Shown here: one piece after another, positions 1 through 64,000 of the stretch | Layout: each line of letters opens with the position of its first letter | Numbering within the stretch: position 1 is the first letter of the stretch | UHGV virus genome: UHGV-0210098 | From: a virus | Direction: 5' to 3' (one strand) | Length of the DNA stretch: 64,000 nt | Notes under the pieces: generated by a model | What the model was told of the DNA's origin: nothing | What the model saw: only the letters and a program-made list of their open reading frames with translations | Database searches by the model: none | Translations under genes and position numbers: made by a program

Positions 1-80
1 GTGTGTACCAATGAAACAAAATGTTGTCCAAAATCCGCACCATTTTCGCAGGGCTGTTGTCCGCGTGTTGTCCACTCGTA
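1..80. repeat. Three direct copies of TGTTGTCC (22-29, 55-62, 66-73) immediately upstream of the integrase gene, candidate integrase arm-type or att-associated sites
   Basis: Read directly: atgTTGTCCaaaat ... gctgTTGTCCgcgtgTTGTCCactcg. Two copies are 11 bp apart (one helical turn). The position next to the integrase gene is typical for att-region arm sites. Confidence 0.3.
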
Positions 81-117
81 AAACTCTGATATACACAACA
101 AAAAGATATAATTTGAT

Positions 118-1605
118 ATGGCTACATTCAAAGCAGTGGTAAGACGGCCTCGCTCGGATGGCTTTTACTCGGTCTACATCCGTGTTACACACCGCCGTCA
201 GACCCTTTTCATCAAGACCGACAAGATGCTTACCAAACGTGAACTGACACGCAATGGCGAGATTTCGGACGCTTATGTCCTGCAATTCTGTACGCAGAAA
301 ATCCTCGAATACCAGGAGCGACTGAATCGGCACGACATATCGCAGTGGACAGGTGCTAAGGTTGTGGAGTTCCTCACTACCCCGGAGGAAGTCATGCCGT
401 TCTCGGACTATGCGAGGAAGCACATCGACCGCATGATTGACCGTGGGCAGGAGCGCAACGCCAAGAACTACTTGCTTGCCCTGCAACACATGGAGCGTTA
501 CTTTGGGACAACACAGGTGAAGTTCGCACAACTGACCTCGGTAAACGTGAACAAGTGGATTGCCACTCTCGAAAAGACAGCGAGAGCCAAGGAAATGTAC
601 CCGGTGTGCATCCGTCAGATATTCCGTGCAGCCATTGATGAACTGAACGACTACGACAACGGCATCATCATGGTAAAGACCAATCCGTGGGGAAAGGTGA
701 AGATACCTGCTGCAGACCGGCCAAACAAGAAAGCAATCACCGCTGAGGCTTGCCGGGAGTTCTTCTCGGCACCGCTGCCACCTACACGAATGATTGATCC
801 ATTGCCGGAGTTAGGCCGTGATGTGGCCATGATGTCCTTGTGCTTGGCCGGCATGAACACAATCGACATATTCAACCTGCGGAAACAGGACTACCACGGC
901 GGCATCATCCACTACAAGCGAGCCAAGACCACCAAGAGTAGAACCGATGAGGCTTACATCGAAATGCGAGTGCCGGAGGTCATAAAGCCACTGTTTGAGA
1001 AATACAAGGCCGGTGACCACACAGACCGCCTTTTCCGTTTCTGTGACCGCTTCTCAACATCTGACAGCTTTTGCGCCAACGCCAACACAGGCATCAAGCA
1101 AATATGCAAGTCTATGGGAATGCCCAAAGAAGAATGGTACTGCGTCTACACATTCCGGCATACATGGGCGACAACTGCTCAGAACGATTGCGGCGCAACT
1201 CTGGCCGAGGTAGGCTTTGCCATGAACCACTCCCACCGCTACACCGTGACACGCGGATATGTGCAGCTCGATTTCTCCCCGGCATGGAGGCTCAACGAAA
1301 AAGTGATTGACTTTATCCTGTTCAGTGATGCGACCTCGAGGCGCATGGAGCATGAACAGCAGGAGGACGAGGGATTGTTCCGCCTGTCGCCGAAGATGCT
1401 CATCCGCGCGGCGGCTTTCTTTCAAGGAAAATGCCTCGCCAACTTTGAGGACATCGGCTATTCCAACATCGAGGAGGTTACAAAGGCTCTTGTCGTTCAT
1501 TTCCATGCCGACATTCCAAACCGCTCAATGGTGCAGTTCAAAATCGTAAACTGCGACAACGGCAAGGTCTACATCTACGAACACCAAAAGGGCAAAGGGT
1601 TTTAA
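118..1605 (+). CDS. Tyrosine site-specific integrase, Bacteroidales phage or CTn type with an N-terminal arm-binding domain
   Basis: 495 aa ORF. The N-terminus MATFKAVVRRPRSDGFYSVYIRV is typical of Bacteroides integrase arm-DNA-binding domains. The C-terminal catalytic region carries R...HTWATT...H..R..Y (RHTWATTAQ, HSHRYTVTRGYV). Confidence 0.85.
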   Translation: MATFKAVVRRPRSDGFYSVYIRVTHRRQTLFIKTDKMLTKRELTRNGEISDAYVLQFCTQKILEYQERLNRHDISQWTGAKVVEFLTTPEEVMPFSDYARKHIDRMIDRGQERNAKNYLLALQHMERYFGTTQVKFAQLTSVNVNKWIATLEKTARAKEMYPVCIRQIFRAAIDELNDYDNGIIMVKTNPWGKVKIPAADRPNKKAITAEACREFFSAPLPPTRMIDPLPELGRDVAMMSLCLAGMNTIDIFNLRKQDYHGGIIHYKRAKTTKSRTDEAYIEMRVPEVIKPLFEKYKAGDHTDRLFRFCDRFSTSDSFCANANTGIKQICKSMGMPKEEWYCVYTFRHTWATTAQNDCGATLAEVGFAMNHSHRYTVTRGYVQLDFSPAWRLNEKVIDFILFSDATSRRMEHEQQEDEGLFRLSPKMLIRAAAFFQGKCLANFEDIGYSNIEEVTKALVVHFHADIPNRSMVQFKIVNCDNGKVYIYEHQKGKGF

Positions 1606-1705
1606 TGTAACTGACAATGTGTCAAGTCGAGCGAAACATTTGTCGGAGCTTCTTCCAAAATGTTTTCAATGTCCTTGTCGCATAGATTTTCCTCAACGAC
1701 AATGG

Positions 1706-1963
1706 TCACGGTTGTACGACCTCGCAGTGCTGCTTTTGCCAAATTGCGAAGTTGTGTAACACTGAATGGCATTGACGGTACTTTAACCGCGCGCTACCGG
1801 CCTCAAGCAATTCTGAGATTTTGTTTTTATTCATCGCGATATAATTTTGAAATTTCAACGGCAAAGGTAAGCCACGTTCTCGGCTTTTTAACTTTGTCTT
1901 TTGAGCCTCGTCATATCTGGCGTGGCTCTTTCTTTTTGCGACGGGCTTTTTTTCCTTCTCCAC
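1706..1963 (-). CDS. Hypothetical small protein (85 aa) between the integrase and the iteron array, possibly an excisionase-like DNA-binding protein
   Basis: ORF only. It is basic and lysine-rich. Its position next to int is where Xis-like genes commonly lie. No motif was recognised. Confidence 0.2.
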   Translation of the reverse strand: MEKEKKPVAKRKSHARYDEAQKTKLKSRERGLPLPLKFQNYIAMNKNKISELLEAGSARLKYRQCHSVLHNFAIWQKQHCEVVQP

Positions 1964-2099
1964 TACTTGCCAAAAGGCGAAGCCTCAAAAAAGAAAATTC
2001 TCCCTCGCGTGTGTGTGTACGCGCGCGCTTCGTCGCAGAGTAATAAATTTATTTATTACGATATATTTTATTTTTAGAAATACGTTAGTATTTCTTTTT

Positions 2100-2485
2100 A
2101 TCAAAAGAAAGGTTTCGGAAGAAATGTCATTTTCTTCGGAAGTTTGGGTAAGAAATAGCGATAACTTCCGAAAGAATGGCAATAACTTCGGAAGAAATAG
2201 GCATAACTTCGGAAGTTATTGCAATAAATGGGGAAGGAATTTTGCTCCAAAAACACCCGAAAAGTGCCATTTTTGAGGGGTATTTTGCCCCACTATTTTT
2301 CATGTTTTTCAAGTAAAATTTCAAAAGGGGAATTTATGCCCATTATTTCGGAAGAAATGGGAATAACTTCGGAAGAAATACCCTTTTCTTCGGAAGAAAT
2401 AATAATTATTGGGAAAGAATACCTCCAAACTTCGGAAGAAATACCCATTATTGGGGAAGAAATAGGTATAAATGGGGAAACAATT
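2100..2485. repeat. Iteron-like array: about 13 degenerate copies of a 21-22 bp unit (core AACTTCGGAAGAAATAG) in two clusters (about 2105-2240 and 2340-2480), with one inverted copy (cttccgaaag at 2165)
   Basis: Read directly: ttcggaagaaat recurs at 2114, 2144, 2185, 2207, 2347, 2366, 2388 and 2430, with gggaa(g/a)gaat variants at 2230, 2411, 2453 and 2472. The 21-22 bp period is two helical turns. The array lies in a 945 bp non-coding gap between int and divergent genes. Confidence 0.7.
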
Positions 2486-2551
2486 CCGGGAATGAAAAAG
2501 CCGAGCGAAATGCCCGGCTGTTGGTCTAAATGTAGAAGAAAATAGACGGCG

Positions 2552-2962
2552 TTAGTTGTCGTTTTCGGCGGCGAGTTGTTTCAGTCGCTCCTCTATTGTG
2601 GTGGTGACATCGCCCGATACCGACACCTCGGCGGATACAGACTGCATCTGCGGCGTGTGGTAACGTAGCAGCTTCTCCTGTATGGCCGCTCTGTCTTTGG
2701 CTTCCATCTGCATCATGTCGATTTCAAAATCAGAAATGATGAGCGGTTTGCCGTCCGGGTCGCTCAACGTAACGGTATTGTAGAGATTTCCGTCCTTGTC
2801 GCGAAATTCCAACGTGCGAGGGCTTCCGTCTATATTAGTCTGTGGCTTCGCCTCAAAGTATGACATAGACTGAGCGCGAAGATGCTCCTTGAGCGGATTG
2901 GGTTTGTTTGGAGTGCCTTTTTGTCGGCCTCCTGTTTTTCGTCCTTGTGCCATGTAATCCAA
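2552..2962 (-). CDS. Hypothetical protein (136 aa) with a basic N-terminal GRKTGGRQKGTPNK motif
   Basis: Clean ORF divergent from the virion gene block. The AT-hook-like basic N-terminus suggests DNA binding. No catalytic motif is visible. Confidence 0.5.
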   Translation of the reverse strand: MDYMAQGRKTGGRQKGTPNKPNPLKEHLRAQSMSYFEAKPQTNIDGSPRTLEFRDKDGNLYNTVTLSDPDGKPLIISDFEIDMMQMEAKDRAAIQEKLLRYHTPQMQSVSAEVSVSGDVTTTIEERLKQLAAENDN

Positions 2963-2969
2963 AAGTTAA

Positions 2970-2991
2970 AGATGTGATGCAAAGGTAGGTG
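2970..2991. promoter_or_regulatory. Perfect 8 bp inverted repeat CAAAGGTA-N6-TACCTTTG in a divergent intergenic region, a candidate operator
   Basis: Read directly at 2970-2977 and 2984-2991. It sits between the start of the minus gene 2552..2962 and the start of the plus gene at 3036. Confidence 0.35.
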
Positions 2992-3035
2992 TTTACCTTT
3001 GCTCAATAATTATAACTTTTTAATCACATCAAGAC

Positions 3036-3533
3036 ATGGGCATATTAGGCAGTGCAATAGGTGGCGCATTGGGCATCGGAGGAAGCATCTTCGGTGGCAT
3101 CAGTGCTTCAAAGGCGATGAAGAAAGCCAAGAGGATTGTTGAAGGAGAGATGAAAGACAATCAGAATTGGTATGACCGCCGCTATAACGAGGACGCTACA
3201 CAACGTGCAGACGCACAACGCATCCTCACAATGACAAATGACAATATCCGGCAACGAAACCAACAGGCAGCAGGAGCGCAAGCCGTTATGGGAGGCACGG
3301 ATGAGAGTGTGGCAGCGACAAAAGCGGCAAATAATCAAGCAATTGCTGATGCTACATCGCAAATTGCTGTCAATGGTGAACGCCGCAAAGACCAAATCGA
3401 AAGTCAATATATGCAGACGAAGTCCGACCTCAACGAGAAACTGAGAAACATTGAGATAGGTAAAGCAAATGCCGTCAGTCAAGCAGTGCAAGGTGTCGCA
3501 CAGGCAGGTTCTAACATGGCAGGATTATTCTAA
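3036..3533 (+). CDS. Hypothetical protein (165 aa) with a glycine-rich hydrophobic N-terminus, possibly a membrane or virion-internal protein
   Basis: The N-terminus MGILGSAIGGALGIGGSIFGGISAS is a glycine-zipper-like transmembrane segment. The rest is Q/A-rich and coiled-coil-like. Confidence 0.5.
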   Translation: MGILGSAIGGALGIGGSIFGGISASKAMKKAKRIVEGEMKDNQNWYDRRYNEDATQRADAQRILTMTNDNIRQRNQQAAGAQAVMGGTDESVAATKAANNQAIADATSQIAVNGERRKDQIESQYMQTKSDLNEKLRNIEIGKANAVSQAVQGVAQAGSNMAGLF

Positions 3534-3546
3534 AACATTACACACA

Positions 3547-4758
3547 ATGATAGATCCAAATAAACCAATCATAGATCCACGGACAACAGTCGTAGACGGA
3601 ACTACACCGCCTACTACTGTTACTCCTACAGGTGGAACTACTCCACCGGCCACAACACCCGACAATGTTGTGCGCAGGGACGATACGCAGCCGGTTGTTC
3701 CAAGTGGAGGCTCGACAACGACCACAACAAAGACAACCACTTCTGTCCCTATATCCACCTCCATACCTGCTGAATATACCGCGAGTAGTTATGAAGAACT
3801 TATACCGCAGCTTGAAAAACGTATGGCCGAGTATAAGCCGTTGTCTGAGGAGGAACTGAAAAAGTTACGCCGCAGACAAAAGGCCGAGGGCATTATCAGC
3901 GGCATATCTGACGCTGTTCAATCAGTTGCAAACCTTGTCTTTACCCACAACTATGCACCTAACATGTACAACCCCAAAGAGGGTATGTCAGCCAAGACAA
4001 AAGAACGGTTTGACAAAGAAAAAGCGCAACGAGAGGCTGACGCAGACAAATACCTCAACTATGCGCTTACAATCGGCAAGATGAAAGATGCCGACAAACA
4101 GAGAGGATTACAGGCATGGCAGACAGAACAGACCCTTGCCCGACAAGACCGCGCATTTGACGCAGGTAGAAAAGACCGTGAAGATGATGTCGCATTCCGC
4201 AACAAGGACTATGACGAGCGTGTTCGTCAGTGGCAAGCCAACTTCGACCGTCAAGGTGAATGGCACAAGGAAGAGGGTCAGCGTTGGGAGCGTCAGTTTA
4301 AGGAGAGCGTTCGTCAGTTCAATGTAAGTTCTTCACTTGAACGGCAACGCATCAACATCGCAGCTCAACAAGCCGCCCACGCCATGCAGCAGGGTCAGAT
4401 GACATTCAATCTCGGCTCCGGCAATGGCAATGTTACTCTGACTATGGACAAACTCAATGCGGAGACCGTTTCGCGCATCTTTCACACGCTTCCTGAAAGT
4501 GCATTATATGAAAATGTAGAAATTAAAGATAAAGACGGCAATGTCACAGGGTACAGAAAAGAACCTAAGGTCAAGGGCGACCCGATTGTGCGGGATGGCT
4601 TTATCGTTGGCCACAAAGAGCCGACAACAGAGGCCATGCTTATAGCCATCGGTGCAAATGTGGAAAATTCTCCTGCGACACAGAAGGCAATCAGGCAGGT
4701 TGCAGGTTTGGAGAAAGGCGACAAAACGGGAGATAATACAATGCCAGGAGTAAAGTAA
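3547..4758 (+). CDS. Hypothetical protein (about 403 aa) with a Thr/Pro-rich linker and a charged helical region
   Basis: The start was reassigned to the ATG at 3547, just after the stop of the preceding gene. The ORF-track start at 3469 overlaps gene 3036..3533. The product has a TTPPTTVTPTGGTTPPATTP linker and RQ/E-rich repeats. Confidence 0.5.
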   Translation: MIDPNKPIIDPRTTVVDGTTPPTTVTPTGGTTPPATTPDNVVRRDDTQPVVPSGGSTTTTTKTTTSVPISTSIPAEYTASSYEELIPQLEKRMAEYKPLSEEELKKLRRRQKAEGIISGISDAVQSVANLVFTHNYAPNMYNPKEGMSAKTKERFDKEKAQREADADKYLNYALTIGKMKDADKQRGLQAWQTEQTLARQDRAFDAGRKDREDDVAFRNKDYDERVRQWQANFDRQGEWHKEEGQRWERQFKESVRQFNVSSSLERQRINIAAQQAAHAMQQGQMTFNLGSGNGNVTLTMDKLNAETVSRIFHTLPESALYENVEIKDKDGNVTGYRKEPKVKGDPIVRDGFIVGHKEPTTEAMLIAIGANVENSPATQKAIRQVAGLEKGDKTGDNTMPGVK

Positions 4759-4769
4759 AAGACAAGATT

Positions 4770-7700
4770 ATGACGAACCCTATAAATGAAAGTACAAAGT
4801 GGCTTTACGGAAAACTCACAGGATTAGGTTATAATGTGGGCAAGGATGTCAATGAGTTTGACAACCTTATACGCACAAATGCAGAATCGCGCCAATGGGC
4901 GTATGATACGGCAAGGAAGAACGGTCTCAACGTGGGCAAAGATATGGACGAGTTTTCCTCGCTGGTTGGTGGTACAGTTGCCCCTCCTGCCACTGCGCAA
5001 GCGCAACCACAACAGACACCGGCCACAGCCTCAACCGTGAAACCGATAACTGATAATACCGCACAGCAAGCAACCGTACAACCTGCACAGGCACAAGGTC
5101 AGAAACTCACTCCCATGCAGCAAATGGGCTTTCAGATGCAGATTGACGGCATGAACGCTCGCATGAAGCAGCAGAAAGAGCAGTTTGACCAACGCATGGA
5201 GGGCATAAAGAAAGGTAATAAGCCCGGTGCATTCATGGGCGAGCGTGAGTTCAACCCGACAACCGGCAAGATGGAAACCAACTACTACACTACGCAGGGT
5301 GAACGTGTTGGCTCTATGTTTGAACAGAGCCAACGCAACACAGAATACAATCAGTGGTGGGAAAACAACACCGAGGACGGAAAACGGCACAAGGAACAGA
5401 GGCTGCAACGCGAGTTTGACGAGCGTTTGGCCACTCTATGGCAGCGTCATAACCCAACAGAGGGAGAAAACGCAGCAGAACAGGCATGGTCAGCAGCAGA
5501 GGCACGGCAGAAGGAGGCGGCGAACCGCATCGCGAGTGAGATTTACAGAGACCGAGGCGACGTCATGAGTAATGCCGCATTTCTTGGTGGACACGAGAAC
5601 CACATCATGAATGCGGCAATGAACACCCACCGTAAACAAGTGGCTCACTACACCAACTTCGACCTCGACCGTCTGATGAATGACTCGTGGGACAATCTTG
5701 GAGAGGCAGGACAGAAAGCACTTATTGACGACTGTTATAAGATGCTCCGCTACCGCAATCCGGGATTGGATGAACTTGTGTTGTATAATCAAGCCAAACA
5801 GTTTGCTCGTCAGCAGTCAGACCTCAGACTTTATAACCTTGCTGTTGAGAAAAACCTGCCCAAGGGTAATCTTGAGTATCTCATGCGCAAGATTGGCGAC
5901 ATGAATATGATTGCCAATATATCCAAAGGTATTGCAGTATCATCTGCCAACGGAAAGACCGGCGACATGGCCGCATACGAAGCCGCCAACGAACAATACA
6001 GACAGGACGGCCACAAGATACTTGATGTAACCGGCACCGTTGCCGGATTTGCCCTCGACCCCACTACATGGCTGTCGGCAGGTGTCGGCAGTGCCGCAAC
6101 AAAGGGCGCGATGTGGGCAGGTGGCCGTTATCTCGCAGGACGAGGAGCAACAGCAGCAGTTACCAATGCCGCCACTCGTCAATTTGCCACCTCCATGACC
6201 GGGCGCATTGTCGGTGGTGTGGTCGGCGGTGCTGCCAACTTCGGCACATTTGAAGGTGTCAAGGAAATGGAAAACCAATTTGCCCACGGTGGCCATGTCG
6301 TAGGACAGGACGAAACCGGCAAATACATCAACGAGGGATATTCCGCCGGGGCAGTGGCCGGGCAGTTTGGTCATGGTCTGTTGATGGGTGGTGCCATTGG
6401 TTGGCTTGGCCCCGTGTCGGGCAATGTTTCCGACAAACTCGTCAGAGGAACATCAAGCACAGTTGGCAAGGTTGCTACTCGCGCAGGTGTCTATACAGGC
6501 GCAACTATGGCCGAGGGTACAATCTTCTCCGTTCCCGAATGGATAGAGGGCGACCGTGACGGCTTTGACGTGTGGACTGACAACATGGCCATGATGGTAG
6601 GTTTCAAGGCCAAACACATATTAAAGAGTGCCGGTGGTGTTCTCGGCGACCTCAAAGCATCATTTGACAGCCCTGCCAACGGAGCAAAGAACCGCCTCGA
6701 CTTTGAGAGTAGACTGCGTATGCGCATGGATACTCCTTCAGACGGCGGCATGGCACTGACAAAGGACGAGGAGGCCGAACTGAAGCGTTATGGTTACGAC
6801 CTGCGCGACCTTGTGGAGAGTGCCGAGCGCACCGGCGATGCTTCCGAGGGAAACATCATTGCAAAGGACGCCCCCGAAATCGTTAGCCGACTGACAGACA
6901 TGGTAACAGACCCACGTGTCAGTGAGGCAGCGAGAGCCAAGATGTATTACTATGCCACTGGCCGCAAACTTCCGATGTCCACCATTATGAAAGGTGAACT
7001 CTATGAGGACGGAAAGGGAGGATTTATCGTGGAGTCGCAGGGTGCAAATGGCGTGATAACCTCTCGCTCATTCAAGAACCGCAAGGAGGCCGACCTTGAA
7101 TTGCAGCGCATCAACCGTCAGACCGAACTCAACAGCATAGAAATTGGCGAGCGTTATCAGCAGACAACCGACTTCGAAAACCGTTTACAGGAGGCTTGCC
7201 GCACCGTTGCATCTGAAAACGGTTGGGACATGGTGGAGGTTTACCGTACCTGCGAAGAAGCACGGCGGAATTACCTCCGTGGCGGCGACAAGCAATTTGA
7301 CGAGGCACAGCAGAACATCCTCCGCAAGGTAACGGATGCAATGGGCGAATTTGAGGAAACCGGCGCAACCGATGCCATGCGTGGCCGCATCAACGAGAAA
7401 TACGGCGTGGATATTGACGCAGCAATCCGTAAGGAGGCCAACCGCCGCACACAGGCCGAGCAGACTGCCATAGACGAGTATATAGATGAACTTATCCCCG
7501 ACAAAGCAAAAGACCGTCCTGTTGAGGATGCAGATGTTGAGGACATCACCAATCAGAAGAGTTTGCCCGGCGGCGAGGAAACTTTTGATGATGAATTTGG
7601 TAACGAACCTATCGACCCTCGCTTTGACGGTGGAGAGGTTGCGCTCGACTACGACCCTCATCAGCCCGGTGGTGAGCAGAAACCCATTGGCCGTGCCGTC

Positions 7701-10700
7701 ATGAAATACAAAGACCGTCCTGTCGAGGTATTGAGTGGCCGTGTTGTGATGATGGAGGACGGCACCATGATTGACAATGAACGCAGCGATAACTCTATTG
7801 TCATTCGCGACCTCGCCACCGGTGAGATTGAAATGGTTTCACCCGAAGCCATTCTTTCATACGAAGAATATGCAGCCTCTGTTGATGAGGCTGAAACGAC
7901 ATCAGAGCAAGGTAAAGCACCCGAAGCATCTGTCGAGGAGCAATCCAAATACACCTCCGGCCAAATCAAGATACGAAACTCTGATGGCACCGAAACGCGC
8001 GGTGTCCTTACAGGCTATGTAGATGAGGACGGCAAACATGAGTATTATGTTGAGGGCGACCTGCAACATCTTCACTATGCTTCAGAGTTTGAACTCGACA
8101 ACATTCTTTCAGACTATCAGCCGGACGCGCCGCAAGAACCCATCACGCCGAAAGACAGTCAAGGCAACGACCTTTCCGTAGGTGATGAGATAGTTCTGTC
8201 AGCCGGTCGCACAGGCATAGTCAGCGACATACAGCCCAACGGTGCTGTAACAGTAGACCACAACGGCGAGAGTGTGACCTATAATGAACAATTCGGCGAC
8301 ATTACTGCCACTGGGTTGCGCAAGGTTACGCCTACTCCTGTTGCAGAAGAAGTACCGACCACCGTTCCAGAAACCGCAGAAAGTGTTCCCACAACAGCGG
8401 AAACAACCGAAAATCCGTCTGTACCTGTTCCCAATTCTTCTGAAAATGGTAACAATGGCGGTGTAATTATTCCAACTGATGGCAACATTGGTGCGGAGAA
8501 TATTCCTGTCCCTGCGGCAGCACCTCAGAGTGAGGTGGCACAACCACAAGCAGTAGAGCCTACACCATTGCAGCGTATTCCTCGTGATGAAAAGGGAGAA
8601 CCTATCTTTGAACAGGCAGACAGCCCCGAAACCGCGTGGGATGCCCTTGTGGAGTTTAGCGAGGGTGATGCTGCCACGGCCAAAGAAATTGCAGATACTA
8701 TGGCCGAGGAGAAGCGCAAAGCATTTGAAAAGGCACAGAAGCAGAAACCTAAAGGCAAGACCCCGACAGAAATCCTTGCATCGAAGAAAACCAACTCTGC
8801 CGAACTCGCAAAGGCAGAGAGTGAGTATCTCCATTGGCAAAAGATGGCAAATGTAGAACAGAGCCGTCAGAACGCAATCCGCTCACAGCAGGAGGCCGAG
8901 GCTCGCCAACGTGCCGCTGAACGTGCAGAGGCAGAAAAGGCAGAACGTGAGGCACGAGAAGAAGCGGCAAGACTTGAGCGTGAAGCATTGGAGGGTATTC
9001 CCGAGTGGCACATGGACACTCCCGAGAATGCCCGAAAGCGTGGTGCGCGCCGTTATGGCGGTCAGATGTTCACTCGTCAAGAGCCTGTTCAGAATGTGCC
9101 TGGTAAAGAGGTTGAGGTCAAATTCTCACAGAAAGACCTCCCGAAAGGCCGTGTCGCTGTCATTGAGGCTGAGCAGTTGCAGCCCTCACACACACAGGGA
9201 CAGCGCAATCCTATGTTCTTTATAGAGGAGGCACAGCCCAAGAACCGTTCCGAGGCCGTTTCCATGAACGCTGCAAGAGATATGGCCGAGGGCATCCGTC
9301 CGCAGGAAATCACCGGCAGCGCAACAGCGTACACAGGCGCGCCCACTGTGAACACTCGCGGCGAGGTCATTCAAGGCAACAACCGTTCAGATGCACTCCG
9401 TTACCTTTGGCAGAACAATTTGCCGGAGCAACAGCAGACCTACAAGCAATATCTTCTCGACAATGCCGAGCAGTTAGGACTTGACACTGATGCCGTTGGT
9501 GCCATGCAGCACCCTGTCCTTGTCAATATGCTTGATGTGGACGATGCAGATGCCATACGTTTAGGACAAATGACCGCACAGGACACCGAGAGTGGAGGCA
9601 TTGAACGTATCAAGCCCAAGAATGTAGCGCAGAAACTTGGTGAAGGTATGCGCTCCTTTGCCACTCGTCTACTCAGCAGCGGCGATGATGAGGCCACCTT
9701 TGGGCAGCTCGTAGACCGTAACGGAACAGAGGTGTTGAAGTGGATGAACCATGTAGGTGCAATCAGCAACACTCAATTTCAGTCCGCTTTTGACAGCAAG
9801 GGCAGTCTTACGGCAGAAGCCAAGAACGACTTGCAGAAAGTCCTCTATCAAGCCGTATTCAAGGGAGGTTCACAGCAGTTGGAAGAAATGTTTGACCGGC
9901 TCCCGGCCAAAGCACAACGCGCAATCCTCTCCACCGCGTTCCGCGATATGGACTCTCCTTTTGCCGGGAAGATGCTCCCCGAGATACAATCATCTATCAT
10001 TGCCTATAATGAGTTGATGCAAGACCCGGCATTTGAGTCTGCAAAGAACTTGGAGGAAGCATTGAGGACAGTTGAGGCGTTCAAGCGTCAGATTTCTCTT
10101 GATGATAGGTTTGAACAGTATATGCCGGCCGATAATTTCAGTAACTTTGCACTGCAATTGGCGGCAATGTATAAGGCGAGCGATATGTCGCAGACCACTA
10201 TCGCATCCTATTTCAATCAGATGTACGACCTTGCACAAGGCAAAAAGGCCGCTACTCTCTTTGAGGAAGCCGACACAACGGAATATCCTCTTGCCGAGGT
10301 TATCAAACAAGTATTAGGAATAGATTATGAACCTGCAAAGAATGGAAACAACAATGTCACAGATGGAGGTGCTAATGTGGCTCTCCGTAATCAAGTCGGC
10401 CAAGGAGGGGAACTCCGAGGCAATGAACCACCTGCAAACGGAGAACAAACTCCGACAGGAACAGAACCGTCCGAGCGTGGAGCAGGAACTTCAGACAATA
10501 GCATTGAAGGAGGACGAGATACCAATGTCAACGGAGGAACAGTTGATGTTGAAGCAAATGGAGGATTGGCAGATGAAATAACTCCTGCTATCGGTCCATT
10601 TGGGGAAATATATACACAATTCAAAGGAAAATCCCAAGAGGCAATAGCCTATTTGCTTGACAAGAAAAGTGGTGAAGCAGTCGGCGCACTCCACCATAAA

Positions 10701-13700
10701 GAGATTGGAGACATTGACCTCGTTTATGGTAAAGAAGGAACAGGACATAGTGACGGATATGGCCTTGCCAAATTAGCCAAATATCACCCCGAAGTCCTTA
10801 ATAATCTGCAAGACATTCTGAATGACATGGTTGTTACCAAGCGTTCGGAAAATCGTGTACAGTTGGAGAGTGAGAAATACCAAGCCGCTGTTCGCCTTAA
10901 ATGGGATAATAAAAAGAAAACATGGCTTTTAACCATGTTTGAAAAGAAAAACAGTGTCCTCGACAATACGACAGACACTGGCAAGACCCTTGTGGGCAAC
11001 GGGAATGACACTGCTACTCCCGAAAACACTGTTATTTCTGATGGCAAAGATAATACTTCTTTGCCAAACGAGCAAATTTCAGAGGAAGAAATTGCAACGC
11101 AACACGCTGATGTAGAGGAAGAGCAGACACTTCAAGCCTCTATTAAGGCCGCTGCGTCAGAAGTAAACACCGAGCCGACACCTGCACAGGCAGAGGCAGG
11201 GAACTACAAGAAAGGCCATATCACCATTGGCGAGTTTGACATCACTATTGAGAACCCGGCAGGAAGCGTCCGCAAAGGTGTGGATGCTGACGGTAAGGAA
11301 TGGCAGACCACAATGGCCAACACCTACGGCTACATCAAAGGTACAGAGGGAGTAGACGGCGACCACATTGATGTGTTCCTGCACTCCGACATGGACCAAT
11401 GGGACGGACGAAAGGCATTTGTCGTAGACCAAACCAACACAGACGGCTCATTTGATGAGCATAAGGTGATGCTTGGCTTCAACGACAAGGACGAGGCCAT
11501 GAGTGCCTACCTTGCCAACTACGATGCAGATTGGGCGCAGACGCACCCCGGGTTGCGTATCTCAGAAACCAACATCGAGGACTTCAACAAGTGGGTAGAG
11601 AGCAGCCACCGAAAGACCAAACCATTTGCGGACTACTCCACCGTCAGCAAAGTTAGTGACGATGCTCCTGCCACAAAATCCGCTCCTGTTGTAGAGGGTA
11701 ATGGTTACAAGGTAGATCCTAAGCCATACACCAACAAGCAGGGAAAGACCCTCGACACCTACCTCGTTACTTTTGACCGCGATTTTTCTAAAGAGGAATT
11801 GTCGGCTATACGTTCAAAGGCAAAGGCATTAAAAGGTTGGTATGACCGTGAAACTCGCGGTTGGATGCTTCGCAGTAGCGATGATGCCAAAGCATTTGCC
11901 GAGGATATTATTGGTAAGAGCGATGACGAGGTGGCAGATGAGGCTCCGCTGTCTATGGCCGACATGGAGCGACCCACCGAAGCACCTGTTAAAAAGGTCG
12001 ATGTCCCCGGTGTGTTTGATGCACTCAAAACAAAAGGAGAAGCCAAACTGAGCGACCATGCGAAGACTGTAGAGCAGCCGAAACCGAAAAAGCGTAAATG
12101 GATTAGCGATGAGGATGCCGCCGAATTTGACAGCCTCCGCGACAATCTGCGAAACCATTTCGGAAAGTCGGGCGACATGGTGCAAGAAGATGCAGTAGGT
12201 TACGGCCAGCCTCAACCCAAGCAGATGGACGCAGAAGTCCTGCGCATGGGTACACGCATGACATATTTAATGATGAAAGGCGGTCTGCGCTCATTCTCAG
12301 ACTACTGCGAGGCAATGAAAGATGAGTTGCCCGACATCTTCGATGATATGCGTCCTCACCTCAAATCACTGTATGCCGCCGCACAGAACATGGAGGAGGT
12401 TATGCAGCTCGGTTGGGACGAGGAAATGGACGACCGCAAAACCGTCAAGGCGTTTGATGTTTACAACTTTGATAAACCAGAAGCAAAAGACATCATCGCC
12501 ACCGCACAGCATACAGTTGATGAACAGGCATCACAACAACAGACCGAACAAATAATCCAAACACTCAAAGACAAACGTAATGAGCAAAGAAAAAAAGAGG
12601 CTGACGACACATCAGCAGATACAGAAATTATTGTCGACAAAGCAGAGACTACTGCAAGTGAAGTCGAAAGTAAACTCGAAGCTGCAACAACTGAGCAAGA
12701 TGCCGAAAGACTCTCTCACAGCATCGACAAAGAACTCGATGAAGTAAACAAACAACTTGCCCTCCTCGGTTATTATGAAGCCGAGGAAGTAGACAAGGAC
12801 TTCAACGAGGCATACGGCTATATGCGTAATGCGGAGCGTAAGGCCACGCAGGATGCTCATAACCTCGCTACTCAGTTGGCTACAGACCTCGGGCTGACCA
12901 TTGACCCGAAAGACAGGGTTCGCAAGTCAAAGTATAACTTTGGCAGCAAGATTGCCCATAGTAATGTTGCTCCTGCAGGTGGTGAGGTCTATATAAAACT
13001 GCCGCTTGCAGAGGGGCGTGAATTGTCAATGACACTTAGCCTTGACAAAAATGAGCCGTGGCTTGAACGTGGCCGTGCAGAAAGACCCGACGACTTGGTG
13101 CTTACTCGTATCATGTTCCGCGTTGAAGATAAGACAGGCAAGAGTACACGCTACGTTACAAGTAACGACTTCATCAGCCCGACATCTACATACGATGAGT
13201 TGCTTGCACATATACGCAGGTCTGTTCGCCACCTATTGCCGGAGGAAACCGTACAACCGGCCACGCCTCTCACGCCTCAACCGGGCGAAGATATGGTACA
13301 GATGGCGGAGCGTGTGTCAAAAGACAGAAAAGCGAAGAAGCCTCAAGTCAAGCCGGAGCAACCTATCGGCGATTTGTTCGGCGGTCTATTCGACAACATA
13401 GATGCCGAAGCAGATAAACCTCAATCAGTAACCACAAAAACAAAAGAAAATGAGAAATCTAACGTACAACCTCGCACCAAAGAAGAAGGGCGAGGGGGAC
13501 AGCAACCGCGACCTAATGAACCGTTGGGAGAGAGCGCAAAACATGAAGATGAGCGAACTGACGGAGGAAGAATGGCTGAACGTGGTGGAGAGCATACTGT
13601 GTCTGACACCGAGCGAAGCGGAAGCGTATCTCAACCACATCAGAGCGAGCGAGGCGTAACAGAACCTAAGAACACTCGCAACAATCATACTGAACGTGGC

Positions 13701-16700
13701 GTTGATTATGCCCCCAAAGGTGAAAAGGCTCGTATTGATGCCAACCTCGCAGCCATAGAACTTGCCAAGAAACTACTCGCATCCGGCGCAACGGCCACAC
13801 CTAAAGAAATGGAGGTGCTTCGCCGTTATAGCGGTTGGGGTGGACTTGGTGCGGCTTTCAATGAGGGACAAGCGTGGGCACCCAATCCTATCAACAAACG
13901 CCTCCGCGAATTGCTGACACCCGAAGAATACGAGGCCGCTGTTATGAGCCGCAATAGTGCCTATTACACTCCTGCACCTGTCATTGATGCCATGTGGGAT
14001 ATTGCAAAGGCTCTCGGCTTCAAGGGGGGAAACATCATGGAGGGTTCAGCCGGTATCGGCAATATCATCGGCCTTATGCCCTCGGACATCAGCAAGCGCA
14101 GCGACATTCACGCAGTGGAGATTGACGACACCACCGGCGGCATACTCTCATTGCTCTACCCGGATGCAAATGTTGAGATACATGGTTTTGAAAAGACACG
14201 CATCGGAAATGGTACGGTAGACCTTGCCATTACCAATGTGCCATTTGTAACCGGCCTCCATGTTATGGACGAGAGTGGCGACAGCGACCTTTCCAAGAAG
14301 TTCCGCGACATACACGACTTTTGCATCGCAAAGAATGTGCGCAAACTCCGTGAGGGAGGCATCGGTATCTTCATCACATCAAGCGGCACCCTTGACAAGT
14401 CGCAGAAACTACGCAACTGGCTCGTGGGCGACAAGGAAGGCTGCGCAGATGTTGTCGGAGCATTCCGCATGAACAATCAGACATTCGGAGGTACGGCCGC
14501 AACATCAGACATTATTGTCATTCGCAAGCGTGTGAACGGACGCAAGAGTCCCAATGCCATAGATGTAAGCACCGTTTCCGTAGCGAGAACTGCATCTTTT
14601 GAAGATGATAAGGGCAAGACCAAAGACCTGCCTATGCTCATCAACCGCTACTTTATTGAGCATCCCGAAAACATGGGAGGTGAAATGTTCTTTGGTTTTG
14701 AGCAGGGCGACACCTATCGTCCTACATCTATTGGACTGTTCCCCACTCGCACGGCTGACCAAGCAGGAAGAATGGCTGCATGGGTTCAGCGTATGGCCGA
14801 TATGGATTGGAAAACGGAGGCCGTCAGCAAGCCTACCGAACAGACCTCACACATCAACGAGACACTCGGTGAGGGTGTCAAAGAGGGAAGCATGGTAACA
14901 GACAGCGATGGAAACCTGTGTGTCGCCCGGATGGGTCGTGCTGTTCCTCTCACTATCAACAAGAACAAAATCAAGGGGCGCACCAAAGAGGAGTGTTTCA
15001 AAGACTATTCAGAAATCAAGGATGCACTCGCAGAAGTTCTGAAATATCAGACCGAGCACGAGGACGATGCAGGATTGCAGCCACTACTTGACCGACTGAA
15101 TAAAGCCTACGACACTTTTGTGGAGCGATATGGCAATCTCAACAAGAACAACAATCTCGCATGGCTGCGCAATGATGTGGATTTCTCAAGCATCGTAGCA
15201 CTTGAAACCTATTCAGAAAAAGGCAGTAAGGACGGCCAAAAGATTAAAACATACGGCAAGACAGACATCTTCAGTCGTCGTGTCGTTGAGAAAGAGAGCG
15301 AGCCCGCTCCGAAGAATGTAAAGGATGGCATCATTGCAAGTATCTACAAGTTTGGACGCATCGACCCGAAATATCTTGCCACTCAGCTGGGAAAGAGTGA
15401 TGCCGAAGTTAAGCAGGAAATCATCGACAGTGGTTTAGGTTTTGAGAACCCGACCACCGGACAGATGGAGGTGTCGTATGAGTACCTTAGTGGTAACGTG
15501 CGTGAGAAATTACGTCAAGCAAGAGAAGCCAATGAAGCCGCAGGAGGTGGATATGAAGCCAACATCAAGGCATTGGAGGCTGTTGTGCCAATGAACATCC
15601 CTGCACACCTTATAGAGTTTACTCTTGGTTCATCATGGGTAGAACCTAAACTCTACGAGCGATATATCAAGGAACGCACAGGACTTGATGTTAAACTTAC
15701 TAATGCCGGTGGTACATGGAATATGAACGAGCCATACTACACCGATGAACCCAAGAACAAAGAAATGGGAGTGCGTAGTGAAAAACTTGACATCTTCATT
15801 CCCGGTCACAAACTCATAGAAGCGGCCATCACCAACAAAACCATTACTGTAAACAGGACAGTGAAGGACACTGACGGCACTCATACCGAAACTGACCCTG
15901 CGGCCACTACTGCGTGCGCAACAAAAGTAGACGAGATACGCCAAGACTTCAAGGATTGGGCGCGTGAGCAGATGCAATCAGACCCGGACCTTTCTATGCG
16001 TATGGAAGAGGTCTACAATGAGCAGTTTAACAACTCCGTTCCAAAGTCTATCCCGGACGAGTTTGTCCCCGAGCATTTCGGAGGCGCGGCCACAATTGTA
16101 GGAGGCAAACCTTTCCAACTGCGGCCTCATCAAGCAAAGGCCGTTATCCGTGCCACTACACAGCCTGTATTATTGGCTCATGAGGTCGGCACCGGCAAGA
16201 CCTACACCCTTATCACCACGGCAATGGAAATGCGCCGCCTCGGTACTGCACGAAAGCCCATGATTGTGGTACAGAATGCTACGGTCGGCCAATTCGTAGC
16301 AAGTGCAAAGGCACTATATCCCAACGCCAAAGTATTGACCCTTGAAGACGCAGACCGTAACGCCGAGGGTCGTAGGGCTTTCTATGCCAAAATCAAGTTC
16401 AATGATTGGGACATGATTGTTGTTCCTCAATCTGTATTTGAGCGCATCCCCGACAGCATCGAGCGTCAGACCCAGTTTATCCAAGATGTCATTGACGAAA
16501 AACTGATGGTGCTTGAACAGATGCAGGAGGCTGACCCGAGTGGAAAGAGCCAGATAGTCAGGGCTGCGAAACAGGAGATTGAGCGCAAGCGTAATGAACT
16601 TTCACAACTTGCCAATGGTGGCACCACCGACAAGAAGAAAGAAAAGGATGCCAAGAAAGCCGCCGTCACCCGACAGAACGCGGAGGTAAAGGCAAGAGAA

Positions 16701-19700
16701 ATGCTTGACCGTGCCACTGACGATGTGGAGGACTTCGACAGCATGGGCATTGATGCCGTCCTTGTCGATGAGGCTCACGAATACAAGCACCTCGGATTTG
16801 CCACTGCCATGCAGCGTGGCGTGAAAGGTGTAGACCCCTCATATAGCAAAAAGTCGCAGGGAGTATTCCTCAAAGTTCAGTCCGTGCTTGAAAAGACAGG
16901 CGGCAAGAATGTAGTATTTGCAACCGGAACACCTATCAGCAATACCGCCGCAGAGATATGGACTTTCATGCGATACCTCATGCCGGCAGATGTGATGAAG
17001 GACTATGGCATCTACTACTTTGATGATTTTGTCCGCAACTTCGGCAATCTGCAACAGATGATGGAGTTCAAGACCAACGGCAAGTTTGGCGAGGTAAACC
17101 GCTTTGCCGGTTATGTGAACTTGCCCGAGCTTGTGCGTATATGGTCTACAGTTGCTGATACCGTTCTTACACGAGAGGCCGGTGGCGTAAGCGACAAGAT
17201 ACCGCAGATGGAGGGTGGCAAGGCAACCGACCTTTTCATGCCACAAACTCGCGCATTACGTTCCGTCATGAAGTATGTAAAGGAGCAACTTGACGAATAC
17301 GAGAAAATGAGCGGCAAGGAGAAGAAAGAGAACAGCCATATTCCCCTTACTATGTATGGTATAGCCAAGGCCGCAGCCGTTGATGCCAGGCTTGTTCAAC
17401 GAGACGCGGAAGACGATGCAAACAGCAAATGCAATGAGGCTGTACGTCAGACACTCCGAACACTTGAAGAAACAAAAGACTACAAGGGAACGGTGGCCAT
17501 ATTTGCCGACAACTATCAGCGGAAGAACCATGAGACCGACAAGGTAGAGTTCAACCTGTTTGAGGACATCAGAAAGAAACTCATAGATGCCGGTGTTCCG
17601 TCTGAACAGATTGTCGTGATGAAATCCGGCATGACCGTAAACAAGAAACTCGACATCTTCAGCCGTGTAAACTCCGGCGAGGTTCGCGTTGTCATGGGCA
17701 GCACGTTTACCCTCGGCACAGGCGTGAACATACAGGAGCGTCTGCACACTCTTATCCACCTCGATGCACCTAATCGCCCAATGGACTATACACAGCGTAA
17801 TGGACGCATCCTGCGACAGGGAAACCTGCACAATGAATGGGGAATGCCTGTGCGTGTACTCCGTTTCGGTGTTGAGGACAGCCTTGATGTTACTGCATAT
17901 CAGCGTCTGAAAACTAAAGGTGCTATTGCATACAGCATCATGAACGGCAAGCAACTCATGGATAATTCTATGGAGAACCGCTCACTTGAGGAGGAGCAAG
18001 ACCTGTTCGGCGACATCACCGCGCAGCTCTCCGGCTCTGAATATGCCCTGTTGAAAAATCAGATTGAGAAAGAGGTTCGCAAACTGACTGCCCAACTGAA
18101 GAATTGGGAGGCAGACCAAACCTATATCCACAACCGTAAGCGCCAGATAGCAGGACAGAACCGGGAAGCGGAACAGCGCATTGCAGCCAACAAAACCTAT
18201 CTTGAAAAAGTTGAGGCCGCTACCATTGGTGACATCACGGTAGGAAAACTCTCGTTCCCGTCAATAGATGCAATGGAGGACTTCTTCACCGAGCAGAACA
18301 AGAAGAAAGCCGAGTTACAGGAGAAAGTGCGTAAAGACGGTTACTCCTCACGTCCTGCTACGAGCGATATATTTATTTCCGTTGGAGGCTTCGACTTCCA
18401 TGTGCATACAGAAATCAGCAGAGAAACTAAGAGCCAACAGGGCAGTTTGTTCTATACAGCACCGGCCAAAATGACATACTCATGTCCCGAACTCGGCATA
18501 GAAGCCATGCCTGTTAAGGAGAACAAGGTGAAGAATGCTGTAACAGAAATCATGAACGATGTTGTCAGCGGTGAAGATTTCCGTGGCCGCATTGAAGCAG
18601 CCGAGCGTTACATAGAGCGCAACAATGCAGAGTTGCAATCCATTTCTGCACGTGACGGTGTTCCTTTCAAGGACGCGGAGGCACTTGCCAAAGCAGAGGA
18701 AAAACTTGCCGAATACGAGGAACTGATGAAGCAGGAAATGGAGGCCAAAGAAGCTAAGTATGCAGAAATGGATAAAGATGTAGAGGCCGCATCCAACATT
18801 GAACTAACAGAGGAAGATAGTGATGATGTTGCAAGCGAGCCTGTTGCTCGATATTCAGCAGAAAACAGTAACTTTGCAAGCAGATATGAAACCAAAGACG
18901 GAAAAACAATCGGCTACACTTCCGAAAACCCCAAAGCCTACGGAGTATCAGAAGCCAAAGACGGAACTGCCAATAGCGGGACCCGAGAAGCAGACATACA
19001 ACGGCAAGGAGATAATCTACTCGCCGGACGCAATAGTAGACTGAACACCGAAGCCGGAGAGTTCAGCCTTGTAGAGCGTGTATTTACAAAAAACGGTTCG
19101 TTCAATTTTACAAGCGGTGAGAAGATTGAAAGCGCGGACGATGTTGCCTTTATCTTCTCTGCCCTTGAAGATGCAGCCAAAGAACACGCATTTGTCGTCT
19201 ATGTAAAGGACGGACGGCCTACGGTCGTAGAACTTGGAATGGGAACATTCACTGCAACAATGGTGGATATTCCTACCGCATCATTGGCCTACAACCGCAT
19301 CCGTCCCGACCAAGTCTATTTCGTACATAACCATCCGAGTGGCAATCTGAAATGTTCCTTGCAGGATGTTCAGATGCTGCAAAAGATAGAGGGAATGTGC
19401 GATGTCCCTGTTTCGGGTGTTATTATCAATCTCAAGACAGGCAAGTACGGAACATTTGACACTTCAAACAATACAGGTGTCGGAAACAAGCGTACTCCCG
19501 AAAACGAAAGCCGTCTGACAGTCCACACTTTGGATAAACAGATATTTGCGCCGGACTACGACCCAATGGCACAGTCTTTGGTACGGATGCCGAGTGATGT
19601 TGCGCAGTTCCTAAACTCCCACCGTATGGGCGACCGTGCAAAGGTTTCATTCCTCATACTCACTCGTGCTGGCCGCATTGTCGGTAACATTCACACTCCT

Positions 19701-22700
19701 TTCACTGAAATTTCCTCCAATCCTAAAGAGGTTGCACGTTATATCAGTGAGCGTGTTATCCAATTTGGTGGTGAGTCAGCAATCCTGTATGGCGACTTCC
19801 CGATGTCAAGTAGCGATGGAAAAGACTACAAGCGGCTGAAAGACTTGTTGGCGCAAGTAGGCGGAAACACTCTGCTCGATGTTATGCGTGTGGAGGGCAA
19901 CCATACGAGAAGTGCCAATGATGAAGGACTACTCTATGAACCAGGCAGCGAATATGGAGCATCACAGAACGGTGATATTCGTTTCCGTGAAGTTGAGGAT
20001 GATGCCATATTGACAGAGTTCGCAGAGGGCAAGACCGTAAAGGCATATCGCACCATGCAGGTGATTGACGGCAAACTCTACTCGCCTATGGCTACAAAGG
20101 TGGGCGGCAAGTCTACGCCGGAAATCAAACTCGGAGTGCCGGAACAGAGCGAGGAACACCCGGAAATCATCAAAGGCACAAAGGTAGGTCGTGACGGTAT
20201 CGAACAAGGTTATGTTGTAATTGACAAAGGACTTGGCAAGGGTACTCTTACTGTGGCCTACAATCCGTATGCCCATACCTCGCGTACTGTGCTCAACGAC
20301 CAATTCTCATCTGCCTATATCCGTCCGAACCTTGTCACCGTAGAGGTGGAGGTGCCGGAGAGCGAACTGACAAGCGGATACCGCGCACCGATGGCCAAAG
20401 ACGCTGTAGGTGAAATCTCATGGCATAGCGGTAGTGTAAGCGGACAGTTGGCCGAACTCGGTCAGCCTCGCCGCGTTATCCTCACCCGGTACGACAGACC
20501 TGTACGCATCGTTCCATTCCGTGAGGTTGCCGAAATGATTGCAGCGCAACTTGACGGAACAGACATTGCCATACCTTACAATGTTGTGCAGCCGCAGTTG
20601 CGCTCCGAATTGGAACGCCTCGGGATTGCCGTCAGTGAAGAAGCCACCGGCACCGTTGCCGATGCTTCCGATTTTGGCAAAGCCGAATATGTTACAGACC
20701 AAGAGATAGAGCGCATCAATGCTCATCAGCAGGAAATGGCTCAGACTTCCAATGATGCCAAGACAGGCCATGCAGAAAGGCTTTCAAAGAAGTTTGGCAC
20801 TCCTGTACGCATTGTTACAGATGCCAATGAACTGACTAACGCAAATGCGGAGCAACAAGCGCGTATGCGTAAGAGCAAGGGCTTCTATGACCCTGCCACA
20901 GGTGAGGTTGTTGTCGTGCTGCCCAACAATGCAAATGTGGAAGATGTGGCAGAGACCGTATTCCATGAAGTCGTAGCCCACAAGGGACTGCGTGAAATGA
21001 TAGGCGATGAAAACTACGATACCTTCTGCGATGAGGTGTACGACCACCTTAAAGACGACTTGAAAAAACAGGTAGACGAAGAAAGTACACGCCGCTTCAT
21101 GGGAGAACCGGGAAAGGACTATCAGCATCACCGCCGTGTGGCTATTGATGAAATGTTCGGTCGCATGTCAGAGAAAGGTTTTGAGGACTTCACCAAGGCA
21201 GAGCGCGGAATTTGGGCGAAACTCAAAGCAAAGGTATTAGAGGCCATCAACAAGTTCCTCGGCTCGCTGAAACTACCGAAATGGGTAAAACTCGGTGATA
21301 ATGAGTTGCGCTATATTCTGTGGCGCAGCCATGAGAAACTGCGCTCAAAAGGCGACTATGTGGACATGGCTCGTGATGCAGCAAAACGCAACGAGTTAGG
21401 CCTGTCAAACGATGTCCGTTTCCGTGATAGTGAGACCGGCGATATTTGGAATGACAGAAGTGTTGGCTTGGAAGAACGTATCACCAACGCAGCCATAAGA
21501 TTGAGCAACAATCAAAGTGGCGACCTCACACTGCGCAATGATGCAATGAAAGCAATTGGTGGAAACCTTACCTCTCTCCGTAGAGCAATGGCCATTCAGA
21601 AGCAGTTCGACCAATCCACCGTTAAACGAGTGGCAGACCTTGCCCGAATACTGATGCAGAATGGCTATCTCTCCGGCATGAGTTCCGGGGAAATGCAGCG
21701 ATTGATTTCTGCTGTAAAAAATTCCGTCGGCCATGCTGCTGTAAAGGAAAGCACTCAGAAGATTATGGACATCATGGTTGATAATCAACTGCGTAATGGT
21801 GAGGCCACACTTCGCAAACTCCTTACTATTCGTGGAAGCAAGGTCGATGCAAGAGGTGTCGAAGTGCAGGGCGCACTCGATGTAGACGGACAGCGCACTA
21901 TGGAGGTTGTCAAGAAAGCCATGTCACTCAAGGAGGACGACATTAACGACCGAATAGCAGATGCACTAAACCGTATGAGCGACCCCGACCAAACTATTGC
22001 AGACAAAGCCGCAATAGAATATACCGGCCTCAACATGGCTCTCGACTATGTTCAAAACATTGCCGACAGTAAGGCCGAGGAGAAAGCATTGCGTGACGGA
22101 CTGAAAACTGTCAAAGAAGATAAGGATGCCGGACGCATGACTGAAGATGCCTACAAACAGTTTGTAGATGCTACGGAGAATGCAATCCGCAAGAATAAGA
22201 TTGAAAGAGCTGAGGCTTACTTCAACCTTGTTGGCCGTCTGTCAGACTCCCTGCGAGGAAGCATTGAGAATGCAAAAGCATTCCGCGAGGCAGAAAAAGC
22301 ACGTATCAACGAGATACACCACAATGCCAACTCCGACATGGAGGGCAGACCGACCAACGAGCACCATAAGGACAATTGGAAAGACAAGTTTGTCAACAAT
22401 GGTTTCATTCAGTCACTGTTCGCTCCTCTCGGCACCTTTGACCAGATACTCCGCGTGTTCGGCAACAAGAGTGCGGGCGGCGAGGGCTACCTGTGGAACC
22501 GCTTCATGCGCGGTTGGGTAGATTGCCGCAACAAGGAGTTACTCGGTGTCAAAGAGAAATTCGCACGTCTGGACGAGAAGGCCGCTGAATTGTTCGGTAA
22601 GGGCAAGATATGGGGCAATCTCATCAGAATGGAAGCGAAGATGCCGAAGGCTACCGTTTCATTCTGGGACGGTGGAGAAATGCGCGACCATGAACTGACA

Positions 22701-25124
22701 CAGGGCAACCTGCTCTACATCTACATGGTTGACAAAATGACGGACGGACGCATGAAGCTGCGCCGTATGGGTATCACGGAGGACGATATAACAAGCATCG
22801 AAAACTTCCTCGACCCACGTTTCAAGGTACTTGGCGATTGGTTGCAGAATGAATTTCTTGTTTCCACTCGCAACGAGTATAACGAAACACACAAGCGTAT
22901 GTTCGGCGCATCAATGGCCGCGATTGAGAACTACTTCCCTCTGAAGATATTGGCAAATGCCAGGATAGACAAAGAGGAAGATGTCAATCAGCCCAACAAG
23001 CCGGACGGTATCACTACAAAGACAGGCAGCATCATCAAACGCCGTGTGAACAATCTCGCGCTCGACATTACAGGCGCGGACGCACTGAGCGTGATACTCG
23101 ACCATATTACACAGATGGAGCATTGGAGCGCATACGCCGAATGGAACAGGGACCTCAACACCCTGCGCACATACAAGCGTTTCCGCAACCAAGTTATCAA
23201 CATGACAACCGTCTATGGTGGAGGCCGTAAGCTGTGGGAGAATTTCAACGACCTGTGTCTTATGGCCGCAGGAGAATACCGTCCTTCTGTGTCGAAACTC
23301 AACAAGAGCGCGGTCAACCTCGCCAAAGGTGTAACCGCCGCAAAGGTCAGCTTCCGAATGTACACAGCATTGAAGCAGTTCCTTTCCGCTCCTGCCTATA
23401 TCCCAGAGGTGAGCACAGCCGCCATAGCAAAGAGCATCGCAAATCCCTATGGTGATTTCAAGTGGTGTCTTGAGAATATGCCGATATTCCGTGAGCGTTG
23501 GCACTCGCGTATCAGTGGCGACCCGCGACTTCTCAAATCAGATATGGATTGGAATATGTGGCGTAGTCGTGTGATGGAAATATCCTCCCGCATCGGTATG
23601 ACCCCAAACGCATTTGTGGATGCCGTAACAGTGAGCATCGGCGCACGAGCCATGTATGAAACCCGACTGAAACAATATCTCAAGGAGGGTTATCCGACTG
23701 ATTCCGCCGAGAAACGAGCCATGCAGGACGCCACAATTCTGTTCAACCAGACACAGCAGTCCTCAGAGTCACCTTTCATGTCAACTATGCAAGCAGATAA
23801 GGATTGGTTTAGCACCATCTTCACCGTGTTCCGTAACTCGGCCATGTCATACACCCGGCAGCAGTATGACGCTATGCGTAATCTCAAGCGTAACCTCACA
23901 CCCGGACAGCGGGCCAAGAGCATTGAGTTTATGACAAAGCAGATACTCCGCGATTGGGACGTTGACCCCGACACTGCCACGGATGCAGAGCGTGACCAAG
24001 CACAGGGCGCAGCCCAGAAGCGTTTCCGCAGACAACTCAAAAAAGACGTCCTACGAGTTGCCACATTCGGCTATATCCTTGAATGGCTATGGAACCTCGG
24101 TCCATATCTTCCATATCTCATCTTCGGATATTATCTTCTTGAAAAAGATAAGATGTGGGAGGATGCTTTCACACACGCCTATTTCGGAAGTGTAGAGGGT
24201 CTGACCGGCGGTGACGTAATTAGCAGTTTCGGCAATATGTGGGCAAGCGGTGAATGGAATTGGAACCAACTCAGCAAGGATATGCCGTTGGCGAGCGACA
24301 TCAACACTATTGCCAACAAATTTATCGGAGGCAAGAATGCCGAGGCCATCAATGACATCATCAACCTGTTGGTACAGTCGGGTGTTGGTATGAACCCACA
24401 GAGCATTACAGATGCAGCAGTGGCCATTACCGATGCTTGCGGCGACGACCCGGCATTGAGCCATGAAGCAGCCATATTCGTTATGCGTGTCCTGCAAGTA
24501 CCGCAAAGCCAAATCGACAAAATGTATTTTGACGAGATTGGATTGAGTGGTGAGGAGGCAAGCAAACTCACGCCGGAGCAGTTGGCACAGCGTTATGCCG
24601 AGTACAAGGTCAAGCGCGGCACCCCTCTTGCTCCGTGGTCGTGGGGCGATGAGGAACGCCTCGACAAATATCACAAGGTTGTTGAGGACAAGATGAAAGA
24701 GCGTTTGGATAGCCGAGGTGATGCCGCTGTAAATGAGGCATACGCCGACTTTGAGGCACGTTACAAGGCCGTTGATGAAAAGGCTAAAGAGGCAAGAGCC
24801 TTAATGAGAACAGACTATGCCGCAGCAGCCCAAGCACACGCAGCTCTGCAACAAGACCCCGACTTTACGCTGTATCAGCGTTTCGGAAGCCTTGACAAGC
24901 AACTCGGACGCATTTCCAAGATGTGGCTTACCTCCAAGACCCCGGAAGAAGCAAACCTCGTGGCATCTGCCGTAACCTCATATCGCGCCGGCATGGTGAA
25001 AGTATTGCAAGCAGAAACCGTAGAAAGCCAACAGTCAGCCATGAAAGAACTGACTGACCTCCTTAACGATTTCTACTCCAAATATCAAGCCATGCAGCCA
25101 AAACCGAGCCAACTCAACAGATAA
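4770..25124 (+). CDS. Giant multidomain 'polyvalent' protein (6784 aa) of DarB-like architecture, putatively virion-packaged and anti-defence
   Basis: A single uninterrupted 20,355 nt ORF. It contains, in order: a ParB-like motif region, a pyrophosphatase-like domain, an N6-adenine MTase, an SF2 helicase, a RadC-like JAB domain and an HExxH zincin domain, separated by low-complexity linkers. It is located directly upstream of the portal-like gene. Confidence 0.85.
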   Translation: MTNPINESTKWLYGKLTGLGYNVGKDVNEFDNLIRTNAESRQWAYDTARKNGLNVGKDMDEFSSLVGGTVAPPATAQAQPQQTPATASTVKPITDNTAQQATVQPAQAQGQKLTPMQQMGFQMQIDGMNARMKQQKEQFDQRMEGIKKGNKPGAFMGEREFNPTTGKMETNYYTTQGERVGSMFEQSQRNTEYNQWWENNTEDGKRHKEQRLQREFDERLATLWQRHNPTEGENAAEQAWSAAEARQKEAANRIASEIYRDRGDVMSNAAFLGGHENHIMNAAMNTHRKQVAHYTNFDLDRLMNDSWDNLGEAGQKALIDDCYKMLRYRNPGLDELVLYNQAKQFARQQSDLRLYNLAVEKNLPKGNLEYLMRKIGDMNMIANISKGIAVSSANGKTGDMAAYEAANEQYRQDGHKILDVTGTVAGFALDPTTWLSAGVGSAATKGAMWAGGRYLAGRGATAAVTNAATRQFATSMTGRIVGGVVGGAANFGTFEGVKEMENQFAHGGHVVGQDETGKYINEGYSAGAVAGQFGHGLLMGGAIGWLGPVSGNVSDKLVRGTSSTVGKVATRAGVYTGATMAEGTIFSVPEWIEGDRDGFDVWTDNMAMMVGFKAKHILKSAGGVLGDLKASFDSPANGAKNRLDFESRLRMRMDTPSDGGMALTKDEEAELKRYGYDLRDLVESAERTGDASEGNIIAKDAPEIVSRLTDMVTDPRVSEAARAKMYYYATGRKLPMSTIMKGELYEDGKGGFIVESQGANGVITSRSFKNRKEADLELQRINRQTELNSIEIGERYQQTTDFENRLQEACRTVASENGWDMVEVYRTCEEARRNYLRGGDKQFDEAQQNILRKVTDAMGEFEETGATDAMRGRINEKYGVDIDAAIRKEANRRTQAEQTAIDEYIDELIPDKAKDRPVEDADVEDITNQKSLPGGEETFDDEFGNEPIDPRFDGGEVALDYDPHQPGGEQKPIGRAVMKYKDRPVEVLSGRVVMMEDGTMIDNERSDNSIVIRDLATGEIEMVSPEAILSYEEYAASVDEAETTSEQGKAPEASVEEQSKYTSGQIKIRNSDGTETRGVLTGYVDEDGKHEYYVEGDLQHLHYASEFELDNILSDYQPDAPQEPITPKDSQGNDLSVGDEIVLSAGRTGIVSDIQPNGAVTVDHNGESVTYNEQFGDITATGLRKVTPTPVAEEVPTTVPETAESVPTTAETTENPSVPVPNSSENGNNGGVIIPTDGNIGAENIPVPAAAPQSEVAQPQAVEPTPLQRIPRDEKGEPIFEQADSPETAWDALVEFSEGDAATAKEIADTMAEEKRKAFEKAQKQKPKGKTPTEILASKKTNSAELAKAESEYLHWQKMANVEQSRQNAIRSQQEAEARQRAAERAEAEKAEREAREEAARLEREALEGIPEWHMDTPENARKRGARRYGGQMFTRQEPVQNVPGKEVEVKFSQKDLPKGRVAVIEAEQLQPSHTQGQRNPMFFIEEAQPKNRSEAVSMNAARDMAEGIRPQEITGSATAYTGAPTVNTRGEVIQGNNRSDALRYLWQNNLPEQQQTYKQYLLDNAEQLGLDTDAVGAMQHPVLVNMLDVDDADAIRLGQMTAQDTESGGIERIKPKNVAQKLGEGMRSFATRLLSSGDDEATFGQLVDRNGTEVLKWMNHVGAISNTQFQSAFDSKGSLTAEAKNDLQKVLYQAVFKGGSQQLEEMFDRLPAKAQRAILSTAFRDMDSPFAGKMLPEIQSSIIAYNELMQDPAFESAKNLEEALRTVEAFKRQISLDDRFEQYMPADNFSNFALQLAAMYKASDMSQTTIASYFNQMYDLAQGKKAATLFEEADTTEYPLAEVIKQVLGIDYEPAKNGNNNVTDGGANVALRNQVGQGGELRGNEPPANGEQTPTGTEPSERGAGTSDNSIEGGRDTNVNGGTVDVEANGGLADEITPAIGPFGEIYTQFKGKSQEAIAYLLDKKSGEAVGALHHKEIGDIDLVYGKEGTGHSDGYGLAKLAKYHPEVLNNLQDILNDMVVTKRSENRVQLESEKYQAAVRLKWDNKKKTWLLTMFEKKNSVLDNTTDTGKTLVGNGNDTATPENTVISDGKDNTSLPNEQISEEEIATQHADVEEEQTLQASIKAAASEVNTEPTPAQAEAGNYKKGHITIGEFDITIENPAGSVRKGVDADGKEWQTTMANTYGYIKGTEGVDGDHIDVFLHSDMDQWDGRKAFVVDQTNTDGSFDEHKVMLGFNDKDEAMSAYLANYDADWAQTHPGLRISETNIEDFNKWVESSHRKTKPFADYSTVSKVSDDAPATKSAPVVEGNGYKVDPKPYTNKQGKTLDTYLVTFDRDFSKEELSAIRSKAKALKGWYDRETRGWMLRSSDDAKAFAEDIIGKSDDEVADEAPLSMADMERPTEAPVKKVDVPGVFDALKTKGEAKLSDHAKTVEQPKPKKRKWISDEDAAEFDSLRDNLRNHFGKSGDMVQEDAVGYGQPQPKQMDAEVLRMGTRMTYLMMKGGLRSFSDYCEAMKDELPDIFDDMRPHLKSLYAAAQNMEEVMQLGWDEEMDDRKTVKAFDVYNFDKPEAKDIIATAQHTVDEQASQQQTEQIIQTLKDKRNEQRKKEADDTSADTEIIVDKAETTASEVESKLEAATTEQDAERLSHSIDKELDEVNKQLALLGYYEAEEVDKDFNEAYGYMRNAERKATQDAHNLATQLATDLGLTIDPKDRVRKSKYNFGSKIAHSNVAPAGGEVYIKLPLAEGRELSMTLSLDKNEPWLERGRAERPDDLVLTRIMFRVEDKTGKSTRYVTSNDFISPTSTYDELLAHIRRSVRHLLPEETVQPATPLTPQPGEDMVQMAERVSKDRKAKKPQVKPEQPIGDLFGGLFDNIDAEADKPQSVTTKTKENEKSNVQPRTKEEGRGGQQPRPNEPLGESAKHEDERTDGGRMAERGGEHTVSDTERSGSVSQPHQSERGVTEPKNTRNNHTERGVDYAPKGEKARIDANLAAIELAKKLLASGATATPKEMEVLRRYSGWGGLGAAFNEGQAWAPNPINKRLRELLTPEEYEAAVMSRNSAYYTPAPVIDAMWDIAKALGFKGGNIMEGSAGIGNIIGLMPSDISKRSDIHAVEIDDTTGGILSLLYPDANVEIHGFEKTRIGNGTVDLAITNVPFVTGLHVMDESGDSDLSKKFRDIHDFCIAKNVRKLREGGIGIFITSSGTLDKSQKLRNWLVGDKEGCADVVGAFRMNNQTFGGTAATSDIIVIRKRVNGRKSPNAIDVSTVSVARTASFEDDKGKTKDLPMLINRYFIEHPENMGGEMFFGFEQGDTYRPTSIGLFPTRTADQAGRMAAWVQRMADMDWKTEAVSKPTEQTSHINETLGEGVKEGSMVTDSDGNLCVARMGRAVPLTINKNKIKGRTKEECFKDYSEIKDALAEVLKYQTEHEDDAGLQPLLDRLNKAYDTFVERYGNLNKNNNLAWLRNDVDFSSIVALETYSEKGSKDGQKIKTYGKTDIFSRRVVEKESEPAPKNVKDGIIASIYKFGRIDPKYLATQLGKSDAEVKQEIIDSGLGFENPTTGQMEVSYEYLSGNVREKLRQAREANEAAGGGYEANIKALEAVVPMNIPAHLIEFTLGSSWVEPKLYERYIKERTGLDVKLTNAGGTWNMNEPYYTDEPKNKEMGVRSEKLDIFIPGHKLIEAAITNKTITVNRTVKDTDGTHTETDPAATTACATKVDEIRQDFKDWAREQMQSDPDLSMRMEEVYNEQFNNSVPKSIPDEFVPEHFGGAATIVGGKPFQLRPHQAKAVIRATTQPVLLAHEVGTGKTYTLITTAMEMRRLGTARKPMIVVQNATVGQFVASAKALYPNAKVLTLEDADRNAEGRRAFYAKIKFNDWDMIVVPQSVFERIPDSIERQTQFIQDVIDEKLMVLEQMQEADPSGKSQIVRAAKQEIERKRNELSQLANGGTTDKKKEKDAKKAAVTRQNAEVKAREMLDRATDDVEDFDSMGIDAVLVDEAHEYKHLGFATAMQRGVKGVDPSYSKKSQGVFLKVQSVLEKTGGKNVVFATGTPISNTAAEIWTFMRYLMPADVMKDYGIYYFDDFVRNFGNLQQMMEFKTNGKFGEVNRFAGYVNLPELVRIWSTVADTVLTREAGGVSDKIPQMEGGKATDLFMPQTRALRSVMKYVKEQLDEYEKMSGKEKKENSHIPLTMYGIAKAAAVDARLVQRDAEDDANSKCNEAVRQTLRTLEETKDYKGTVAIFADNYQRKNHETDKVEFNLFEDIRKKLIDAGVPSEQIVVMKSGMTVNKKLDIFSRVNSGEVRVVMGSTFTLGTGVNIQERLHTLIHLDAPNRPMDYTQRNGRILRQGNLHNEWGMPVRVLRFGVEDSLDVTAYQRLKTKGAIAYSIMNGKQLMDNSMENRSLEEEQDLFGDITAQLSGSEYALLKNQIEKEVRKLTAQLKNWEADQTYIHNRKRQIAGQNREAEQRIAANKTYLEKVEAATIGDITVGKLSFPSIDAMEDFFTEQNKKKAELQEKVRKDGYSSRPATSDIFISVGGFDFHVHTEISRETKSQQGSLFYTAPAKMTYSCPELGIEAMPVKENKVKNAVTEIMNDVVSGEDFRGRIEAAERYIERNNAELQSISARDGVPFKDAEALAKAEEKLAEYEELMKQEMEAKEAKYAEMDKDVEAASNIELTEEDSDDVASEPVARYSAENSNFASRYETKDGKTIGYTSENPKAYGVSEAKDGTANSGTREADIQRQGDNLLAGRNSRLNTEAGEFSLVERVFTKNGSFNFTSGEKIESADDVAFIFSALEDAAKEHAFVVYVKDGRPTVVELGMGTFTATMVDIPTASLAYNRIRPDQVYFVHNHPSGNLKCSLQDVQMLQKIEGMCDVPVSGVIINLKTGKYGTFDTSNNTGVGNKRTPENESRLTVHTLDKQIFAPDYDPMAQSLVRMPSDVAQFLNSHRMGDRAKVSFLILTRAGRIVGNIHTPFTEISSNPKEVARYISERVIQFGGESAILYGDFPMSSSDGKDYKRLKDLLAQVGGNTLLDVMRVEGNHTRSANDEGLLYEPGSEYGASQNGDIRFREVEDDAILTEFAEGKTVKAYRTMQVIDGKLYSPMATKVGGKSTPEIKLGVPEQSEEHPEIIKGTKVGRDGIEQGYVVIDKGLGKGTLTVAYNPYAHTSRTVLNDQFSSAYIRPNLVTVEVEVPESELTSGYRAPMAKDAVGEISWHSGSVSGQLAELGQPRRVILTRYDRPVRIVPFREVAEMIAAQLDGTDIAIPYNVVQPQLRSELERLGIAVSEEATGTVADASDFGKAEYVTDQEIERINAHQQEMAQTSNDAKTGHAERLSKKFGTPVRIVTDANELTNANAEQQARMRKSKGFYDPATGEVVVVLPNNANVEDVAETVFHEVVAHKGLREMIGDENYDTFCDEVYDHLKDDLKKQVDEESTRRFMGEPGKDYQHHRRVAIDEMFGRMSEKGFEDFTKAERGIWAKLKAKVLEAINKFLGSLKLPKWVKLGDNELRYILWRSHEKLRSKGDYVDMARDAAKRNELGLSNDVRFRDSETGDIWNDRSVGLEERITNAAIRLSNNQSGDLTLRNDAMKAIGGNLTSLRRAMAIQKQFDQSTVKRVADLARILMQNGYLSGMSSGEMQRLISAVKNSVGHAAVKESTQKIMDIMVDNQLRNGEATLRKLLTIRGSKVDARGVEVQGALDVDGQRTMEVVKKAMSLKEDDINDRIADALNRMSDPDQTIADKAAIEYTGLNMALDYVQNIADSKAEEKALRDGLKTVKEDKDAGRMTEDAYKQFVDATENAIRKNKIERAEAYFNLVGRLSDSLRGSIENAKAFREAEKARINEIHHNANSDMEGRPTNEHHKDNWKDKFVNNGFIQSLFAPLGTFDQILRVFGNKSAGGEGYLWNRFMRGWVDCRNKELLGVKEKFARLDEKAAELFGKGKIWGNLIRMEAKMPKATVSFWDGGEMRDHELTQGNLLYIYMVDKMTDGRMKLRRMGITEDDITSIENFLDPRFKVLGDWLQNEFLVSTRNEYNETHKRMFGASMAAIENYFPLKILANARIDKEEDVNQPNKPDGITTKTGSIIKRRVNNLALDITGADALSVILDHITQMEHWSAYAEWNRDLNTLRTYKRFRNQVINMTTVYGGGRKLWENFNDLCLMAAGEYRPSVSKLNKSAVNLAKGVTAAKVSFRMYTALKQFLSAPAYIPEVSTAAIAKSIANPYGDFKWCLENMPIFRERWHSRISGDPRLLKSDMDWNMWRSRVMEISSRIGMTPNAFVDAVTVSIGARAMYETRLKQYLKEGYPTDSAEKRAMQDATILFNQTQQSSESPFMSTMQADKDWFSTIFTVFRNSAMSYTRQQYDAMRNLKRNLTPGQRAKSIEFMTKQILRDWDVDPDTATDAERDQAQGAAQKRFRRQLKKDVLRVATFGYILEWLWNLGPYLPYLIFGYYLLEKDKMWEDAFTHAYFGSVEGLTGGDVISSFGNMWASGEWNWNQLSKDMPLASDINTIANKFIGGKNAEAINDIINLLVQSGVGMNPQSITDAAVAITDACGDDPALSHEAAIFVMRVLQVPQSQIDKMYFDEIGLSGEEASKLTPEQLAQRYAEYKVKRGTPLAPWSWGDEERLDKYHKVVEDKMKERLDSRGDAAVNEAYADFEARYKAVDEKAKEARALMRTDYAAAAQAHAALQQDPDFTLYQRFGSLDKQLGRISKMWLTSKTPEEANLVASAVTSYRAGMVKVLQAETVESQQSAMKELTDLLNDFYSKYQAMQPKPSQLNR
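9100..9420 (+). other. Domain of the giant protein: ParB/Srx-like (ParBc) nuclease-fold segment (tentative)
   Basis: Motif pair RVAVIEAEQLQPSHTQGQRNP and VIQGNNRSDALRYLWQ. These resemble the ParB N-terminal domain motifs (ParB box GxxR..A), by memory only. Confidence 0.35.
11199..11632 (+). other. Domain of the giant protein: family-I inorganic pyrophosphatase-like module, shortened
   Basis: ITIENPAGSVRKGVDADGKEW...NTYGYIKGTEGVDGDHIDVFL...VVDQTNTDGSFDEHKVMLGF aligns by eye to E. coli Ppa ([21 protein letters not shown]...[21 protein letters not shown]...MTDEAGEDAKLVAV). The signature D-G-D-x-[IV]-D-V metal ligands are retained. The R43/Y55 segment is missing. Confidence 0.5.
13690..14530 (+). 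other. Domain of the giant protein: N6-adenine (amino) DNA methyltransferase
   Basis: AdoMet motif I MEGSAGIGNIIG and catalytic motif IV variant ITNVPF (the NPPF/DPPY family), plus RYSGWGGLGAAF. This is the same class as the P1 DarB MTase module. Confidence 0.7.
16050..17900 (+). other. Domain of the giant protein: SF2 (SNF2/DEAD-like) helicase
   Basis: Motif I HEVGTGKTYT, motif II VLVDEAHE, motif III FATGTPISNT, and C-terminal motifs VVMGSTFTLGTGVNIQ and QRNGRILRQGN (motif VI). Confidence 0.8.
18960..19480 (+). other. Domain of the giant protein: RadC-like JAB/MPN metalloprotease domain
   Basis: JAMM signature H-N-H-P-S-G-x7-S-x2-D (FVHNHPSGNLKCSLQD), matching the RadC HxHPSG...S..D pattern. 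Confidence 0.6.
20790..21160 (+). other. Domain of the giant protein: zincin-like HExxH metallopeptidase (ArdC C-terminal / MuF-associated type)
   Basis: Motif ETVFHEVVAHKGLRE, preceded by VVVLPNNANVEDVA. Confidence 0.5.
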
Positions 25125-25184
25125 AGTTCAAAATGTGTCGGTGGTGATTAACTTTGCCACCGACACTAATATAATCCTCCCGAT

Positions 25185-27164
25185 ATGGCTATTAAATTGA
25201 ATAGACTAAGTAAGGTAAAACCTGCGAGCATTGAGGAAATGGACAGTGTTGCATACGCACGGTCACAATGTGATGATATGCGCAGAGCAACAGAAGTCCT
25301 GCTCCAAGCACAGACACTATACCAAAATATGTACCGTTTTCGCCGTGAGCGAGAGCGGAACAAGCGTTATAACTACGGCGACCAATGGAGCGACATTGTG
25401 TGCGTGAACGGTAAGAAAATGACCGAGGAGCAGTACATTATGAAGCAAGGAAACATTCCGCTGAAGAATAACCTCATTCGCCGGCTTGTGCGCAATGTTA
25501 TCGGCGTATACAGGAGTCAGGCAACCGAGCCGACCTGTTACGCTCGTGACCGTGATGAGCAAAAGTTGGCCGAAACCATGTCTACTGTTCTTCAGTACAA
25601 TATGCAGTTGAACCGCATGACGGAACTCTATGCACGAACAATGGAGGAGTTTCTGATTTCCGGCATGATAGTTCATCGCAAATGGTTTGGCCGCTTGAAC
25701 GATAAGGAAGATTGTTGGACGGAGTATGTGCAACCCAACAATTTCTTTATCGACAATAATATGCGCGACTTCCGTACATGGGATTGCTCGTGTGTGGGAG
25801 AAATTCATGATGTCAGCTTTGAGGATGTATGCCATGAGTTTGCCAAATCTCCGAGCGACTACGCAAAATTAGCGGAAATATATCGTAACGCGCGAGAAAG
25901 AACGGTATTCACACAAGCATGGGAACAGTTTGGATATACCCAATCCCCCGAGATGGATTTCCTTGTTCCTCGTGACGAAAGCCGATGCAGGGTTATTGAG
26001 GTATGGAGAAAGGAAACGAAGCCCCGGTATTGGTGCCACGACTACAACAATGGTGATGTTTTCAAGATTGAACTTGAAGATTATCAAGAAATGGTTGTAG
26101 AAGAAAATGCAAACCGTCTTATGCAGGGACTGGCCGCAGGTATGGAAAAGAGCGATATTCCTCTCATTCGTGCAGAGTGGTTCATGGACTCATTTTGGTA
26201 TTACTACTACCTCACTCCGTTTGGCGACATTCTGAGCGAGGGAGAAACCCCATACGAACATAAGAGCCACCCTTACGTGTTCAAGGCATACCCATTCATT
26301 GATGGCGAAATTCATTCATTCGTCAGTGATGTAATTGACCAACAGCGTTACACCAACCGCCTCATCACACTATACGATTGGATAATGCGAGCCTCTGCCA
26401 AAGGTGTGCTGATGATACCAAGCGACTGTATTCCCAAAGGAATGTCGCCGGAGGACTTTGCCGATATGTGGAGCAGACATGACGGTGTTATTGTCTACAC
26501 CCCATCCAAGAACCACCGAGACCTGCCCCAACAGGTACAGGCAAACTCTACCAATATAGGCATCAACGAGTTACTGAACCTGCAACTGAAATTCTTTGAG
26601 GATATATCCGGCGTGAACGGTGCGCTTCAAGGAAAGCCCGGTTATGCTGGTATGTCGGCAGCACTCTACAATCAGCAGACGCAGAACGCCACCACCTCAT
26701 TGCTTGACTTGCTCGACACTTTCAGCGAGTTTGTGCGTGATGCTGCCTACAAGGATGTGAAGAACATTCAGCAGTTCTACGATAGTAAGAGAGTGTTCAA
26801 CATTGCCGGTCGTGCCGGAGCGCAGGTTGAGTATGATCCACGCAAAATTCGTGATGTTGAGTTTGACCTGTCTATTGTTCCGAGTACGGCAACACCGGCA
26901 TACAGAGCAATGGCAAATGATTTCCTAATGCAGTTGTGGCAACAGCAAGCCATATCGTTGGAGCAACTTCTACAGGCCGGAAACTTCCCGTTTGCGGACG
27001 AGTTGTTGCAGTCTATCCAATCGCAGAAAGAACAGTTGGAGGCCGGGCAGGTGCCGGAGGGCGTATCACCGCAACTCATGGCACAGGCACAGCAAGGCGC
27101 AAACATGGATGCCGTCAACCAACTTCAAGGAGCAATGAAAGGCCAACAGCCGCAGGTTGCATAG
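25185..27164 (+). CDS. Putative portal protein (659 aa)
   Basis: The size and the position between the giant internal-protein gene and the terminase/scaffold/capsid genes fit a portal. The C-terminus is Q-rich. Assignment is positional; no diagnostic motif could be verified. Confidence 0.45.
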   Translation: MAIKLNRLSKVKPASIEEMDSVAYARSQCDDMRRATEVLLQAQTLYQNMYRFRRERERNKRYNYGDQWSDIVCVNGKKMTEEQYIMKQGNIPLKNNLIRRLVRNVIGVYRSQATEPTCYARDRDEQKLAETMSTVLQYNMQLNRMTELYARTMEEFLISGMIVHRKWFGRLNDKEDCWTEYVQPNNFFIDNNMRDFRTWDCSCVGEIHDVSFEDVCHEFAKSPSDYAKLAEIYRNARERTVFTQAWEQFGYTQSPEMDFLVPRDESRCRVIEVWRKETKPRYWCHDYNNGDVFKIELEDYQEMVVEENANRLMQGLAAGMEKSDIPLIRAEWFMDSFWYYYYLTPFGDILSEGETPYEHKSHPYVFKAYPFIDGEIHSFVSDVIDQQRYTNRLITLYDWIMRASAKGVLMIPSDCIPKGMSPEDFADMWSRHDGVIVYTPSKNHRDLPQQVQANSTNIGINELLNLQLKFFEDISGVNGALQGKPGYAGMSAALYNQQTQNATTSLLDLLDTFSEFVRDAAYKDVKNIQQFYDSKRVFNIAGRAGAQVEYDPRKIRDVEFDLSIVPSTATPAYRAMANDFLMQLWQQQAISLEQLLQAGNFPFADELLQSIQSQKEQLEAGQVPEGVSPQLMAQAQQGANMDAVNQLQGAMKGQQPQVA

Positions 27165-27188
27165 TTTAAGAACATAATCAATACGACA

Positions 27189-27650
27189 ATGAAAGATAAC
27201 AAAACAAAGAAAACGATTTGCATCGACTTTGATGGTGTGCTCCATGATTACTCAAACGGTTTTCAAGGTAAAGATGTATTCGGCGACATGATACCGAATG
27301 CTGACGATGGCACACAGGTACTACACGAAAAAGGGTGGAAGATTATTATCTACACTACACGCCCTAAGACGGCTGCTCTCGAAAAATGGCTTAAAGACCA
27401 CAAGATTGCATACGACTACATTAACGAGAACCCCGACCAACCCGATGACTCAAAGGGTGGAAAGCTCATTGCCGACATCTATCTTGATGATAGAGGTATG
27501 ACATTCCGAGGCCGTTGGGATAAATGGCTTATTGGAGATATTGCTGCTTTCAAACCAAGTGGCAGTCCTGGTGTAAAGGACGAAATGGAGAAAGAATATA
27601 ATGTCGCCAAGAAAAGCATCATCGAACTTGCAAAGTGCGCTAAATGCTAA
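27189..27650 (+). CDS. HAD-superfamily phosphatase, 5'(3')-deoxyribonucleotidase-like (153 aa)
   Basis: HAD motif I in ICIDFDGVLHDY (DxDGV) and a C-terminal IADIYLDDR acidic motif. Phage nucleotidases of this type are common. Confidence 0.5.
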   Translation: MKDNKTKKTICIDFDGVLHDYSNGFQGKDVFGDMIPNADDGTQVLHEKGWKIIIYTTRPKTAALEKWLKDHKIAYDYINENPDQPDDSKGGKLIADIYLDDRGMTFRGRWDKWLIGDIAAFKPSGSPGVKDEMEKEYNVAKKSIIELAKCAKC

Positions 27651-29815
27651 AACGAAGCCGCCGACACTACTTTTGGGACATATTTGAGATTGCTACTGCC
27701 GCGAGTTACGACTTGCGGCAGTTCCATTTCACGGAAACAGATATGCAGACCAATGGCTCGTGTCATTAACAAGTCGTCATGTTTTCCTGTGATAGCACCG
27801 TATGCACCGTTTTGTTTCCTCTCATAGCATAAATACTCGTCAAGACATCGTCCGTCACGTTCGATATAACTTCCCTCACGGATAACTTTAACGAGGGTAG
27901 AGATAACCATTGGCTTTGTGCTGACATTAGTATGAAAGCCATAGTTGAGAGGCAACCCTTCGAGAATTGCTTCTTCGGATTGTTTTCTTGCATAGAGATT
28001 GGGATATACGTCCTTAATCTGATTTAATATGTAATGCGATTGGTCTCCGTCTACTTGACGTTCCCTATCGTGTGTCTCAAGAGTATTGCTCTCAATAACG
28101 AGTTTAGAGCAATCATAGAATGCTGCTATTTGAGCAGCTTTCCATGCCAACAAGTCCATATCAATGTGACCATACCATTGAGCCACGACAGACGGTTTTC
28201 CTCCGTCCATCATCAGCAGACGGTCGAATACGACAATTACGGACCAGTCCGCTTTATTTGAGCGTCCTCCGACATCGACAACCGTAAGGTAGCGGTTTAT
28301 TACTTCTTCAGTATCGTTAGGGTTTACCTGGTCGGGCAAGTTCCATACCCATAGCATACCTTGTGAGTCTGCCTTAAAGCGCAGGTCTCGTAATGCATCC
28401 TCTCCCTCGTCACCGTAAGCATATACATCACCTATGTAACGTGGAGTCCTACATGTGTTCCGCAACTTGTGTACATTATATTTATCGAACACACGTGCTC
28501 CCGAATTAACAAACGCCTCCACATCGTCAGACGGGAACTCTGCGGCAATTAACCCATGCTCTGTGTACTTCTTTCGTTCATTGATGTACCAATGAATAGC
28601 CTCTAATGTGGCACCAATTTGCCACAAATACCAAAGGTACTTTCCACTTTCCTCTCTATTAGATGTTACATTCTCGTTGTTCCTGTTGTTATATAAATTA
28701 GCTGCAAACTCTTCTACATTATCTATCGGCAAAGAATACTGTTCGATGTCGAACCATGAAACGAACATCGCCTCAAATTGCGATTTCTCCTCCTTTGCAT
28801 CATCGTATTCCTTTTGGAAGAAGTTACCTGTACCATTGGCCGTACTCTCATACACAATCATCGTATATGGTTTGTACAAAACTCCTGAACAAGCAGAGCG
28901 TACAATGTCCTCCGGCTTCTTTCCGTCAGTGACTTTCCATAGTCCAACCTCAGAAAGGTGTACGAGATTATAGTCTCCACCACGACAACTATCCGGGCGT
29001 TCAGCAGTACCAATTTTAATTTTGCAATTTCGTTGAGGTACACGATGAATGCTTCCCGATTTACCAACGCCAACTAATTTTGGCTCGTTCTCATTATATG
29101 TTTCTCCTATCTCATGGAGCATTTCGACAGGGTAAGCCTTAATCATACGGTCGAACATATCCTTTATCTCGTCCGAACCAGAGCCTTGATGTGCAATAAT
29201 AAGGGAGTTTAAGCCTACTTTGTGCATCAACTGCAACCACGCCATATAGATTTGTGACGTGGTAGAACCACCCCATTGACGTGCTTTTAACAAGATAAGA
29301 CGTATAGGCTTACCAGCCTTTCTCAACCGTTCTAATCTTTCCACAAACCTACGTTGTGGTCTTGTCAGTCGGAATAATACATCTTCTCCACCTCCCTTAT
29401 TCTTAATGAAAACGTATAAAGCAGCCCAAAATGCAAAGTCATATTTACAGCGTAATCGGACAAACTGCTTAATAACCTTATGCCTGTCAGCATCCCACTC
29501 ATCTTCATGTTCAAAATAATACTCCTCTGCACTGAACGATTCATCTTCTCCATATTCTTCCTGTTTAATTTGGAACAGAAATTTATCAATAGAGCCAAGT
29601 TCAATTATCGCTCGTACAAGTGGTATTTGAAGCATCTCCACAGGAAGATACTGAACAGAAATCGAAAAATCTCCTATGACTACACGCTTCCTTTCTCCAA
29701 TAGAACCTTCGCCGGTTATTGGATTAAATTTTGCATAGACTTCTGCATTTCGCCTATTATTTTCAGTTAAAATATCAGAGATTGCGATTTCCTTTGCCGT
29801 AGTCATACCACCCAT
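27647..29815 (-). CDS. terL: Terminase large subunit
   Basis: 722 aa. ATPase region LKARQWGGSTTSQIY (Walker A variant), LVHLSEVG (Walker B-like) and YESTANG. C-terminal RNaseH-like nuclease TVVDVGGRSNKADWSVIVVFD. Confidence 0.8.
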   Translation of the reverse strand: MGGMTTAKEIAISDILTENNRRNAEVYAKFNPITGEGSIGERKRVVIGDFSISVQYLPVEMLQIPLVRAIIELGSIDKFLFQIKQEEYGEDESFSAEEYYFEHEDEWDADRHKVIKQFVRLRCKYDFAFWAALYVFIKNKGGGEDVLFRLTRPQRRFVERLERLRKAGKPIRLILLKARQWGGSTTSQIYMAWLQLMHKVGLNSLIIAHQGSGSDEIKDMFDRMIKAYPVEMLHEIGETYNENEPKLVGVGKSGSIHRVPQRNCKIKIGTAERPDSCRGGDYNLVHLSEVGLWKVTDGKKPEDIVRSACSGVLYKPYTMIVYESTANGTGNFFQKEYDDAKEEKSQFEAMFVSWFDIEQYSLPIDNVEEFAANLYNNRNNENVTSNREESGKYLWYLWQIGATLEAIHWYINERKKYTEHGLIAAEFPSDDVEAFVNSGARVFDKYNVHKLRNTCRTPRYIGDVYAYGDEGEDALRDLRFKADSQGMLWVWNLPDQVNPNDTEEVINRYLTVVDVGGRSNKADWSVIVVFDRLLMMDGGKPSVVAQWYGHIDMDLLAWKAAQIAAFYDCSKLVIESNTLETHDRERQVDGDQSHYILNQIKDVYPNLYARKQSEEAILEGLPLNYGFHTNVSTKPMVISTLVKVIREGSYIERDGRCLDEYLCYERKQNGAYGAITGKHDDLLMTRAIGLHICFREMELPQVVTRGSSNLKYVPKVVSAASF

Positions 29816-30206
29816 TTCTTATTTTGAACAACCTCTCAAGTGCTGATGAAGCCTCCATGTAGAATTTTGGTGCAGGAGAATTAACGACCTTAAAGACCAA
29901 CTGACACAGATGCCAATCGGGATGTGCCTCCTTCAGTGCAACGACACGGCGATGTATCTCCTCAAACATTTCACGTTTTGTCGGACGCATTGTTTCCAAT
30001 ACAGGCTTCCCTCGCATGATAGCTGACACGACAGCAGCAGCCCTCTCCTCCGACACCCAAAACCGGGGAGCAGGAGAATTTACAATTTTCTCACCAATTT
30101 CGTTCAAACGAACAAATTTTACTGCACTTATTTGTTCACGATATGCCTTTAGCAACGCCGCATTTCGCTCGCGAGTAAAGGACAAGACACTTCCGAAAGA
30201 CTTCAT
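29775..30206 (-). CDS. Hypothetical protein (143 aa) immediately upstream of terL, possibly the terminase small subunit, with an internal duplication
   Basis: Position upstream of TerL on the same strand. It contains two copies of K(I/V)VNSPAP(R/K)F(W/Y). Confidence 0.3.
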   Translation of the reverse strand: MKSFGSVLSFTRERNAALLKAYREQISAVKFVRLNEIGEKIVNSPAPRFWVSEERAAAVVSAIMRGKPVLETMRPTKREMFEEIHRRVVALKEAHPDWHLCQLVFKVVNSPAPKFYMEASSALERLFKIRNGWYDYGKGNRNL

Positions 30207-30336
30207 TGCGCTGCACTTTAAGGGTTTAACTCCTTACAAAGGTACTAAATGCAACTCAAAAGATAACGATGATAACCGACTTTCTCAACTTAACTTTGCC
30301 CATATAAATTTGAAAATCTTACCACAAATTAAAATT

Positions 30337-31077
30337 ATGGCTGAGGAAAAGCAAGTTAAGAGCAGACGTGACCAATTCGGTGAACGACTGAAAAAGAAAT
30401 ATCCCGACCGGGAGTATGCCGATGATGAAGCCTTATTCGGTCAAATCAATGACGATTATGACGAATATGACAAGCAGTTGTCGGGTTACAAGGAGCGTGA
30501 GAGCAAGTTGACGGATATGTTCACTAACGACCCTCGAAGCGCACAGTTCATAACAGACATGGCGCAGGGCAAAGACCCTTGGGCATCGCTCATTAACCGC
30601 ATCGGTATTGACGGTGTTAAAGAAATGCTTGACGACCCTGCCAAGATGGACGAGTTTGCAGCAAGCAACAAGGAGTATGTCGACCGCATGGCCAAACAGA
30701 AAGGTTTGGAAGAAGAATGGCAGAAGAATATGACAGCCACACTCTCCATGCTTGAACAGAAGCAGCAGGAACTCGGCCTCACCGATGAGCAGATTGACGA
30801 AGCCGCCGATTTGATTAAGGAGATAACGAATGATGCTGTTATCGGTATCATTAAGCCCGAGACAATCGACATGGTACTCAAAGCCATCAATCATGATGCA
30901 GACATGGCGGCTGCAAGCGAGGAGGGGGAAATTCGTGGCAAGAACGCCAAGGCCGAGGCGCAACTGCGCAAGCCAAAGCGTGGTGACGGTACTCCGACAC
31001 TTGCCGGCGCGAACAATGCCCCTGCGCCATCTCGTAAGAAAGACTCAATCTTTGACATTGCAGACGAGGCACGATAA
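30337..31077 (+). CDS. Putative scaffolding protein (246 aa)
   Basis: The start was reassigned to the ATG at 30337 (MAEEKQVK). The product is highly charged, helical and coiled-coil, and the gene lies immediately upstream of the capsid-like gene. Confidence 0.4.
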   Translation: MAEEKQVKSRRDQFGERLKKKYPDREYADDEALFGQINDDYDEYDKQLSGYKERESKLTDMFTNDPRSAQFITDMAQGKDPWASLINRIGIDGVKEMLDDPAKMDEFAASNKEYVDRMAKQKGLEEEWQKNMTATLSMLEQKQQELGLTDEQIDEAADLIKEITNDAVIGIIKPETIDMVLKAINHDADMAAASEEGEIRGKNAKAEAQLRKPKRGDGTPTLAGANNAPAPSRKKDSIFDIADEAR

Positions 31078-31264
31078 TGGGAGAGCATATCAAATTCGTA
31101 GATAAGCCTAAGCGTCCTACCAAAGGAAGTGCAGGATTGCAAACCCAACTACCGGGATGCGCTACAACTGTAGGCAATCTCGCATCGGCCACCGGCGGCA
31201 TTAAACCAGGCAATATAGTATCAACAGATAAATAACATTTTATCATCATAAAATTTTACAAACT

Positions 31265-32797
31265 ATGGCAGCAGAAGAAACCGTAATCGTAGGTTCGGGA
31301 GCAGCAGTTCCCACCTCTCCCGGTTCAGCAGGGGTACAATCCCAAGCACCGGGTCAATCAACCACCGTCAGCACTGTTGCAGGAGCAACAGGAGGTATTG
31401 CACCGGGCAACCTTGTAGAAACCGACATTGACGAGCAACTGTTCCGCTTTCAGAGCGAGGACACCGCCCTTATGTCGCTTATGCTCAAAGCAAAGAAAGT
31501 CAAGGTAAACAGCCCGGAAGTTGAACACTTCATGATTGACGAGCAGCGCAGCACCCTCACAACGGACACCGCCGTCGCCAAGGGTAACGCAGCGCAGTTT
31601 GTTCTCCCTCTCAATGCGAGCGACCAAAGCATTCCTCGTGATTATCACACGCTCCTTGTCCCCGATGTAGACGGCTACACGCAGGACGGTCAGACCGTTA
31701 CGCCCGGAAAGTGCCTCATGCTCTTTGTAACAGGCCGCGACACCACCAGCGACAACCCTGTTGTTCGTGCCGTCAATGGTCCCAAAGCAAATGCCTCTGA
31801 CGCATTCTGCACCACACCTGCCATTCCTGCCGGTAGCAAGGTGAAACTCCTTGCCAACGCGATGTATGAGACGCAGAAGGAAGTAGACCCCGACCTCATC
31901 GTTCCTCGTCCCTCTATCGTGTATCTTCAGAAGCGCGGCATGAACCAAGTCGTTTCCGACTACTTCGAGGCGCAGAAGAAGCACATTCCTTTCACGCAGA
32001 GCCTCATCGCAGAACAGGCCATCCTCAACTTCAAGCGTGCCGGCAACCGCACTCTGTGGGCAGGTCACAAGGGCAAGCTTCCTGTCAAGGTTCCCAAGCT
32101 CGGCGAGCAGATGGTTTACTTCACTGAGGGTATCCGTTGGCAGTTCAAGCGCGAGCTTCAGCATACAGGAACGTGGACATACGAGAAACTCATCGCCCTT
32201 GCCAAGATGTATTTCACCGGCGAAGATGTGCCTAAGACCGCCCTCTTGCTTGCAGGTAAGAACCTGCTTGAGGAACTTCAGTGCATCGACTTCAGCAAGC
32301 ACAAGGAGATACAGATTATCACCAAGACCAACCCCGTAGGTTGGACGGTGACAAGTATTCACACCGTGTTCGGCGACATCGACATTAAGCGTGAGCCTAC
32401 CCTTGACACGCTCGGTTGGTCTAACTCCGGCGCGCTTATCGGAGAAGACCGCCTCGTCCACTACATCTATTCGCAGCAGCACGAGTTCAACGACCGTGTT
32501 GAGGGCGAAGAAGCAACTCGCAAGGGCATTGTAGTATGGGACGGCCTCGGCCTCAAGGGTGCTTGTCACATTTGGATTGACGGTGAGGGCGACAAGGCAA
32601 ATGCCGGTGCTACCACTTATACCATTTGGGACAGCGAGGAAGCCCCCGCAGACGATGACCTCGTAGAAGGACGTGTCTACCTGTTGACTGTTGATTGTCC
32701 GGGTATCAACGCATCTGCACAGAACGGTCAGATGTGGCAGTACAAGGGAGAAACAGGCGGTTGGAGTGAGTTCACCGGCGAAATCATCGCAGAGTAA
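31265..32797 (+). CDS. Putative major capsid protein (510 aa)
   Basis: Positional call only: it follows the scaffold-like gene. The size is compatible with an HK97-fold protein carrying an insertion domain. No motif is verifiable by eye. Confidence 0.45.
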   Translation: MAAEETVIVGSGAAVPTSPGSAGVQSQAPGQSTTVSTVAGATGGIAPGNLVETDIDEQLFRFQSEDTALMSLMLKAKKVKVNSPEVEHFMIDEQRSTLTTDTAVAKGNAAQFVLPLNASDQSIPRDYHTLLVPDVDGYTQDGQTVTPGKCLMLFVTGRDTTSDNPVVRAVNGPKANASDAFCTTPAIPAGSKVKLLANAMYETQKEVDPDLIVPRPSIVYLQKRGMNQVVSDYFEAQKKHIPFTQSLIAEQAILNFKRAGNRTLWAGHKGKLPVKVPKLGEQMVYFTEGIRWQFKRELQHTGTWTYEKLIALAKMYFTGEDVPKTALLLAGKNLLEELQCIDFSKHKEIQIITKTNPVGWTVTSIHTVFGDIDIKREPTLDTLGWSNSGALIGEDRLVHYIYSQQHEFNDRVEGEEATRKGIVVWDGLGLKGACHIWIDGEGDKANAGATTYTIWDSEEAPADDDLVEGRVYLLTVDCPGINASAQNGQMWQYKGETGGWSEFTGEIIAE

Positions 32798-32890
32798 GTC
32801 TGCATTATGGATTAAACGTGAATGTGGCGGAGGGCGGCCAACGCCTTACCGCCACATTTTTATTTGAACAATATAAAACCATATAACACA

Positions 32891-33562
32891 ATGGAAAAAA
32901 GAACTTATGGCGCGCCCCGACTTGTGGATTGGGTCGCACAGATTAAAGCAGGAGCAGCCACCGTAAGAGTACACTTCACCGGCGGCGCATTAACCTCCTA
33001 CGGCGTTACCCCTGCCGAGTACACAACGGACAGTCCTTTCATTCAGAAAGTGATTGAGCAAAGCAAATACTACAAGGAGGGACGTATCGTCCTGTTGCGC
33101 AAGACAGAGATTGCCGAACCTGCCAAGCCTACCAAAACCAAAAAGGTGAAGCCTCAACAGCCACGTCAGCAAGTCCCCGAAGAACCGGGGTCGACACACG
33201 CATCACCGGCTACTCCTCAGCCTGCCGAAACTCCTGTATCCAAGGAGCAGGAAGAAACACAGTCTCCTGCCGAAGCCGGTACTGAAACCGTTGAAAATCC
33301 AACAAATGACGAGCAGCAAGCCGAGCAAGTTTCCGATGATACGGAAGCGGCTGACGGCCTCAGCAAAGTAGAGGTTAGTTGCTTACAGGACGCACAGGCA
33401 TATCTGCAAGAGCAATTCAACATCGCCTCCTACAAGGTACGATCATACGATGCCGCACAGCGAGCAGCATCTGAACATGGTGTCGTGTTCGTAGGTGCCA
33501 AGTTCGACACCTTGAAAGGTGGTGATGAGGTAGAGGGAGAAACTACTGAAGCAGAAGAATAA
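32891..33562 (+). CDS. Hypothetical virion-associated protein with an acidic disordered middle region
   Basis: Start at the ATG at 32891 (MEKRTYG). There is an N-terminal globular region, a PE/Q-rich linker and a C-terminal domain. It lies in the head gene block. Confidence 0.4.
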   Translation: MEKRTYGAPRLVDWVAQIKAGAATVRVHFTGGALTSYGVTPAEYTTDSPFIQKVIEQSKYYKEGRIVLLRKTEIAEPAKPTKTKKVKPQQPRQQVPEEPGSTHASPATPQPAETPVSKEQEETQSPAEAGTETVENPTNDEQQAEQVSDDTEAADGLSKVEVSCLQDAQAYLQEQFNIASYKVRSYDAAQRAASEHGVVFVGAKFDTLKGGDEVEGETTEAEE

Positions 33563-33576
33563 ATCTCATAGACGCT

Positions 33577-34212
33577 ATGGTATATAACATTCACGATGTA
33601 ATGCGCGATGTCCGCGTATGCCTCGACCAAAACATGACGAGCGAACAGTTGTTGCAGACTGACGATATAGACACACTTGCCCTTGATGATATAATCAGAA
33701 GCAAGATTTTGGAAGCAGTTGTCAGAGTGCATACCAACGCTCCGACATATCTGTTGGAGCAGGGTCACAACTTCGGCGATGCCGTGTATTGGGGTGACCT
33801 TGAAAGCGGTTGGGTGTTGTTGCCGCAGGACTTCATGCGCCTAATCGTTTTTGAAATGAGCGATTGGGAGCGAGCTGTTTTCACGGCCATAAGCACCACC
33901 GACCCGGAATATGAGTTGCAGCGTCAGCGCATCAAAGCATTGCGCGGCACCGCACAGAAGCCGGTATGTGTAATCTCAGTGCGGCCAGAGGGAAGAGCGT
34001 TAGAGTTCTACTCATGCAAGAGTGAGAGCGCATACGTTCGCCGTGCGCAATATCTTCCTTACCCGAAGATAGATAAGGACGAGGGCATAGACATCTGTGA
34101 ACGCTGTTATACAGGCGTGGTGTATGCCGCAGCGTCATTAGTATTACTCACATTGGGCGAGGCCGAGAAGTCATCGGCACTCTCCGAAATATCTAAAACA
34201 GCATTACAATGA
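33577..34212 (+). CDS. Hypothetical structural protein (211 aa)
   Basis: ORF in the structural block whose stop overlaps the tail-fibre gene start by 4 nt (atga at 34209), consistent with translational coupling. Confidence 0.45.
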   Translation: MVYNIHDVMRDVRVCLDQNMTSEQLLQTDDIDTLALDDIIRSKILEAVVRVHTNAPTYLLEQGHNFGDAVYWGDLESGWVLLPQDFMRLIVFEMSDWERAVFTAISTTDPEYELQRQRIKALRGTAQKPVCVISVRPEGRALEFYSCKSESAYVRRAQYLPYPKIDKDEGIDICERCYTGVVYAAASLVLLTLGEAEKSSALSEISKTALQ

Positions 34213-37200
34213 GTTCAATTCCAACAAAACAAATAGATGGTGATGTTGCGGTTGGGCGCAATGTGTCAGCCGGAGGCGATGCCAACGTACAAGGTAATGC
34301 CCGAATAGGCCACGACTTGGTTGTTGAGGGTTGGCTTGAAGCGAAGAACATCAAAGGGGTAAACAAAGGACTGTTTGCTACCGTTGCTGCTTTGCGCGAA
34401 GCTTATCCCCAACCACATGATGGTTGGTTTGCCGGAGTGTCAGCCTCGGATAAGGACATTGCAGACCTCGGACTCACCGTCCAACAGGGAAAGGCACTGT
34501 TCAGAATGTATGTCGGCAGTGGCGGTGATTGGGTGTGCGAACCTATCGACAAACTCTATGAGATTGTAGTGGACAACGAGCAAGTAGACAACCTCAGAGA
34601 CGAATTGTCTACCCTGCGCGGCCAGCATGAAAATCTTGAAAAGCGCGTTGATGCCCACGACACCGAAATCAGCGGTATCAAGACACAGCAGACCACACTC
34701 GGAAACAGCATCAACACCAACACCGGCAACATCGCAACCCTCAAAGTAAGAGTAGACGGCCACGACACATCTATATCGAAGAACGCAGCCGCAATCAAGG
34801 CTATTACTGATAGCATTGGTGCGCCTAATGGTATTGCCCCGATAGATGAGAACGGCCATATTCCAACCCGTTTTATCCCCGGGGCAATGGATGATGTCAA
34901 AGAGTTTGACGGTTTTGTCGAAGTATCTACAATAAATGCCGCTTCATTGACAGGTGAAGTTCTTGTCATGTTCAACACCACGTCAAGGACATTTGTTGCG
35001 TGTGCCAAGAATACCATACCTCCACAGTATGCCAATAATTGGATAGGAGCAGAAAACTACGGTGACTTTTCTATCAATGGCCGTATGCCACAAGATGATA
35101 AAGTCTACGTAGACCGTTCTACCAATAAAACCTATCGTTGGAGTGGTAGCCGCATGGCTGTTATCGGCACTGACCTTGCACTTGGCGAAACCGAGAACAC
35201 CGCATATCCCGGTAACAAGGGTAAAGCAAATGCAGAAAATATAGCGTTACTCAAAAAGGCATTCTCAATTACCACGTTTGTAAACATCAACGAATTGTTT
35301 GAGAGTACCGGCAGCATGACATTTACGGATGTCGTTACGCTGCTTGACAGCGTAACAGAAGTGATTAAGCCCGGTAGCGTTGTAACATACCTCGACACGG
35401 AAAACGGTTGGAAGTCATTGCAATTTATAGGAAACGACCCCGACAACGGCATAGGTTTCGATGAAAATTGGAAAGCGTTTGGTAACGGTTCATCTGTAGG
35501 AAACTGCTACAATGTAACCGCCGCTCGACTTGCCAACGGTGATGAATTGCCGACCAATCCACCGACATACGACACAAAGCAGAGTGCCATTGAGTATGCT
35601 ATTGCTAAGGGAGCAGTCAGCATCGGTGTTCAAATCACTTTTGCAGCAAGTTCCAAAGGTTGGCGAACATTCCAATATATCGGACTTAGCGAAGATGCCG
35701 ATAGTTATTCCAACCTTGACAATTGGCTTGATGTAGCCGGTCAAAGCGCAGGAGAGGAAACTATACTCAACATCAACGAACTTTGCAAGGAACAGACAGG
35801 AAGTAGCGAATACTCTTTGCTGAGTGCTGTTGCAGCCTTGCTCAAGTTGTGTGAGAGCAAGGGTATTGACTATTTTAAGGACGGCCTTGTTATTACTTAC
35901 TGCGTTAATGCCGGTGAACACGTATGGGAAGCAAAGCAACTACTTGACAAGGCAAGTGCCGATAATTCCGAAGCATGGAAAGATTTCGGTGGTGGTGGCA
36001 ATGACCTTGAGGCAAACGATGTGCCGACCGAGGGAGGTAAAGACGCATTCAGTACCGGCGGCGCATACGAGCGCATGATAGTAGACTTCGAGGAAAGTTT
36101 CAGCGAGGACGGTAATTCCAAAACCTATCAGCCTGTAAATGCAAAGAGAAAGCCAATAGGCAGTCCCATTACCGTACCTCTCGGCGGTGGAGGAGGCAGC
36201 ACAGATGCAACCTCATTCGCAGTGCGCTTTGAGAGTCAGACAATTTACGGCGCAGCAGGAGGCAAGATAATCGGACGATTTGCAGCCCGAAGCGTTACGC
36301 GCATGGGCGAGGAAGAAGTCGTAAACAACATTACCGAAATATCAGTCAGTGATGCTAATACCGGCGTATTGCTCAAGACAGAAATTCTCACCAACGAGCG
36401 CAGTTCTGCCTCACTACAAGATTTCAAGTTCTCAGTAGACTTCACAGATTGGTTTGACGGTGCCGGGCAGCGCAGCTTCATCGTTGCCGTAAAAGACCAA
36501 GAAAGCAACGTGCGCCGTGTTGATGTAAGCGTGAACTGCGTTGATGTTACTGTTGAAATATCCAAGGCACTGAATGAATGTCGTATTTCTACCGGTGCAG
36601 GTATGACAACTCTTAATAGTTTCTACATCTTTCCGCGCAACACCCTCGGAGGAGCAGGAGGCGGTATAGATGCTATCATTGAAATTCTGTGGGATGGAGA
36701 ATGGAAGGAACTCGGCAGAGCCAACATCCAAAAGACATTCTCGCAGGACATCAGCATAAATCCTACCAACGTACTCGGCGGCGGCGAAAAAATGCAGCAT
36801 GGCTCATATTTGCTCCGCATACATGGCTATGCACCACAGGCAAAGGTTACCGGCAACTATGTCTATACCTCAATAATGTGCATAGATAGTTCTAAGTCCA
36901 CAGAGCCTATTGTGTCAATCCGATACGATGCAAATACCTATGACGAAGAACTGAATGGCACTGTTGCGCTATACGATACAGCCATATTGCAGGTAGCCGC
37001 GTACACCGCTGCAAGTATCAGTGGCAATACGCAGGTATCAGTCAAAGCCAACGGAGAAACGATACAGACATTCAATGCTGCATCTTCCTCAACCTACCAA
37101 GTAAAGTATCAAATACAGGGCTATACCAATGGCGACAACATCGAATTTGTTGCAGAAGGAACGTGGACAGAGGCCAATGGTAAGAAACACAGAGGCCAAA

Positions 37201-40200
37201 GCCACACAATCAATGTTACGGTCGATGGAAGTGCAATAGATGTGCAACTGAAAGGTGGCGCAGCTTTTGCCTACGACTTCGCACTACGAACCAATGCGGA
37301 TGTGGACAAGACCATCAAAGACAACAATGTTACGATGTCTGTAACCGGCGCAAATTGGCGTACTAACGGTTTTGTTCAGTACCTTGGGCAAAATTCTCTG
37401 CGCATTGCCGAGAACATGAAAGCCACAATCCCATACTATCCTTACTCCAAGCAGACTAACGAGAGCGCAGGAAACGCTGTGCAATTTTCCTTTGCCACTG
37501 ACAATATCAAGGATAAAGACGCCTTGCTCATGCACTGTTACGACCCTGCCACCGGCACCGGCTTCTATGTCAAAGGAAACGTGGCCGGCATATATTGCTC
37601 TAAAGGTGTAAAACATCAGCGACAGGAGCGCAAGTTCCGAAGCAAGGAGCAAATCACTATGGCAGTAGTTGTAGAACCTGCGAGCCGGGCATACGAGCGT
37701 GGTAATGAAAAATACTCCACCATTAAGATGTACCTCAACGGTGAGGAGGTCGCTTGTTTGGGTTATATACCAGGACAGAACGCAATCTCGCAGAACAAGC
37801 CCATCATGTTTGACGGTACGCAGGGCGACCTGTATCTCTACTACATCATGGCATACGAGAGTTACTATGAGTGGTCGCAAGCCTTTAACAACTATCTTGC
37901 AAAACAAACCAATGTAACTGCAATGATGGCCGAGTTTGAAAGCGAAGATGTGCTTGACACACTAAACCGTCCGAGCCTCGACAAACTCAAAGCAAAGGGT
38001 ATGCCGTATTATGTTGTGGTGGCTCCGCAGAAAGTGTTTGATGAATTTGACAGTGATACCAACACGTCTACCAAATTCACCTGCACCCTGTTCTACTTCA
38101 ACCCTCAGCACCCAGAGTTGAACTTCATGGCCACCAACGTACAGTGGCGCAGACAAGGAACTACATCGGCGAAACGACCAATTAAAAATGACCGTTTCTA
38201 TCTCAACAAGCCCGTCAATAAAGCGGACAAGATTGTTATCACGCTGCTCAATCCAAACGAGGACACCGAACTCGGACGGAAGGCCATTGCACTTGCCGCC
38301 AAGAACTATGTACTTGTTCAACCTAATGCAATCCCCGTTCAGATTATTACCGTCAAGGTAGACTTTTCAGACAGCAGCAACGCAAACGATTGCGGCGTAT
38401 GCGACATGATGAACAACACGTTTAAGGCAATGGGCAGCGCATATCAGACACCTGCCCAAAGAGCCTATGACGGAACATTCACCAAAGGCGACCTGCATAT
38501 AGAGGGATGTCAAATGGACCACTCGACCAAGAACCATCCTATTGCTGCTTTCCGTGCCACAAACGAACAACTGACAGACGCATGGTTTCATGCGAAAGGC
38601 AATTGGAAAGAGGATAAGGGAGAACAACTTGCACTCGGTTTCAAAGACACACCCGGCTATAATAAAGGCTGCTTGAACTATGGTGATTTCATAGAGTTCT
38701 TCGGTAATCGCAATGAAACACTCTCGCAAATTGAGGCACGTTTCAAGACAACAGACGGTTTAGACACAGATAGCATCTACCTGTTGAGCCAATACTGCGG
38801 TCGTGACTATCTCATCATGCGCCATAATGGTACAGCATGGCAGCGCAGTACCGGCTCAATGAAACAAGTAGGCGGGAAATGGGTAGTTACCGGCGATGTC
38901 CTTAACCCTGTTACCGGCTTTGAGTTGCTCTCTTATCAAGGTTTCTGCTGGTGGAAAGGAGTATCGAGCGTTGACGATATGATGAAGATGGAGGCCGATA
39001 AATCCTCATGGGTTCAGAAACTCGTCAATAGCGGTGATGTGTCTGCCGACACATTCCCGAAGTGGACGCAATACTTTGAATGCATGGTAGACGACGACCA
39101 ATTGCAGATTGACCTTGCATACGGTCGCAAAGTTCCATACGAACTTTACAGAATGTTGAGGTTCTGCCACGACTGCGACATGATTGCATCCGTAGAAGGT
39201 AAAGAAAACCGTTGGCAGATAATCGAGAACACCACAAAGATGGCGAATTGGAGAAACAATCTGTGGCAATACGTATCGCCGCAGAGCCTGTACGCCTATA
39301 CATTGTTCACCGATTATCTTGCAGCCACCGACCAACGCGCCAAGAATATGCAGCCTATGTGGTTTTTGGAGGACGGCCAGAGTGTTACCAACGGTGTCTA
39401 TTCTGCCGAACACGCCGTGAGAATGTATCTCAACAAGGTATATGACTGCGACACCTGTAACGGCAAGGACAATGACGGCGGTTGCACCGTAGATCCCGAA
39501 GCAGACCCCAACCGCATGACTGACGACAACTATGTCAATCCATACGCAGGTTATGGTTCAATCCTGTTCAACAATGTGGCCATCGTTCCAACTGTTTATC
39601 TTGACGCAACACACAGCGGAAGTCAGCAACTTTCACTCGGAACTGTTGCAGCCGCCATGCGCTCTGCAAAGACCAATGTGGACGGTGTGGACATGGTGCC
39701 GTTCTCCCCGGAGGGCGCACAATACTTCTTCGTTGAAAAGCGTCTGAAGTTTTGGAAGAAACTCATATCGTCCTTTGACGGCGAACGTAAGTACATCGAG
39801 AGTGTAGGCACGAGTGATGATATTTACTTCTATGCTCTGCAAGGCTTGGGACTTACAGCCCTGCCGCAGTTCATCGAACAGCGTTGGCGCATCCGTGACG
39901 GTTACTATCAGACCGGCCAATTCTTCAGTGGTGTGTTGAGTGGCCGTACATCATGTGCAAGCAGTAACGCGCGTATCCGTATCGTTGCCGCAATGACCGG
40001 CTATTTCGGTGTAGGCCATGATGCAAGCGGCCAACTTGACGAGGTAGTGTTCCTCGAAGCAGGACAGGAGCATTACTTTACAAAGTTCAGCCACACAGAG
40101 TATGCCTTGCTCTACATCTATCAAGCAGACCGCATCAAAGAGATAGACTTGAGCGAGATAAGCCTTGACAGCAGTTTCAACTTCCAAGTAATGAAACTTG

Positions 40201-42545
40201 CTGAGAAGATTATCATCGGAAGCGAAAGCAGACAGGATGTATCAATCGGTGCCGCCGTCCCTATCAGTTCTCTTCCTCTCGGGCAATTGCCGTTCCTTCG
40301 TGAACTCGACACACGCAACACAACCGTTGCGAGCATTGACGCGAGCAGTTGCCCACGAATAGAGATAATCAGAGCCGGAAATTCGCCGCTGCAAAACTGC
40401 CTTATTGCAGAAACAGCTCCTATCAGCGTGTTGGAATTGCCCGACACCATGACGGAAATTTCTCTTGTCAATCTTCCCAACCTGTCATATCCCGGCGGTC
40501 TGACTATTGCAGGATTGAGCAATATAACAAAACTCATGATTAGCGGTAGCCCGAAGATTGACGCAATGACAATGATTAAGAACATCGTTGACGAGGCCGG
40601 ACAGATTAAAAGTATCGGACTACGCGATGTGAATATCACGGCCAGCGTTGAAATCCTGCGCTCTTTGAAAGCAACCAATGCCTACGGCCTCGATGAATAC
40701 GGAAACGACATCGCGGCCGATAAGAATGTCGAAGGCGTAGGAAAACAATGCTCCGGCCTTACAGGCCGTTGGATATTGTCAGAACTGATAAAGGATGAGG
40801 ACGAAAACGGAGTAGCCGGTCTTAACAGCCTCAAAGCCTACTTCCCGGCTCTTGACCTCTACAACTCTCAGTTCTCTATCGTGAAATGTTCTGATGTGGT
40901 GGATGCACCGGGTGAGAAATGGGGAAACCTTGACAACCTGACCGGCGCACTGTTCTCAGCCGCCTATAAGCGTTCGGGACATCCATTGCGCATCTTTGAA
41001 AACACTTGGGCGTGCCGTGCAGACTACAACGCAAAGTTGCAACGCCTTGAACTACGCCGATTGAGCCGTGCCAACTTCAATTTCATGCTTGACGGCAGCG
41101 AAATTGACCTTGCAGACGTAGCCGGTGCCGGTTATGACATCATGCACTTACTTGGTCATGGTTGGTATAAAGGCGTGAGCGACTATAAGAACCAAGACAA
41201 ATACTATATATGGTCGAGCTGCGACAATGAACCTCTCTCAACGGCCAACGTGAGAAAGATATACAGCCTCGCAGACCTACTGTATTCCGATAGTCAAGGT
41301 GTATATGTAGATGCAGACACCACAAACGGCATGAATGTCGCAGAACTACTCGGACAAGGTTCTAATGTCAATGTCTACCGTGTGGATGTAGACGGTATGA
41401 AGCAAGTACGTTGGCCGGGCATGAACAATCAGACAATGGGCTGCGTGTTCACAGATGCAGACGGAAAAGTCGTTGGAGTGTTCCAAATGGCCGTAAGCAA
41501 TACGAACTTTGACTTCACAATAGGCAACTACATCTACGAGAAAGTTCCGCAGGGTGCAAAATGGTTCTACTTTACCACGTTCAAAGACCTTGACAATAGC
41601 GAAGTTCATGTTGTAGATAGTGACAGCATCGAAGCAATCGAGCCGGAATGGACGGAGATTAAAACTCCGAAAGCACTCAATGAGCAGATAGAGGACGGTT
41701 CTGTGTTCGGTACATACCCGATTACGATTGACGGCCTCGGTATGCCGCGAAGCATCAGCAGTGGACGCTCACGCAAAGGCACAGGCACATCTACCATAAA
41801 TCCTAATTGGCTTTATGATGACGATGGCAATGCTGTAGAGTTGCCGACCGGCACAATCAACTACTGCATGAAAGATTTCCAAAACCTTGCAAGGCTCAGA
41901 GGCAAGGGGTATCAACTCCAAGACTATGAGCAACACAAGGAAACATCAATCCTGTGGTGGGCTTTGAACGGACACAGCGATGAGCAAAGCATTGTCGGTC
42001 GTGGTCAGCATGACGGCCTCCTCAACCAAGCCGATAATATCGGTATGGCAGACACACAAAGTAGTAGTAACATTTGGAATTCAATACTCGGCATTAAAGG
42101 TTATGTCGGATGTGACTCAGAATGGTTAGACAACCTTGCGCTTAATGTAACCTCATTCAAAGAGTTCTTCAAAAACAAAGGCGTTGAGGTGTCGTCATTC
42201 CCTCTTGACGGAGTTGCACACATATTCAATCCTATCACAGGAGAAGAACGTACCGTGCAATGTCTGACAACCGGCGGAGGAAACTGTATCGTTCGCCTTG
42301 TGCATGGTGCCAAGTGTGATATATTACCGTCACGAACAATCGGCGACACAAGCCAATACATTGTGGCATTTTGCGCCGGTTGGTGGTACACACATTCGCG
42401 CAGCCGCGTGGTTTTGCGGTCGGGCGGCGGTTCGAGTGCGTTTAGCGGCCTCGCTTGTGCGAGTGCGAATCACGCTTGCTCGTACTCGTACGCGAGCTTC
42501 GGCGCGCGTCTGGCCTTCCGTGGGCGACTAATCGTTCTCTCGTAG
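34209..42545 (+). CDS. Giant tail fibre / receptor-binding protein (2778 aa) and DGR target, with an LRR-like region and a C-terminal variable region
   Basis: The N-terminus MSSIPTKQIDGDVAVGRNVSAGGDANVQGNARIGHDLVVEGWLEAKNIKG is a conserved phage tail-fibre N-terminal fold, followed by a coiled coil. A leucine-rich-repeat-like segment lies at about 40100-40720 (LxxLxLxxN-type repeats). The last roughly 40 codons are the DGR VR. Confidence 0.8.
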   Translation: MSSIPTKQIDGDVAVGRNVSAGGDANVQGNARIGHDLVVEGWLEAKNIKGVNKGLFATVAALREAYPQPHDGWFAGVSASDKDIADLGLTVQQGKALFRMYVGSGGDWVCEPIDKLYEIVVDNEQVDNLRDELSTLRGQHENLEKRVDAHDTEISGIKTQQTTLGNSINTNTGNIATLKVRVDGHDTSISKNAAAIKAITDSIGAPNGIAPIDENGHIPTRFIPGAMDDVKEFDGFVEVSTINAASLTGEVLVMFNTTSRTFVACAKNTIPPQYANNWIGAENYGDFSINGRMPQDDKVYVDRSTNKTYRWSGSRMAVIGTDLALGETENTAYPGNKGKANAENIALLKKAFSITTFVNINELFESTGSMTFTDVVTLLDSVTEVIKPGSVVTYLDTENGWKSLQFIGNDPDNGIGFDENWKAFGNGSSVGNCYNVTAARLANGDELPTNPPTYDTKQSAIEYAIAKGAVSIGVQITFAASSKGWRTFQYIGLSEDADSYSNLDNWLDVAGQSAGEETILNINELCKEQTGSSEYSLLSAVAALLKLCESKGIDYFKDGLVITYCVNAGEHVWEAKQLLDKASADNSEAWKDFGGGGNDLEANDVPTEGGKDAFSTGGAYERMIVDFEESFSEDGNSKTYQPVNAKRKPIGSPITVPLGGGGGSTDATSFAVRFESQTIYGAAGGKIIGRFAARSVTRMGEEEVVNNITEISVSDANTGVLLKTEILTNERSSASLQDFKFSVDFTDWFDGAGQRSFIVAVKDQESNVRRVDVSVNCVDVTVEISKALNECRISTGAGMTTLNSFYIFPRNTLGGAGGGIDAIIEILWDGEWKELGRANIQKTFSQDISINPTNVLGGGEKMQHGSYLLRIHGYAPQAKVTGNYVYTSIMCIDSSKSTEPIVSIRYDANTYDEELNGTVALYDTAILQVAAYTAASISGNTQVSVKANGETIQTFNAASSSTYQVKYQIQGYTNGDNIEFVAEGTWTEANGKKHRGQSHTINVTVDGSAIDVQLKGGAAFAYDFALRTNADVDKTIKDNNVTMSVTGANWRTNGFVQYLGQNSLRIAENMKATIPYYPYSKQTNESAGNAVQFSFATDNIKDKDALLMHCYDPATGTGFYVKGNVAGIYCSKGVKHQRQERKFRSKEQITMAVVVEPASRAYERGNEKYSTIKMYLNGEEVACLGYIPGQNAISQNKPIMFDGTQGDLYLYYIMAYESYYEWSQAFNNYLAKQTNVTAMMAEFESEDVLDTLNRPSLDKLKAKGMPYYVVVAPQKVFDEFDSDTNTSTKFTCTLFYFNPQHPELNFMATNVQWRRQGTTSAKRPIKNDRFYLNKPVNKADKIVITLLNPNEDTELGRKAIALAAKNYVLVQPNAIPVQIITVKVDFSDSSNANDCGVCDMMNNTFKAMGSAYQTPAQRAYDGTFTKGDLHIEGCQMDHSTKNHPIAAFRATNEQLTDAWFHAKGNWKEDKGEQLALGFKDTPGYNKGCLNYGDFIEFFGNRNETLSQIEARFKTTDGLDTDSIYLLSQYCGRDYLIMRHNGTAWQRSTGSMKQVGGKWVVTGDVLNPVTGFELLSYQGFCWWKGVSSVDDMMKMEADKSSWVQKLVNSGDVSADTFPKWTQYFECMVDDDQLQIDLAYGRKVPYELYRMLRFCHDCDMIASVEGKENRWQIIENTTKMANWRNNLWQYVSPQSLYAYTLFTDYLAATDQRAKNMQPMWFLEDGQSVTNGVYSAEHAVRMYLNKVYDCDTCNGKDNDGGCTVDPEADPNRMTDDNYVNPYAGYGSILFNNVAIVPTVYLDATHSGSQQLSLGTVAAAMRSAKTNVDGVDMVPFSPEGAQYFFVEKRLKFWKKLISSFDGERKYIESVGTSDDIYFYALQGLGLTALPQFIEQRWRIRDGYYQTGQFFSGVLSGRTSCASSNARIRIVAAMTGYFGVGHDASGQLDEVVFLEAGQEHYFTKFSHTEYALLYIYQADRIKEIDLSEISLDSSFNFQVMKLAEKIIIGSESRQDVSIGAAVPISSLPLGQLPFLRELDTRNTTVASIDASSCPRIEIIRAGNSPLQNCLIAETAPISVLELPDTMTEISLVNLPNLSYPGGLTIAGLSNITKLMISGSPKIDAMTMIKNIVDEAGQIKSIGLRDVNITASVEILRSLKATNAYGLDEYGNDIAADKNVEGVGKQCSGLTGRWILSELIKDEDENGVAGLNSLKAYFPALDLYNSQFSIVKCSDVVDAPGEKWGNLDNLTGALFSAAYKRSGHPLRIFENTWACRADYNAKLQRLELRRLSRANFNFMLDGSEIDLADVAGAGYDIMHLLGHGWYKGVSDYKNQDKYYIWSSCDNEPLSTANVRKIYSLADLLYSDSQGVYVDADTTNGMNVAELLGQGSNVNVYRVDVDGMKQVRWPGMNNQTMGCVFTDADGKVVGVFQMAVSNTNFDFTIGNYIYEKVPQGAKWFYFTTFKDLDNSEVHVVDSDSIEAIEPEWTEIKTPKALNEQIEDGSVFGTYPITIDGLGMPRSISSGRSRKGTGTSTINPNWLYDDDGNAVELPTGTINYCMKDFQNLARLRGKGYQLQDYEQHKETSILWWALNGHSDEQSIVGRGQHDGLLNQADNIGMADTQSSSNIWNSILGIKGYVGCDSEWLDNLALNVTSFKEFFKNKGVEVSSFPLDGVAHIFNPITGEERTVQCLTTGGGNCIVRLVHGAKCDILPSRTIGDTSQYIVAFCAGWWYTHSRSRVVLRSGGGSSAFSGLACASANHACSYSYASFGARLAFRGRLIVLS
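42399..42515 (+). other. DGR variable repeat (VR) at the 3' end of the tail-fibre gene
   Basis: A 117 nt alignment to the TR shows about 21 mismatches, every one at a TR adenine (for example TR aacaat to VR ggcggt, aatgcgaat to agtgcgttt). A 25 nt stretch at the start is identical (cagccgcgtggttttgcggtcgggc). Confidence 0.9.
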
Positions 42546-42576
42546 CACGACTGCTCGCCACTCGTCCTTTTCGTTT

Positions 42577-42612
42577 GGTGCAGAGCCGTGGGTTTATCCC
42601 CGGCTGCTGCAC
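42577..42612 (+). other. GC-rich hairpin/cruciform downstream of the VR (GGTGCAG...CTGCACC)
   Basis: A 7 bp outer stem at 42577-42583 / 42606-42612 with inner partial pairing. It lies 32 nt past the tail-fibre stop. DGRs commonly carry a hairpin downstream of the VR/IMH. Confidence 0.4.
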
Positions 42613-42621
42613 CTTATTTTT

Positions 42622-42640
42622 CTCGCGAAGCGAGTTTTTT
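42622..42640 (+). terminator. Rho-independent terminator-like hairpin CTCGCgaaGCGAG followed by T6
   Basis: Read directly: perfect 5 bp stem, 3 nt loop, TTTTTT. Confidence 0.5.
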
Positions 42641-42724
42641 ATATTTGTTTCATACGGCAATATGCTGATTTTTCATGATATTTTAGTAATTTTGCAGCGG
42701 ATTTACTCCAAGGCGGAAAACCCT

Positions 42725-42841
42725 CACAGCCGCGTGGTTTTGCGGTCGGGCAACAATTCGAATGCGAATAGCGGCCTCGCTTATGCGAATGCGAATAACG
42801 CTTGCTCGAACTCGAACACGAACTACGGCGCGCGTCTGAAC
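42725..42841 (+). other. DGR template repeat (TR), AAC/AAT-rich
   Basis: Non-coding copy of the VR. In the VR frame it would read NNSNANSGLAYANANNACSNSNTNYGARL, the classic Asn-codon-rich template. Every TR/VR difference maps to a TR adenine. Confidence 0.9.
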
Positions 42842-43046
42842 TTACTAAGGTTAAAATCGTGTGACCCTGCACGGCAACGAGATTGCCAAAGCACTCCTCG
42901 AAGGGTTTGAGCCTCGGCAACAGCAATTCTTTTCCAATCTTGAAAACATTGGAGAGTTTTGGAAAGCCGAAAAATGACGATAACCTTAATGTGGGGTGTC
43001 GCTACGGCGACCCCCACGGGACCGGAAGGCCATTAAACAATTGACA

Positions 43047-44486
43047 ATGGACGCAGTAACTGCCCATAACATCAAATATGATTTGATACCGCAGGAATGC
43101 TCCAATCTTCCTGCGGCGTTGAAACGTGCAGGTTTCCCAATCAGCAACATATTAGACGAGATAACCTCGGACGAGAATTTGTCTGAGGGTTTTGATTATG
43201 TAATCAGTCATTTGGAAACCGCACAACAACGCGAAAAGTATTACTCTAAACTTGACCCTGCAAAAGGGCAACGCGACAAGCGACAACTCCTTGCCCGACT
43301 AAAAAAAGAACTCCAAGACGGTACATTTAGAATACGCCCGGAGAACATCAGAGAAATGATTGTCGATGATGGCCCAAAGGTGCGGATTGTTCAAGCTCCG
43401 AGAGTATATCACCGTATCGGATGCCATGTGATAATGGTAGTCGTGGAGAAGTATGTTAATCCCACTCTCATCACGAACACAGCCGCAAGTATCAAAGGCC
43501 GTGGTATGCACTGGCTATTTCATCGCATAGTAGATGATTACAATGCCGTGCCGGAGTTGATGCAGGATTATTATCAGAACGACATACAAGGCTATTACGA
43601 CAATATCGAGCAAGAGGGAATGAAATCCGTTATAAGGCTGTATATTGCAGACCTTGTTGTGTTGGGCTTCCTTGATAACTTCATCACTTTAATGCCGAGA
43701 GGACTGTCAAAAGGCTTGCGGTCAAGTCAATGTTTCGCCAACCTCTATTTGTCGCCGGTTGACCATGTGATGTGCTGCCATGTTCCTAAATATATAGCAG
43801 AGGACGGCGAGGTTAGGTATCTTTACCAAAGATATATGGACGATGCGGCCATGTGGGGAGCAGAGAAAAGGCAACTATGGAAACTGCGCGACATATACCA
43901 TTCGGAAGTTGCCAAATTGGGGTTGACCGTAAAGAATACCGAAGCGATAAGACCGATAACCGAGGGGATAGATTACCTCGGTTTCGTTTTTTATGGTACT
44001 CATTCAAGACTGAGAAAGCGTACAAAGAAAAAGGCCGCTCGTCATTTGTCGGAGGTAAAATCACGCAAACGGCGGCAAGAACTTATCGGCTCATTCAAGG
44101 GCATGGCCTGTCATGCCGATTGCAAGCATTTGTATTATAAACTAACACATAAATATATGAAGAAATTCGGAGAGTTAGGCATAGCCTATAAGCCGGAGGA
44201 CGGTAAGAAGCGTTTTCCCGGTAAGGTAGTACCTATCCGCAGTATCGCGAACAGACCTATCGAGATACACGATTATGAAGCAGACCTCACCACGGCACAC
44301 GGAGAGGGACGCTACCTTGTCAGCTTCAGAAACGTGGACGATGGCATATTCAATAAGTTCTTCACTGCAAGTAAGGAAATGCAGAATATCCTTGACAAAA
44401 TCAGCGACTTGGAGGACGGATTTCCGTTTGAAACCACAATAGTCATGGACTACTATGACGGAAAGACAATACCCAAGTTCACATGA
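43047..44486 (+). CDS. DGR reverse transcriptase
   Basis: RT motifs are present: LSKGLRSSQCFANLYLSPVDH (motifs 3/4 region), YQRYMDDAAMWG (YxDD catalytic motif 5) and GIDYLGFVFYG (motif 7). It lies immediately downstream of the TR. The ORF track begins at a GTG at 42996; the ATG at 43047 is preferred. Confidence 0.85.
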   Translation: MDAVTAHNIKYDLIPQECSNLPAALKRAGFPISNILDEITSDENLSEGFDYVISHLETAQQREKYYSKLDPAKGQRDKRQLLARLKKELQDGTFRIRPENIREMIVDDGPKVRIVQAPRVYHRIGCHVIMVVVEKYVNPTLITNTAASIKGRGMHWLFHRIVDDYNAVPELMQDYYQNDIQGYYDNIEQEGMKSVIRLYIADLVVLGFLDNFITLMPRGLSKGLRSSQCFANLYLSPVDHVMCCHVPKYIAEDGEVRYLYQRYMDDAAMWGAEKRQLWKLRDIYHSEVAKLGLTVKNTEAIRPITEGIDYLGFVFYGTHSRLRKRTKKKAARHLSEVKSRKRRQELIGSFKGMACHADCKHLYYKLTHKYMKKFGELGIAYKPEDGKKRFPGKVVPIRSIANRPIEIHDYEADLTTAHGEGRYLVSFRNVDDGIFNKFFTASKEMQNILDKISDLEDGFPFETTIVMDYYDGKTIPKFT

Positions 44487-44539
44487 TAGTCAAAAGATAA
44501 AGAAGCGGTAACGCATATAGGTAGTAACTTTGCCGTACT

Positions 44540-45013
44540 ATGAACAAGGTATATGGCACATCAGTACGGCAGGACGGCTTACAACAGGTAGGCCGCAGGA
44601 CTTTTACGCTCTTTTACGGACTATACACCGATGAGCGCGGCGGCACTTATGAATATCGCCACATCTTCGACCATAAACCCACATGGGAAGAAGTTAAGGC
44701 CGTGTTAGTTGAGGCCATCAATGAGCATACACATGAGACTATCATCAATGGCTTTATATGGAACGGACTACGTATATGGCTCTCTGACGAAAACCAACGC
44801 AACTTTATGATGATAGAGAAACTCACAAACGAGTCTTATCCTCTTAAAGTCAAAATCAACGAGGACGCAGACGGCCAGCCAATCTATTACACCTTTGTGA
44901 GCGAAGAAGAGTTTGCCGCTTTCAGCAAACTTGGTTCACAGCACGTTATTGACACATGGGCTGCAGGTTGGAAAGAAAAGGACAACCTCGACCCAAAGAC
45001 ATTCGGATGTTAG
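44540..45013 (+). CDS. Hypothetical protein (157 aa) in a single-gene cassette flanked by 15 bp direct repeats
   Basis: Clean ORF with its own downstream terminator. TCAAAAGATAAAGA(A/G) occurs at 44490-44504 and 45076-45090 on either side. Confidence 0.5.
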   Translation: MNKVYGTSVRQDGLQQVGRRTFTLFYGLYTDERGGTYEYRHIFDHKPTWEEVKAVLVEAINEHTHETIINGFIWNGLRIWLSDENQRNFMMIEKLTNESYPLKVKINEDADGQPIYYTFVSEEEFAAFSKLGSQHVIDTWAAGWKEKDNLDPKTFGC

Positions 45014-45040
45014 ATTAGACCACATATATACATGAAAAAG

Positions 45041-45070
45041 AACGCTCGACCGTGAGGCCGGGCGTTTTTT
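45041..45070 (+). terminator. Terminator-like imperfect GC stem (AACGC...GCGTT) followed by T6
   Basis: aacgctcgaccgtgaggccgggcgtttttt, read directly. The stem is imperfect. Confidence 0.35.
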
Positions 45071-45145
45071 GTAACTCAAAAGATAAAGAGAAGCAACGAC
45101 AAGTACAGGCTACCTTTGCATCAAACTCAAAAATTTATATACAAT

Positions 45146-45409
45146 ATGAAGATAGCAAAAGACAAAATGCAGCACATTATCGTCTGCGCAATCGTGGCGG
45201 TAGTTATCGCCTTAGTAGTAGCCTACACCTGTGCGCTTCCGTTACCGTCCTGCGTGGCAGGTTTTTTAGGAGCAACGGCGTGTGGTTTGGGTAAGGAATA
45301 CGGCGACAGCAAGGCGCACGGAAACACTTGGAGTTGGCCGGACATCGCCGCAGACATGGCCGGAGCAGCCATTGGATGCCTTGCAGGTTTTGTAGCACCC
45401 TTAATCTAA
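45146..45409 (+). CDS. Small membrane protein, holin candidate
   Basis: MKIAKDKMQHIIVCAIVAVVIALVVAYTCALPLP gives one or two transmembrane segments. It is the first gene of the lysis cassette upstream of the amidase. Confidence 0.4.
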   Translation: MKIAKDKMQHIIVCAIVAVVIALVVAYTCALPLPSCVAGFLGATACGLGKEYGDSKAHGNTWSWPDIAADMAGAAIGCLAGFVAPLI

Positions 45410-45418
45410 TCAGACGGC

Positions 45419-45895
45419 ATGAACGAAACCAACAATCTTTTCTCGGCTACAATGGCCGCATTAGGGATGGCACTTTCCGGGTTCTACGGGCACCTTGCCC
45501 CTTGGCTCATGCTTGGCATGGTGTTGGTGATGGTAGACCTCCGTTTCGGCCTCCTCGCGGCCAAAGCTCGTAAAGAGGACATCCGTCCCTCGCGAGCATG
45601 GCGCAGGACGTTCAATAAGATGGTGGATTACCTCTGTTGGGTTACACTCGCTGAGGTATGCAGTAGGACTTTCGGAATAACAATCGGTGCGCCGGTTGTG
45701 AGTATGGCCATGCTGTTTATTATCTACGGCATTGAATTGAACTCATGCGTCAATAATTACCTTGAGTACAAGGGTATCAAAAAAAAGTGGAACTTCTTCA
45801 AACTTGTAGGCAAGGAAAATTTGCTTGAAGATAGCAACACAGAGTCAGAAACTGACAAATCCAATGACAATGGGAAAAATAAAAGTCTTGATTGA
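45419..45895 (+). CDS. Membrane protein (158 aa, multi-TM), holin or lysis-associated candidate
   Basis: Hydrophobic segments MAALGMALSGFYGHLAPWLMLGMVLVMV and ITIGAPVVSMAMLFIIYGI. It is adjacent to the endolysin. Confidence 0.4.
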   Translation: MNETNNLFSATMAALGMALSGFYGHLAPWLMLGMVLVMVDLRFGLLAAKARKEDIRPSRAWRRTFNKMVDYLCWVTLAEVCSRTFGITIGAPVVSMAMLFIIYGIELNSCVNNYLEYKGIKKKWNFFKLVGKENLLEDSNTESETDKSNDNGKNKSLD

Positions 45896-46472
45896 CAACG
45901 GCCACGGCGAGGACACGCCCGGGAAATGCAGCCCCGACAAGCGGCTGAAAGAATACCGCTATTGCCGTGAGATAGCACAGCGCGTCAGCAGAGAGTTGTC
46001 GCTCCGTGGTATAGACGCATTACTCCTTACGCCGGAAACCACCGACACACCACTCAAAGAACGTGTGCGTAAAGCCAACGCATGGGCGCGCAAACTCGGT
46101 TCAAAGAATGTGGTGCTTGTGTCGATACACAACAATGCCGCCGGCTCAGATGGCCAATGGTATACGGCCTCCGGCTTCTCTGTATTCATCAGCAAGAACG
46201 CATCGGCCAACTCCAAACGCCTGGCACAAATCTTCACAGAGAACGCCACGGCAATGGGACTTATGGGCAACCGCAGTGTTCCTGCCGAAAAGTATTGGGT
46301 TCAATCGCTTGCCATGACACGCGACACTATTTGCCCGGCAGTGCTCACAGAGAACCTTTTCCAAGACAATGAGGAGGAGGTGAAATTTCTGCTTTCGGAG
46401 GATGGAAAGAAAGCCATTACAAACTTGCACGTTAATTCAATCATTCAATACATCAACAGTATTAAGTCATGA
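45864..46472 (+). CDS. N-acetylmuramoyl-L-alanine amidase (Amidase_3 family) endolysin
   Basis: KVLIDNGHGEDTPG, VSIHNNAA and TENLFQDN are the conserved Amidase_3 Zn-ligand and catalytic regions. The start was taken at the ATG at 45864 (MTMGKIKV). Confidence 0.8.
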   Translation: MTMGKIKVLIDNGHGEDTPGKCSPDKRLKEYRYCREIAQRVSRELSLRGIDALLLTPETTDTPLKERVRKANAWARKLGSKNVVLVSIHNNAAGSDGQWYTASGFSVFISKNASANSKRLAQIFTENATAMGLMGNRSVPAEKYWVQSLAMTRDTICPAVLTENLFQDNEEEVKFLLSEDGKKAITNLHVNSIIQYINSIKS

Positions 46473-46714
46473 ACAGAGAAGAAGAAATTGTTGCTAACAA
46501 GCAACTGAGAAAGGACATTGACGAGATTATCCAAAGAGTTAAGGAATTGCCTGCTTCGCGTGAGCGTAGTCTTTCCATCACCAAACTACAAGAGGGCGTT
46601 ATGTGGCTTGGTATGGATTTGAAACGACTTAACAGCGACAATCCCTATCCTTCAAGTAAAGACCCCTCTACAGGTTCAAAGATTGAACCAACTGCAGACG
46701 GTCTCAAACTCTAA
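46469..46714 (+). CDS. Hypothetical small protein (81 aa)
   Basis: ORF overlapping the amidase stop by 4 nt. It is helical and charged. Confidence 0.35.
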   Translation: MNREEEIVANKQLRKDIDEIIQRVKELPASRERSLSITKLQEGVMWLGMDLKRLNSDNPYPSSKDPSTGSKIEPTADGLKL

Positions 46715-46726
46715 AAATCAATCGTC

Positions 46727-47329
46727 ATGAAAGCAAAACATTATGTGCTTGCAGCCCTTGCAGGACTTGTAACATTCTTTGTCGGTTACTTCATCGGCAA
46801 AGACCGCACGGAGAAGCCTCCCGGAACCGTTGTGGAAACAAAAGAAACGACCGTGGACACCATACCGTACCGCGCACCGATGCCGCAGTCGGAGTTGGCG
46901 TTAGGCACACACCTTTATACTCTGCCGACTTATCGTTTCATCGGTGGAGGGTCAGGAGGCGAGCCGCGACCACGTGGGGACAATGACATCATTCGTGAGG
47001 ATACCATTCATGCAGGCACCATCAAGACTTTGCCATATGGCACCGGCGCAGGGGGTGAACCTCGATGTTGCGAGGACAGTACAATCGTAGAACTTCCCGT
47101 TGTTCAACGCCACTATGCCGACAGTACATACGAGGCATGGGTAAGTGGACCGATAGACCCACGGCTCGACAGCGTGAGAGTATTCGCACCAACAACCATC
47201 ATCACCAAAAGGGAATGGAAGCCTCCCAAACGATGGCATATAGGAATAACCGCCGGATATGGCTACGGTTCAAAAGGCTTTCAGCCGTATGTCGGTGTCG
47301 GTATTACTTATTCTATATTCAGTTTTTAA
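46727..47329 (+). CDS. Hypothetical membrane-anchored protein (200 aa), spanin-like candidate
   Basis: N-terminal transmembrane anchor VLAALAGLVTFFVGYFIG. The protein is Gly/Pro-rich with a C-terminal hydrophobic GITAGYGYGSKGFQPYVGVGITYSIFSF. It lies just after the lysis genes. Confidence 0.35.
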   Translation: MKAKHYVLAALAGLVTFFVGYFIGKDRTEKPPGTVVETKETTVDTIPYRAPMPQSELALGTHLYTLPTYRFIGGGSGGEPRPRGDNDIIREDTIHAGTIKTLPYGTGAGGEPRCCEDSTIVELPVVQRHYADSTYEAWVSGPIDPRLDSVRVFAPTTIITKREWKPPKRWHIGITAGYGYGSKGFQPYVGVGITYSIFSF

Positions 47330-47330
47330 T

Positions 47331-47858
47331 ATGGAGATAACACTATCAATCAATAAGGACGATGTGATGCAGGAAATCGCCGTTACCACGGCCTACACAG
47401 GTGGGAAGATGGACAATGACGAGAACGCCCTGCACCGCATATCAACAGTAGACGAGGACGAGAACCACCTTGAAAGATTTTGGGAGGAAAGCCGAGCCGA
47501 CATCTGCCAAGAACTTATCGGCCTTGTAACTTTTGAGGGCATGGTAAACGGCATCATCATAAAGCCGAATGACCCGGAAATTCCGATACAACCCAGCCCC
47601 AATGCTTTGCCCCCAATCGTGAAACCGCATTATGAGTTGAGACTTGATGTGTCAAAGTCCTTTGATGAGGCATTACTGCCAAGCATGAAACTCAGCCTCC
47701 GCAGTTTCTTTGTGCATAACATAGTGGCCAAGTGGTATGTCTATACGAACAAAACTGAAGCCGGTGACTATGCAGACAAGGCGGCCACGCTGCTTGACGA
47801 CATACACCGCAAGGCCGTATATAAGAAAAAGCCGACACGCCCCACCTACGATGACTAA
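47331..47858 (+). CDS. Paralog 1 of a three-gene tandem family (175 aa), function unknown
   Basis: It shares AKWYVYTNK...AVYKKKPTRPTYDD with the next two genes. Confidence 0.5.
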   Translation: MEITLSINKDDVMQEIAVTTAYTGGKMDNDENALHRISTVDEDENHLERFWEESRADICQELIGLVTFEGMVNGIIIKPNDPEIPIQPSPNALPPIVKPHYELRLDVSKSFDEALLPSMKLSLRSFFVHNIVAKWYVYTNKTEAGDYADKAATLLDDIHRKAVYKKKPTRPTYDD

Positions 47859-47877
47859 TTTATAAACTTACATCACA

Positions 47878-48390
47878 ATGGAACAGAAAAAGACCATTAC
47901 AGTAACGCTTGAGTCGAAGGAAATCAAGTTTGATGTGATGAACAAATCGCACCTCACCGGCCAAGCGCGGAACGCAGAGGGCAAGGACTATCGTTCCACG
48001 GCCTATATGCAAGCGAGTGAGGACGATGAACACGCCTATCAGATACTCCGCTCCATCAGCAATGCTTTTTCGCATCTGAAGGTGGAACTCGGCGAGTACC
48101 TGCATGAGGACGGCTCGACCTCCAACAACCGCATCAACAAGGCCGTGGAGGACGGAGACAAGTTGCAGCTTTCATTCCTTCTGCCATCAAACTTCAACAA
48201 CTCGGCTTGCGACAGCCTCGGCGGTATGCTCCACGAGTATATCGTAGACCGTACCCTTTCCGAATGGTTTGTAATCACCAACAAGGAAGATGCACAGAGC
48301 TACGCCAACCTCGCCACTGATGCCCTCGACAGAGCCAAACAAGCCCTCTATAAGAGGGAAAGACCCACACGTCCAACTTATACTGATTAA
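47878..48390 (+). CDS. Paralog 2 of the tandem family (170 aa)
   Basis: SEWFVITNKEDAQSYANLATDALDRAKQALYKRERPTRPTYTD parallels the C-terminus of paralog 1. Confidence 0.5.
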   Translation: MEQKKTITVTLESKEIKFDVMNKSHLTGQARNAEGKDYRSTAYMQASEDDEHAYQILRSISNAFSHLKVELGEYLHEDGSTSNNRINKAVEDGDKLQLSFLLPSNFNNSACDSLGGMLHEYIVDRTLSEWFVITNKEDAQSYANLATDALDRAKQALYKRERPTRPTYTD

Positions 48391-48393
48391 GCC

Positions 48394-48951
48394 ATGTACC
48401 ATATCGGATGCAGCGAGGACTGCTACAACAGCGATGCAGGGAGCAGTAAGGCCACTAAGAAGGTCACATTGACATTCAAACGTGATGAGCTGCTGTACGA
48501 CATCAAGAACTACGCCTATATCGAGGGACACGTGTGGGGCGAAGAAAACCAACACGCCCAGCACACCCTCGTTGAAATTGGCGAAGAGGGAAATGTCGAC
48601 CGTGTGAACCGCATACTCGGTGTAGTCCACGCCGCAGCCGTTGAAATGCTTTATCCGTACACCAAGCAAGACCCGGAGGAGGAAGAAGAAATCGACGACC
48701 GTATGTGGGCACCGACAGACTACAAGATAGTCATGAAAGTACCGGTCACGATGTCACGCACCACTCTCCACCTGCTTAACAAACTCATCCATGAGTTTAT
48801 GGTTTATCGTGTGATTTATGATTGGCTAAGCATCACGCACCCCGAAGCCGCGCGAAATTGGCTCGACAAGGCACTCGAAGCCCAGGAGGAAATAAACAGT
48901 GTCAAGAACAGCCGCACAGGTGTGTTGAGGCGACCATCGCACCCATTTTAA
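48394..48951 (+). CDS. Paralog 3 of the tandem family (185 aa), more diverged
   Basis: IHEFMVYRVIYDWLSITHPEAARNWLDKALEAQEE...VLRRPSHPF gives the same architecture, with a terminal basic-Pro motif. Confidence 0.45.
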   Translation: MYHIGCSEDCYNSDAGSSKATKKVTLTFKRDELLYDIKNYAYIEGHVWGEENQHAQHTLVEIGEEGNVDRVNRILGVVHAAAVEMLYPYTKQDPEEEEEIDDRMWAPTDYKIVMKVPVTMSRTTLHLLNKLIHEFMVYRVIYDWLSITHPEAARNWLDKALEAQEEINSVKNSRTGVLRRPSHPF

Positions 48952-48993
48952 GATTTACCTATCCGGGGCAACCCGGAACTACCCGACAAGGAC

Positions 48994-49031
48994 GAGAGCC
49001 GAGACGCATCACGCGCCCCGGCTCTCTTTTT
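48994..49031. terminator. Bidirectional rho-independent terminator between convergent gene blocks
   Basis: GAGAGCCG (48994-49001) ... CGGCTCTC (49019-49026) followed by TTTTT. It sits between the + gene ending at 48951 and the - gene ending at 49072. Confidence 0.6.
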
Positions 49032-49071
49032 ACAATCTTTTTACCTAATACTAATTCTACCTATGTATGTC

Positions 49072-51909
49072 TTATCTTGGTTGATTGGTCAATCGTGGCG
49101 TGAACTGCAGAGAAGCCCCGAAGATACTCTCATCGGGAGAAAGATTGCAGAGCAACGCGATACGGAAATACTTGTAGGGAGTGCCACGGAAACCTCGCAG
49201 GTAGTGGTCTTTGCTCGACCATACCAAATGCCAATTATAGAGGTCGCGAGAGCCGTAGAGGACAGACTGAACGTGTCCCTTTTGGAAGTGGCCGCGCTGT
49301 ATAACCGTGTCCATTGTCTTGAGAACATCCGGCGTTTCAAGTTTGATAGGACGGGTAACGAATAATCCCTTTGTCGCCTCACCCTCCATAGCGGAGAAAT
49401 TCAGTAATGCGCCGTCATGGTCCACGGCCAATGCTTCCGGGTAAGAATTGATGCCGGCCTCGATTGTGGAATACATCATGCCCCATTCCTTAGACTTTAG
49501 GGAATAAACATAAGCATAGGTGTAATGAGGGTTATATACAATCACTCGTTGATGCACATAGTCGTAGAGCATACCGCACTCAGCAATAAACTCCAAGAAA
49601 GGAGCGGTCGGCAGACAGGTGTCAGCATTATGGCCGAGCATCGAGTGAAGTTTTGCCATGCCGGGGAGCTGCAATACATCGAAAGGCTCTTTGGAGTTGA
49701 TAACATCAGTTATACATTGTGTTTGCGAACCGGAAATAAGCATGATGCCTCTATCTGTCGCGAAAAGCACAGCATTATCCATCTGCAAAGGTTCAGTATC
49801 ATTGAGAATAACATCGCGTGTTATAGGTTGTTTTGCTGAATACGAACCAGTAGAAGATACCTCCAATGCCCAAACTCCTTCATCGGTAAACGCATATAGT
49901 GGAAATTGTCCGAACTGTCCCTCTGAAAGAGCCTTTGCAGCCGTACAAATGCCAAGTATCTTACCTGTCCCTACTGTATTTATGCCAAGCAAAGGAAAAT
50001 AGAACGGATTATTTACTTCTGAGGTATATATTTTATTTATTGAATTTATAAAGGTTGTACTATTTTCTGTAGAACTATAAAAATTTTCCGATGAATTACG
50101 TATCAAATCGTAATCAAGCAAAGCATAGGCACCATTCAAAAAGTCGTGAGGTAGCAAATTTATGTCGTAACATTTTCCATTTTGTACTCCGGAATTATAC
50201 CCTAAAGGAACTATTCTCATCTTATATGCGTTGACATTAGGATAAAAAAAGTAACATCCCCACGACTCGCCTCTATTAAGACTGTTTCCCTCATCAGTCA
50301 AAAAGTTGCACAAGACTTTATCATAACTTCCATTGCAACAGACAGTCTTATCCTCTCCATTCTCTTTAATATAAACAATGATAGAGTATCTGTCAGTCAA
50401 ATGTGACCAATTTATTGTAGGACGAGATAATTCTATCGTTGTTCCATTTATACGGAAGTTCATTCTCGTATTACAAAAAGACAACATAGAAGACATCTGA
50501 AATCCTTTGAAAAGTTGCCTTTTAATATTTGCAAAATTTATACGACTGTTATAACAGAAGGTGTATTTCGGAACTATTCTGTCATGTGTTTGATAATCAT
50601 CTGTCATGACCTCTCTTGTAACGAGAGATTGTAAATAATCCTCCTTTACAGGTATTACTTTACGTTCACGACTCAAATCTGAAAGTTTTATAGAATGCAA
50701 TAAATAAAACGAATTGCAACTCTTTATTCCTTCAGCATTTTTCTCGTTACTATATTCGGGAAGCCTAAACACGCTCCAAGGACGCTTTCTGTTAGCGGAG
50801 AAATACATTGCATAAATTTGCTCATACAGCCATTGATTATAATAACTATCTAACAATTCTGCACCCGAAACAGGAGAAAGGACTTTGTCGTCAGCAATAG
50901 AACCGCTTTGTCCATTTGACAATAGTCTACCTACAAAAACAGAGTCAAAGTCATTACTGTCTTTACAGGATTTGATTTTACCGTTTTGGTCATAAGGGTA
51001 AATAGGCTTTGAAATAAATATATCAACGCTTTTCACAATATCTCCCCATTGGTCTATATCGTCTGATGTGACATTATCATACGCATAATCCAAGTCACAA
51101 GCCACAAGCATCATATTGCATACCGCATTCTTAACTCCCGTATTTGTATCACTACTATATGCCTCTGTCCAATATACAATAGGGTTGTTAGTCGTACAAG
51201 GGCTCATCAAAATTGGAGCAGAGTGCATAACCAAAGAACCGTCATATAACCTTAATCCATAGCGTACGAAAAAAGGCAACGCAAAACGTCCTTTATTCAC
51301 AGATTGTTCTGCAAGGAATTTATTAACCTTTGCCATAATCTGTTCTGTAATTTGGTTTTTCTGCGTATCAGGAAATTCTCCAAGCATGTCACTAACTTTC
51401 ATTTCATTAAAAGTAATAGTGAACGTAGATTTGCTTGAGTCGGATTTAGAAAACAAACGAGGATGTCCTTGCAGACCGAAAGACAAGTTTATTTCGGGAA
51501 GATGCCGGCCAAGATTTGTATATTTTGTGCCATTCCAAAGGCAATAATATACTGTATCATTTGCCACCATAACAAGGGTATTACCTATTGAATTAACAGA
51601 TAATACCTCTAATGTCGTCAAGATTAAAATCCTTTCTTTATTCTTGCTTTCCCCATCATAATACCACAACTCATTATAGTATTGTTCGGCATTAAATCGT
51701 AGATAAATGTAATGTGTAAATGCAGATGTTTTGTGGATGTGAAAGAACCTCAACAGCCCTTCTATCCGCAGTTCTTCTATTGGAGCAAGAATTGGCTTTA
51801 TTTGACTCTCCTCACTTATAAGATTGAGTGATGCGGCGAGTTCACCATCATGACATTCATAGTCGGACGGTTGTGCCGTATAACCATTGTATTTTATATC
51901 TTTTATCAT
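49072..51909 (-). CDS. Large hypothetical protein (945 aa), last gene of the minus-strand block, with an AT-rich central portion
   Basis: Long clean ORF with no recognisable catalytic motifs. The region from about 49960 to 51800 is visibly AT-rich compared with its neighbours. Confidence 0.6.
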   Translation of the reverse strand: MIKDIKYNGYTAQPSDYECHDGELAASLNLISEESQIKPILAPIEELRIEGLLRFFHIHKTSAFTHYIYLRFNAEQYYNELWYYDGESKNKERILILTTLEVLSVNSIGNTLVMVANDTVYYCLWNGTKYTNLGRHLPEINLSFGLQGHPRLFSKSDSSKSTFTITFNEMKVSDMLGEFPDTQKNQITEQIMAKVNKFLAEQSVNKGRFALPFFVRYGLRLYDGSLVMHSAPILMSPCTTNNPIVYWTEAYSSDTNTGVKNAVCNMMLVACDLDYAYDNVTSDDIDQWGDIVKSVDIFISKPIYPYDQNGKIKSCKDSNDFDSVFVGRLLSNGQSGSIADDKVLSPVSGAELLDSYYNQWLYEQIYAMYFSANRKRPWSVFRLPEYSNEKNAEGIKSCNSFYLLHSIKLSDLSRERKVIPVKEDYLQSLVTREVMTDDYQTHDRIVPKYTFCYNSRINFANIKRQLFKGFQMSSMLSFCNTRMNFRINGTTIELSRPTINWSHLTDRYSIIVYIKENGEDKTVCCNGSYDKVLCNFLTDEGNSLNRGESWGCYFFYPNVNAYKMRIVPLGYNSGVQNGKCYDINLLPHDFLNGAYALLDYDLIRNSSENFYSSTENSTTFINSINKIYTSEVNNPFYFPLLGINTVGTGKILGICTAAKALSEGQFGQFPLYAFTDEGVWALEVSSTGSYSAKQPITRDVILNDTEPLQMDNAVLFATDRGIMLISGSQTQCITDVINSKEPFDVLQLPGMAKLHSMLGHNADTCLPTAPFLEFIAECGMLYDYVHQRVIVYNPHYTYAYVYSLKSKEWGMMYSTIEAGINSYPEALAVDHDGALLNFSAMEGEATKGLFVTRPIKLETPDVLKTMDTVIQRGHFQKGHVQSVLYGSRDLYNWHLVWSSKDHYLRGFRGTPYKYFRIALLCNLSPDESIFGASLQFTPRLTNQPR

Positions 51910-52286
51910 AACGAGCTGCGGTATATGATTGTGATGTACTTAATGTTGTCGCGTATAACCTCCATGCCGCAGGGACAACGCAAACGAGTTCCCTTTACTT
52001 CGGCACCGGAAAGGACAGCCCTTGCCAACTTCTTGGAGCAGGTGCGGAACGTGCCTTTTCCGTGAGCCGTAGCCCATACACGTCCTATGTGCCGACCTGT
52101 ATATTGGCCGGCACGTAGTTTGACATAGAGGTAGAGTTCGCCATACTCATACGCAATGTCTATCACATCGCCAACGGACAGTGATAGTTTCCGGGCAACG
52201 TGGGCTGATATATCAATCTGGCCGGAGGCATCGAATGATATGTCGTGCTTGCGAGAGTTTGACAATATACTTTTCATCATTGGCAA
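51906..52286 (-). CDS. Hypothetical protein (126 aa)
   Basis: ORF whose stop overlaps the next gene's start (atga), indicating a coupled operon. No motif was recognised. Confidence 0.45.
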   Translation of the reverse strand: MPMMKSILSNSRKHDISFDASGQIDISAHVARKLSLSVGDVIDIAYEYGELYLYVKLRAGQYTGRHIGRVWATAHGKGTFRTCSKKLARAVLSGAEVKGTRLRCPCGMEVIRDNIKYITIIYRSSL

Positions 52287-52315
52287 AATTAGTTAGGATG
52301 ATTGGTAAACCCACG

Positions 52316-52510
52316 TTAAGTTGTGGGAGAGAATAAATTTGGTTGTTGCGGTTCTGTGTAGCCTAAATCGCGTACACGCTTAATCTCCGCGTCTATCTCG
52401 GCCTCGAGAGCCTTAGACTTGCGCAGGACATCATGCGACCGGGTGCGGAAATACTCTTTTTGCGACTCGCGCATGAGAGCAACCTTTTCAAAGAATTGTC
52501 GTTTGTTCAT
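52316..52510 (-). CDS. Hypothetical small protein (64 aa)
   Basis: ORF only; charged and helical. Confidence 0.3.
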   Translation of the reverse strand: MNKRQFFEKVALMRESQKEYFRTRSHDVLRKSKALEAEIDAEIKRVRDLGYTEPQQPNLFSPTT

Positions 52511-52512
52511 TG

Positions 52513-52698
52513 TTACGCAACGTTTTTATGATGATGTCTCTCGATTTCTGCACATAGAGCCTCGCACCAGGAGCGAGCCATATTTACCTCAACTGCATTT
52601 CCGATGAATTTCTTTTTGTCGGCCTGTGTACCTATCAGCACATAGTCCTCGGGGAAGCCCATTATCAACTTCAACTCTGTTTCTTTGAGCATCCGCAT
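52513..52698 (-). pseudogene. C-terminal remnant (61 aa) of a C5-cytosine DNA methyltransferase
   Basis: ELKLIMGFPEDYVLIG......KFIGNAVEVNMA matches C5-MTase motifs IX and X (R.L...E..RLQGFPD..F.G......QIGNAV). No motif I-VIII coding sequence lies upstream; the upstream space is only about 70 nt before the next gene. Confidence 0.5.
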
Positions 52699-52767
52699 CG
52701 TTATGTCAATGATATTTTTCCATTTGGTTGAAAATAAAATCAGCCAAAGAATATCCGTTACTTTTAC

Positions 52768-53097
52768 TCATTTCGTCAGATACTTCCACCAAGAATAATG
52801 TTTGCGATAGTCGAGGTAAGTTGTGCGATACTGATTGGAGTACGCCTCACGCTCAAAGCTGATGTTTCTATATGCCATGTGGCTGTCAAGATACTGTATG
52901 AGCCGGACGATCCATTCAACGAAATACCACACATAGAAAAACACATAGGCCATTTCACGCATCTGTGCGGTATGGATGCACTCATGCCTCATGTCGGAGG
53001 CCGTCATTACGCTATGTTTGCGGACGAACAGCACTCCGAAAAGGTTTATCGCCTTGAAACCCTCAAAGGGGATGATGTTGTTATAGATTATCTTCAT
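52768..53097 (-). CDS. Hypothetical protein (109 aa) with an HExxH motif (HECIH)
   Basis: DMRHECIHTAQMRE, a minimal zincin-type motif. It is aromatic-rich. Tentative. Confidence 0.35.
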   Translation of the reverse strand: MKIIYNNIIPFEGFKAINLFGVLFVRKHSVMTASDMRHECIHTAQMREMAYVFFYVWYFVEWIVRLIQYLDSHMAYRNISFEREAYSNQYRTTYLDYRKHYSWWKYLTK

Positions 53098-53794
53098 TGT
53101 CGTTATTAAAAAGGTTCGGTTCTTGTTGGAATTTCATAATACGTTCTCTGGCCGCAGTGTAATAGTGAGCATCTTTTTCTATGCCAAGTAAAGAATAGCC
53201 TAAACTCTCACAGGCGATTGCTATGCTACCACTACCAAGATGTGTGTCAAGTATTGTCCACTTTTCTTTTGCGAATTTAGTCAATAGCCACGCATAAAGG
53301 GCTACCGGCTTCTGAGTCGGATGTATTCTTTTCTCGTTCAGTTTCTTATTACCCTGCATGATGCGTCCCTCTGACATACTTTTCCCTTGCAGCATACCAT
53401 TCCACATAAATGGAAATAGTCTAACAGAAGTAAACAGATTTGTAGCAGCAATCTCACAATCTGAGAAAGAGGATAAACCATTACATTTGTCCCAAACAAT
53501 CCGTCCCGGAGCAAAGATGTAGTCGAAGTAGTTACATCCCCAAACGATATAATACTGTGCGACTCGCTGCAATTCATCAAAATATTCTGTTGTTGGAACT
53601 TCCCATTTTTCTGATTTCTCATATAACCGTTTCACACCGATATTGCTAATACGGCAACCGTAAAACATTCGGCGTTCGGGTCCCGAATAATACGGAGGGT
53701 CTACGATTGCAAGGTCAAAGGACTTGTCGGGCATATCTTTCAATACGTCCATACAATCACCCAAGTGCAATGTTATATTTTTGAGTTGTTCCAT
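53081..53794 (-). CDS. DNA amino-methyltransferase (N6-adenine or N4-cytosine, beta class)
   Basis: FDLAIVDPPYY (DPPY motif IV) and a C-terminal AdoMet site HPTQKPVAL ... ILDTHLGSGSIAIA (motif I FxGxG). Confidence 0.8.
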   Translation of the reverse strand: MEQLKNITLHLGDCMDVLKDMPDKSFDLAIVDPPYYSGPERRMFYGCRISNIGVKRLYEKSEKWEVPTTEYFDELQRVAQYYIVWGCNYFDYIFAPGRIVWDKCNGLSSFSDCEIAATNLFTSVRLFPFMWNGMLQGKSMSEGRIMQGNKKLNEKRIHPTQKPVALYAWLLTKFAKEKWTILDTHLGSGSIAIACESLGYSLLGIEKDAHYYTAARERIMKFQQEPNLFNNDNEDNL

Positions 53795-54280
53795 TTATTT
53801 CAGTTTCTCACTCAAACGGTTCATCTTGAAATCCAACCATTGCCCAACGCATTTCACACCATAGATTTGCGCCATCTGTAAGCACATAATCATGACATCG
53901 GCAATCTCCTCGCAGACATGGTGGTTTTTATCACGGCCACGAGAGTGTTTACAGATAGCGTCCTGCAGTTCGGCCATTTCCTCGAACAACATCAGCGTTT
54001 GGGCATCCTTGCCGTATGTCTGAATGGCAAACCGGATGGTTTCGTCAGTACCATTCGTGCATATCTGCTGAAGAATATCCGATACAGGACATCCGTAAGG
54101 CGTGGCCGGGTCGGCGGTGTGAGTGTCGCTTTCTTCTGTTGCGGCCAGCCTCATCTTTGCATCATGCCGGCTCTGACGAGTGAGTTCCGCAACACATTTC
54201 TTGCAGCGGTGCCGGTAAGACTTCGACATATCAGATTGAGGAACATACTCCCCACAGATTTCACATTGTACTTTTTTCAT
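53795..54280 (-). CDS. Zn-ribbon plus MazG-like NTP pyrophosphohydrolase domain protein (161 aa)
   Basis: N-terminal CEICGE...CKKC. The C-terminal LFEEMAELQDAI...EEIADVMIMCLQMA resembles the MazG/HisE all-alpha NTP-PPase EExxE motifs. Confidence 0.4.
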   Translation of the reverse strand: MKKVQCEICGEYVPQSDMSKSYRHRCKKCVAELTRQSRHDAKMRLAATEESDTHTADPATPYGCPVSDILQQICTNGTDETIRFAIQTYGKDAQTLMLFEEMAELQDAICKHSRGRDKNHHVCEEIADVMIMCLQMAQIYGVKCVGQWLDFKMNRLSEKLK

Positions 54281-54292
54281 ATTTTTGCTTGT

Positions 54293-55183
54293 TTATCTCC
54301 GGCTTTCGCCACCGAGAGGAATTACATTATAGGTTTTGAAGCGGTCAATCAGTCGCCCGAAGCCGTCCGCATATTTCTTTTTGAGTTGCTCAATGGAAAG
54401 GTTTGTCGTTACGTGTGCCTTGAGGTGATACTGCGACCAAATTTCATTACGCGCATGGAGAAATTCATCGGTCAGCACCTTTGTATCCATGCCGTAAAAG
54501 GTGGTTGTCTGTACTCCGATGTCGTTGAGGCAGATATTGACCGGCTTACACTGAAAACCTTTGTTCTCCTCCTCGTTGAATGTGTATCGGTCGAGGTTGT
54601 TGTGCAACGTGTAGTAGTTTATCATCTGCGTAACCGATAGGTTATAGAAGAAGTTAGGGTTGCCTGTGTAGTGCAGGTATTCCGAGAAAATCTCCATCAA
54701 TAGCGTTTTGCCGGTGCCGACATTGCCATGCAACATGATATGCTTGTGCAGCTTGTAACCACGCTCGGGAAATACTTTCTCAGCGAGCGGACAATCGTTG
54801 AAGTAATACAGGAGGAAGCGCAGCACATCACGGTTATTGTCGTCAATGACAAACTTACGATGCTGATACGCGAGTACCTTGTTGGCTATCGTGACGAGCA
54901 ACCTTGCGTGTGCTTGGTACACCTCCGGGATTTCAAGGAGCTGCCGTTTCTGTTCTGCCTTTCGCACATCATTGAGTACGCGAGCCATGACGGTCTCAAC
55001 AGACGAGACACCCATATTGACAAGGGCAGCGCGTTTCCGTTCCTCCTCGGTCTTAGGTTCTGCGGCCATACGCTTTTCATGTTCCTGTTGTGCAATCTTC
55101 AAGGCTTCTCTGTCGGCACGTTCTTTGCGTGCGGCCTCATCACGAGCCACCCAATCCTGCATTATATCTCCAAACTTTTCCAT
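54293..55183 (-). CDS. DnaC/IstB-like AAA+ helicase-loader ATPase
   Basis: Walker A IMLHGNVGTGKTLLM. The size and the position next to a DnaD-like gene fit a phage replication module. Confidence 0.65.
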   Translation of the reverse strand: MEKFGDIMQDWVARDEAARKERADREALKIAQQEHEKRMAAEPKTEEERKRAALVNMGVSSVETVMARVLNDVRKAEQKRQLLEIPEVYQAHARLLVTIANKVLAYQHRKFVIDDNNRDVLRFLLYYFNDCPLAEKVFPERGYKLHKHIMLHGNVGTGKTLLMEIFSEYLHYTGNPNFFYNLSVTQMINYYTLHNNLDRYTFNEEENKGFQCKPVNICLNDIGVQTTTFYGMDTKVLTDEFLHARNEIWSQYHLKAHVTTNLSIEQLKKKYADGFGRLIDRFKTYNVIPLGGESRR

Positions 55184-55185
55184 AA

Positions 55186-56007
55186 TCAGATGTCTTGTCC
55201 ACCAAAGCCACCACCAAAGGAGTAATCTGTGGGTGCGGCCTCCGCCTGTTTGTTATTATTCTGTGCCTCTGTCTTATCGCGGCTCTTAATCCTCATTGAA
55301 GATATGAGGTGACGCGACCAATCGCTATAATCACGATGTGCTGTATCTGATAACTCCCATTCGGCCACAACTGCATCGGCCAACGTGCGCAAGCGGTCTA
55401 TATCACCGGGGCCAAATCCGAAGTTCTTGCATAACAGTTGCAGGTTTGCACTGTGATTGTTGGCGAAGAACTCTTTTAGCCATTCTGCATTGCTGTCAGA
55501 TGTTTGTTGCACGGCAGGTGCTTTAGGTTCGGGCGGAGGTGCCACCGGCGGTTTGGGAGTTGTCTGTTTCTCTGCCTTTGCAGGTTTAGCAGCCGCTTTG
55601 CTTGCAGCCTTTTGGCGAGGCTCATCCGCTAACAAGGAATACTTGTCAATCCGGCTCATGCGCTTGTTGAGGCGTTGAATGTTGCAATAGCGAACCTGAA
55701 TACCTTTTGATGTCAAGACTTTCTCTGTTTCATACAGATTTTTGTCAAACACCCCCAACGCCAGGCAGGTGTTAATAACTTCCGATACATACGCCTCATC
55801 AAAGCCCGATATTTCCGAACCAATGAAAGGCAACTCATCATCCCACTGCATGAAGTACCCATTTTTGTAGATAAGACAGAGCAGGAGAGCATATACCGTA
55901 ACAGCTTTGCCACCTTGACGCTTGATTAGTTTGCGTATCTTGATGTCCTGGAAGAAGTCTATATCAAAGGGGAAGTATTCAAGCCCCGATTTTGCTATTC
56001 GTGCCAT
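55186..56007 (-). CDS. Putative replication initiator / replisome organiser (N-terminal Lin1244/DnaD-like domain)
   Basis: The N-terminus MARIAKSGLEYFPFDIDFFQDIKIRKL...AVTVYALLLCLIYKNGYF is characteristic of phage DnaD-like replisome organisers. It has an Ala/Pro/Lys-rich linker. Confidence 0.45.
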   Translation of the reverse strand: MARIAKSGLEYFPFDIDFFQDIKIRKLIKRQGGKAVTVYALLLCLIYKNGYFMQWDDELPFIGSEISGFDEAYVSEVINTCLALGVFDKNLYETEKVLTSKGIQVRYCNIQRLNKRMSRIDKYSLLADEPRQKAASKAAAKPAKAEKQTTPKPPVAPPPEPKAPAVQQTSDSNAEWLKEFFANNHSANLQLLCKNFGFGPGDIDRLRTLADAVVAEWELSDTAHRDYSDWSRHLISSMRIKSRDKTEAQNNNKQAEAAPTDYSFGGGFGGQDI

Positions 56008-56018
56008 AGCCGTACTGA

Positions 56019-56411
56019 TTAAATTTCTACGATTGATATTCCATGAACATGGAGCATCAACTTTCGTTTGATTACATATTCTTTTGTGCGGACTCCCTTT
56101 GTGTCCTCGACCACCGTAACGCCACCACGGTCATAGACGAAGTCGGCGTAGTAGGAACACTCCCTTTCCAAAAGGTTTCCATTGGTGTCGCGTTGCGCAG
56201 GGATAAGCACATACTTAACTTGCTCGCGGAGATTAGAGATAAGGCCGGCGCGTTGCATCATCTTCAGTTCGTTGGCACGGCGGTGTTCTTTTCGGGAGTC
56301 GTAGCCGCCGGACTTCTTGGCACCGTACTTGCTGTGCTTGGTGGACGGTGGTGCAACACGCATAGCCTTAAATTCGTCAATCGTCATCGCTCTTTGGTTG
56401 AGATTTATCAA
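56019..56411 (-). CDS. DUF1064-like phage protein (130 aa), putative endonuclease-fold
   Basis: SKYGAKKSGGYDSRKEHRRANELKMMQRAGLISNLREQVKYVLIP...ADFVY is the pattern seen in the DUF1064 family. Recalled from memory. Confidence 0.35.
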   Translation of the reverse strand: MINLNQRAMTIDEFKAMRVAPPSTKHSKYGAKKSGGYDSRKEHRRANELKMMQRAGLISNLREQVKYVLIPAQRDTNGNLLERECSYYADFVYDRGGVTVVEDTKGVRTKEYVIKRKLMLHVHGISIVEI

Positions 56412-57099
56412 CGAGAACAGTTTCCGGGACTATCTCAGTGCCGTCCGGCCCCATGACTTTGGCAGATACTTTCATGCCATCGGGGACGGTGTTACGGAAA
56501 TTCTTTGCTGCACGTTGCAGTTTCTTGTCAGAAGTAACAGCATCCAATATGGCTTTTGTCGTTCTCTTGGAATTAACAGACTTAACTCCTACGGACTTGG
56601 TGCCGTCAGCGGAATAGACATACACGTCCATGATGCGTGTTTCATCGAGTGTCGCAATCTCATAATCGGCCATTGTTCCTTTCATGTGAGAAACCAAAGT
56701 GTCGTGTGCTGCTTTGACAGAACCGGCATTGATGATATAATGAACAGCCTGTTTCTTCTCCTTTCCTGTCTTTTCATCTACCAATATGAGATTGATTTTA
56801 GCCTTGAACCATTTGTCTGCCACCTCGGACGCACGAGAGTTGGCGCGCGTGAGTTTCTGAACATTTGCGTCCGTTTCAGAATTAAGATTGTACTCGTCAA
56901 ATACAATTTCAGAGTAATTTGTGCGCTTGATAGTAACGACATCAAACTCGCCGGAGATAAACGGTGTTACCTCACTGATTATTCTCGCCTCTGCCTCTGT
57001 GAATGTCAAAGCGTCCACCAAGTAGAGTTCCGTTACTTTCTTTACCATGCCGTTCTCCATCATCTTGTCGAACCGCACACCACATTCATAGAGCATCAT
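56377..57099 (-). CDS. Hypothetical protein (about 230 aa) in the replication block
   Basis: Clean ORF. The 5' end overlaps the downstream gene, so the true start is probably an internal Met. Confidence 0.45.
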   Translation of the reverse strand: MMLYECGVRFDKMMENGMVKKVTELYLVDALTFTEAEARIISEVTPFISGEFDVVTIKRTNYSEIVFDEYNLNSETDANVQKLTRANSRASEVADKWFKAKINLILVDEKTGKEKKQAVHYIINAGSVKAAHDTLVSHMKGTMADYEIATLDETRIMDVYVYSADGTKSVGVKSVNSKRTTKAILDAVTSDKKLQRAAKNFRNTVPDGMKVSAKVMGPDGTEIVPETVLVDKSQPKSDDD

Positions 57100-57373
57100 T
57101 GTTCAAATGTTTTTTAAGTTGGCTACTGATTTTGAATTTCACTGTACGCTGTGCCGGCACCACCACGGTAGTACCCGCGTTGATGTTACGCGCCTTGCGC
57201 TCCTTTGTGGTCTTGACTTCGAGAGAGCCAAAGCCACGGAGGTACACGTTCTCGCCACGAGCGAAAGCGTCTGTAAGAATGTCGGTCACACCGTCAACGA
57301 CATGGAGAGCCGTAGACTTAGGCAGGTCGGCGATACGTTTGCAGAGTTCTGCTGCGATGTCATTTCTTGTCAT
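57086..57373 (-). CDS. HU/IHF-family DNA-binding protein
   Basis: 95 aa. GFGSLEVKTTKERKARNINAGTTVVVPAQRTVKFK is the conserved HU beta-arm region (GFGxFEV...R.G.NP.T). Confidence 0.8.
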   Translation of the reverse strand: MTRNDIAAELCKRIADLPKSTALHVVDGVTDILTDAFARGENVYLRGFGSLEVKTTKERKARNINAGTTVVVPAQRTVKFKISSQLKKHLNNDAL

Positions 57374-57540
57374 GATTAGATGAATTTGAAAGTTGTTTTT
57401 TGATTTTACGATTTATCTTATCTCTTAATTGGGCTATTGCCCAGGCATGAGTGCTATTCCGTAGTCCTTTCAACGACTTGTAGTGTTGTTCTGCAATATC
57501 AAGGCAGGAGAGAATGCGATCCATATCGGAGTTACTGACT

Positions 57541-58962
57541 TCAACCATAGTCGAGGAAAGAATTAACAAGTTCGTCAAAGTACATTTCATCGGTCGGTAT
57601 ATCATCATCGGAGGCCATTATCTGATTGGCTATGCTCCGTTTCTTATGGATGATGTTATAGAGAACCGGGTCAATGGTATTGCGTCCGATAAGGTAGTAG
57701 CAGTTCACGTTGTTCTTTTGGCCTATGCGGTGCGCTCTGTCCTCACATTGGCAGCAGTCGGCATAAGTCCAAGGAAATTCAACGAAAGCCACGTTTGATG
57801 AGGCTGTGAGCGTAAGACCCACACCTGCGGCCTTGATGGAGCAGATTATCAGTTGTGCCTTGCCGGACTGAAAGGCATCGACAGCGGCCTGTTTCTCTGC
57901 AAGGCTATCATCGCCGGTTACACGGACGGCATCCGGGAACTGTTTTTGCAGAGCCTTTACAATCTCTTTGAGCGAGCAGAACACGATGAGAGGTTTTCCG
58001 TTGGCAAGGAAGTTGCGAATGAAGTCCGTTGCCTGTTTCACTTTGCCCTTTGAAGCGAGCGAGCGCAGTGTCATGAACTTGACAAGAGCCTCCATGCGCA
58101 TCTTGCGGCGTATCTCTCGGTCTGAGCACTGGGTGTATTCACGGAGATAGGCGGCGAGGTCGGCGGCTGCAAGGTCGTATTCCTCACGGTTGGAAATCTC
58201 GACATGGAGGTCGGTGCGCTGCTTGTCGGGCAACTGCGTGAGGACTTTTGCTTTCTCGCGGCGTATCATACAGGTGTCGTAGAGTTTTGCCGACAACTCC
58301 GAAAGGTTCTCATTCTCGCCGTAGTCGGCAAGAAACTTGCCCCGGCCACCGAAATCAGAGAGCAACCGCCCCATGATGGCGAGCTGCGCCACGAGGTCTT
58401 GTGCATGATTGACAACCGGGGTGCCGGAGAGCAGTATGCGCCACTCCTTACCCTCTACAATTCCTCGTGTGAACATAGTCTGTTGTGCGGAGGGGTCTTT
58501 GAGGCGGTGGGACTCGTCCATGATTACAGACTTGAAAATGTTGATGTCGCGATTGAACACAACATCTTTGAGGGAGAATGTCTTGCCGCCCTTGATGTCC
58601 CACACAAAGAACTTCTTCAGACTTTCATAATTGACGATGGCCACACTAAACATACCCATACCGAGAAGATACGGCCACGATGTGCGAGTAGCATTGTCAA
58701 GCACAAGAGCCTTTTTGTTTGTGAACTTCTCAAACTCGCGCTGCCAATTGATTTTCAGAGAGGACGGACAGATTACCAAGCAAGGGTAAGCGGAGGCAGT
58801 ATCGACAATGCCAATGCTCTGCAAGGTCTTTCCAAGTCCCGGCTCGTCACCAATCAACAGACGGCGGCGGTCGAGGCCGAAGCGAATACCGTCTTTCTGA
58901 TATTCGTAAGGCTCTACACGGAGGTTATGTTTTAAGGCTGTTGTCATAGGGCTAAACACCAA
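57541..58962 (-). CDS. SNF2-family helicase (473 aa)
   Basis: DEPGLGKTLQSIG (motif I), VIMDESHRLKD (motif II), LLSGTPVVN (motif III) and C-terminal LTLTASSNVAFVEFPW..QCEDRAHRIGQ (motif VI). Confidence 0.8.
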   Translation of the reverse strand: MVFSPMTTALKHNLRVEPYEYQKDGIRFGLDRRRLLIGDEPGLGKTLQSIGIVDTASAYPCLVICPSSLKINWQREFEKFTNKKALVLDNATRTSWPYLLGMGMFSVAIVNYESLKKFFVWDIKGGKTFSLKDVVFNRDINIFKSVIMDESHRLKDPSAQQTMFTRGIVEGKEWRILLSGTPVVNHAQDLVAQLAIMGRLLSDFGGRGKFLADYGENENLSELSAKLYDTCMIRREKAKVLTQLPDKQRTDLHVEISNREEYDLAAADLAAYLREYTQCSDREIRRKMRMEALVKFMTLRSLASKGKVKQATDFIRNFLANGKPLIVFCSLKEIVKALQKQFPDAVRVTGDDSLAEKQAAVDAFQSGKAQLIICSIKAAGVGLTLTASSNVAFVEFPWTYADCCQCEDRAHRIGQKNNVNCYYLIGRNTIDPVLYNIIHKKRSIANQIMASDDDIPTDEMYFDELVNSFLDYG

Positions 58963-59606
58963 TACTGAAATGCCAATTCAAGATACTTATCACGTCCACG
59001 CTGATATACAGGGTCGTCGCGGCGTATGCGAGTGGTGAACACGTTGCAGTTGCGCTTGCTGATTGCATAGATGAAATCGCAGTCGGAGTGTGCGATGTCC
59101 ATGTACCAAGCGCGGCTCCTGTCCCAATCGAAAAAGTCTATTGCGTCCTCAAATTCCTTTTGAGTTGAGGCTGCACAGGTCTTTAGGTCGCCGCCGAAGT
59201 GGTAGAGAGGTAGCCACCAATCCCATTTGCAGCGCGTATCGAGGGAGAAAGGAAAACCGCCATACTCAAACGCCTGGGCTTGATTAACCATGAACCGCTG
59301 AGTTTCGGCCTCCTCCAACACTTTTGCGAGAAAAGGGTCATGCCGGGCTGTCATTCGCAGGGAACGGTACATTTCCTTTGCATGGCGGAACTCCTCATCG
59401 GTGTATTGCTCATTATCTACCGTCAGTTGGTAGTAGTTCACTCTGTCCGGCTCAGTGATGATGGCATCAACGAGAGAACCGAAGCGGAAAGCGGCCTCCT
59501 TTACACCCGGCGGCATGGGCACCGGGTGTAACATATTCTTTAGTTCCGTTAGGTCTGAGTTGCTGACCTCGGTACGGTTGTAGTATTCATCGGGATTGTG
59601 GCTCAT
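58944..59606 (-). CDS. Putative PD-(D/E)XK-family nuclease (RecB/Cas4-like)
   Basis: Its position next to the helicase and RecT fits. FGGDLKT resembles the D..K/T motif III region, and FGSLVDAI resembles motif I. Weak. Confidence 0.35.
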   Translation of the reverse strand: MSHNPDEYYNRTEVSNSDLTELKNMLHPVPMPPGVKEAAFRFGSLVDAIITEPDRVNYYQLTVDNEQYTDEEFRHAKEMYRSLRMTARHDPFLAKVLEEAETQRFMVNQAQAFEYGGFPFSLDTRCKWDWWLPLYHFGGDLKTCAASTQKEFEDAIDFFDWDRSRAWYMDIAHSDCDFIYAISKRNCNVFTTRIRRDDPVYQRGRDKYLELAFQYWCLAL

Positions 59607-59872
59607 AACATGATATTGTGTGGAATTTGCAGATTACCTTTATATCCTAAAGCCGAAAGATGTTCCATGAGCATACGAGGTGGGAACTTACTCAACTCCT
59701 CATGATATATCGGCTCAATTCTGCTTTTAGAGCCAGTTTCAGATATACGTTTAGCTCTGCAAGCCTTACACTCGTTAGTGTACCCATCCTTGGATTTACC
59801 ATGACGAAGAAACTCCGTTACAGGCTTCTCAACGCCGCAGCATGAGCACCTCTTTGTCTTTATATCTTCCAT
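59603..59872 (-). CDS. Small zinc-ribbon protein (89 aa)
   Basis: CSCCG...CKAC cysteine pairs. Confidence 0.4.
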   Translation of the reverse strand: MEDIKTKRCSCCGVEKPVTEFLRHGKSKDGYTNECKACRAKRISETGSKSRIEPIYHEELSKFPPRMLMEHLSALGYKGNLQIPHNIML

Positions 59873-59874
59873 AA

Positions 59875-61080
59875 TTACTTGGCTTTAACTTCGTCCCTGT
59901 ATTCTACACCACCAATTAACACGGGATCGTCTTTTGAATTGGCTGCTTTGTTGGCAAAGGTGATTTGCTTCTTAAACTCCTTAGCAAGTTCTTCAACGGT
60001 CTTTTTGCAGCCCTCCTGTGAGAACCAAAAGGCTACGACTTTCATGATGTCCTCGGCTGATGAAATGACGACCTCCTTTTTAACCTGCGTTTTAGGTTGG
60101 TAGGTTGCTGGAGTGGCAATCGGCATACCGAAAAGGCCGTCCATCTGCTGCTTCTCCGCAGCGAGTTTGGCTGCTGCTGCTTCCTGCTTTTCGCGTTCAA
60201 GTCGTTCAGCCTCTTTGCGAGCAGCCTCCTCGCGTTCCTTTGCTTCCATATCCGCCTTAATCCTTGCGGCTTCCTCGGCTGAGGCTTTGGCAATGCGCTC
60301 AAGTTCCTTCTTCTTTGATGGCATACGGTCGAAAATATCATCACGAGTGCTTTGTACCTCAAAGGGGAACTGCTCCTTGAAACGGTTGGTAAGGCCGGCC
60401 ATTACGTTGGCTTGGATAGCGCGACACTCGTCCGGGGTGAGTTCCGCAGGACGGTAGGCATTACTTACAACAGTCTGACACCATGTTTCGGGCAGTTCGC
60501 AGTTGTACTCCTTGATGCCATCAAAGATGATTTCGTAGTTGTCGAGGGTGAGCTGCTTATCCATGTCGGTAAGTTCATTGATGCTCTTATTGACAAGCGC
60601 ATTGAACTGTTTGAGGTAATCTTCCTCAACATCGGAACGGTAACGCGCCTTTGCGTTCTCCTTTGCCTGTCGTGCAGCTTCAGCACGGCGGCGGCGTTCC
60701 TCCTCCTCATGTTTCTTCTTGGCGAAAGCGTTGCGGTATGCCTGTAACTGATTGGGGATAGAGTCGGCCTTTGTTGGGTCTACATCATTCTCCATTGAGG
60801 TGTAGACCTTGCGTATTTGGTCGAACAGTTGTGTTACGGGAGTTCGCTTACCGTTCATCTTCTTTACGGTAACCTTTGCCTTTTCGATGAACTTTGCTAT
60901 CTCCATGTCGAGGGCATCTGACATACCCTCTGTCTTTGCTCTTTCAAGCAGTTGTCTACCGGCTTCCAAACAGCGGAAGTGGGAAAGTGAGTTGTCTTTG
61001 TAAGACTGCGGAGCGAGTTCTGCAATCTGTTGCACATTCTTCGGCTCGAAGATGGTTAGTGCCTGTGAGTTGTCTGCCAT
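59875..61080 (-). CDS. Hypothetical protein (401 aa) with a long E/K/R/A-rich coiled-coil segment
   Basis: Clean ORF with no catalytic motif. Confidence 0.5.
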   Translation of the reverse strand: MADNSQALTIFEPKNVQQIAELAPQSYKDNSLSHFRCLEAGRQLLERAKTEGMSDALDMEIAKFIEKAKVTVKKMNGKRTPVTQLFDQIRKVYTSMENDVDPTKADSIPNQLQAYRNAFAKKKHEEEERRRRAEAARQAKENAKARYRSDVEEDYLKQFNALVNKSINELTDMDKQLTLDNYEIIFDGIKEYNCELPETWCQTVVSNAYRPAELTPDECRAIQANVMAGLTNRFKEQFPFEVQSTRDDIFDRMPSKKKELERIAKASAEEAARIKADMEAKEREEAARKEAERLEREKQEAAAAKLAAEKQQMDGLFGMPIATPATYQPKTQVKKEVVISSAEDIMKVVAFWFSQEGCKKTVEELAKEFKKQITFANKAANSKDDPVLIGGVEYRDEVKAK

Positions 61081-61208
61081 GATTGATAATGTTTTATGGA
61101 TTACACGGTTTTGTTTTGCTGTATTCTGTCATGATGCGAAGCCGTGTGCAGTAGTGTCCGTTGAGAGTGTTACGCACAAGCGGACACCCACTGCACGGCC
61201 TATTGTCG

Positions 61209-62159
61209 TTAGAAGCCCTCCTCGTCATCTGTGTTTACGGTTACACCCTGCGGCGGCTCGTTGTCGCCGAAAGGCTGAGGTGCAGCGTCCTGGGGCTTGT
61301 CTATTACTTCGCCGGTTTCCGGGTCTACTCCGTAGATGTCCTCGTCAGAGAGTTGTGGCTGCTCGTCTACCTGCTGTGATTGGAGTTCGGTGCCACGACC
61401 GATACGAACCTTGGGATAAGACTTGAAAGCGTGTTTGATGCACTTGGCCATCAAGAAACCGGGGTCAATGTGGACGATGCCTTTCTCGTCCATTCCGTAG
61501 AGGTCGTTGGCCTTTCCGTTGGGATTAGCCTTGGAGCGGTTCTGTTTCATGGAATAACCGGCGAGGCGACACCAATCCTCGGGGAACATCACGGCATAGT
61601 CAATAGATCCATCAGCGCGAGTGATGCGCAGATAACAGGCCGTGATTGTGTGGCCGGTGTGCGGCAGGTTGCAGGTGTAGGACACTGATTTGCGACCGTC
61701 CACATCCTTGAAAGAAAACTCGTCATTGTCGTAGACAAGCACAGGGTTGTCAGCATGGCGTATCTGGCCGGCGCGTGTACGCATTACCAATTCTCCATAG
61801 GCCGACACGGTGAGGACGCAACGACCCTCCCACTTGGCATTTTCTCTTGTTCCGATATTGACATTGCGACCCATGAGGTAAGCAAGGGCGCGTGTTCCGG
61901 GTTCAAGCGACAGGCCACAGACAGCAAGGTCGATAAACGCGGTGAAGATGCTGAACGGTGTGGCACGTTGCAGCTTTCCGTTGTCGTTATCTCGGAGAGC
62001 CTTGTTGAAGTGGATGCTTTCACGCTGATAGGCTGCTTCGCCATTGCCCCACAGGGTTTCGTAGATTTGCGTGAAGCGTTCACGCACCACATGATGCTCG
62101 ACAATTTCGAGCGGCTTGAGTTGGTTGATTTCCTCAACCGTCATTTGTAGGTTGCCCAT
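61209..62159 (-). CDS. RecT-family single-strand annealing protein
   Basis: TRALAYLMGRNVNIGTRENAKWEGRCVLTVSAYGELVMRTRAGQIRHADNPVLVYDNDEFSF matches the RecT core (aYliPy...iGY.G...la.rSGqi..i...vVye.DeF). The start was moved to MGNLQM at 62159 because the upstream 71 codons of the ORF-track ORF overlie a tRNA gene. Confidence 0.65.
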   Translation of the reverse strand: MGNLQMTVEEINQLKPLEIVEHHVVRERFTQIYETLWGNGEAAYQRESIHFNKALRDNDNGKLQRATPFSIFTAFIDLAVCGLSLEPGTRALAYLMGRNVNIGTRENAKWEGRCVLTVSAYGELVMRTRAGQIRHADNPVLVYDNDEFSFKDVDGRKSVSYTCNLPHTGHTITACYLRITRADGSIDYAVMFPEDWCRLAGYSMKQNRSKANPNGKANDLYGMDEKGIVHIDPGFLMAKCIKHAFKSYPKVRIGRGTELQSQQVDEQPQLSDEDIYGVDPETGEVIDKPQDAAPQPFGDNEPPQGVTVNTDDEEGF

Positions 62160-62294
62160 GATTGATGATGTTAAATTGTTAAACTTCTGCGGATTGCCAT
62201 GATTGAAAATGGAGGCCACGCTTTGGTCGGCTGTTACCTCGCTGTCTGCGCAGCCTCCGTGGTTATCAATCATGTAGCAACTACCGCTACATTG

Positions 62295-62365
62295 TAGCCT
62301 CTGAGGGAGTCGAACCCTCTCTCCAAGAACCAAAATCTTGTGTGCGACCGTCACACCGAGAGGCT
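62295..62365 (-). tRNA. tRNA-Gln: tRNA-Gln (anticodon UUG), 71 nt
   Basis: Folded by hand on the minus strand. Acceptor AGCCTCT/AGAGGCT (7 bp). D-arm GTGT/GCAC with a G18G19-containing loop. Anticodon stem CAAGA/TCTTG with loop TTTTGGT (anticodon TTG). Variable loop GAGA. T-arm GAGGG-TTCGACT-CCCTC. Discriminator A. No CCA is encoded, and position 8 is C rather than U. Confidence 0.75.
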
Positions 62366-62371
62366 GAGCCA

Positions 62372-62620
62372 TTACATTTTCGCAATGTAGAAGCGTATGC
62401 GTTCAGTGGTGTTTGTGCTTGTCACATAGTCGTAGGAGAAATCATCCTTAGAACCTTGTGCGTTCTTGTTGAGGTTTGGACGCTGAAGAACGTGTCGCCA
62501 CATTTCATCGAGTTTCTTCCGGGCTTCATTCTTTGCTTTGTGGTTACAGGCTTCCTGCGTGAAGCGATGAATGATGCGAGGGTGCTTGCCGTCATTGGTC
62601 TTGTATATTGCGTAATCCAT
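62372..62620 (-). CDS. Hypothetical small protein (82 aa)
   Basis: ORF only. Confidence 0.35.
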   Translation of the reverse strand: MDYAIYKTNDGKHPRIIHRFTQEACNHKAKNEARKKLDEMWRHVLQRPNLNKNAQGSKDDFSYDYVTSTNTTERIRFYIAKM

Positions 62621-62630
62621 TGTGAGCTGC

Positions 62631-62912
62631 TTATTTGGTGAGATAATCTTGTTCTGTTCTCTGCAACAGGCGGAGGTCTGCCATGCGATACTCTATTTTG
62701 CCCGGACGCTTATAGGGTTGGACTTTTCCGTTTCGCTTCCAACGGTCTACATTCTTGCGCCCGAAGATGCCATAAGCCTTGCGCTGTGAGATATATTCCG
62801 GGTCGGCTGCATCACTTTTCATCATGCGTACCACTCGCGCAGAGAGGTCACTCATGAATGTTTCGTAGGTGACGAGCTTGTCAGAGAACTGTATGTTTAC
62901 TGTTGGAGGCAT
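62631..62912 (-). CDS. Putative HTH (excisionase/MerR-like, HTH_17-type) DNA-binding protein
   Basis: ...VDRWKRNGKVQPYKRPGKIEYRMADLRLL resembles the winged-helix excisionase-family pattern (v.rW...G.ip..r.g.r..y...dl). Start taken at the internal Met MPPTV. Confidence 0.3.
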   Translation of the reverse strand: MPPTVNIQFSDKLVTYETFMSDLSARVVRMMKSDAADPEYISQRKAYGIFGRKNVDRWKRNGKVQPYKRPGKIEYRMADLRLLQRTEQDYLTK

Positions 62913-62919
62913 ATCGTGA

Positions 62920-63315
62920 TTAGAGTTCGTTCGGATTAGGATTGTCCATAATATCATCACATAGTTTGTCACAAGCCATTATCCAAGGGTCTATCTTGCT
63001 CCAACGCTTGTAGAGTTTGGCAACAACAAAACAGGCGGCGATGCCGAGTGCCTTGTCAATGAAGAAGTGGATAGTCCACGCAAAAAGGCTTTCGTCCATT
63101 TCCTCACCGCAGATGAACAACATTGCGAATGAGCAGAGGATGAACAAAATGGAAATACGGATAATAGAGATTTTCTTATTCATGATGTTTGGGTTTAATT
63201 GGTTCTGAACATGGTGGAACTTGGCGTATTCGACATAACCACCTCGTTTTGTGCAGTAAGTGCCGTTGAGTGCATTGTACGACCATCGGCAGGTAGCGCA
63301 GAATTGGTTTGTCAT
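62920..63315 (-). CDS. Hypothetical membrane protein; possibly two genes (a 44 aa Cys-rich N-terminal part plus an 87 aa TM protein starting at 63183)
   Basis: CATCRWSYNALNGTYC Cys cluster. A later MNKKISIIRISILFILCSFAMLFICG transmembrane segment follows an internal ATG at 63183. Confidence 0.3.
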   Translation of the reverse strand: MTNQFCATCRWSYNALNGTYCTKRGGYVEYAKFHHVQNQLNPNIMNKKISIIRISILFILCSFAMLFICGEEMDESLFAWTIHFFIDKALGIAACFVVAKLYKRWSKIDPWIMACDKLCDDIMDNPNPNEL

Positions 63316-63590
63316 CGTACTTGTCTTAGGGTTATTGGTTTCCGTGACACAACATCATTAAAAATGCCATCGCAGTATGTGGCAATGTTGAGACCTGTTC
63401 GCCTGTTTCGTATCTCAATCTGAGTGTTGAGTAGGTTTGTTCCAACATTGATGACGAGCAAACAGTCCTTTTCTGCCATTCCGCCCACTTTTGCATTACG
63501 GACGATTTGGCAAGCGTGGCCAACAGCGAGCGCAGTATCACGGTCAGCATTTGCAAGGCTTTTGGATGATGGTTGGATAATATAATTCAT
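63312..63590 (-). CDS. Hypothetical protein (92 aa)
   Basis: ORF only. Confidence 0.35.
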   Translation of the reverse strand: MNYIIQPSSKSLANADRDTALAVGHACQIVRNAKVGGMAEKDCLLVINVGTNLLNTQIEIRNRRTGLNIATYCDGIFNDVVSRKPITLRQVR

Positions 63591-63598
63591 AATGATTT

Positions 63599-63841
63599 TT
63601 AAGATTTAATGTGACTAACGGAATAGGTCACGCCGTTGTCTTCTGATGTTACTTTGTACTCCTCGTATCCTGCGGCCTTGTTGAGGCGGCTGACACAAGA
63701 TTTTGCGCTTGCCATAGGACCGGCAACACGACAATCATACGTCACTGTCATTCCCGAAGGAATGGTTTTGAAACTATCCGTCAAAGAAACTCTTTTAACG
63801 AGATAAGGTTTTTGCTGCGTAAATTCTTTGGTTTTCTGCAT
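63599..63841 (-). CDS. Hypothetical protein (80 aa), first gene of the minus-strand block as seen in this window
   Basis: ORF downstream of the operator-like region. Confidence 0.35.
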   Translation of the reverse strand: MQKTKEFTQQKPYLVKRVSLTDSFKTIPSGMTVTYDCRVAGPMASAKSCVSRLNKAAGYEEYKVTSEDNGVTYSVSHIKS

Positions 63842-63912
63842 ATTATTTTGTACTTTTGCGGTTAAACTCAGCGAGTTGCGTTGCTATACCCGAAGTATTG
63901 TGATGCAAAATT

Positions 63913-64000
63913 AAGGAAATATCCTTATTCAAACAAGGAAATAACCTTATTTTCTGTAAGAATTAGGATTTTTTAACATCATCATTAAGGAAATAGCCTT
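63913..64000. promoter_or_regulatory. Three 14 bp imperfect palindromes AAGGAAATA-N-CCTT (63913-63926, 63945-63958, 63987-64000), candidate repressor operator sites
   Basis: Read directly: aaggaaatatcctt, aaggaaataacctt, aaggaaatagcctt. They lie in an AT-rich leader upstream of the minus-strand early genes. The array is cut by the window edge. Confidence 0.45.

What the first reader, a model, noticed from the sequence alone, without database searches (positions are those of the whole stretch)
4770..25124. A 6784 aa single-ORF polyvalent protein encoded immediately upstream of the portal gene
One uninterrupted 20.4 kb reading frame stacks at least six recognisable enzymatic modules: ParB-like, pyrophosphatase-like, N6-adenine MTase, SF2 helicase, RadC-JAB and HExxH zincin. 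These are separated by low-complexity linkers, with about 2000 aa at the N-terminus and about 1200 aa at the C-terminus that carry no motif I can recognise. MTase plus helicase is the DarB (phage P1 defence against restriction) core. Polyvalent proteins of this kind are known to be packaged in virions and injected to neutralise host defences. Their position next to portal or MuF genes is the usual signature. This particular domain combination and size appear exceptional, and the unassigned regions could hold undescribed anti-defence activities.
Basis: partly seen in the sequence, partly recalled or inferred. Interest (0 to 1): 0.85.

Follow-up and report, generated by a model that had tools for sequence, protein, structure and literature searches.

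The report
Giant DarB-like polyvalent phage protein
A gut Bacteroidales temperate phage spends about a third of its genome on one 6,784-residue multi-enzyme protein of an already described kind (a DarB-like "polyvalent" protein, probably carried in the virion and injected), and this size is normal for its phage clade.

Summary
The ORF is real: 4770-25124, 6,784 aa, one stop, 60 nt upstream of a P22-type portal gene. It is intact in at least 10 independent assemblies, and dN/dS is 0.04-0.18 in every block. A PBECR1 nuclease was missed. The "HExxH zincin" is really an invariant HExxxH domain with zincin-like topology, and no profile or fold search assigns it to a family.

The MTase-helicase core aligns end to end with the virion-proven DarB-like giants of Bcep22-like podophages, and collinearly but weakly with P1 DarB. 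So this is a phage-type polyvalent protein (Iyer et al. 2017).

The size is not exceptional. Relatives in the same clade reach 6,400 to more than 7,388 aa, and the isolated Bacteroides phage BKO1-TP3 has the same layout and is annotated "DarB-like antirestriction".

New details found here:
- A position-locked N-terminal module of about 1,000 aa.
- An N-terminal tandem motif of about 60 aa in all giants, a candidate capsid-targeting signal.
- Two interchangeable C-terminal cassettes: LPD38-type, and ours, an all-alpha 1,240-aa module with no Pfam family or structural relative.
- Intragenic mosaicism.

Packaging and injection are inferred, not shown. Verdict: new member of a known kind, of moderate interest.

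The parts
4770..25124 (+). Giant polyvalent protein gene, 6,784 aa (about 750 kDa, estimated from length)
   Evidence: dN/dS is 0.04-0.18 in all blocks against L002, L015 and L019. The frame is intact in at least 10 independent assemblies.
4794..4973 (+). N-terminal tandem motif (two ~28-aa repeats, aa 9-37 and 41-68), followed by a P/Q/A/T-rich linker. Candidate capsid-targeting signal (inferred).
   Evidence: Present in two copies at the N-terminus of every complete giant, including the divergent BKO1-TP3 and L018, and in no other ORF of the window or the loci. Precedent: the N-terminal 30 aa of P1 DarB act as a capsid-targeting signal.
4938..8219 (+). Conserved, position-locked N-terminal module (aa ~57-1150) with no family assignment. 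It includes a Gly/Ala/Ser/Thr-rich stretch at aa ~400-620.
   Evidence: No Pfam, PHROG, NCBIfam or PDB hit. 244 clusters at 50% identity match it, always at the N-terminus of proteins mostly 4,000-6,988 aa long. dN/dS ~0.10-0.12.
9153..9530 (+). DdrB-like ParB domain (aa 1462-1587), with a GNNR motif
   Evidence: PF18763, 4e-23
10686..10955 (+). PBECR1 predicted RNase domain (aa 1973-2062), in a variable cassette
   Evidence: PF18809, 8.1e-7, 29.9 bits against a gathering score of 27.6. The region aa 1900-2100 is absent or replaced in many relatives.
11184..11600 (+). InPase (type I inorganic pyrophosphatase-like) domain, aa 2139-2277
   Evidence: PF18823, 1.9e-53
12282..19022 (+). DarB-like core (aa 2505-4751): N6-adenine MTase (aa ~3046-3253, motif IV TNVPF at 3155) plus SNF2/SF2 helicase (aa ~3782-4433, GTGKT at 3807, DEAH at 4000)
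   Evidence: phrog_10089 at 1,824 bits. tblastn covers 94-99% of the core against the Bcep22-like giants. Three collinear HSPs match P1 DarB and the NVPF motif is shared. Pfam helicase domains. PADLOC oMTase.
19131..19403 (+). RadC-type JAB domain (aa 4788-4878), JAMM motif HxH-x7-S-xx-D at 4853-4866
   Evidence: PF04002, 1.7e-6, above the gathering score. Motif found. Present only in a subset of relatives.
20757..21404 (+). HExxxH domain (aa ~5330-5545): putative metal-dependent hydrolase or processing peptidase. H5398, E5399, H5403 and a downstream Glu are invariant.
   Evidence: Alignments A3 and A5. AF2 model pLDDT 81 and pTM 0.71, three strands followed by the motif helix. No significant Pfam, PDB or Foldseek match.
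21405..25121 (+). Type-A C-terminal module (aa 5546-6784): all-alpha, many invariant polar residues, no known family
3036..3533 (+). orfA, 165 aa, with a Gly-rich hydrophobic N-terminus. Weakly T7-gp14-like internal virion protein candidate.
   Evidence: PF24072 at E 0.001, 19.5 bits, below the gathering score of 27, covering profile positions 5-164 of 187. It has 5,425 relatives, and many 84-93%-identical ones carry a precomputed PF24072 assignment. hhalign to T7 gp14 itself is not significant. Syntenic in the relatives.
3469..4758 (+). orfB, up to 429 aa (the true start is probably ~3547). T/P-rich linker followed by charged helical segments. Function unknown; ends 11 nt before the giant gene.
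   Evidence: Syntenic in the relatives. No family or PDB match.
25185..27164 (+). Portal protein (P22-like)
   Evidence: phrog_156, 3.5e-100. PF16510, 1.8e-45.
27647..29815 (-). Large terminase subunit
   Evidence: phrog_2, 3.7e-18

Best explanation
The gene encodes a phage-type polyvalent protein: a DarB-like giant made late with the head proteins.

The likely mechanism is as follows.
1. The protein is loaded into the procapsid, probably through its conserved N-terminal tandem motif and N-terminal module.
2. It is ejected into the Bacteroidales host ahead of or together with the DNA.
3. There its modules act at once:
   - The SNF2 translocase-coupled N6-adenine methyltransferase rides along the incoming DNA and protects it in cis from restriction.
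   - The DdrB-ParB, InPase, PBECR1 and RadC-JAB modules attack or deplete host nucleotides, nucleic acids or signalling molecules.
   - The HExxxH domain, and possibly the JAB domain, may cut the polyprotein at the low-complexity linkers.

The N-terminal module and the C-terminal module are the constant chassis, and the accessory enzyme cassettes between them are exchanged by recombination.

Shown here: the domain identities, the homology to virion-proven giants, the head-operon context, purifying selection along the whole frame, and cassette exchange.
Inferred: packaging, ejection, processing, every enzymatic target, and the role of the terminal modules.
For: Domain content:
- Pfam polyvalent-protein domains: ddrB-ParB, PBECR1, InPase, SNF2/Helicase_C and RadC.
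- phrog_10089 'DarB-like antirestriction' scores 1,824 bits.

Homology to characterised giants:
- The core aligns at 28-32% identity over 94-99% of its length with the BcepIL02, DC1, JC1 and Ralstonia-phage giants.
- JC1 gp69 was detected in CsCl-purified virions with 51 unique peptides (PMC9144972).
- Three collinear HSPs match P1 DarB, and motif IV NVPF is shared.
- P1 DarB is a head protein targeted by its N-terminal 30 aa (PMC9024508).

Context:
- orfA, orfB, the giant and the portal are tightly packed on one strand, with gaps of 11 and 60 nt.
- This order is conserved in 17 of 18 viral loci, and a portal follows within 1.5 kb in 40 of 63 genome loci.

Constant ends, variable middle:
-.
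- The N-terminal tandem motif is in all giants and only in giants.
- The N-terminal module is always N-terminal.

Selection and recombination:
- dN/dS is 0.04-0.18 throughout, and the gene is mosaic against L011.

The conceptual framework and the MTase-SNF2 mechanism were proposed in PMC5512222.
Against: - There is no direct evidence of virion association for this phage or for BKO1-TP3; the paper describing BKO1-TP3 does not mention the protein.
- No MuF, SLT or LPD38 domain is detectable in this protein.
- The processing peptidase is unproven: HExxxH rather than HExxH, with no family or fold match.
- Similarity to P1 DarB itself is weak (E 1e-16 to 3.5e-5, 27-29% identity over three short segments).
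- Portal sequences do not co-vary with the C-terminal cassette type, so no portal-docking role is indicated.
- The phage also has a separate MTase and a separate SNF2-type helicase in its replication arm, so methylation of progeny DNA need not depend on this protein.
Confidence: 0.7

Rival explanations
1. The protein is primarily a structural ejection (internal-core) protein, the functional analogue of T7 gp16 or the P22 ejection proteins. Together with orfA (gp14-like) and orfB it would build the trans-envelope conduit of a podovirus, and the enzyme domains would be secondary passengers.
For: - orfA gives a near full-length match to the T7_gp14 family profile (E 0.001), and many close relatives carry that Pfam assignment.
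- The portal is P22-type and the capsid protein SU10-type, which suggests a podovirus.
- The operon order small, medium, giant resembles gp14-gp15-gp16 and also JC1 gp67-gp68-gp69, all three of which are virion-associated.
- BcepIL02 gp70 starts with an SLT domain as T7 gp16 does.
- The C-terminal module is all-alpha with very long helices.
Against: - hhalign is not significant for orfA against T7 gp14 (2%), orfA against BcepIL02 gp68 (0.2%), or the C-terminal module against T7 gp16 (0.2%) and gp15 (2.9%).
- There is no SLT domain and no hydrophobic TM-like segment in the giant.
- The orfA Pfam score is below the gathering threshold.
Confidence: 0.15
2. The protein is not packaged. It acts in the cytoplasm of the producing cell or the lysogen, for example by methylating progeny DNA before packaging, or as a prophage-encoded defence or superinfection-exclusion system resembling DISARM or other MTase-helicase defences.
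For: - Weak PADLOC and NCBIfam matches to DrmD and to a PLD-type anti-phage protein.
- The element is temperate (integrase at 118-1605).
- No MuF or LPD38 domain is present.
Against: - The DrmD-type matches cover only the generic Helicase_C part and score 26-32 bits against curated cut-offs of 610-1,100.
- The best full-length homologues are virion proteins.
- The gene sits inside the head operon, 60 nt from the portal, across the whole clade.
- The domain set (InPase, DdrB-ParB, PBECR) is reported as phage-type polyvalent and predicted to be packaged (PMC5512222).
Confidence: 0.1
3. The single 20.4-kb frame is an artefact, either an assembly chimera or a run of fused genes or a pseudogene that is not translated as one product.
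For: - One relative, L013, has the frame interrupted inside the core: its longest open frame is only 2,801 aa.
- The protein database mostly holds fragments of 2,200 aa or less.
Against: - Uninterrupted frames of 5,553-7,323 aa occur in an isolated, completely sequenced phage and in at least 9 independent metagenomic assemblies.
- Full-length 6,000-6,988-aa relatives are in the representative library.
- dN/dS is 0.04-0.18 in all blocks, with third-position changes dominating.
- No internal stop is present.
Confidence: 0.02

Closest known systems
Phage-type polyvalent proteins (Iyer, Burroughs, Anand, de Souza and Aravind, J Bacteriol 2017; PMC5512222)
   Same: - Many unrelated effector domains sit in one polypeptide, joined by linkers.
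- The hallmark domains are present: N6A-MTase-SWI2/SNF2 dyad, DdrB-ParB, InPase and PBECR1.
- The gene lies among phage packaging genes.
- The sizes fit: the paper reports 2-15 domains per protein and proteins up to 12,242 aa.
   Different: - No canonical zincin MPTase (HExxxH instead), and no MuF, LPD36 or LPD38 detected.
- RadC is listed in one passage of that paper as restricted to conjugative-element polyvalent proteins, yet here it is combined with the phage-only InPase and DdrB-ParB.
- About 2,300 aa of conserved N- and C-terminal modules have no Pfam or LPD family.
DarB-like giant virion proteins of Bcep22-like podophages (Lessievirus: Bcep22 gp75, BcepIL02 gp70, JC1 gp69, DC1, and related Ralstonia phages); PHROG 10089
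   Same: - The MTase-helicase core is homologous end to end (28-32% identity, 94-99% coverage; 1,824 bits to the PHROG).
- The phages are temperate and about 60-65 kb.
- One gene takes a very large share of the genome: 22% in JC1, about 31% here if the genome is ~64.5 kb as in the near-identical contig of L011.
- Two small virion proteins lie just upstream.
   Different: - Those proteins start with an SLT lytic transglycosylase and end with LPD3 and LPD38. Ours has neither, and instead carries ParB, PBECR1, InPase, RadC, the HExxxH domain and the type-A C-terminal module.
- Their gene sits at the end of the structural module, far from the portal.
- Virion association is proven there by mass spectrometry and is untested here.
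Phage P1 DarB (with DdrB, DarA, Hdf, DdrA and Ulx)
   Same: - Collinear N6A-MTase plus SF2 helicase, with motif IV N-V-P-F.
- The gene is adjacent to the portal gene.
- A DdrB-type ParB domain belongs to the same system: a separate protein in P1, fused here.
[quoted passage not shown]
   Different: - P1 DarB is 2,255 aa and consists of the dyad only.
- Similarity is weak (27-29% identity over three segments).
- No DarA, Hdf, DdrA or Ulx homologues were identified here.
- P1 is a myovirus of enterobacteria.
Bacteroides phage BKO1-TP3 gp55 (PQ571269.1; Gut Microbes 2025, PMC12694917)
   Same: - Same clade and same synteny: integrase, two small ORFs, giant, portal, then TerL on the other strand.
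- The core is 60-67% identical and the portal 67% identical.
- It is annotated 'DarB-like antirestriction'.
   Different: - It is 5,553 aa and lacks the RadC block.
- It has an unrelated N-terminal ~1,000 aa (with a weak LPD14 match) and the LPD38-type C-terminus.
- The paper does not discuss the protein.
T7 internal core/ejection proteins gp14-gp15-gp16, and the N4 virion RNA polymerase, as examples of large ejected proteins
   Same: Large proteins stored in the capsid on the portal and ejected into the cell. There is a small gp14-like protein upstream, and the operon order is small, medium, large.
   Different: No detectable sequence or fold similarity between the giant and gp15 or gp16. The orfA-gp14 link is sub-threshold.

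Membership tests
Polyvalent proteins (Iyer et al. 2017) | Several biochemically unrelated effector domains in one polypeptide | tested here: met
   ddrB-ParB, PBECR1, InPase, MTase, SNF2 helicase and RadC-JAB
Polyvalent proteins (Iyer et al. 2017) | Encoded in a phage or conjugative element, linked to the packaging or transfer genes | tested here: met
   Integrase, portal, TerL, capsid protein and lysis genes are in the window. The giant-portal adjacency is conserved.
Polyvalent proteins (Iyer et al. 2017) | Zincin-like MPTase hub domain (HExxH plus a downstream Glu). This is common in the family (about 36% of members) but not obligatory. | tested here: inconclusive
   The motif is HExxxH with an invariant downstream Glu. 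No Pfam hit. The AF2 topology is zincin-like, but the best Foldseek E-value is 1.2.
Polyvalent proteins (Iyer et al. 2017) | Delivered into the recipient cell together with the DNA | not testable with these tools
   Needs virion proteomics or infection assays. Supported only by analogy with JC1 gp69 and P1 DarB.
P1 DarB | Collinear N6-adenine MTase followed by an SF2 helicase | tested here: met
   Three collinear HSPs: MTase 1e-16, helicase 6e-15 and 3.5e-5. Motif IV is TNVPF here and GNVPF in P1.
P1 DarB | Head-internal protein loaded through an N-terminal signal in a DarA/Hdf/DdrA/DdrB/Ulx-dependent pathway | not testable with these tools
   Only a DdrB-type ParB domain (fused) and a conserved N-terminal motif were seen. 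No DarA or Hdf homologue was noticed in the family scans of the neighbouring genes.
P1 DarB | Protects the infecting DNA in cis against type I restriction | not testable with these tools
   Requires genetics.
Bcep22-like DarB-like giants (PHROG 10089) | Full-length homology of the MTase-helicase core | tested here: met
   1,824 bits over profile positions 1294-3297. tblastn covers 94-99% of the core.
Bcep22-like DarB-like giants (PHROG 10089) | N-terminal SLT lytic transglycosylase | tested here: not met
   SLT is found in BcepIL02 gp70 but not in this protein.
Bcep22-like DarB-like giants (PHROG 10089) | C-terminal LPD38 domain | tested here: not met
   LPD38 is in gp70 and in the type-B relatives. 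It is absent here, and hhalign of type A against type B gives only 36% probability on the last ~120 aa.
RadC / JAB (JAMM) domain | Pfam PF04002 above the gathering score, and the HxH-x7-S-xx-D metal site | tested here: met
   28.4 bits against 22.1. HNHPSGNLKCSLQD at aa 4853-4866.
T7-type internal core (gp14/gp15/gp16) | Sequence or fold homology of orfA to gp14, and of the giant to gp15 or gp16 | tested here: inconclusive
   orfA matches PF24072 at E 0.001, below the gathering score, and relatives carry that annotation. hhalign to T7 gp14 gives 2%. The giant's C-terminal module against gp15 and gp16 gives less than 3%, and there are no fold hits.

The most novel reading that the evidence does not exclude
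The ends of these giants may form a previously undescribed protein-delivery chassis. One end is the N-terminal tandem motif plus the position-locked ~1,000-aa N-terminal module. The other is the type-A all-alpha ~1,240-aa C-terminal module, which replaces the LPD38 cap and has no sequence-family or structural relative. Together they would load a ~750-kDa polyprotein into a ~64-kb-genome capsid and get it through the tail. Alternatively, the type-A module, with its many invariant polar residues, could be a new enzyme directed against a Bacteroidales defence system.
Probability: 0.3. Interest if true: 0.6.

Novelty: new member of a known kind. Interest (0 to 1): 0.36.

Why it matters
These giants are common in gut Bacteroidales prophages: 70 species-level genomes for the type-A module alone, and 5,425 relatives of the neighbouring orfA. 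They take up about a quarter to a third of each phage genome, so they must be central to infection success in one of the most abundant bacterial orders of the gut.

They work as a natural cassette system. The ends are constant, and the enzyme modules in between are exchanged (PBECR nucleases, ART, kinase, RadC, InPase). That makes them a catalogue of candidate anti-defence activities for hosts whose defence systems are little studied.

The conserved N-terminal motif, if it is a capsid-targeting signal, could be used to load foreign proteins into Bacteroides phages.

None of this changes the concept laid out in 2017. The value lies in the specific, testable parts.

Tried and rejected
- **PDB sequence searches** of the N-terminal 1,450 aa, the core, the C-terminal 1,284 aa, orfA, orfB and the HExxxH profile found nothing significant.
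- **NCBIfam and PADLOC** gave only generic helicase, RadC and orphan-MTase hits far below the cut-offs, so a DISARM or defence-system reading was rejected.
- **Permissive Pfam scan** of ten unassigned segments gave only chance-level hits, apart from sub-threshold Eco57I.
- **Hydropathy scan** found no TM-like windows, so a membrane-inserting conduit reading is not supported.
- **Foldseek of the HExxxH model** was not significant. YbeY and BepA appeared among the top five at chance level.
- **Portal co-variation** with the C-terminal cassette type was absent.
- **hhalign** of type A against the LPD38-type C-termini, and against T7 gp15 and gp16, was negative. So was hhalign of orfA against T7 gp14 and against BcepIL02 gp68.
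- **Gill et al. 2011** (the Bcep22 proteomics paper) is not held in the library. JC1 proteomics was used instead.
- **No structure prediction** was made for the N-terminal module, because both jobs went to the C-terminal and HExxxH modules.
Full report
**1. The observation**

The window holds one open reading frame at 4770-25124 on the + strand, 6,784 codons with a single terminal stop. It lies 11 nt after a 429-aa ORF (orfB) and 60 nt before a portal gene at 25185-27164 (phrog_156 3.5e-100; Pfam P22_portal 1.8e-45). The large terminase is next, on the other strand (27647-29815). An integrase sits at 118-1605.

The rest of the window carries an SU10-type capsid protein, a second giant structural ORF, lysis genes and a replication arm. 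The window is therefore essentially a temperate tailed phage genome.

**2. Is the frame real?**

Yes, on four lines of evidence.
- An isolated, fully sequenced relative, Bacteroides phage BKO1-TP3, has the same layout with a 5,553-aa gene annotated "DarB-like antirestriction".
- Eighteen IMG/VR contigs carry relatives. Complete open frames there are 6,431, 6,436, 6,694, 6,779, 6,819, 6,935, 6,994, 7,237 and 7,323 aa, and two more exceed 7,125 and 7,388 aa before running off the fetched stretch.
- L011 is 95% identical to our protein over its full length.
- Nei-Gojobori dN/dS against three relatives is 0.04-0.18 for every block, including the regions with no recognisable domain.

An artefact or pseudogene is excluded. 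An exhaustive HMMER search with the N-terminus also finds many relatives of 6,000-6,988 aa.

**3. Domain anatomy (protein coordinates)**

- **aa 9-68:** two copies of a ~28-aa motif, followed by a P/Q/A/T linker.
- **aa ~57-1150:** a conserved module with no family in Pfam, PHROGs, NCBIfam or PDB.
- **aa 1462-1587:** DdrB-type ParB, 4e-23.
- **aa 1973-2062:** PBECR1 nuclease, above the gathering score.
- **aa 2139-2277:** InPase, 1.9e-53.
- **aa 2505-4751:** the DarB-like core, phrog_10089 at 1,824 bits. It holds an N6-adenine MTase at aa ~3046-3253 and an SNF2/SF2 helicase with GTGKT at 3807 and DEAH at 4000.
- **aa 4788-4878:** RadC-JAB, with an intact HxH-x7-S-xx-D metal site.
- **aa ~5330-5545:** a domain with an invariant H-E-x-x-x-H.
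- **aa 5546-6784:** a C-terminal module.

No hydrophobic, TM-like segment exists anywhere in the protein.

**4. The MTase and the DarB claim**

Pfam alone barely sees the MTase (Eco57I, E 0.018). Direct comparison settles it.
- P1 DarB gives three collinear HSPs: MTase 1e-16, helicase 6e-15 and 3.5e-5.
- P1 DarB has the same unusual motif IV, N-V-P-F. It reads TNVPF here, GNVPF in P1 and GNPPF in BcepIL02 gp70.

The much closer relatives are the "DarB-like antirestriction" giants of the ~60-kb Bcep22-like podophages and their Ralstonia, Klebsiella, Pseudomonas, Erwinia and Vibrio counterparts, at 28-32% identity over 94-99% of the 1,521-aa core.

JC1 gp69 (4,515 aa, 22% of its genome) was found in CsCl-purified virions with 51 unique peptides (PMC9144972). 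P1 DarB is a head protein loaded by its first 30 residues (PMC9024508). In P1, darB also abuts the portal gene.

**5. The "zincin"**

A literal HExxH does not exist in this part of the protein. The site is FHEVVAH.
- H, E, H and a Glu about 60 residues downstream are invariant in all relatives, including those only 33-38% identical and seven diverse full-length giants.
- An AlphaFold model built on 41 sequences is confident (pLDDT 81, pTM 0.71). It shows a three-stranded sheet followed directly by the motif-bearing helix, which is the zincin core layout.
- No significant match came from Pfam (including MPTase-PolyVal), from a profile search of PDB sequences, or from Foldseek. The best Foldseek E-value was 1.2, with the metallo-hydrolases YbeY and BepA among the top five only at chance level.

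I therefore call it a putative metal-dependent hydrolase with zincin-like topology. Membership in the zincins is not established.

**6. Constant ends, variable middle**

- **Block map.** Against 19 relatives, cassettes come and go: aa ~1900-2100 (PBECR1), aa ~5000-5200, and the RadC block.
- **Type-A C-terminal module.** It has at least 180 relatives at 39-90% identity. Different effector domains precede it in different proteins: MuF_C, PBECR1, PBECR3, LPD3, ART-PolyVal and Kinase-PolyVal. It occurs in 70 species-level genomes, nearly all Bacteroidales, with Muribaculaceae/Duncaniella closest. In most of these loci the carrying ORF exceeds 4,500 aa, and in 40 of 63 eligible loci a portal homologue starts within 1.5 kb downstream, usually 60-160 bp.
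- **Type-B C-terminus.** This second cassette is found in BKO1-TP3, L003, L007, L013 and L018. It is unrelated to type A by HMM and by hhalign. It carries LPD38, the domain that also ends the virion-proven BcepIL02 gp70.
- **The swap point.** L003 is 85% identical to our protein up to aa ~5545 and then switches to type B, so the two cassettes are exchanged by recombination at a fixed junction.
- **Portal.** Portal sequences do not co-vary with the cassette type.
- **N-terminal module.** It is equally position-locked: 244 clusters at 50% identity, always at residues ~1-1,150 of the target.

**7. The N-terminal tandem motif**

Every complete giant begins with two copies of the motif. That includes BKO1-TP3 and L018, whose next ~1,000 aa are unrelated to ours. 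A profile of the repeat finds it in no other ORF of the window or of any fetched locus. Our protein and its 95%-identical twin L011 differ precisely here.

By analogy with P1 DarB and the T4 internal proteins, I read the motif as a candidate capsid-targeting signal. This is an inference. The number of truly independent variants is small, about four.

**8. The ejectosome idea**

In favour:
- orfA (3036-3533) matches the Pfam T7_gp14 family over nearly the whole profile, but below threshold (E 0.001, 19.5 bits against a gathering score of 27).
- It has 5,425 relatives, and many of the close ones carry that assignment.
- The order small, medium, giant recalls T7 gp14-15-16 and JC1 gp67-68-69.

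Against:
- hhalign of the orfA profile against T7 gp14 or BcepIL02 gp68, and of the C-terminal module against T7 gp15 and gp16, is negative.

I keep this as a minority rival explanation.

**9. Mechanism**

The best-supported reading follows the polyvalent-protein framework of Iyer et al. 2017 (PMC5512222). The protein is made late, loaded into the head and ejected with the DNA. The SNF2-coupled MTase then protects the incoming genome, the accessory enzymes hit nucleotide, RNA or signalling targets, and an internal hydrolase may release the parts.

- **Shown:** the homology, the context, the selection and the modular exchange.
- **Inferred:** the packaging, the ejection, the processing and the targets.

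Confidence is 0.7.

**10. Novelty and interest**

The kind is known. The clade has an isolated member with the same annotation, although the paper describing it does not discuss the protein, and I found no paper that analyses these Bacteroidales giants.

New at the level of detail:
- the two family-less terminal modules;
- the LPD38 / type-A cassette alternation;
- the N-terminal tandem motif;
- the HExxxH variant;
- RadC combined with the phage-only InPase and DdrB-ParB domains (one passage of the 2017 paper lists RadC as conjugative-element-only, another mentions prophages);
- the intragenic mosaicism against L011, where blocks with zero substitutions lie next to blocks with dS 0.2-0.4.

The gene takes about 31% of a ~64.5-kb genome (20,355 bp against the 64,531-bp contig of L011), compared with 22% in JC1.

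I rate it a new member of a known kind, with interest about 0.36.

Noticed in passing
window 42401-44486 (VR 42401-42517, TR 42727-42843, RT 42996-44486): A diversity-generating retroelement. A reverse transcriptase (phrog_1423, 6e-78) follows the 2,778-aa structural ORF 34209-42545. A 117-nt repeat pair is 85% identical, and every mismatch is an A in the downstream copy (TR) replaced by another base in the copy inside the 3' end of the giant structural ORF (VR). This is the classic adenine-mutagenesis signature. The target is probably a receptor-binding tail protein.
   Followed up: yes
window 34209-42545 (+): A second giant ORF, 2,778 aa (phrog_14959, function unknown, with only faint minor-tail-protein hits). 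It is conserved in BKO1-TP3 as gp44. It is presumably a tail or fibre protein and is the DGR target.
   Followed up: partly
window 4770-25124 compared with L011: Intragenic mosaicism. Against the 95%-identical relative L011, aa 4750-5545 show 0-2 nucleotide differences, while the N-terminal module, the core and the C-terminal module have dS of 0.21-0.39. The first ~65 aa are a different variant of the tandem motif. This implies recent recombination inside the gene.
   Followed up: yes
L013 (IMGVR_UViG_3300006140_000020), locus ~4182: In this relative the giant frame is broken inside the MTase-helicase core, and the longest open frame is only 2,801 aa. It is either an assembly or sequencing error or a truly inactivated copy.
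   Followed up: no
window 27189-27650 (+): A 153-aa ORF between portal and terminase with phosphoheptose-isomerase and polynucleotide-kinase-like PHROG hits (8e-24). Among the fetched relatives it is present only here and in L011, so it looks like an inserted moron.
   Followed up: partly
window 49072-51909 (-): A 945-aa ORF in a markedly low-GC stretch (0.36 against ~0.48 elsewhere), matching only an unknown-function PHROG (phrog_32516, 7e-277) and no PDB sequence. It may be a horizontally acquired accessory or defence gene.
   Followed up: partly
window 47259-48951 (+): Three consecutive paralogous ORFs (199, 170 and 185 aa) of the unknown-function families phrog_19255 and phrog_35482, downstream of the holin-endolysin cassette at 45419-46472.
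   Followed up: no
window 53081-53794 (-) and 57541-58962 (-): The replication arm carries a separate stand-alone DNA methyltransferase (phrog_23224, 6e-62) and a separate SNF2-type helicase (phrog_62, 2e-99). The phage therefore has a second, unfused MTase and helicase besides those in the giant protein.
   Followed up: no
window 62294-62365 (-): A tRNA-Gln (anticodon TTG) near the right end, overlapped by the 5' end of the RecT-like ORF 61209-62372. It is either a phage-borne tRNA or a remnant of the attachment site. The ends of the element were not mapped.
   Followed up: no
window 3036-3533 (+): orfA belongs to an extremely abundant metagenomic family: 5,425 relatives at E <= 0.001. An identical protein is seen on 30 contigs, one of 740,844 bp, which points to integrated prophage copies in bacterial chromosomes.
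   Followed up: partly

Follow-up and report, generated by a model that had tools for sequence, protein, structure and literature searches.

It is very likely that the InPase domain (PF18823) encoded in the 64,000-nucleotide window (the whole stretch of viral DNA analyzed) is a minimal module of the family I pyrophosphatase fold, which resides within a giant polyvalent protein of a temperate Bacteroides phage, functions as an active metal-dependent P–O–P hydrolase, and is probably packaged and delivered. The family membership, the fold, the residue conservation, and the gene context are the demonstrated part of this reading. The segment is a textbook member of the InPase family, and the domain and its carrier are found at the following positions:

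4770–25124, plus strand: polyvalent-protein ORF of 6784 residues, the carrier of the InPase domain (ORF list and translation, Pfam and PHROG domains)
11184–11600, plus strand: PF18823 InPase domain, ORF residues 2139–2277 (Pfam profile match)

Positions 11199–11632 of the window, to which a preliminary description had assigned a family I pyrophosphatase-like module, are in frame with the 6784-residue ORF and correspond to residues 2144–2287 in the ORF list and translation. The PF18823 profile was matched with E = 9e-55 and 184.7 bits, against a curated cutoff of 26.8, over profile positions 2–135 of 135. Conservation of the InPase family in the ORF extends from P2136 to about Y2289 in the family alignment (11175–11638), and the initial boundaries are accurate to about 25 nucleotides by this measure. 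The InPase core is 72–75% identical to gp3 of Bacteroides phage BS-TP4 and the identity of the flanks falls to 18%, which marks the InPase, at the level of sequence comparison, as a discrete conserved module. The domain is named inorganic pyrophosphatase by Pfam and in one JGI annotation.

The relation of the segment to the classical enzymes was determined using profile and structure searches. Family I pyrophosphatases are the sole matches above noise in the structure searches, where the segment is about 15% identical to a classical member. The barrel-plus-helices fold of the classical enzyme (E. coli Ppa and M. tuberculosis Rv3628; PF00719) is common to the InPase segment. When the single segment was used with phmmer against the PDB sequences, classical pyrophosphatases appear at E = 0.09–0.95 only; these values are insufficient alone, and the family profile, hhalign, and fold searches were therefore needed. 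Pyrophosphatases account for 21 of the 24 matches with E < 1 in an hmmsearch of the PDB with the family profile. An hhalign probability of 91% (E = 1e-6, 107 columns) is obtained for the InPase family (alignment of 56 sequences) against 12 classical pyrophosphatases, an alignment that was assembled from loci fetched from viral contigs and includes E. coli ppa (NC_000913.3). Only 26 columns are aligned when the InPase family is compared with the single E. coli sequence. The motifs quoted in the preliminary description, NYGY(I) and D-G-D-x-[IV]-D-V, are present in the ORF translation as NTYGYI and VDGDHIDVFL. The equivalences proposed for them agree with hhalign, which pairs NTYGYI with C53-N-Y55-G-Y-I and D-G-D-H-I-D with D65-G-D67-P-V-D70. 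An unrelated fold of equal or better score was found in neither the profile nor the structure searches.

The segment nevertheless lies outside the definitions of the classical family. A PF00719 match to the segment is not listed at E up to 10 in the Pfam search, and the segment fails the NCBIfam pyrophosphatase equivalog NF002578 with 12.8 bits against a cutoff of 246. The PROSITE signature PS00387 is D-[SGDN]-D-[PE]-[LIVMF]-D-[LIVMGAC]. The D-G-D-H-I-D-V of the segment retains the Asp triad and fails this pattern at the [PE] position, where the proline of the classical D-G-D-P-x-D is replaced by His, as in 98 of 121 InPase family sequences. The classical pyrophosphatase is a free oligomeric enzyme, whereas the InPase here is embedded in a protein of 6784 residues. 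The VDGD tetrapeptide is the one feature that would suggest the catalytic loop of a double-psi-beta-barrel RNA polymerase, a reading to which next to no probability can be given. The local sequence is E-G-V-D-G-D, no D-x-D-G-D motif is found in the ORF, and the whole 135-position InPase model is assigned by Pfam. The RNA polymerase reading was ruled out on the missing motif and on fold matches to pyrophosphatases only, with no double-psi-beta-barrel among the structure matches, as the preliminary description had anticipated.

Conservation of the active-site residues was examined in 121 family sequences with identities of 44–91%; the number of sequences counted varies by column. E2161, R2168, Y2186, D2196, D2198, D2201, Q2221, D2229/E2230, and K2232 are near-invariant in about 120 relatives. 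These residues, together with a family-specific N-terminal motif, are located as follows (E. coli numbering for the equivalents):

11199–11219, plus strand: family-specific N-terminal motif G-N-Y-K-K-G-H, G2144–H2150 (family alignment)
11250–11273, plus strand: E2161 (E20) and R2168 (K29 position) in strands 1 and 2, with G2170 at the E31 position (hhalign)
11325–11372, plus strand: Y2186 (Y55), followed by the metal-binding and general-base motif D2196-G-D2198-H-I-D2201 (D65, D67, and D70) (hhalign; hmmsearch alignment to M. tuberculosis pyrophosphatase)
11427–11465, plus strand: D2220-Q2221, followed by F-D2229-E2230-H-K2232 (E/D as D102 and K as K104) (hhalign)

Both E2161 and R2168 are found in 116 of 116 sequences, and G2170 in 107 of 115. 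The counts for Y2186, D2196, D2198, and D2201 are 118/119, 121/121, 120/121, and 121/121, respectively. Q2221 is invariant (121/121), as are E2230 and K2232 (each 117/117), and D2229 is found in 116 of 117 sequences. In the N-terminal motif the Asn (106/107), the Tyr (107/107), the two Lys (96/107 and 96/108), and the His (100/109) are conserved. The motif precedes strand 1 in the model, and none of the active-site residues of the classical pyrophosphatases corresponds to it; its role in the active site is putative. The phmmer alignment to the H. pylori pyrophosphatase is offset by one residue from that of hhalign in the D2229–K2232 region.

Eight members of the classical polar active-site set are kept: E20, K29 (as Arg), Y55, D65, D67, D70, D102, and K104. 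Four are without a counterpart: Gly stands at the E31 position, R43 and Y51 fall in deleted stretches, and a variable Asn occupies the D97 position in the InPase family (hhalign and family alignment). The deletion of the D42/R43 hairpin is apparent from hhalign gaps in the InPase opposite E. coli A38–R43 and Y51–P52, from a 10-residue gap opposite M. tuberculosis R30–P39 in the hmmsearch alignment, and from the E20-to-Y55 spacing of 35 residues in E. coli versus 25 in the segment. The preliminary description had reported the loss of a segment containing both R43 and Y55. The stretches A38–R43 and Y51–P52 are indeed missing, but Y55 is retained as Y2186. For the equivalents of Y141 and K142, three differing mappings of the C-terminal helices are given by hhalign (global mode, low MAC threshold), phmmer, and the secondary-structure order.

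The acidic residues for two metal ions are all present (E2161, D2196, D2198, D2201, D2229, and E2230). In the residue map the nucleophile and metal core is thus intact, and the leaving-group side is remodeled. The segment most likely has enzymatic activity, in which divalent metal ions would serve to hydrolyze a phosphoanhydride (P–O–P) bond. As in the classical pyrophosphatases, two metal ions would be bound by the D-G-D-H-I-D aspartates, E2161, and D2229/E2230, and these residues would also activate the attacking water. The phosphate under attack would be held in place by R2168, Y2186, and K2232. The elements that in the classical site grip the leaving phosphate, together with the two metals brought in by the substrate, are deleted or unconserved (D42/R43 hairpin, E31, Y51, and D97). 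Their place is taken by a family-specific invariant set consisting of N2145, Y2146, K2147, K2148, H2150, and Q2221.

The preliminary description had considered the fusion unusual. It is ordinary, since the domain was described by Iyer, Burroughs, Anand, de Souza, and Aravind (2017, J Bacteriol 199:e00245-17; PMC5512222) and is present in 470 deposited phage genomes and 11 PHROG families. In phage polyvalent proteins and in portal fusions, those authors recognized a type I pyrophosphatase domain that lacks the hairpin, and they noted that the structurally characterized type I pyrophosphatases all contain a beta-hairpin insert between the first two core strands. The domain, the missing hairpin, the polyvalent-protein home, and the candidate functions have thus been known since 2017. 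The options offered in the preliminary description, a pyrophosphate-containing nucleotide or signal as the ligand or a repurposed scaffold, are essentially those of Iyer et al. Nothing essential differs between the InPase of that report and the segment described here: the hairpin between strands 1 and 2 is absent and the acidic metal ligands are kept in both, and the phage polyvalent proteins of the report are likewise located near head and portal genes and contain ddrB-ParB and PBECR domains. The present copy resides in a temperate Bacteroides phage, and its ORF also contains a RadC-JAB domain; in the 2017 survey this domain is listed for the polyvalent proteins of conjugative elements only. 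Literature searches on InPase, PF18823, and pyrophosphatase with portal returned no biochemical study of any family member.

Pbunaviruses carry the InPase domain as a fused part of their portal or minor head proteins. The C-terminal domain of these proteins (Pa193 gp19, PDB 9B41; BcepF1 gp124) is a homologous InPase, about 40% identical to the segment (E = 1e-24 with phmmer and 5.5e-48 with the profile). It is attached to the C-terminus of the portal, whereas the InPase here is internal to the polyvalent protein and the portal gene is separate. The only PDB entry that contains an InPase domain is 9B41. This entry was considered as an experimental InPase structure from its phmmer match and was rejected because residues 529–765 are without density, as reported in the Pa193 portal paper. 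The repeated fusion to portal and minor head proteins, the invisibility of the domain in the Pa193 cryo-EM reconstruction, where it is therefore flexible or cleaved, and the loss of several classical active-site residues would be consistent with a noncatalytic, repurposed metal-binding or structural module, such as a packing or anchoring domain in the capsid interior or near the portal. This explanation is improbable. The Glu, the Arg, the Tyr, the three Asp, the Asp-Glu pair, and the Lys are strictly invariant across the sampled family, and such invariance of catalytic-type polar residues is typical of an enzyme rather than a scaffold. Stand-alone InPase copies of 150–280 residues also exist outside any structural protein.

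The substrate of the predicted hydrolase was considered from the distribution of the kept and lost residues. In the classical enzymes, contacts to the leaving phosphate and to the metals of the substrate are made by R43, E31, Y51, and D97. The loss of these residues and the appearance of the new invariant set therefore lead to a preference, held at slightly less than even confidence, for a small molecule of the nucleotide type that contains pyrophosphate and is produced or used at an early stage of infection over bulk PPi. A genuine inorganic pyrophosphatase is a tentative alternative of appreciable probability. Such an enzyme would clear PPi near the entering genome and relieve product inhibition of the early nucleotidyl-transfer reactions of transcription and replication. 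The half of the site that activates the nucleophile and binds the electrophilic phosphate is fully conserved, the Pfam and JGI names agree with this activity, and PPi removal is one of the two functional options offered by Iyer et al. (PMC5512222). The deletion of the R43 hairpin, the nonconservation of E31, Y51, and D97, and the low NF002578 score argue against it. Bacteria have their own pyrophosphatase, which is abundant, fast, and essential, and a few injected copies of InPase would thus be expected to add little PPi-clearing capacity. The loss of R43, E31, and D97 may also have lowered the hydrolytic activity rather than retargeted it.

Within the preferred nucleotide-type reading, a more specific role can be proposed, although it is unlikely: with the water-activating two-metal core kept and the leaving-group pocket replaced (loss of R43, E31, Y51, and D97; gain of N-Y-K-K-x-H and Q), InPase would act on a nucleotide of the host's immune or stress response by cleaving its pyrophosphate bond. 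The candidates are ADP-ribose-derived Thoeris signals, (p)ppGpp or (p)ppApp, and dinucleoside polyphosphates. If this role is correct, InPase would represent an uncharacterized class of virion-delivered enzyme that destroys defense signals. The discovery value of the domain itself is small, since it was published in 2017 and is captured in Pfam. The family is nonetheless widespread among the 470 deposited phages, which include prevalent temperate phages of gut Bacteroides and therapeutic Pseudomonas Pbunaviruses, and the residue map provides a concrete basis for the choice of substrates and mutants.

The remaining domains of the carrier protein and the adjacent portal gene were located using Pfam and PHROG profiles:

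9153–9530, plus strand: ddrB-like ParB domain, residues 1462–1587 (PF18763, E = 4e-23)
10686–10955, plus strand: PBECR1 nuclease-like domain, residues 1973–2062, the module just upstream of InPase (PF18809, E = 8e-7, 29.9 bits against a cutoff of 27.6)
12225–19022, plus strand: DarB-like methyltransferase and SNF2 helicase region, residues 2486–4751 (phrog_10089 "DarB-like antirestriction", 1310 and 655 bits)
19131–19403, plus strand: RadC-like JAB domain, residues 4788–4878 (PF04002, E = 3.6e-7, 30.6 bits)
25185–27164, plus strand: portal gene, directly following the polyvalent ORF (phrog_156, E = 3.5e-100; PF16510 P22_portal, E = 1.8e-45)

SNF2, Helicase_C, and weak Eco57I matches are found in the region of residues 2486–4751, with an NVPF motif at residue 3156. 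A MuF domain was not detected in the ORF by the domain searches. The portal is 68% identical to that of Bacteroides phage BS-TP4, and terminase and capsid genes are close by. The ORF thus has the organization by which Iyer et al. recognized polyvalent proteins, with many unrelated effector-type domains encoded in a virion-morphogenesis region. The methyltransferase–helicase core strongly matches the packaged antirestriction proteins of the phage P1 DarB type (phrog_10089), a likeness of the carrier and not of the InPase domain, and points to a putative antirestriction role for the ORF. Since the ORF adjoins the portal gene and is fused to this DarB-like core, the polyvalent protein is probably packaged into the phage head and enters the cell together with the DNA, by analogy with such proteins. 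An InPase segment is also part of the phrog_10089 profile (positions 883–1038), upstream of the methyltransferase–helicase core. The portal fusions found elsewhere place InPase in the capsid, and not necessarily in the host cell.

The segment at window 11199-11632 lies in frame with a single 6784-residue open reading frame (the giant ORF; 4770-25124, + strand) and encodes its residues 2144-2287; no long overlapping ORF appears on the opposite strand of the segment in the ORF list. A Pfam-A search of the segment returns one match, PF18823 (InPase - Inorganic Pyrophosphatase), with an E of 9e-55. The score of 184.7 bits far exceeds the curated cut-off of 26.8 bits, and the alignment spans positions 2-135 of the 135 in the profile (ORF residues 2139-2277, window 11184-11600); the segment is therefore more than a chance resemblance. 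All of the 230 relatives found in 5.8 billion clustered proteins contain PF18823. When the 120 listed of these relatives were aligned to the family profile, conservation was seen from P2136 to about Y2289, so the boundaries given in the preliminary description are right to about 25 nt. The NTYGYI and VDGDHIDVFL motifs quoted there are both found in the segment, and the observation of a pyrophosphatase-like module is confirmed.

AlphaFold2, given an alignment of 56 sequences, models the domain with confidence (pLDDT 87.6, pTM 0.82). The best 50 matches of a Foldseek search against the PDB are all family I pyrophosphatases (best E 2.6e-4, probability about 1.0), with TM-scores of only 0.33-0.46. 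Pyrophosphatases account for 21 of the 24 matches at E < 1 between the family profile and PDB sequences, each marginal alone (E of at least 0.015). The family was also aligned using hhalign with 12 classical enzymes, E. coli ppa (from NC_000913.3) and loci from viral contigs, giving a probability of 91% and an E of 1e-6 over 107 columns. The three methods concur on family I pyrophosphatases, which upholds the original fold call, and no unrelated fold took their place in the structure and profile searches. The kinship with the classical enzymes is distant (about 15% identity) but specific. PF00719 is not among the Pfam-A matches listed for the segment, which scores 12.8 bits with the classical pyrophosphatase model NF002578 (cut-off 246). 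The segment fails both of these curated models; it belongs to PF18823, and its structural kinship with the housekeeping enzyme is remote, leaving it outside that enzyme's family.

Table. Residues of E. coli pyrophosphatase and their giant-ORF equivalents (hhalign), with conservation in the alignment of the 120 listed relatives.
E20: E2161, 116/116
K29: R2168, 116/116
E31: G2170, Gly in 107/115
A38-R43 (includes D42 and R43): deleted
Y51-P52: deleted
Y55: Y2186, 118/119
D65: D2196, 121/121
D67: D2198, 120/121
D70: D2201, 121/121
D97: N2223, variable, Asn in 74/105
D102: E2230, or neighboring D2229 in the phmmer register, both invariant
K104: K2232, 117/117

The preliminary description had reported the segment containing R43 and Y55 as missing. 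The R43 hairpin is indeed gone, but Y55 is kept, inside the NYGY strand that had been recognized. Three methods give three different registers of the C-terminal helices for the equivalents of Y141 and K142. Invariants without a classical counterpart are N2145, Y2146, K2147, K2148, and H2150, before strand 1, and Q2221.

The residues conserved in InPase have three tasks in the classical enzymes: binding of metals M1 and M2, activation of the water that acts as nucleophile (D67), and retention of the phosphate under attack (K29 and Y55). An E/D/D/D/D-E cluster plus R, Y, and K is invariant in the family and would perform these same three tasks. Because the conserved residues are the classical metal-, water-, and phosphate-handling set, the InPase domain is predicted, most likely correctly, to be an active metal-dependent phosphoanhydride hydrolase. 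A noncatalytic role is unlikely, given the invariance of these polar residues.

The window is an essentially complete Bacteroides temperate phage with the following genes:
118-1605: integrase
25185-27164: portal gene, directly after the giant ORF
27647-29815 (- strand): large terminase
beyond the large terminase: capsid-like gene, holin, and amidase

Bacteroides phages BS-TP4 and BKO1-TP3, which were obtained in a gut-phage study of 2025 (PMC12694917), have portals 68% identical to this one. The giant ORF also contains ddrB-ParB, PBECR1, a methyltransferase and SNF2 helicase region, and RadC-JAB domains. The methyltransferase-helicase region (window 12225-19022, residues 2486-4751) matches phrog_10089, "DarB-like antirestriction", with 1310 and 655 bits. 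In the phrog_10089 profile, as in the giant ORF, an InPase segment precedes the DarB-like core, so this order recurs in other phages. From the gene position and the DarB-like core, we infer delivery with the virion.

R43, E31, and D97 bind the leaving phosphate and substrate-borne metals in E. coli and yeast pyrophosphatase. In InPase, these lost residues would be replaced by the new family-specific invariant set. Moreover, the host already has abundant pyrophosphatase, to which a few injected copies would contribute little. For these reasons a pyrophosphate-containing, nucleotide-type substrate is tentatively favored. Bulk PPi is possible but doubtful as the substrate, and the same losses and the small contribution of injected copies count against it. 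A further reading, in which the domain would be delivered by the virion and hydrolyze immune or stress nucleotides that contain a pyrophosphate linkage, is improbable. Iyer et al. (2017), in a section titled "The InPase domain", proposed either processing of an infection-induced nucleotide-like substrate or clearing of inhibitory PPi (PMC5512222). Both the initial observation and the hypotheses had thus appeared in print before, and the feature is a known one.

The InPase core is 72-75% identical between the giant ORF and BS-TP4 gp3 (locus L001, 1511-17686; 5391 residues, deposited as "hypothetical protein"), whereas identity in the flanks falls to 18%. By this comparison InPase is a self-contained, conserved module flanked by variable linkers. 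Only blocks are shared with gp3 (giant-ORF residues 948-1909, 2120-2408, 2486-2610, and 5280-5547), and gp3 gives no alignment to RadC or most of the DarB-like methyltransferase-helicase region. These sequences indicate module shuffling among closely related phages.

A pyrophosphatase-like module in a polyvalent protein is supported with two corrections, the retention of Y55 and the frequency of the fusion, which had been called unusual. By tblastn, InPase is found in 470 of 50,697 deposited phage genomes, the majority as Pseudomonas Pbunavirus portal or "minor head" fusions, and it is an internal segment in 11 PHROG families of large proteins, including phrog_10089. In the therapeutic Pseudomonas phage Pa193 it ends the portal: residues 635-763 of PDB 9B41 chain L (gp19 C-terminus) are InPase (profile E = 5.5e-48). 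This is the only PDB entry with InPase, and residues 529-765 are without density; the structural paper makes no mention of pyrophosphatase. Literature searches found no biochemical study of any family member.

Stand-alone copies also occur. One is a 262-residue gene in a 335-kb phage-like contig (ERZ25021430; locus L031, 8001-11526), adjoining ART-PolyVal, an ADP-ribosyltransferase, and a weak NTP_transf_2 nucleotidyltransferase; here, in a jumbo-phage-like genome, modules of the polyvalent type have genes of their own. In an 819-kb contig (GCA_015473165.1, BNJT01002911.1; 6059-16459), a row of numerous short ORFs, all on one strand, carries ddrB-ParB, LPD13, InPase, helicase pieces, and MuF_C. 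The row resembles a polyvalent-protein gene interrupted by stop codons, the cause being either errors in the assembly or reassignment of a stop codon.

The RadC-like JAB domain of the giant ORF (PF04002; window 19131-19403, residues 4788-4878; 30.6 bits, cut-off 22.1) shares one polypeptide with InPase, ddrB-ParB, and PBECR1. A 2017 listing gave RadC for polyvalent proteins of conjugative elements alone, and InPase, ddrB-ParB, and PBECR1 for those of phages alone (PMC5512222). An H-E-V-V-A-H motif (...VAETVFHEVVAHKGLREM...) at window 20964-20981 (residues 5399-5404) has no significant Pfam match, the only nearby match being a weak LPD22 (E = 0.85); it could mark a metallopeptidase responsible for cleaving the polyvalent protein into units. 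In a second giant ORF (34209-42545, 2778 residues), no Pfam domain reaches significance. In the related phages, diversity-generating retroelements are reported to target unannotated proteins of ~2000 residues (PMC12694917). The scanned ORFs of the window showed no reverse transcriptase. Besides the methyltransferase-helicase that forms part of the polyvalent protein, the phage encodes a separate small N6/N4 DNA methylase (53081-53794, - strand) and a separate 473-residue SNF2-family helicase (57541-58962, - strand).

Follow-up and report, generated by a model that had tools for sequence, protein, structure and literature searches.

A Hankyphage-type diversity-generating retroelement and its target, a giant putative tail protein, in a temperate Bacteroidales phage

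Overview of the element

The virus genome UHGV-0210098, analysed here as one stretch of 64,000 nucleotides (the window), very probably carries a functional diversity-generating retroelement (DGR) of the Hankyphage type, borne by an integrase-encoding temperate Bacteroidales phage of about 64 kb. Judging from sequence comparisons, this DGR has been active recently and diversifies the tip of a giant protein, putatively of the tail, in a gut phage. Its components follow one another on the plus strand: the target gene with a variable repeat (VR) at its 3' end, a non-coding template repeat (TR), a structured spacer RNA and a reverse transcriptase (RT) gene. An earlier note had proposed that a TR and an RT diversify the 3' end of a 2778-aa phage gene, and every test run supported this proposal, which is backed by mismatches confined to adenines, an RT of the DGR type, an RT-3 spacer RNA, and a hypervariable VR facing an invariant TR. 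The description of the element as complete holds for the VR, TR, spacer RNA and RT, but no homologue of Avd was found in the window.

The variable and template repeats

A repeat search and a script place the VR at positions 42401–42517 and the TR at 42727–42843, that is, two repeats of 117 nt with an offset of 326. The window holds just this one VR, whose diversified core spans 42426–42499 and whose 3' end lies 28 nt upstream of the stop codon of the target gene. The earlier note had recognized a real pair with mismatches only at TR adenines, but the coordinates lie 2 nt further right than it gave, and the mismatches number 17 rather than about 21 (18 if the ambiguous position 42400/42726 is counted). 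All 17 fall on adenines of the TR, which has 27 in total, 10 of them unchanged (hypergeometric P = 7e-14). In the frame of ORF 34209–42545, all 27 adenines and all 17 mismatches occupy codon positions 1 or 2, and the TR contains 11 AAY codons. Two of the mismatches, G at 42513 and C at 42514 (AA in the TR), are fixed in the VR of every relative. They probably mark the 3' boundary of the repeats rather than mutagenesis, so that 15 genuine A-substitutions remain. When the ends of VR and TR are compared, both in the window and among its relatives, a segment stands out at 42500–42535 in which GC-rich CGGCGCGCGTCTG, common to both repeats, is followed by VR-specific GCCTTCCGTGGGCGACTAATCG, unlike the TR counterpart. 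By analogy with phage BPP-1, this 3' end of the VR may have an IMH-like function.

Natural variation of the repeats

Among 11 near-identical metagenomic relatives, all VRs (11, ungapped) are different, and 123 of 128 VR substitutions fall at adenines when each contig is scored against its own TR, the sequences being metagenome assemblies and hence population consensus sequences. Nearly all A positions vary in this set (24/25), versus 6 of the 87 non-A positions. By contrast, the TR of 14 related contigs is identical or differs by 1–2 nt. The change is also sharply local: between the window and related contig L014 there are 17 differences within the 117-nt VR and 1 in the flanking 2 kb, and the three relatives L014, L015 and L022 show 15–17 differences in the VR versus 1–5 in the flanks (±1 kb). 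Since each near-identical relative has its own VR, with substitutions concentrated at TR adenines and an essentially invariant TR, the element has been active recently.

These data also bear on the idea of a chance repeat, or of a gene fragment duplicated in the ordinary way without any retroelement, for which nothing speaks except that repeats occur in general. This idea is ruled out by the A-only mismatches (P ~7e-14 for all of them lying on adenines), by the adjoining DGR-type RT, by the Rfam RT-3 RNA, and by the A-restricted variation across 11 genomes; the probability left to it is negligible.

Reverse transcriptase and spacer RNA

The RT ORF (43047–44486, plus strand, 479 aa) stands as first described, with its YMDD box and with a start ATG at 43047 that is conserved in relatives. 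It also carries the motif KGLRSSQ, of the form GxxxSQ, and a C-terminal extension of about 110 aa (aa ~371–479). In motif 4, group II intron and retron RTs typically have QGxxxSP, and the DGR clade has GxxxSQ. The best PDB match is the 328-aa RT chain of 8ub7, which we take to be BPP-1 bRT (E 2e-14, only aa 34–370 covered); KGLRSSQCFANLY of the RT aligns to IGSLTSQLFANVY of that chain, whereas group II and retron RTs give E values of at least 0.005 in the same database. Conversely, BPP-1 bRT finds the window by tblastn with an E of 1e-19 and 24.7% identity. The protein also matches phrog_1423 (E 9e-78) and, over aa 371–473, phrog_19665, while the match to Pfam RVT_1 stays under the gathering threshold (E 0.0023). 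The C-terminal extension is absent from bRT and from the RTs of crAss-like phages, the latter aligning only to aa 32–370.

The structured spacer RNA is a full-length match to the Rfam RT-3 RNA (RF03068) at 42855–43025, between TR and RT on the plus strand, with 51 bits (E 2.8e-11; gathering score 40.5). It is found at the same place in Hankyphage (146.6 bits), in phage BS-TP4 (74.5 bits) and in all close relatives, and 13 of 32 predicted pairs show compensatory changes. An analogous motif, RT-10, was placed in the TR-RT spacer of BPP-1 by Weinberg et al. (2017, PMC5737381).

Further signals lie between target and TR. A 37-nt hairpin with a T-run (42577–42613, plus strand; DNA fold z = -3.9) begins 32 nt after the target stop and 60 nt from the VR end. 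Its stem is kept while its loop varies in relatives of about 79% identity (GAAA loop in L008). Being terminator-like as well, it could act as an intrinsic terminator and/or as a DGR target-recognition hairpin. It is followed by a second, small terminator-like hairpin at 42622–42634. The Bacteroides -7 promoter consensus is TAnnTTTG, and TAATTTTG (42687–42694, plus strand), 32 nt upstream of the TR, fits it; it is a candidate promoter of a TR-spacer-RT transcript. A GTAATTTTGC block is kept in the otherwise divergent intergenic DNA of relatives.

The RT is under strong purifying selection (dN/dS 0.04–0.05), with 15 synonymous and no non-synonymous differences from related contig L003. It is damaged in four related contigs: L004 and L007 have a frameshift at 44020, L021, which shares its contig with L003, has one near 44204, and L020 has a deletion of 1.5 kb. 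Some of these lesions could be assembly errors, but damage in four contigs indicates that the element is not maintained everywhere. It might then be asked whether the signature in the window records past activity only, the element of this genome having ceased to mutagenise, for instance for want of an accessory factor or through silenced expression. Besides the damaged RTs, the absence of Avd would fit such decay, as would the strain-dependent level of activity reported even in Hankyphage (PMC12135933). However, the RT in the window is full length with all catalytic motifs, and the TR, the RT-3 RNA, the promoter-like box and the hairpin are conserved. Furthermore, the VRs all differ among genomes that are only ~1% apart overall, and their turnover is therefore much faster than the background mutation rate. 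Finally, the Hankyphage annotation, on our own reading, is also without Avd, and yet DGR activity was measured in Hankyphage lysogens (PMC12135933). A decayed element is thus very unlikely, and a functional DGR is retained as the preferred reading.

Absence of Avd and the DUF4376 companion

Avd is common but not universal in DGRs, and in BPP-1 it is required for cDNA synthesis. When the whole window was searched by tblastn with BPP-1 Avd, the best E was 1.4, and no Pfam or NCBIfam match to a four-helix bundle was obtained on the neighbouring small ORFs. Since Avd is required in BPP-1 and absent here, the mechanism must differ in that respect. Directly downstream of the RT, on the same strand, lies a gene for a 157-aa DUF4376 protein (44540–45013), which matches phrog_19239 (E 5e-25) and, below threshold, Pfam DUF4376. 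The protein is acidic (pI 5.2, versus 9.55 for Avd) and has no similarity to Avd. Its gene occurs in 25 phage-collection records, all 25 of which also have a Hankyphage-type RT, and it is directly beside this RT wherever the annotation shows its position. It could encode an accessory factor or a fibre-associated protein. A tentative proposal, to which we give somewhat less than even credence, is that the class formed by Hankyphage, BS-TP4 and the window is Avd-independent, the C-terminal extension of the RT and/or the DUF4376 protein, together with the RT-3 RNA, replacing Avd in its role in the RT-RNA complex. If true, the DGR reverse-transcription machinery would have a second architecture that is mechanistically distinct.

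The target gene and its product

The target ORF (34209–42545, plus strand) encodes 2778 aa, as the earlier note described. The protein matches phrog_14959 over its full length (E=0) and is 49% identical over about 2300 aa to BS-TP4 gp14. With the DGR target of Hankyphage it shares 25% identity across the C-terminal ~1100 aa (E 4e-52). Although the product had been called an unusually large fibre, its size is not unusual for the class, the homologous target of Hankyphage having 2245 aa and that of BS-TP4 2645 aa. A tail fibre or receptor-binding protein is suggested by the gene order, by an N-terminal coiled coil, by weak PHROG 'minor tail protein' matches (E 5e-4 and 8e-4), and by the label 'putative tail fiber' given to the Hankyphage homologue in the literature.

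An alternative is that the target is another virion or surface protein, involved in mucus or glycan adhesion or else ejected or internal, so that its diversification serves something other than host range. Benler et al. (2018, PMC6199706) discuss mucus adherence of Hankyphage via a C-type lectin, and such a mucus- or glycan-binding function would suit this alternative. It would likewise suit the lack of significant homology to any fibre or receptor-binding protein so far characterised (there are just the weak PHROG 'minor tail' matches, E ~5e-4) and the fact that tail tube and tape-measure genes are not recognised beside the target. Against this, the gene closes a structural module, with the portal and putative capsid genes preceding it and the lysis genes following, its product has an N-terminal coiled coil, and the BPP-1 paradigm points to a tail protein. 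Moreover, the two later papers also class the homologues as putative tail proteins (PMC12135933, PMC12694917). On balance, this alternative is rather improbable, though by no means negligible, and the target is best regarded as a putative tail protein with a presumed receptor-binding role.

The last 219 aa (41886–42542), which bear the VR, probably adopt the C-type-lectin fold of DGR variable proteins. A structural model of moderate confidence (pLDDT 65, but <50 across the VR) gave no match in Foldseek; a first, longer model had a pLDDT of 44. Further upstream, at 40098–40722, lies a weak LRR-like block, for which Pfam LRR_4 gives 16 bits (E 0.012), less than its gathering cut-off of 27. At the homologous place, the Hankyphage target gives sub-threshold matches to LRR (E 0.0035) and LRR_EndoS (E 0.009), and BS-TP4 gp14 one with E 0.093, and sub-threshold LRR matches thus recur at this position in three homologous proteins.

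Proposed mechanism

A single transcript, probably started from the candidate Bacteroides-type promoter that closely precedes the TR, would carry the TR and the structured RT-3 RNA of the spacer together with the RT mRNA. Reverse transcription of the TR by the RT would follow, with priming probably from the spacer RNA, as is the case in BPP-1, and with misincorporation opposite template adenines. The cDNA would replace the VR at the 3' end of the 2778-aa gene, with directionality provided by the VR-specific 3' sequence and possibly also by the conserved downstream hairpin. With every TR adenine at a first or second codon position, about 14 residues of the putative C-type-lectin-like C-terminal domain could be randomised without creating stop codons, giving some 1e14 potential protein variants. 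The ligand or receptor specificity of a putative virion tail protein would presumably be altered as a result.

Comparison with known systems

The window encodes the phage genes integrase, portal, terminase, holin and amidase, and has no nucleotide-level match to phage records. All features of a Hankyphage-type cassette are present, namely an RT with a C-terminal extension, an RT-3 RNA, a homologous giant target and a DUF4376 ORF directly downstream. The Hankyphage DGR (Bacteroides phage p00, BK010646), described by Benler et al. (2018, PMC6199706), shares with the window a giant target with the VR (116–117 nt) at its extreme 3' end, a short non-coding gap, and then TR, RT-3, RT and DUF4376. 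The two RTs, both with a C-terminal extension, are 41% identical over 97% of the length, and the homologous part of the targets comprises the LRR-like block and a VR domain ending in G(A/S)RLAFRG; no Avd homologue is detected by sequence in Hankyphage either. Differences are also apparent. The N-terminal ~950 aa of the target fall outside the alignment, a 64-aa ORF annotated between VR and TR in p00 is absent from the window, and RT-3 scores 51 bits here against 147 in Hankyphage, with a 23-nt insertion in a variable stem. Hankyphage is a 43-kb Mu-like transposable siphovirus, whereas the window encodes a tyrosine-type integrase (118–1605) and a polyvalent protein of 6784 aa, and no tape-measure gene is recognisable beside the target. 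The integrase, the polyvalent protein, the BS-TP4-like gene order and the lack of a nucleotide match rule out that the window is Hankyphage itself.

The closest cultured relatives are BS-TP4 (PQ571277) and BKO1-TP3 (PQ571269), temperate Bacteroides phages of 64–65 kb with DGRs (Gut Microbes 2025, PMC12694917). Their RTs are 48–50% identical and their DUF4376 proteins 52–53% identical to those of the window, and genome size is similar (~64 kb), but protein identity is only ~50% and there is no nucleotide-level match. BS-TP4 has the same neighbour order: a capsid-like gene, two small ORFs, the giant target, the DGR, the lysis genes and a structural gene of ~900 aa on the opposite strand. It carries a RelE/XRE toxin-antitoxin pair between VR and TR that the window lacks, and its VR-TR spacing is therefore 1012 nt instead of 326 nt.

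The DGR prototype, that of Bordetella phage BPP-1 (mtd-avd-TR-brt), differs in several respects. Avd is encoded there between VR and TR, bRT (328 aa) is without the extension, Mtd has 381 aa and no sequence similarity to the target, and the spacer RNA belongs to RT-10 instead of RT-3 (PMC5737381). The BPP-1 element and the window nonetheless share the A-to-N signature of mutagenic retrohoming, a VR located 3' in the gene of a tail protein (a putative one in the window), a TR followed by structured spacer RNA and RT, GC-rich VR and TR 3' ends followed by divergent sequence, a hairpin downstream of the VR, and homologous RTs with SQ and YMDD motifs. TaqVP (5vf4) and AvpA (5ioo), DGR variable proteins with a C-type-lectin fold, are also among the closest known systems. 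As this class of DGR is already known from Hankyphage and BS-TP4, the element described here is a solid but ordinary addition to it.

Repeat pair and reverse transcriptase

The genome carries a real and intact diversity-generating retroelement (DGR) that is demonstrably active in its lineage. Its core is a 117-nt direct repeat on the plus strand, with the variable repeat (VR) at 42401-42517, inside the target ORF, and the template repeat (TR) at 42727-42843, 326 nt away from start to start. A base-by-base comparison gives 17 mismatches, all 17 at TR adenines; with 27 adenines among the 117 nt of the TR, the probability that 17 random mismatches would all fall on A is 7e-14. The earlier note had recognized the pair and its adenine-only pattern, but had placed both repeats 2 nt too far to the left and counted about 21 differences. 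Every mismatch falls on the first or second codon position of the target ORF (34209-42545, 2778 aa), as does each of the 27 TR adenines when read in the VR frame, where 11 AAY codons are found. The conceptual translation of the TR is SRVVLRSGNNSNANSGLAYANANNACSNSNTNYGARLN, and that of the VR is SRVVLRSGGGSSAFSGLACASANHACSYSYASFGARLA. At positions 42513 and 42514, the VR reads GC and the TR AA, and the same GC is present in the VR of every relative. These two mismatches are more likely to mark the 3' boundary between VR and TR (compare IMH and IMH*) than to result from mutagenesis. Neither a further repeat copy nor a second VR was found within the window. In P0020, a metagenomic relative of the target C-terminus, the VR (NNSNANSGLAYANANNASSNSNTNYGARLAFRG) is essentially the TR-encoded sequence without diversification, which suggests that it was newly reset or never diversified.

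The reverse transcriptase (RT) is encoded downstream of the TR on the plus strand, from the ATG at 43047 to the stop codon at 44486 (479 aa), and harbors a YMDD box together with KGLRSSQCFANLY. Its identification, already made in the earlier note, agrees with matches to PHROG 1423 'reverse transcriptase' (9e-78), to the 328-aa RT of 8ub7, the closest solved relative (E 2e-14), and to the bRT protein of the Bordetella phage BPP-1 (NC_005357), which matches window 43146-44156 by tblastn (1e-19). The Pfam RVT_1 match is below threshold. The 8ub7 alignment covers RT residues 34-370, with GxxxSQ and YMDD in register; 8ub7 is presumably BPP-1 bRT itself, with which the size of its RT and this alignment agree. 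Residues ~371-479 form an extension that is not found in bRT and that matches a separate family, PHROG 19665. The exact RT protein was not found in the assembly index. The gene is under purifying selection, with a dN/dS of 0.04-0.05 against the ~79%-identical relatives (contigs L005, L006, L008, L009, and L010), and with 15 synonymous and 0 non-synonymous differences from contig L003.

Non-coding elements and accessory genes

The spacer that separates the TR from the RT gene holds an RT-3 RNA (Rfam RF03068, 42855-43025), recovered by cmscan as a full-length match whose 51 bits exceed the gathering score of 40.5 (E 2.8e-11). It is equally placed in the Bacteroides phage Hankyphage p00 (146.6 bits), in the cultured Bacteroides phage BS-TP4 (74.5 bits), and in every close relative, and 13 of the 32 predicted pairs show compensatory changes among five sequences. 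The window lineage differs from the 79%-identical relatives by an insertion of ~23 nt in a variable stem (window 42925-42950), which accounts for its lower Rfam score. The motifs RT-1 to RT-19 were described near RT genes by Weinberg et al. (2017, PMC5737381), who placed RT-10 in the TR-RT spacer of BPP-1 and speculated that other DGRs are served by other RT motifs. The window locus presents such a case for RT-3.

Two further non-coding elements lie between VR and TR. A 37-nt hairpin followed by a T-run (42577-42613, plus strand, z = -3.9) begins 32 nt past the target stop codon; its stem is kept in the ~79%-identical relatives while its loop is variable, and it may be a terminator or a targeting hairpin. 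The segment GTAATTTTGC (42686-42695) is kept within an intergenic stretch that diverges elsewhere. Within it, 32 nt ahead of the TR, is TAnnTTTG, the -7 promoter consensus of Bacteroides, which makes the segment a candidate promoter. A sigma-70 promoter scan is uninformative for Bacteroidales.

No gene for the accessory protein Avd was found in the window: BPP-1 Avd searched against its six-frame translation gave a best E of 1.4 (noise), and no small ORF near the DGR matched an Avd-type family. The RT is followed by a 157-aa DUF4376 ORF (44540-45013, plus strand). This ORF occurs in 25 phage records, each of which also encodes this Hankyphage-type RT, and it adjoins the RT in all those whose annotation shows its neighbor. 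Its product is acidic and dissimilar to Avd; an identity with Avd was rejected on the lack of sequence similarity and on the pI (5.2 versus 9.55). Possible roles of the DUF4376 protein are those of an accessory factor specific to this class and of a fiber-associated protein.

Target protein

The 2778-aa target matches phrog_14959, a family of unknown function, over its whole length (E = 0), and is 49% identical to BS-TP4 gp14. Its C-terminal ~1100 residues are also homologous to the DGR target of Hankyphage (25% identity, E 4e-52); this region spans an LRR-like block and the VR domain with its GARLAFRG end. The LRR-like block proposed in the earlier note is plausible but unproven: LRR_4 scores under threshold in the target (E 0.012-0.053), and equally weak matches recur at the homologous position in the Hankyphage and BS-TP4 targets. 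The same note had called the gene a tail fiber. This putative identity rests on the location of the gene, which follows those for the portal and a capsid-like protein and precedes those for holin and amidase, on a coiled-coil segment (residues ~115-205), on PHROG 'minor tail' matches (E ~5e-4), and on the literature, where homologues are called 'putative tail fiber' or 'tail-related' (PMC12135933, PMC12694917). For the Hankyphage target, function was left open and mucus adherence was suggested (Benler et al. 2018, PMC6199706). That protein also gives a significant Laminin_G_3/ConA-like lectin match (E 8e-9) and a faint CotH-kinase match (E 0.45), in residues 729-872 and 1190-1292. The faint match lines up with a CotH-kinase-like motif in the middle of the window's target, TDYLAATDQRAKNM...YDCDTCNGKDNDGG (residues ~1674-1790, nt ~39230-39580).

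The earlier note had suggested structure prediction to look for a C-type lectin fold at the C-terminus. AlphaFold2 gave no usable model for the final 330 aa (pLDDT 44); only a shorter construct with a deeper alignment (the last 219 aa, 91 sequences) yielded one (pLDDT 64.8, pTM 0.67), in which the VR itself is of low confidence. Foldseek found no significant match to this model in the PDB. When the PDB was searched with this C-terminal domain, as a single sequence or as profiles of 30 and 91 sequences, only noise was returned, and no Pfam lectin, FGE, or DUF1566 match was found in the domain or in any of the 30 family members. A profile search gathered 352 relatives, the named ones all from Bacteroidales.

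Activity in the lineage and damaged alleles

Related contigs, all from public assemblies, were gathered by pattern scans and exact-protein look-up. Besides the ~79%-identical relatives, they comprise L003/L021 (one 64.5-kb IMG/VR contig), L004, L007, and L013-L022; the last of these groups shows 97.6-98.9% identity to the window, apart from L013 (88%). Most related contigs share an identical TR, and a few have 1-2 nt changed. By contrast, no two of the ungapped VRs from 11 contigs are alike. Measured against the TR of the same contig, 123 of 128 substitutions fall on adenines, and variable positions comprise 24 of 25 A positions versus 6 of 87 others. Between contig L014 and the window there are 17 differences within the 117-nt VR and 1 in the surrounding 2 kb; for L003, the counts are 20 in the VR and 5 across the remaining 5.2 kb of 38400-43600. 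This comparison provides, from assemblies, the test at population level called for in the earlier note, and it shows recent mutagenic homing in the window's lineage.

The DGR is not retained in every relative. Contigs L004 and L007 have in common a 1-nt deletion at the window equivalent of 44020, outside any homopolymer run, and L007 has 3 more indels, in homopolymers. L021 carries a 1-nt deletion at ~44204, and L020 lacks window 42940-44449 (1.5 kb, corresponding to the RT) while retaining VR, TR, and the DUF4376 ORF. These RT lesions could reflect real DGR loss or assembly error. In L017, a 1-nt insertion within the VR (~42485) shifts the frame and extends the predicted target ORF to 2900 aa; this insertion may stem from faulty homing or be a consensus artifact. 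The earlier note had named an invariant VR together with RT inactivation in orthologues as evidence against the element: the VR varies, and the RT appears damaged in L004, L007, L020, and L021 and is intact in the window. Its DGR claim is in substance borne out by the adenine-only mismatches, the intact RT, and the VR variation in the lineage. To it are added the RT-3 RNA, the absence of Avd, the RT extension, the DUF4376 companion, the two boundary 'mismatches', and the damaged-RT alleles. The resulting natural allele series (RT intact, frameshifted, or deleted; VR with a 1-nt insertion) could serve the study of DGR upkeep and loss, and of an Avd-independent mechanism.

Phage genome and relation to known elements

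The window is essentially a temperate phage of ~64 kb. It encodes an integrase (118-1605), a polyvalent protein (4770-25124, plus strand) just upstream of the portal gene (25185-27164), and a large terminase (27647-29815, minus strand), with lysis genes located after the DGR and with replication genes on the minus strand. The polyvalent protein, a single ORF of 6784 aa, very large even among its class, combines ddrB-ParB, PBECR1 nuclease, InPase, SNF2/Helicase_C, and RadC-JAB domains. In near-identical relatives, an 81-aa lysis-proximal ORF (L014 5930-6175) matches Pfam Acb2_Tad1_hairpin, an anti-CBASS/anti-Thoeris sponge family; placed via L014, its window equivalent would be at about 46469-46714 (plus strand). 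ARAGORN predicts a tRNA-Gln(ttg) at 62294-62365 (minus strand) that overlaps, or lies within, the 5' part of a 387-aa RecT-like ORF (61209-62372); either this tRNA is a spurious prediction or the ORF has been started too far upstream.

Related contigs of 62-66 kb appear to be complete genomes, and those of 368 and 741 kb integrated prophages; the named relatives are from Bacteroides acidifaciens and a Bacteroidales MAG. The lineage appears widespread, with 116 metagenome-contig blocks indexed for its DUF4376 protein. Window 41500-45100 has no nucleotide match in the phage collection. Among cultured phages, the nearest are BS-TP4 and BKO1-TP3 (64-65 kb), whose DGRs, with targets of ~2000 aa, were reported in 2025 (PMC12694917). 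In BS-TP4, a RelE/XRE toxin-antitoxin pair (11010-11670) has been inserted between the two repeats, which brings the spacing of VR and TR to 1012 nt versus 326 nt in the window. The prototype of the cassette is that of Hankyphage (PMC6199706), whose DGR activity was experimentally measured (PMC12135933). The same module (target C-terminal region, TR, RT-3 RNA, RT, and DUF4376) is found on two unrelated phage backbones. The window element leaves the principles of DGRs unchanged: it is a well-documented, naturally active addition to those of human-gut Bacteroidales phages, and a novel member of the already known Hankyphage/BS-TP4 type.
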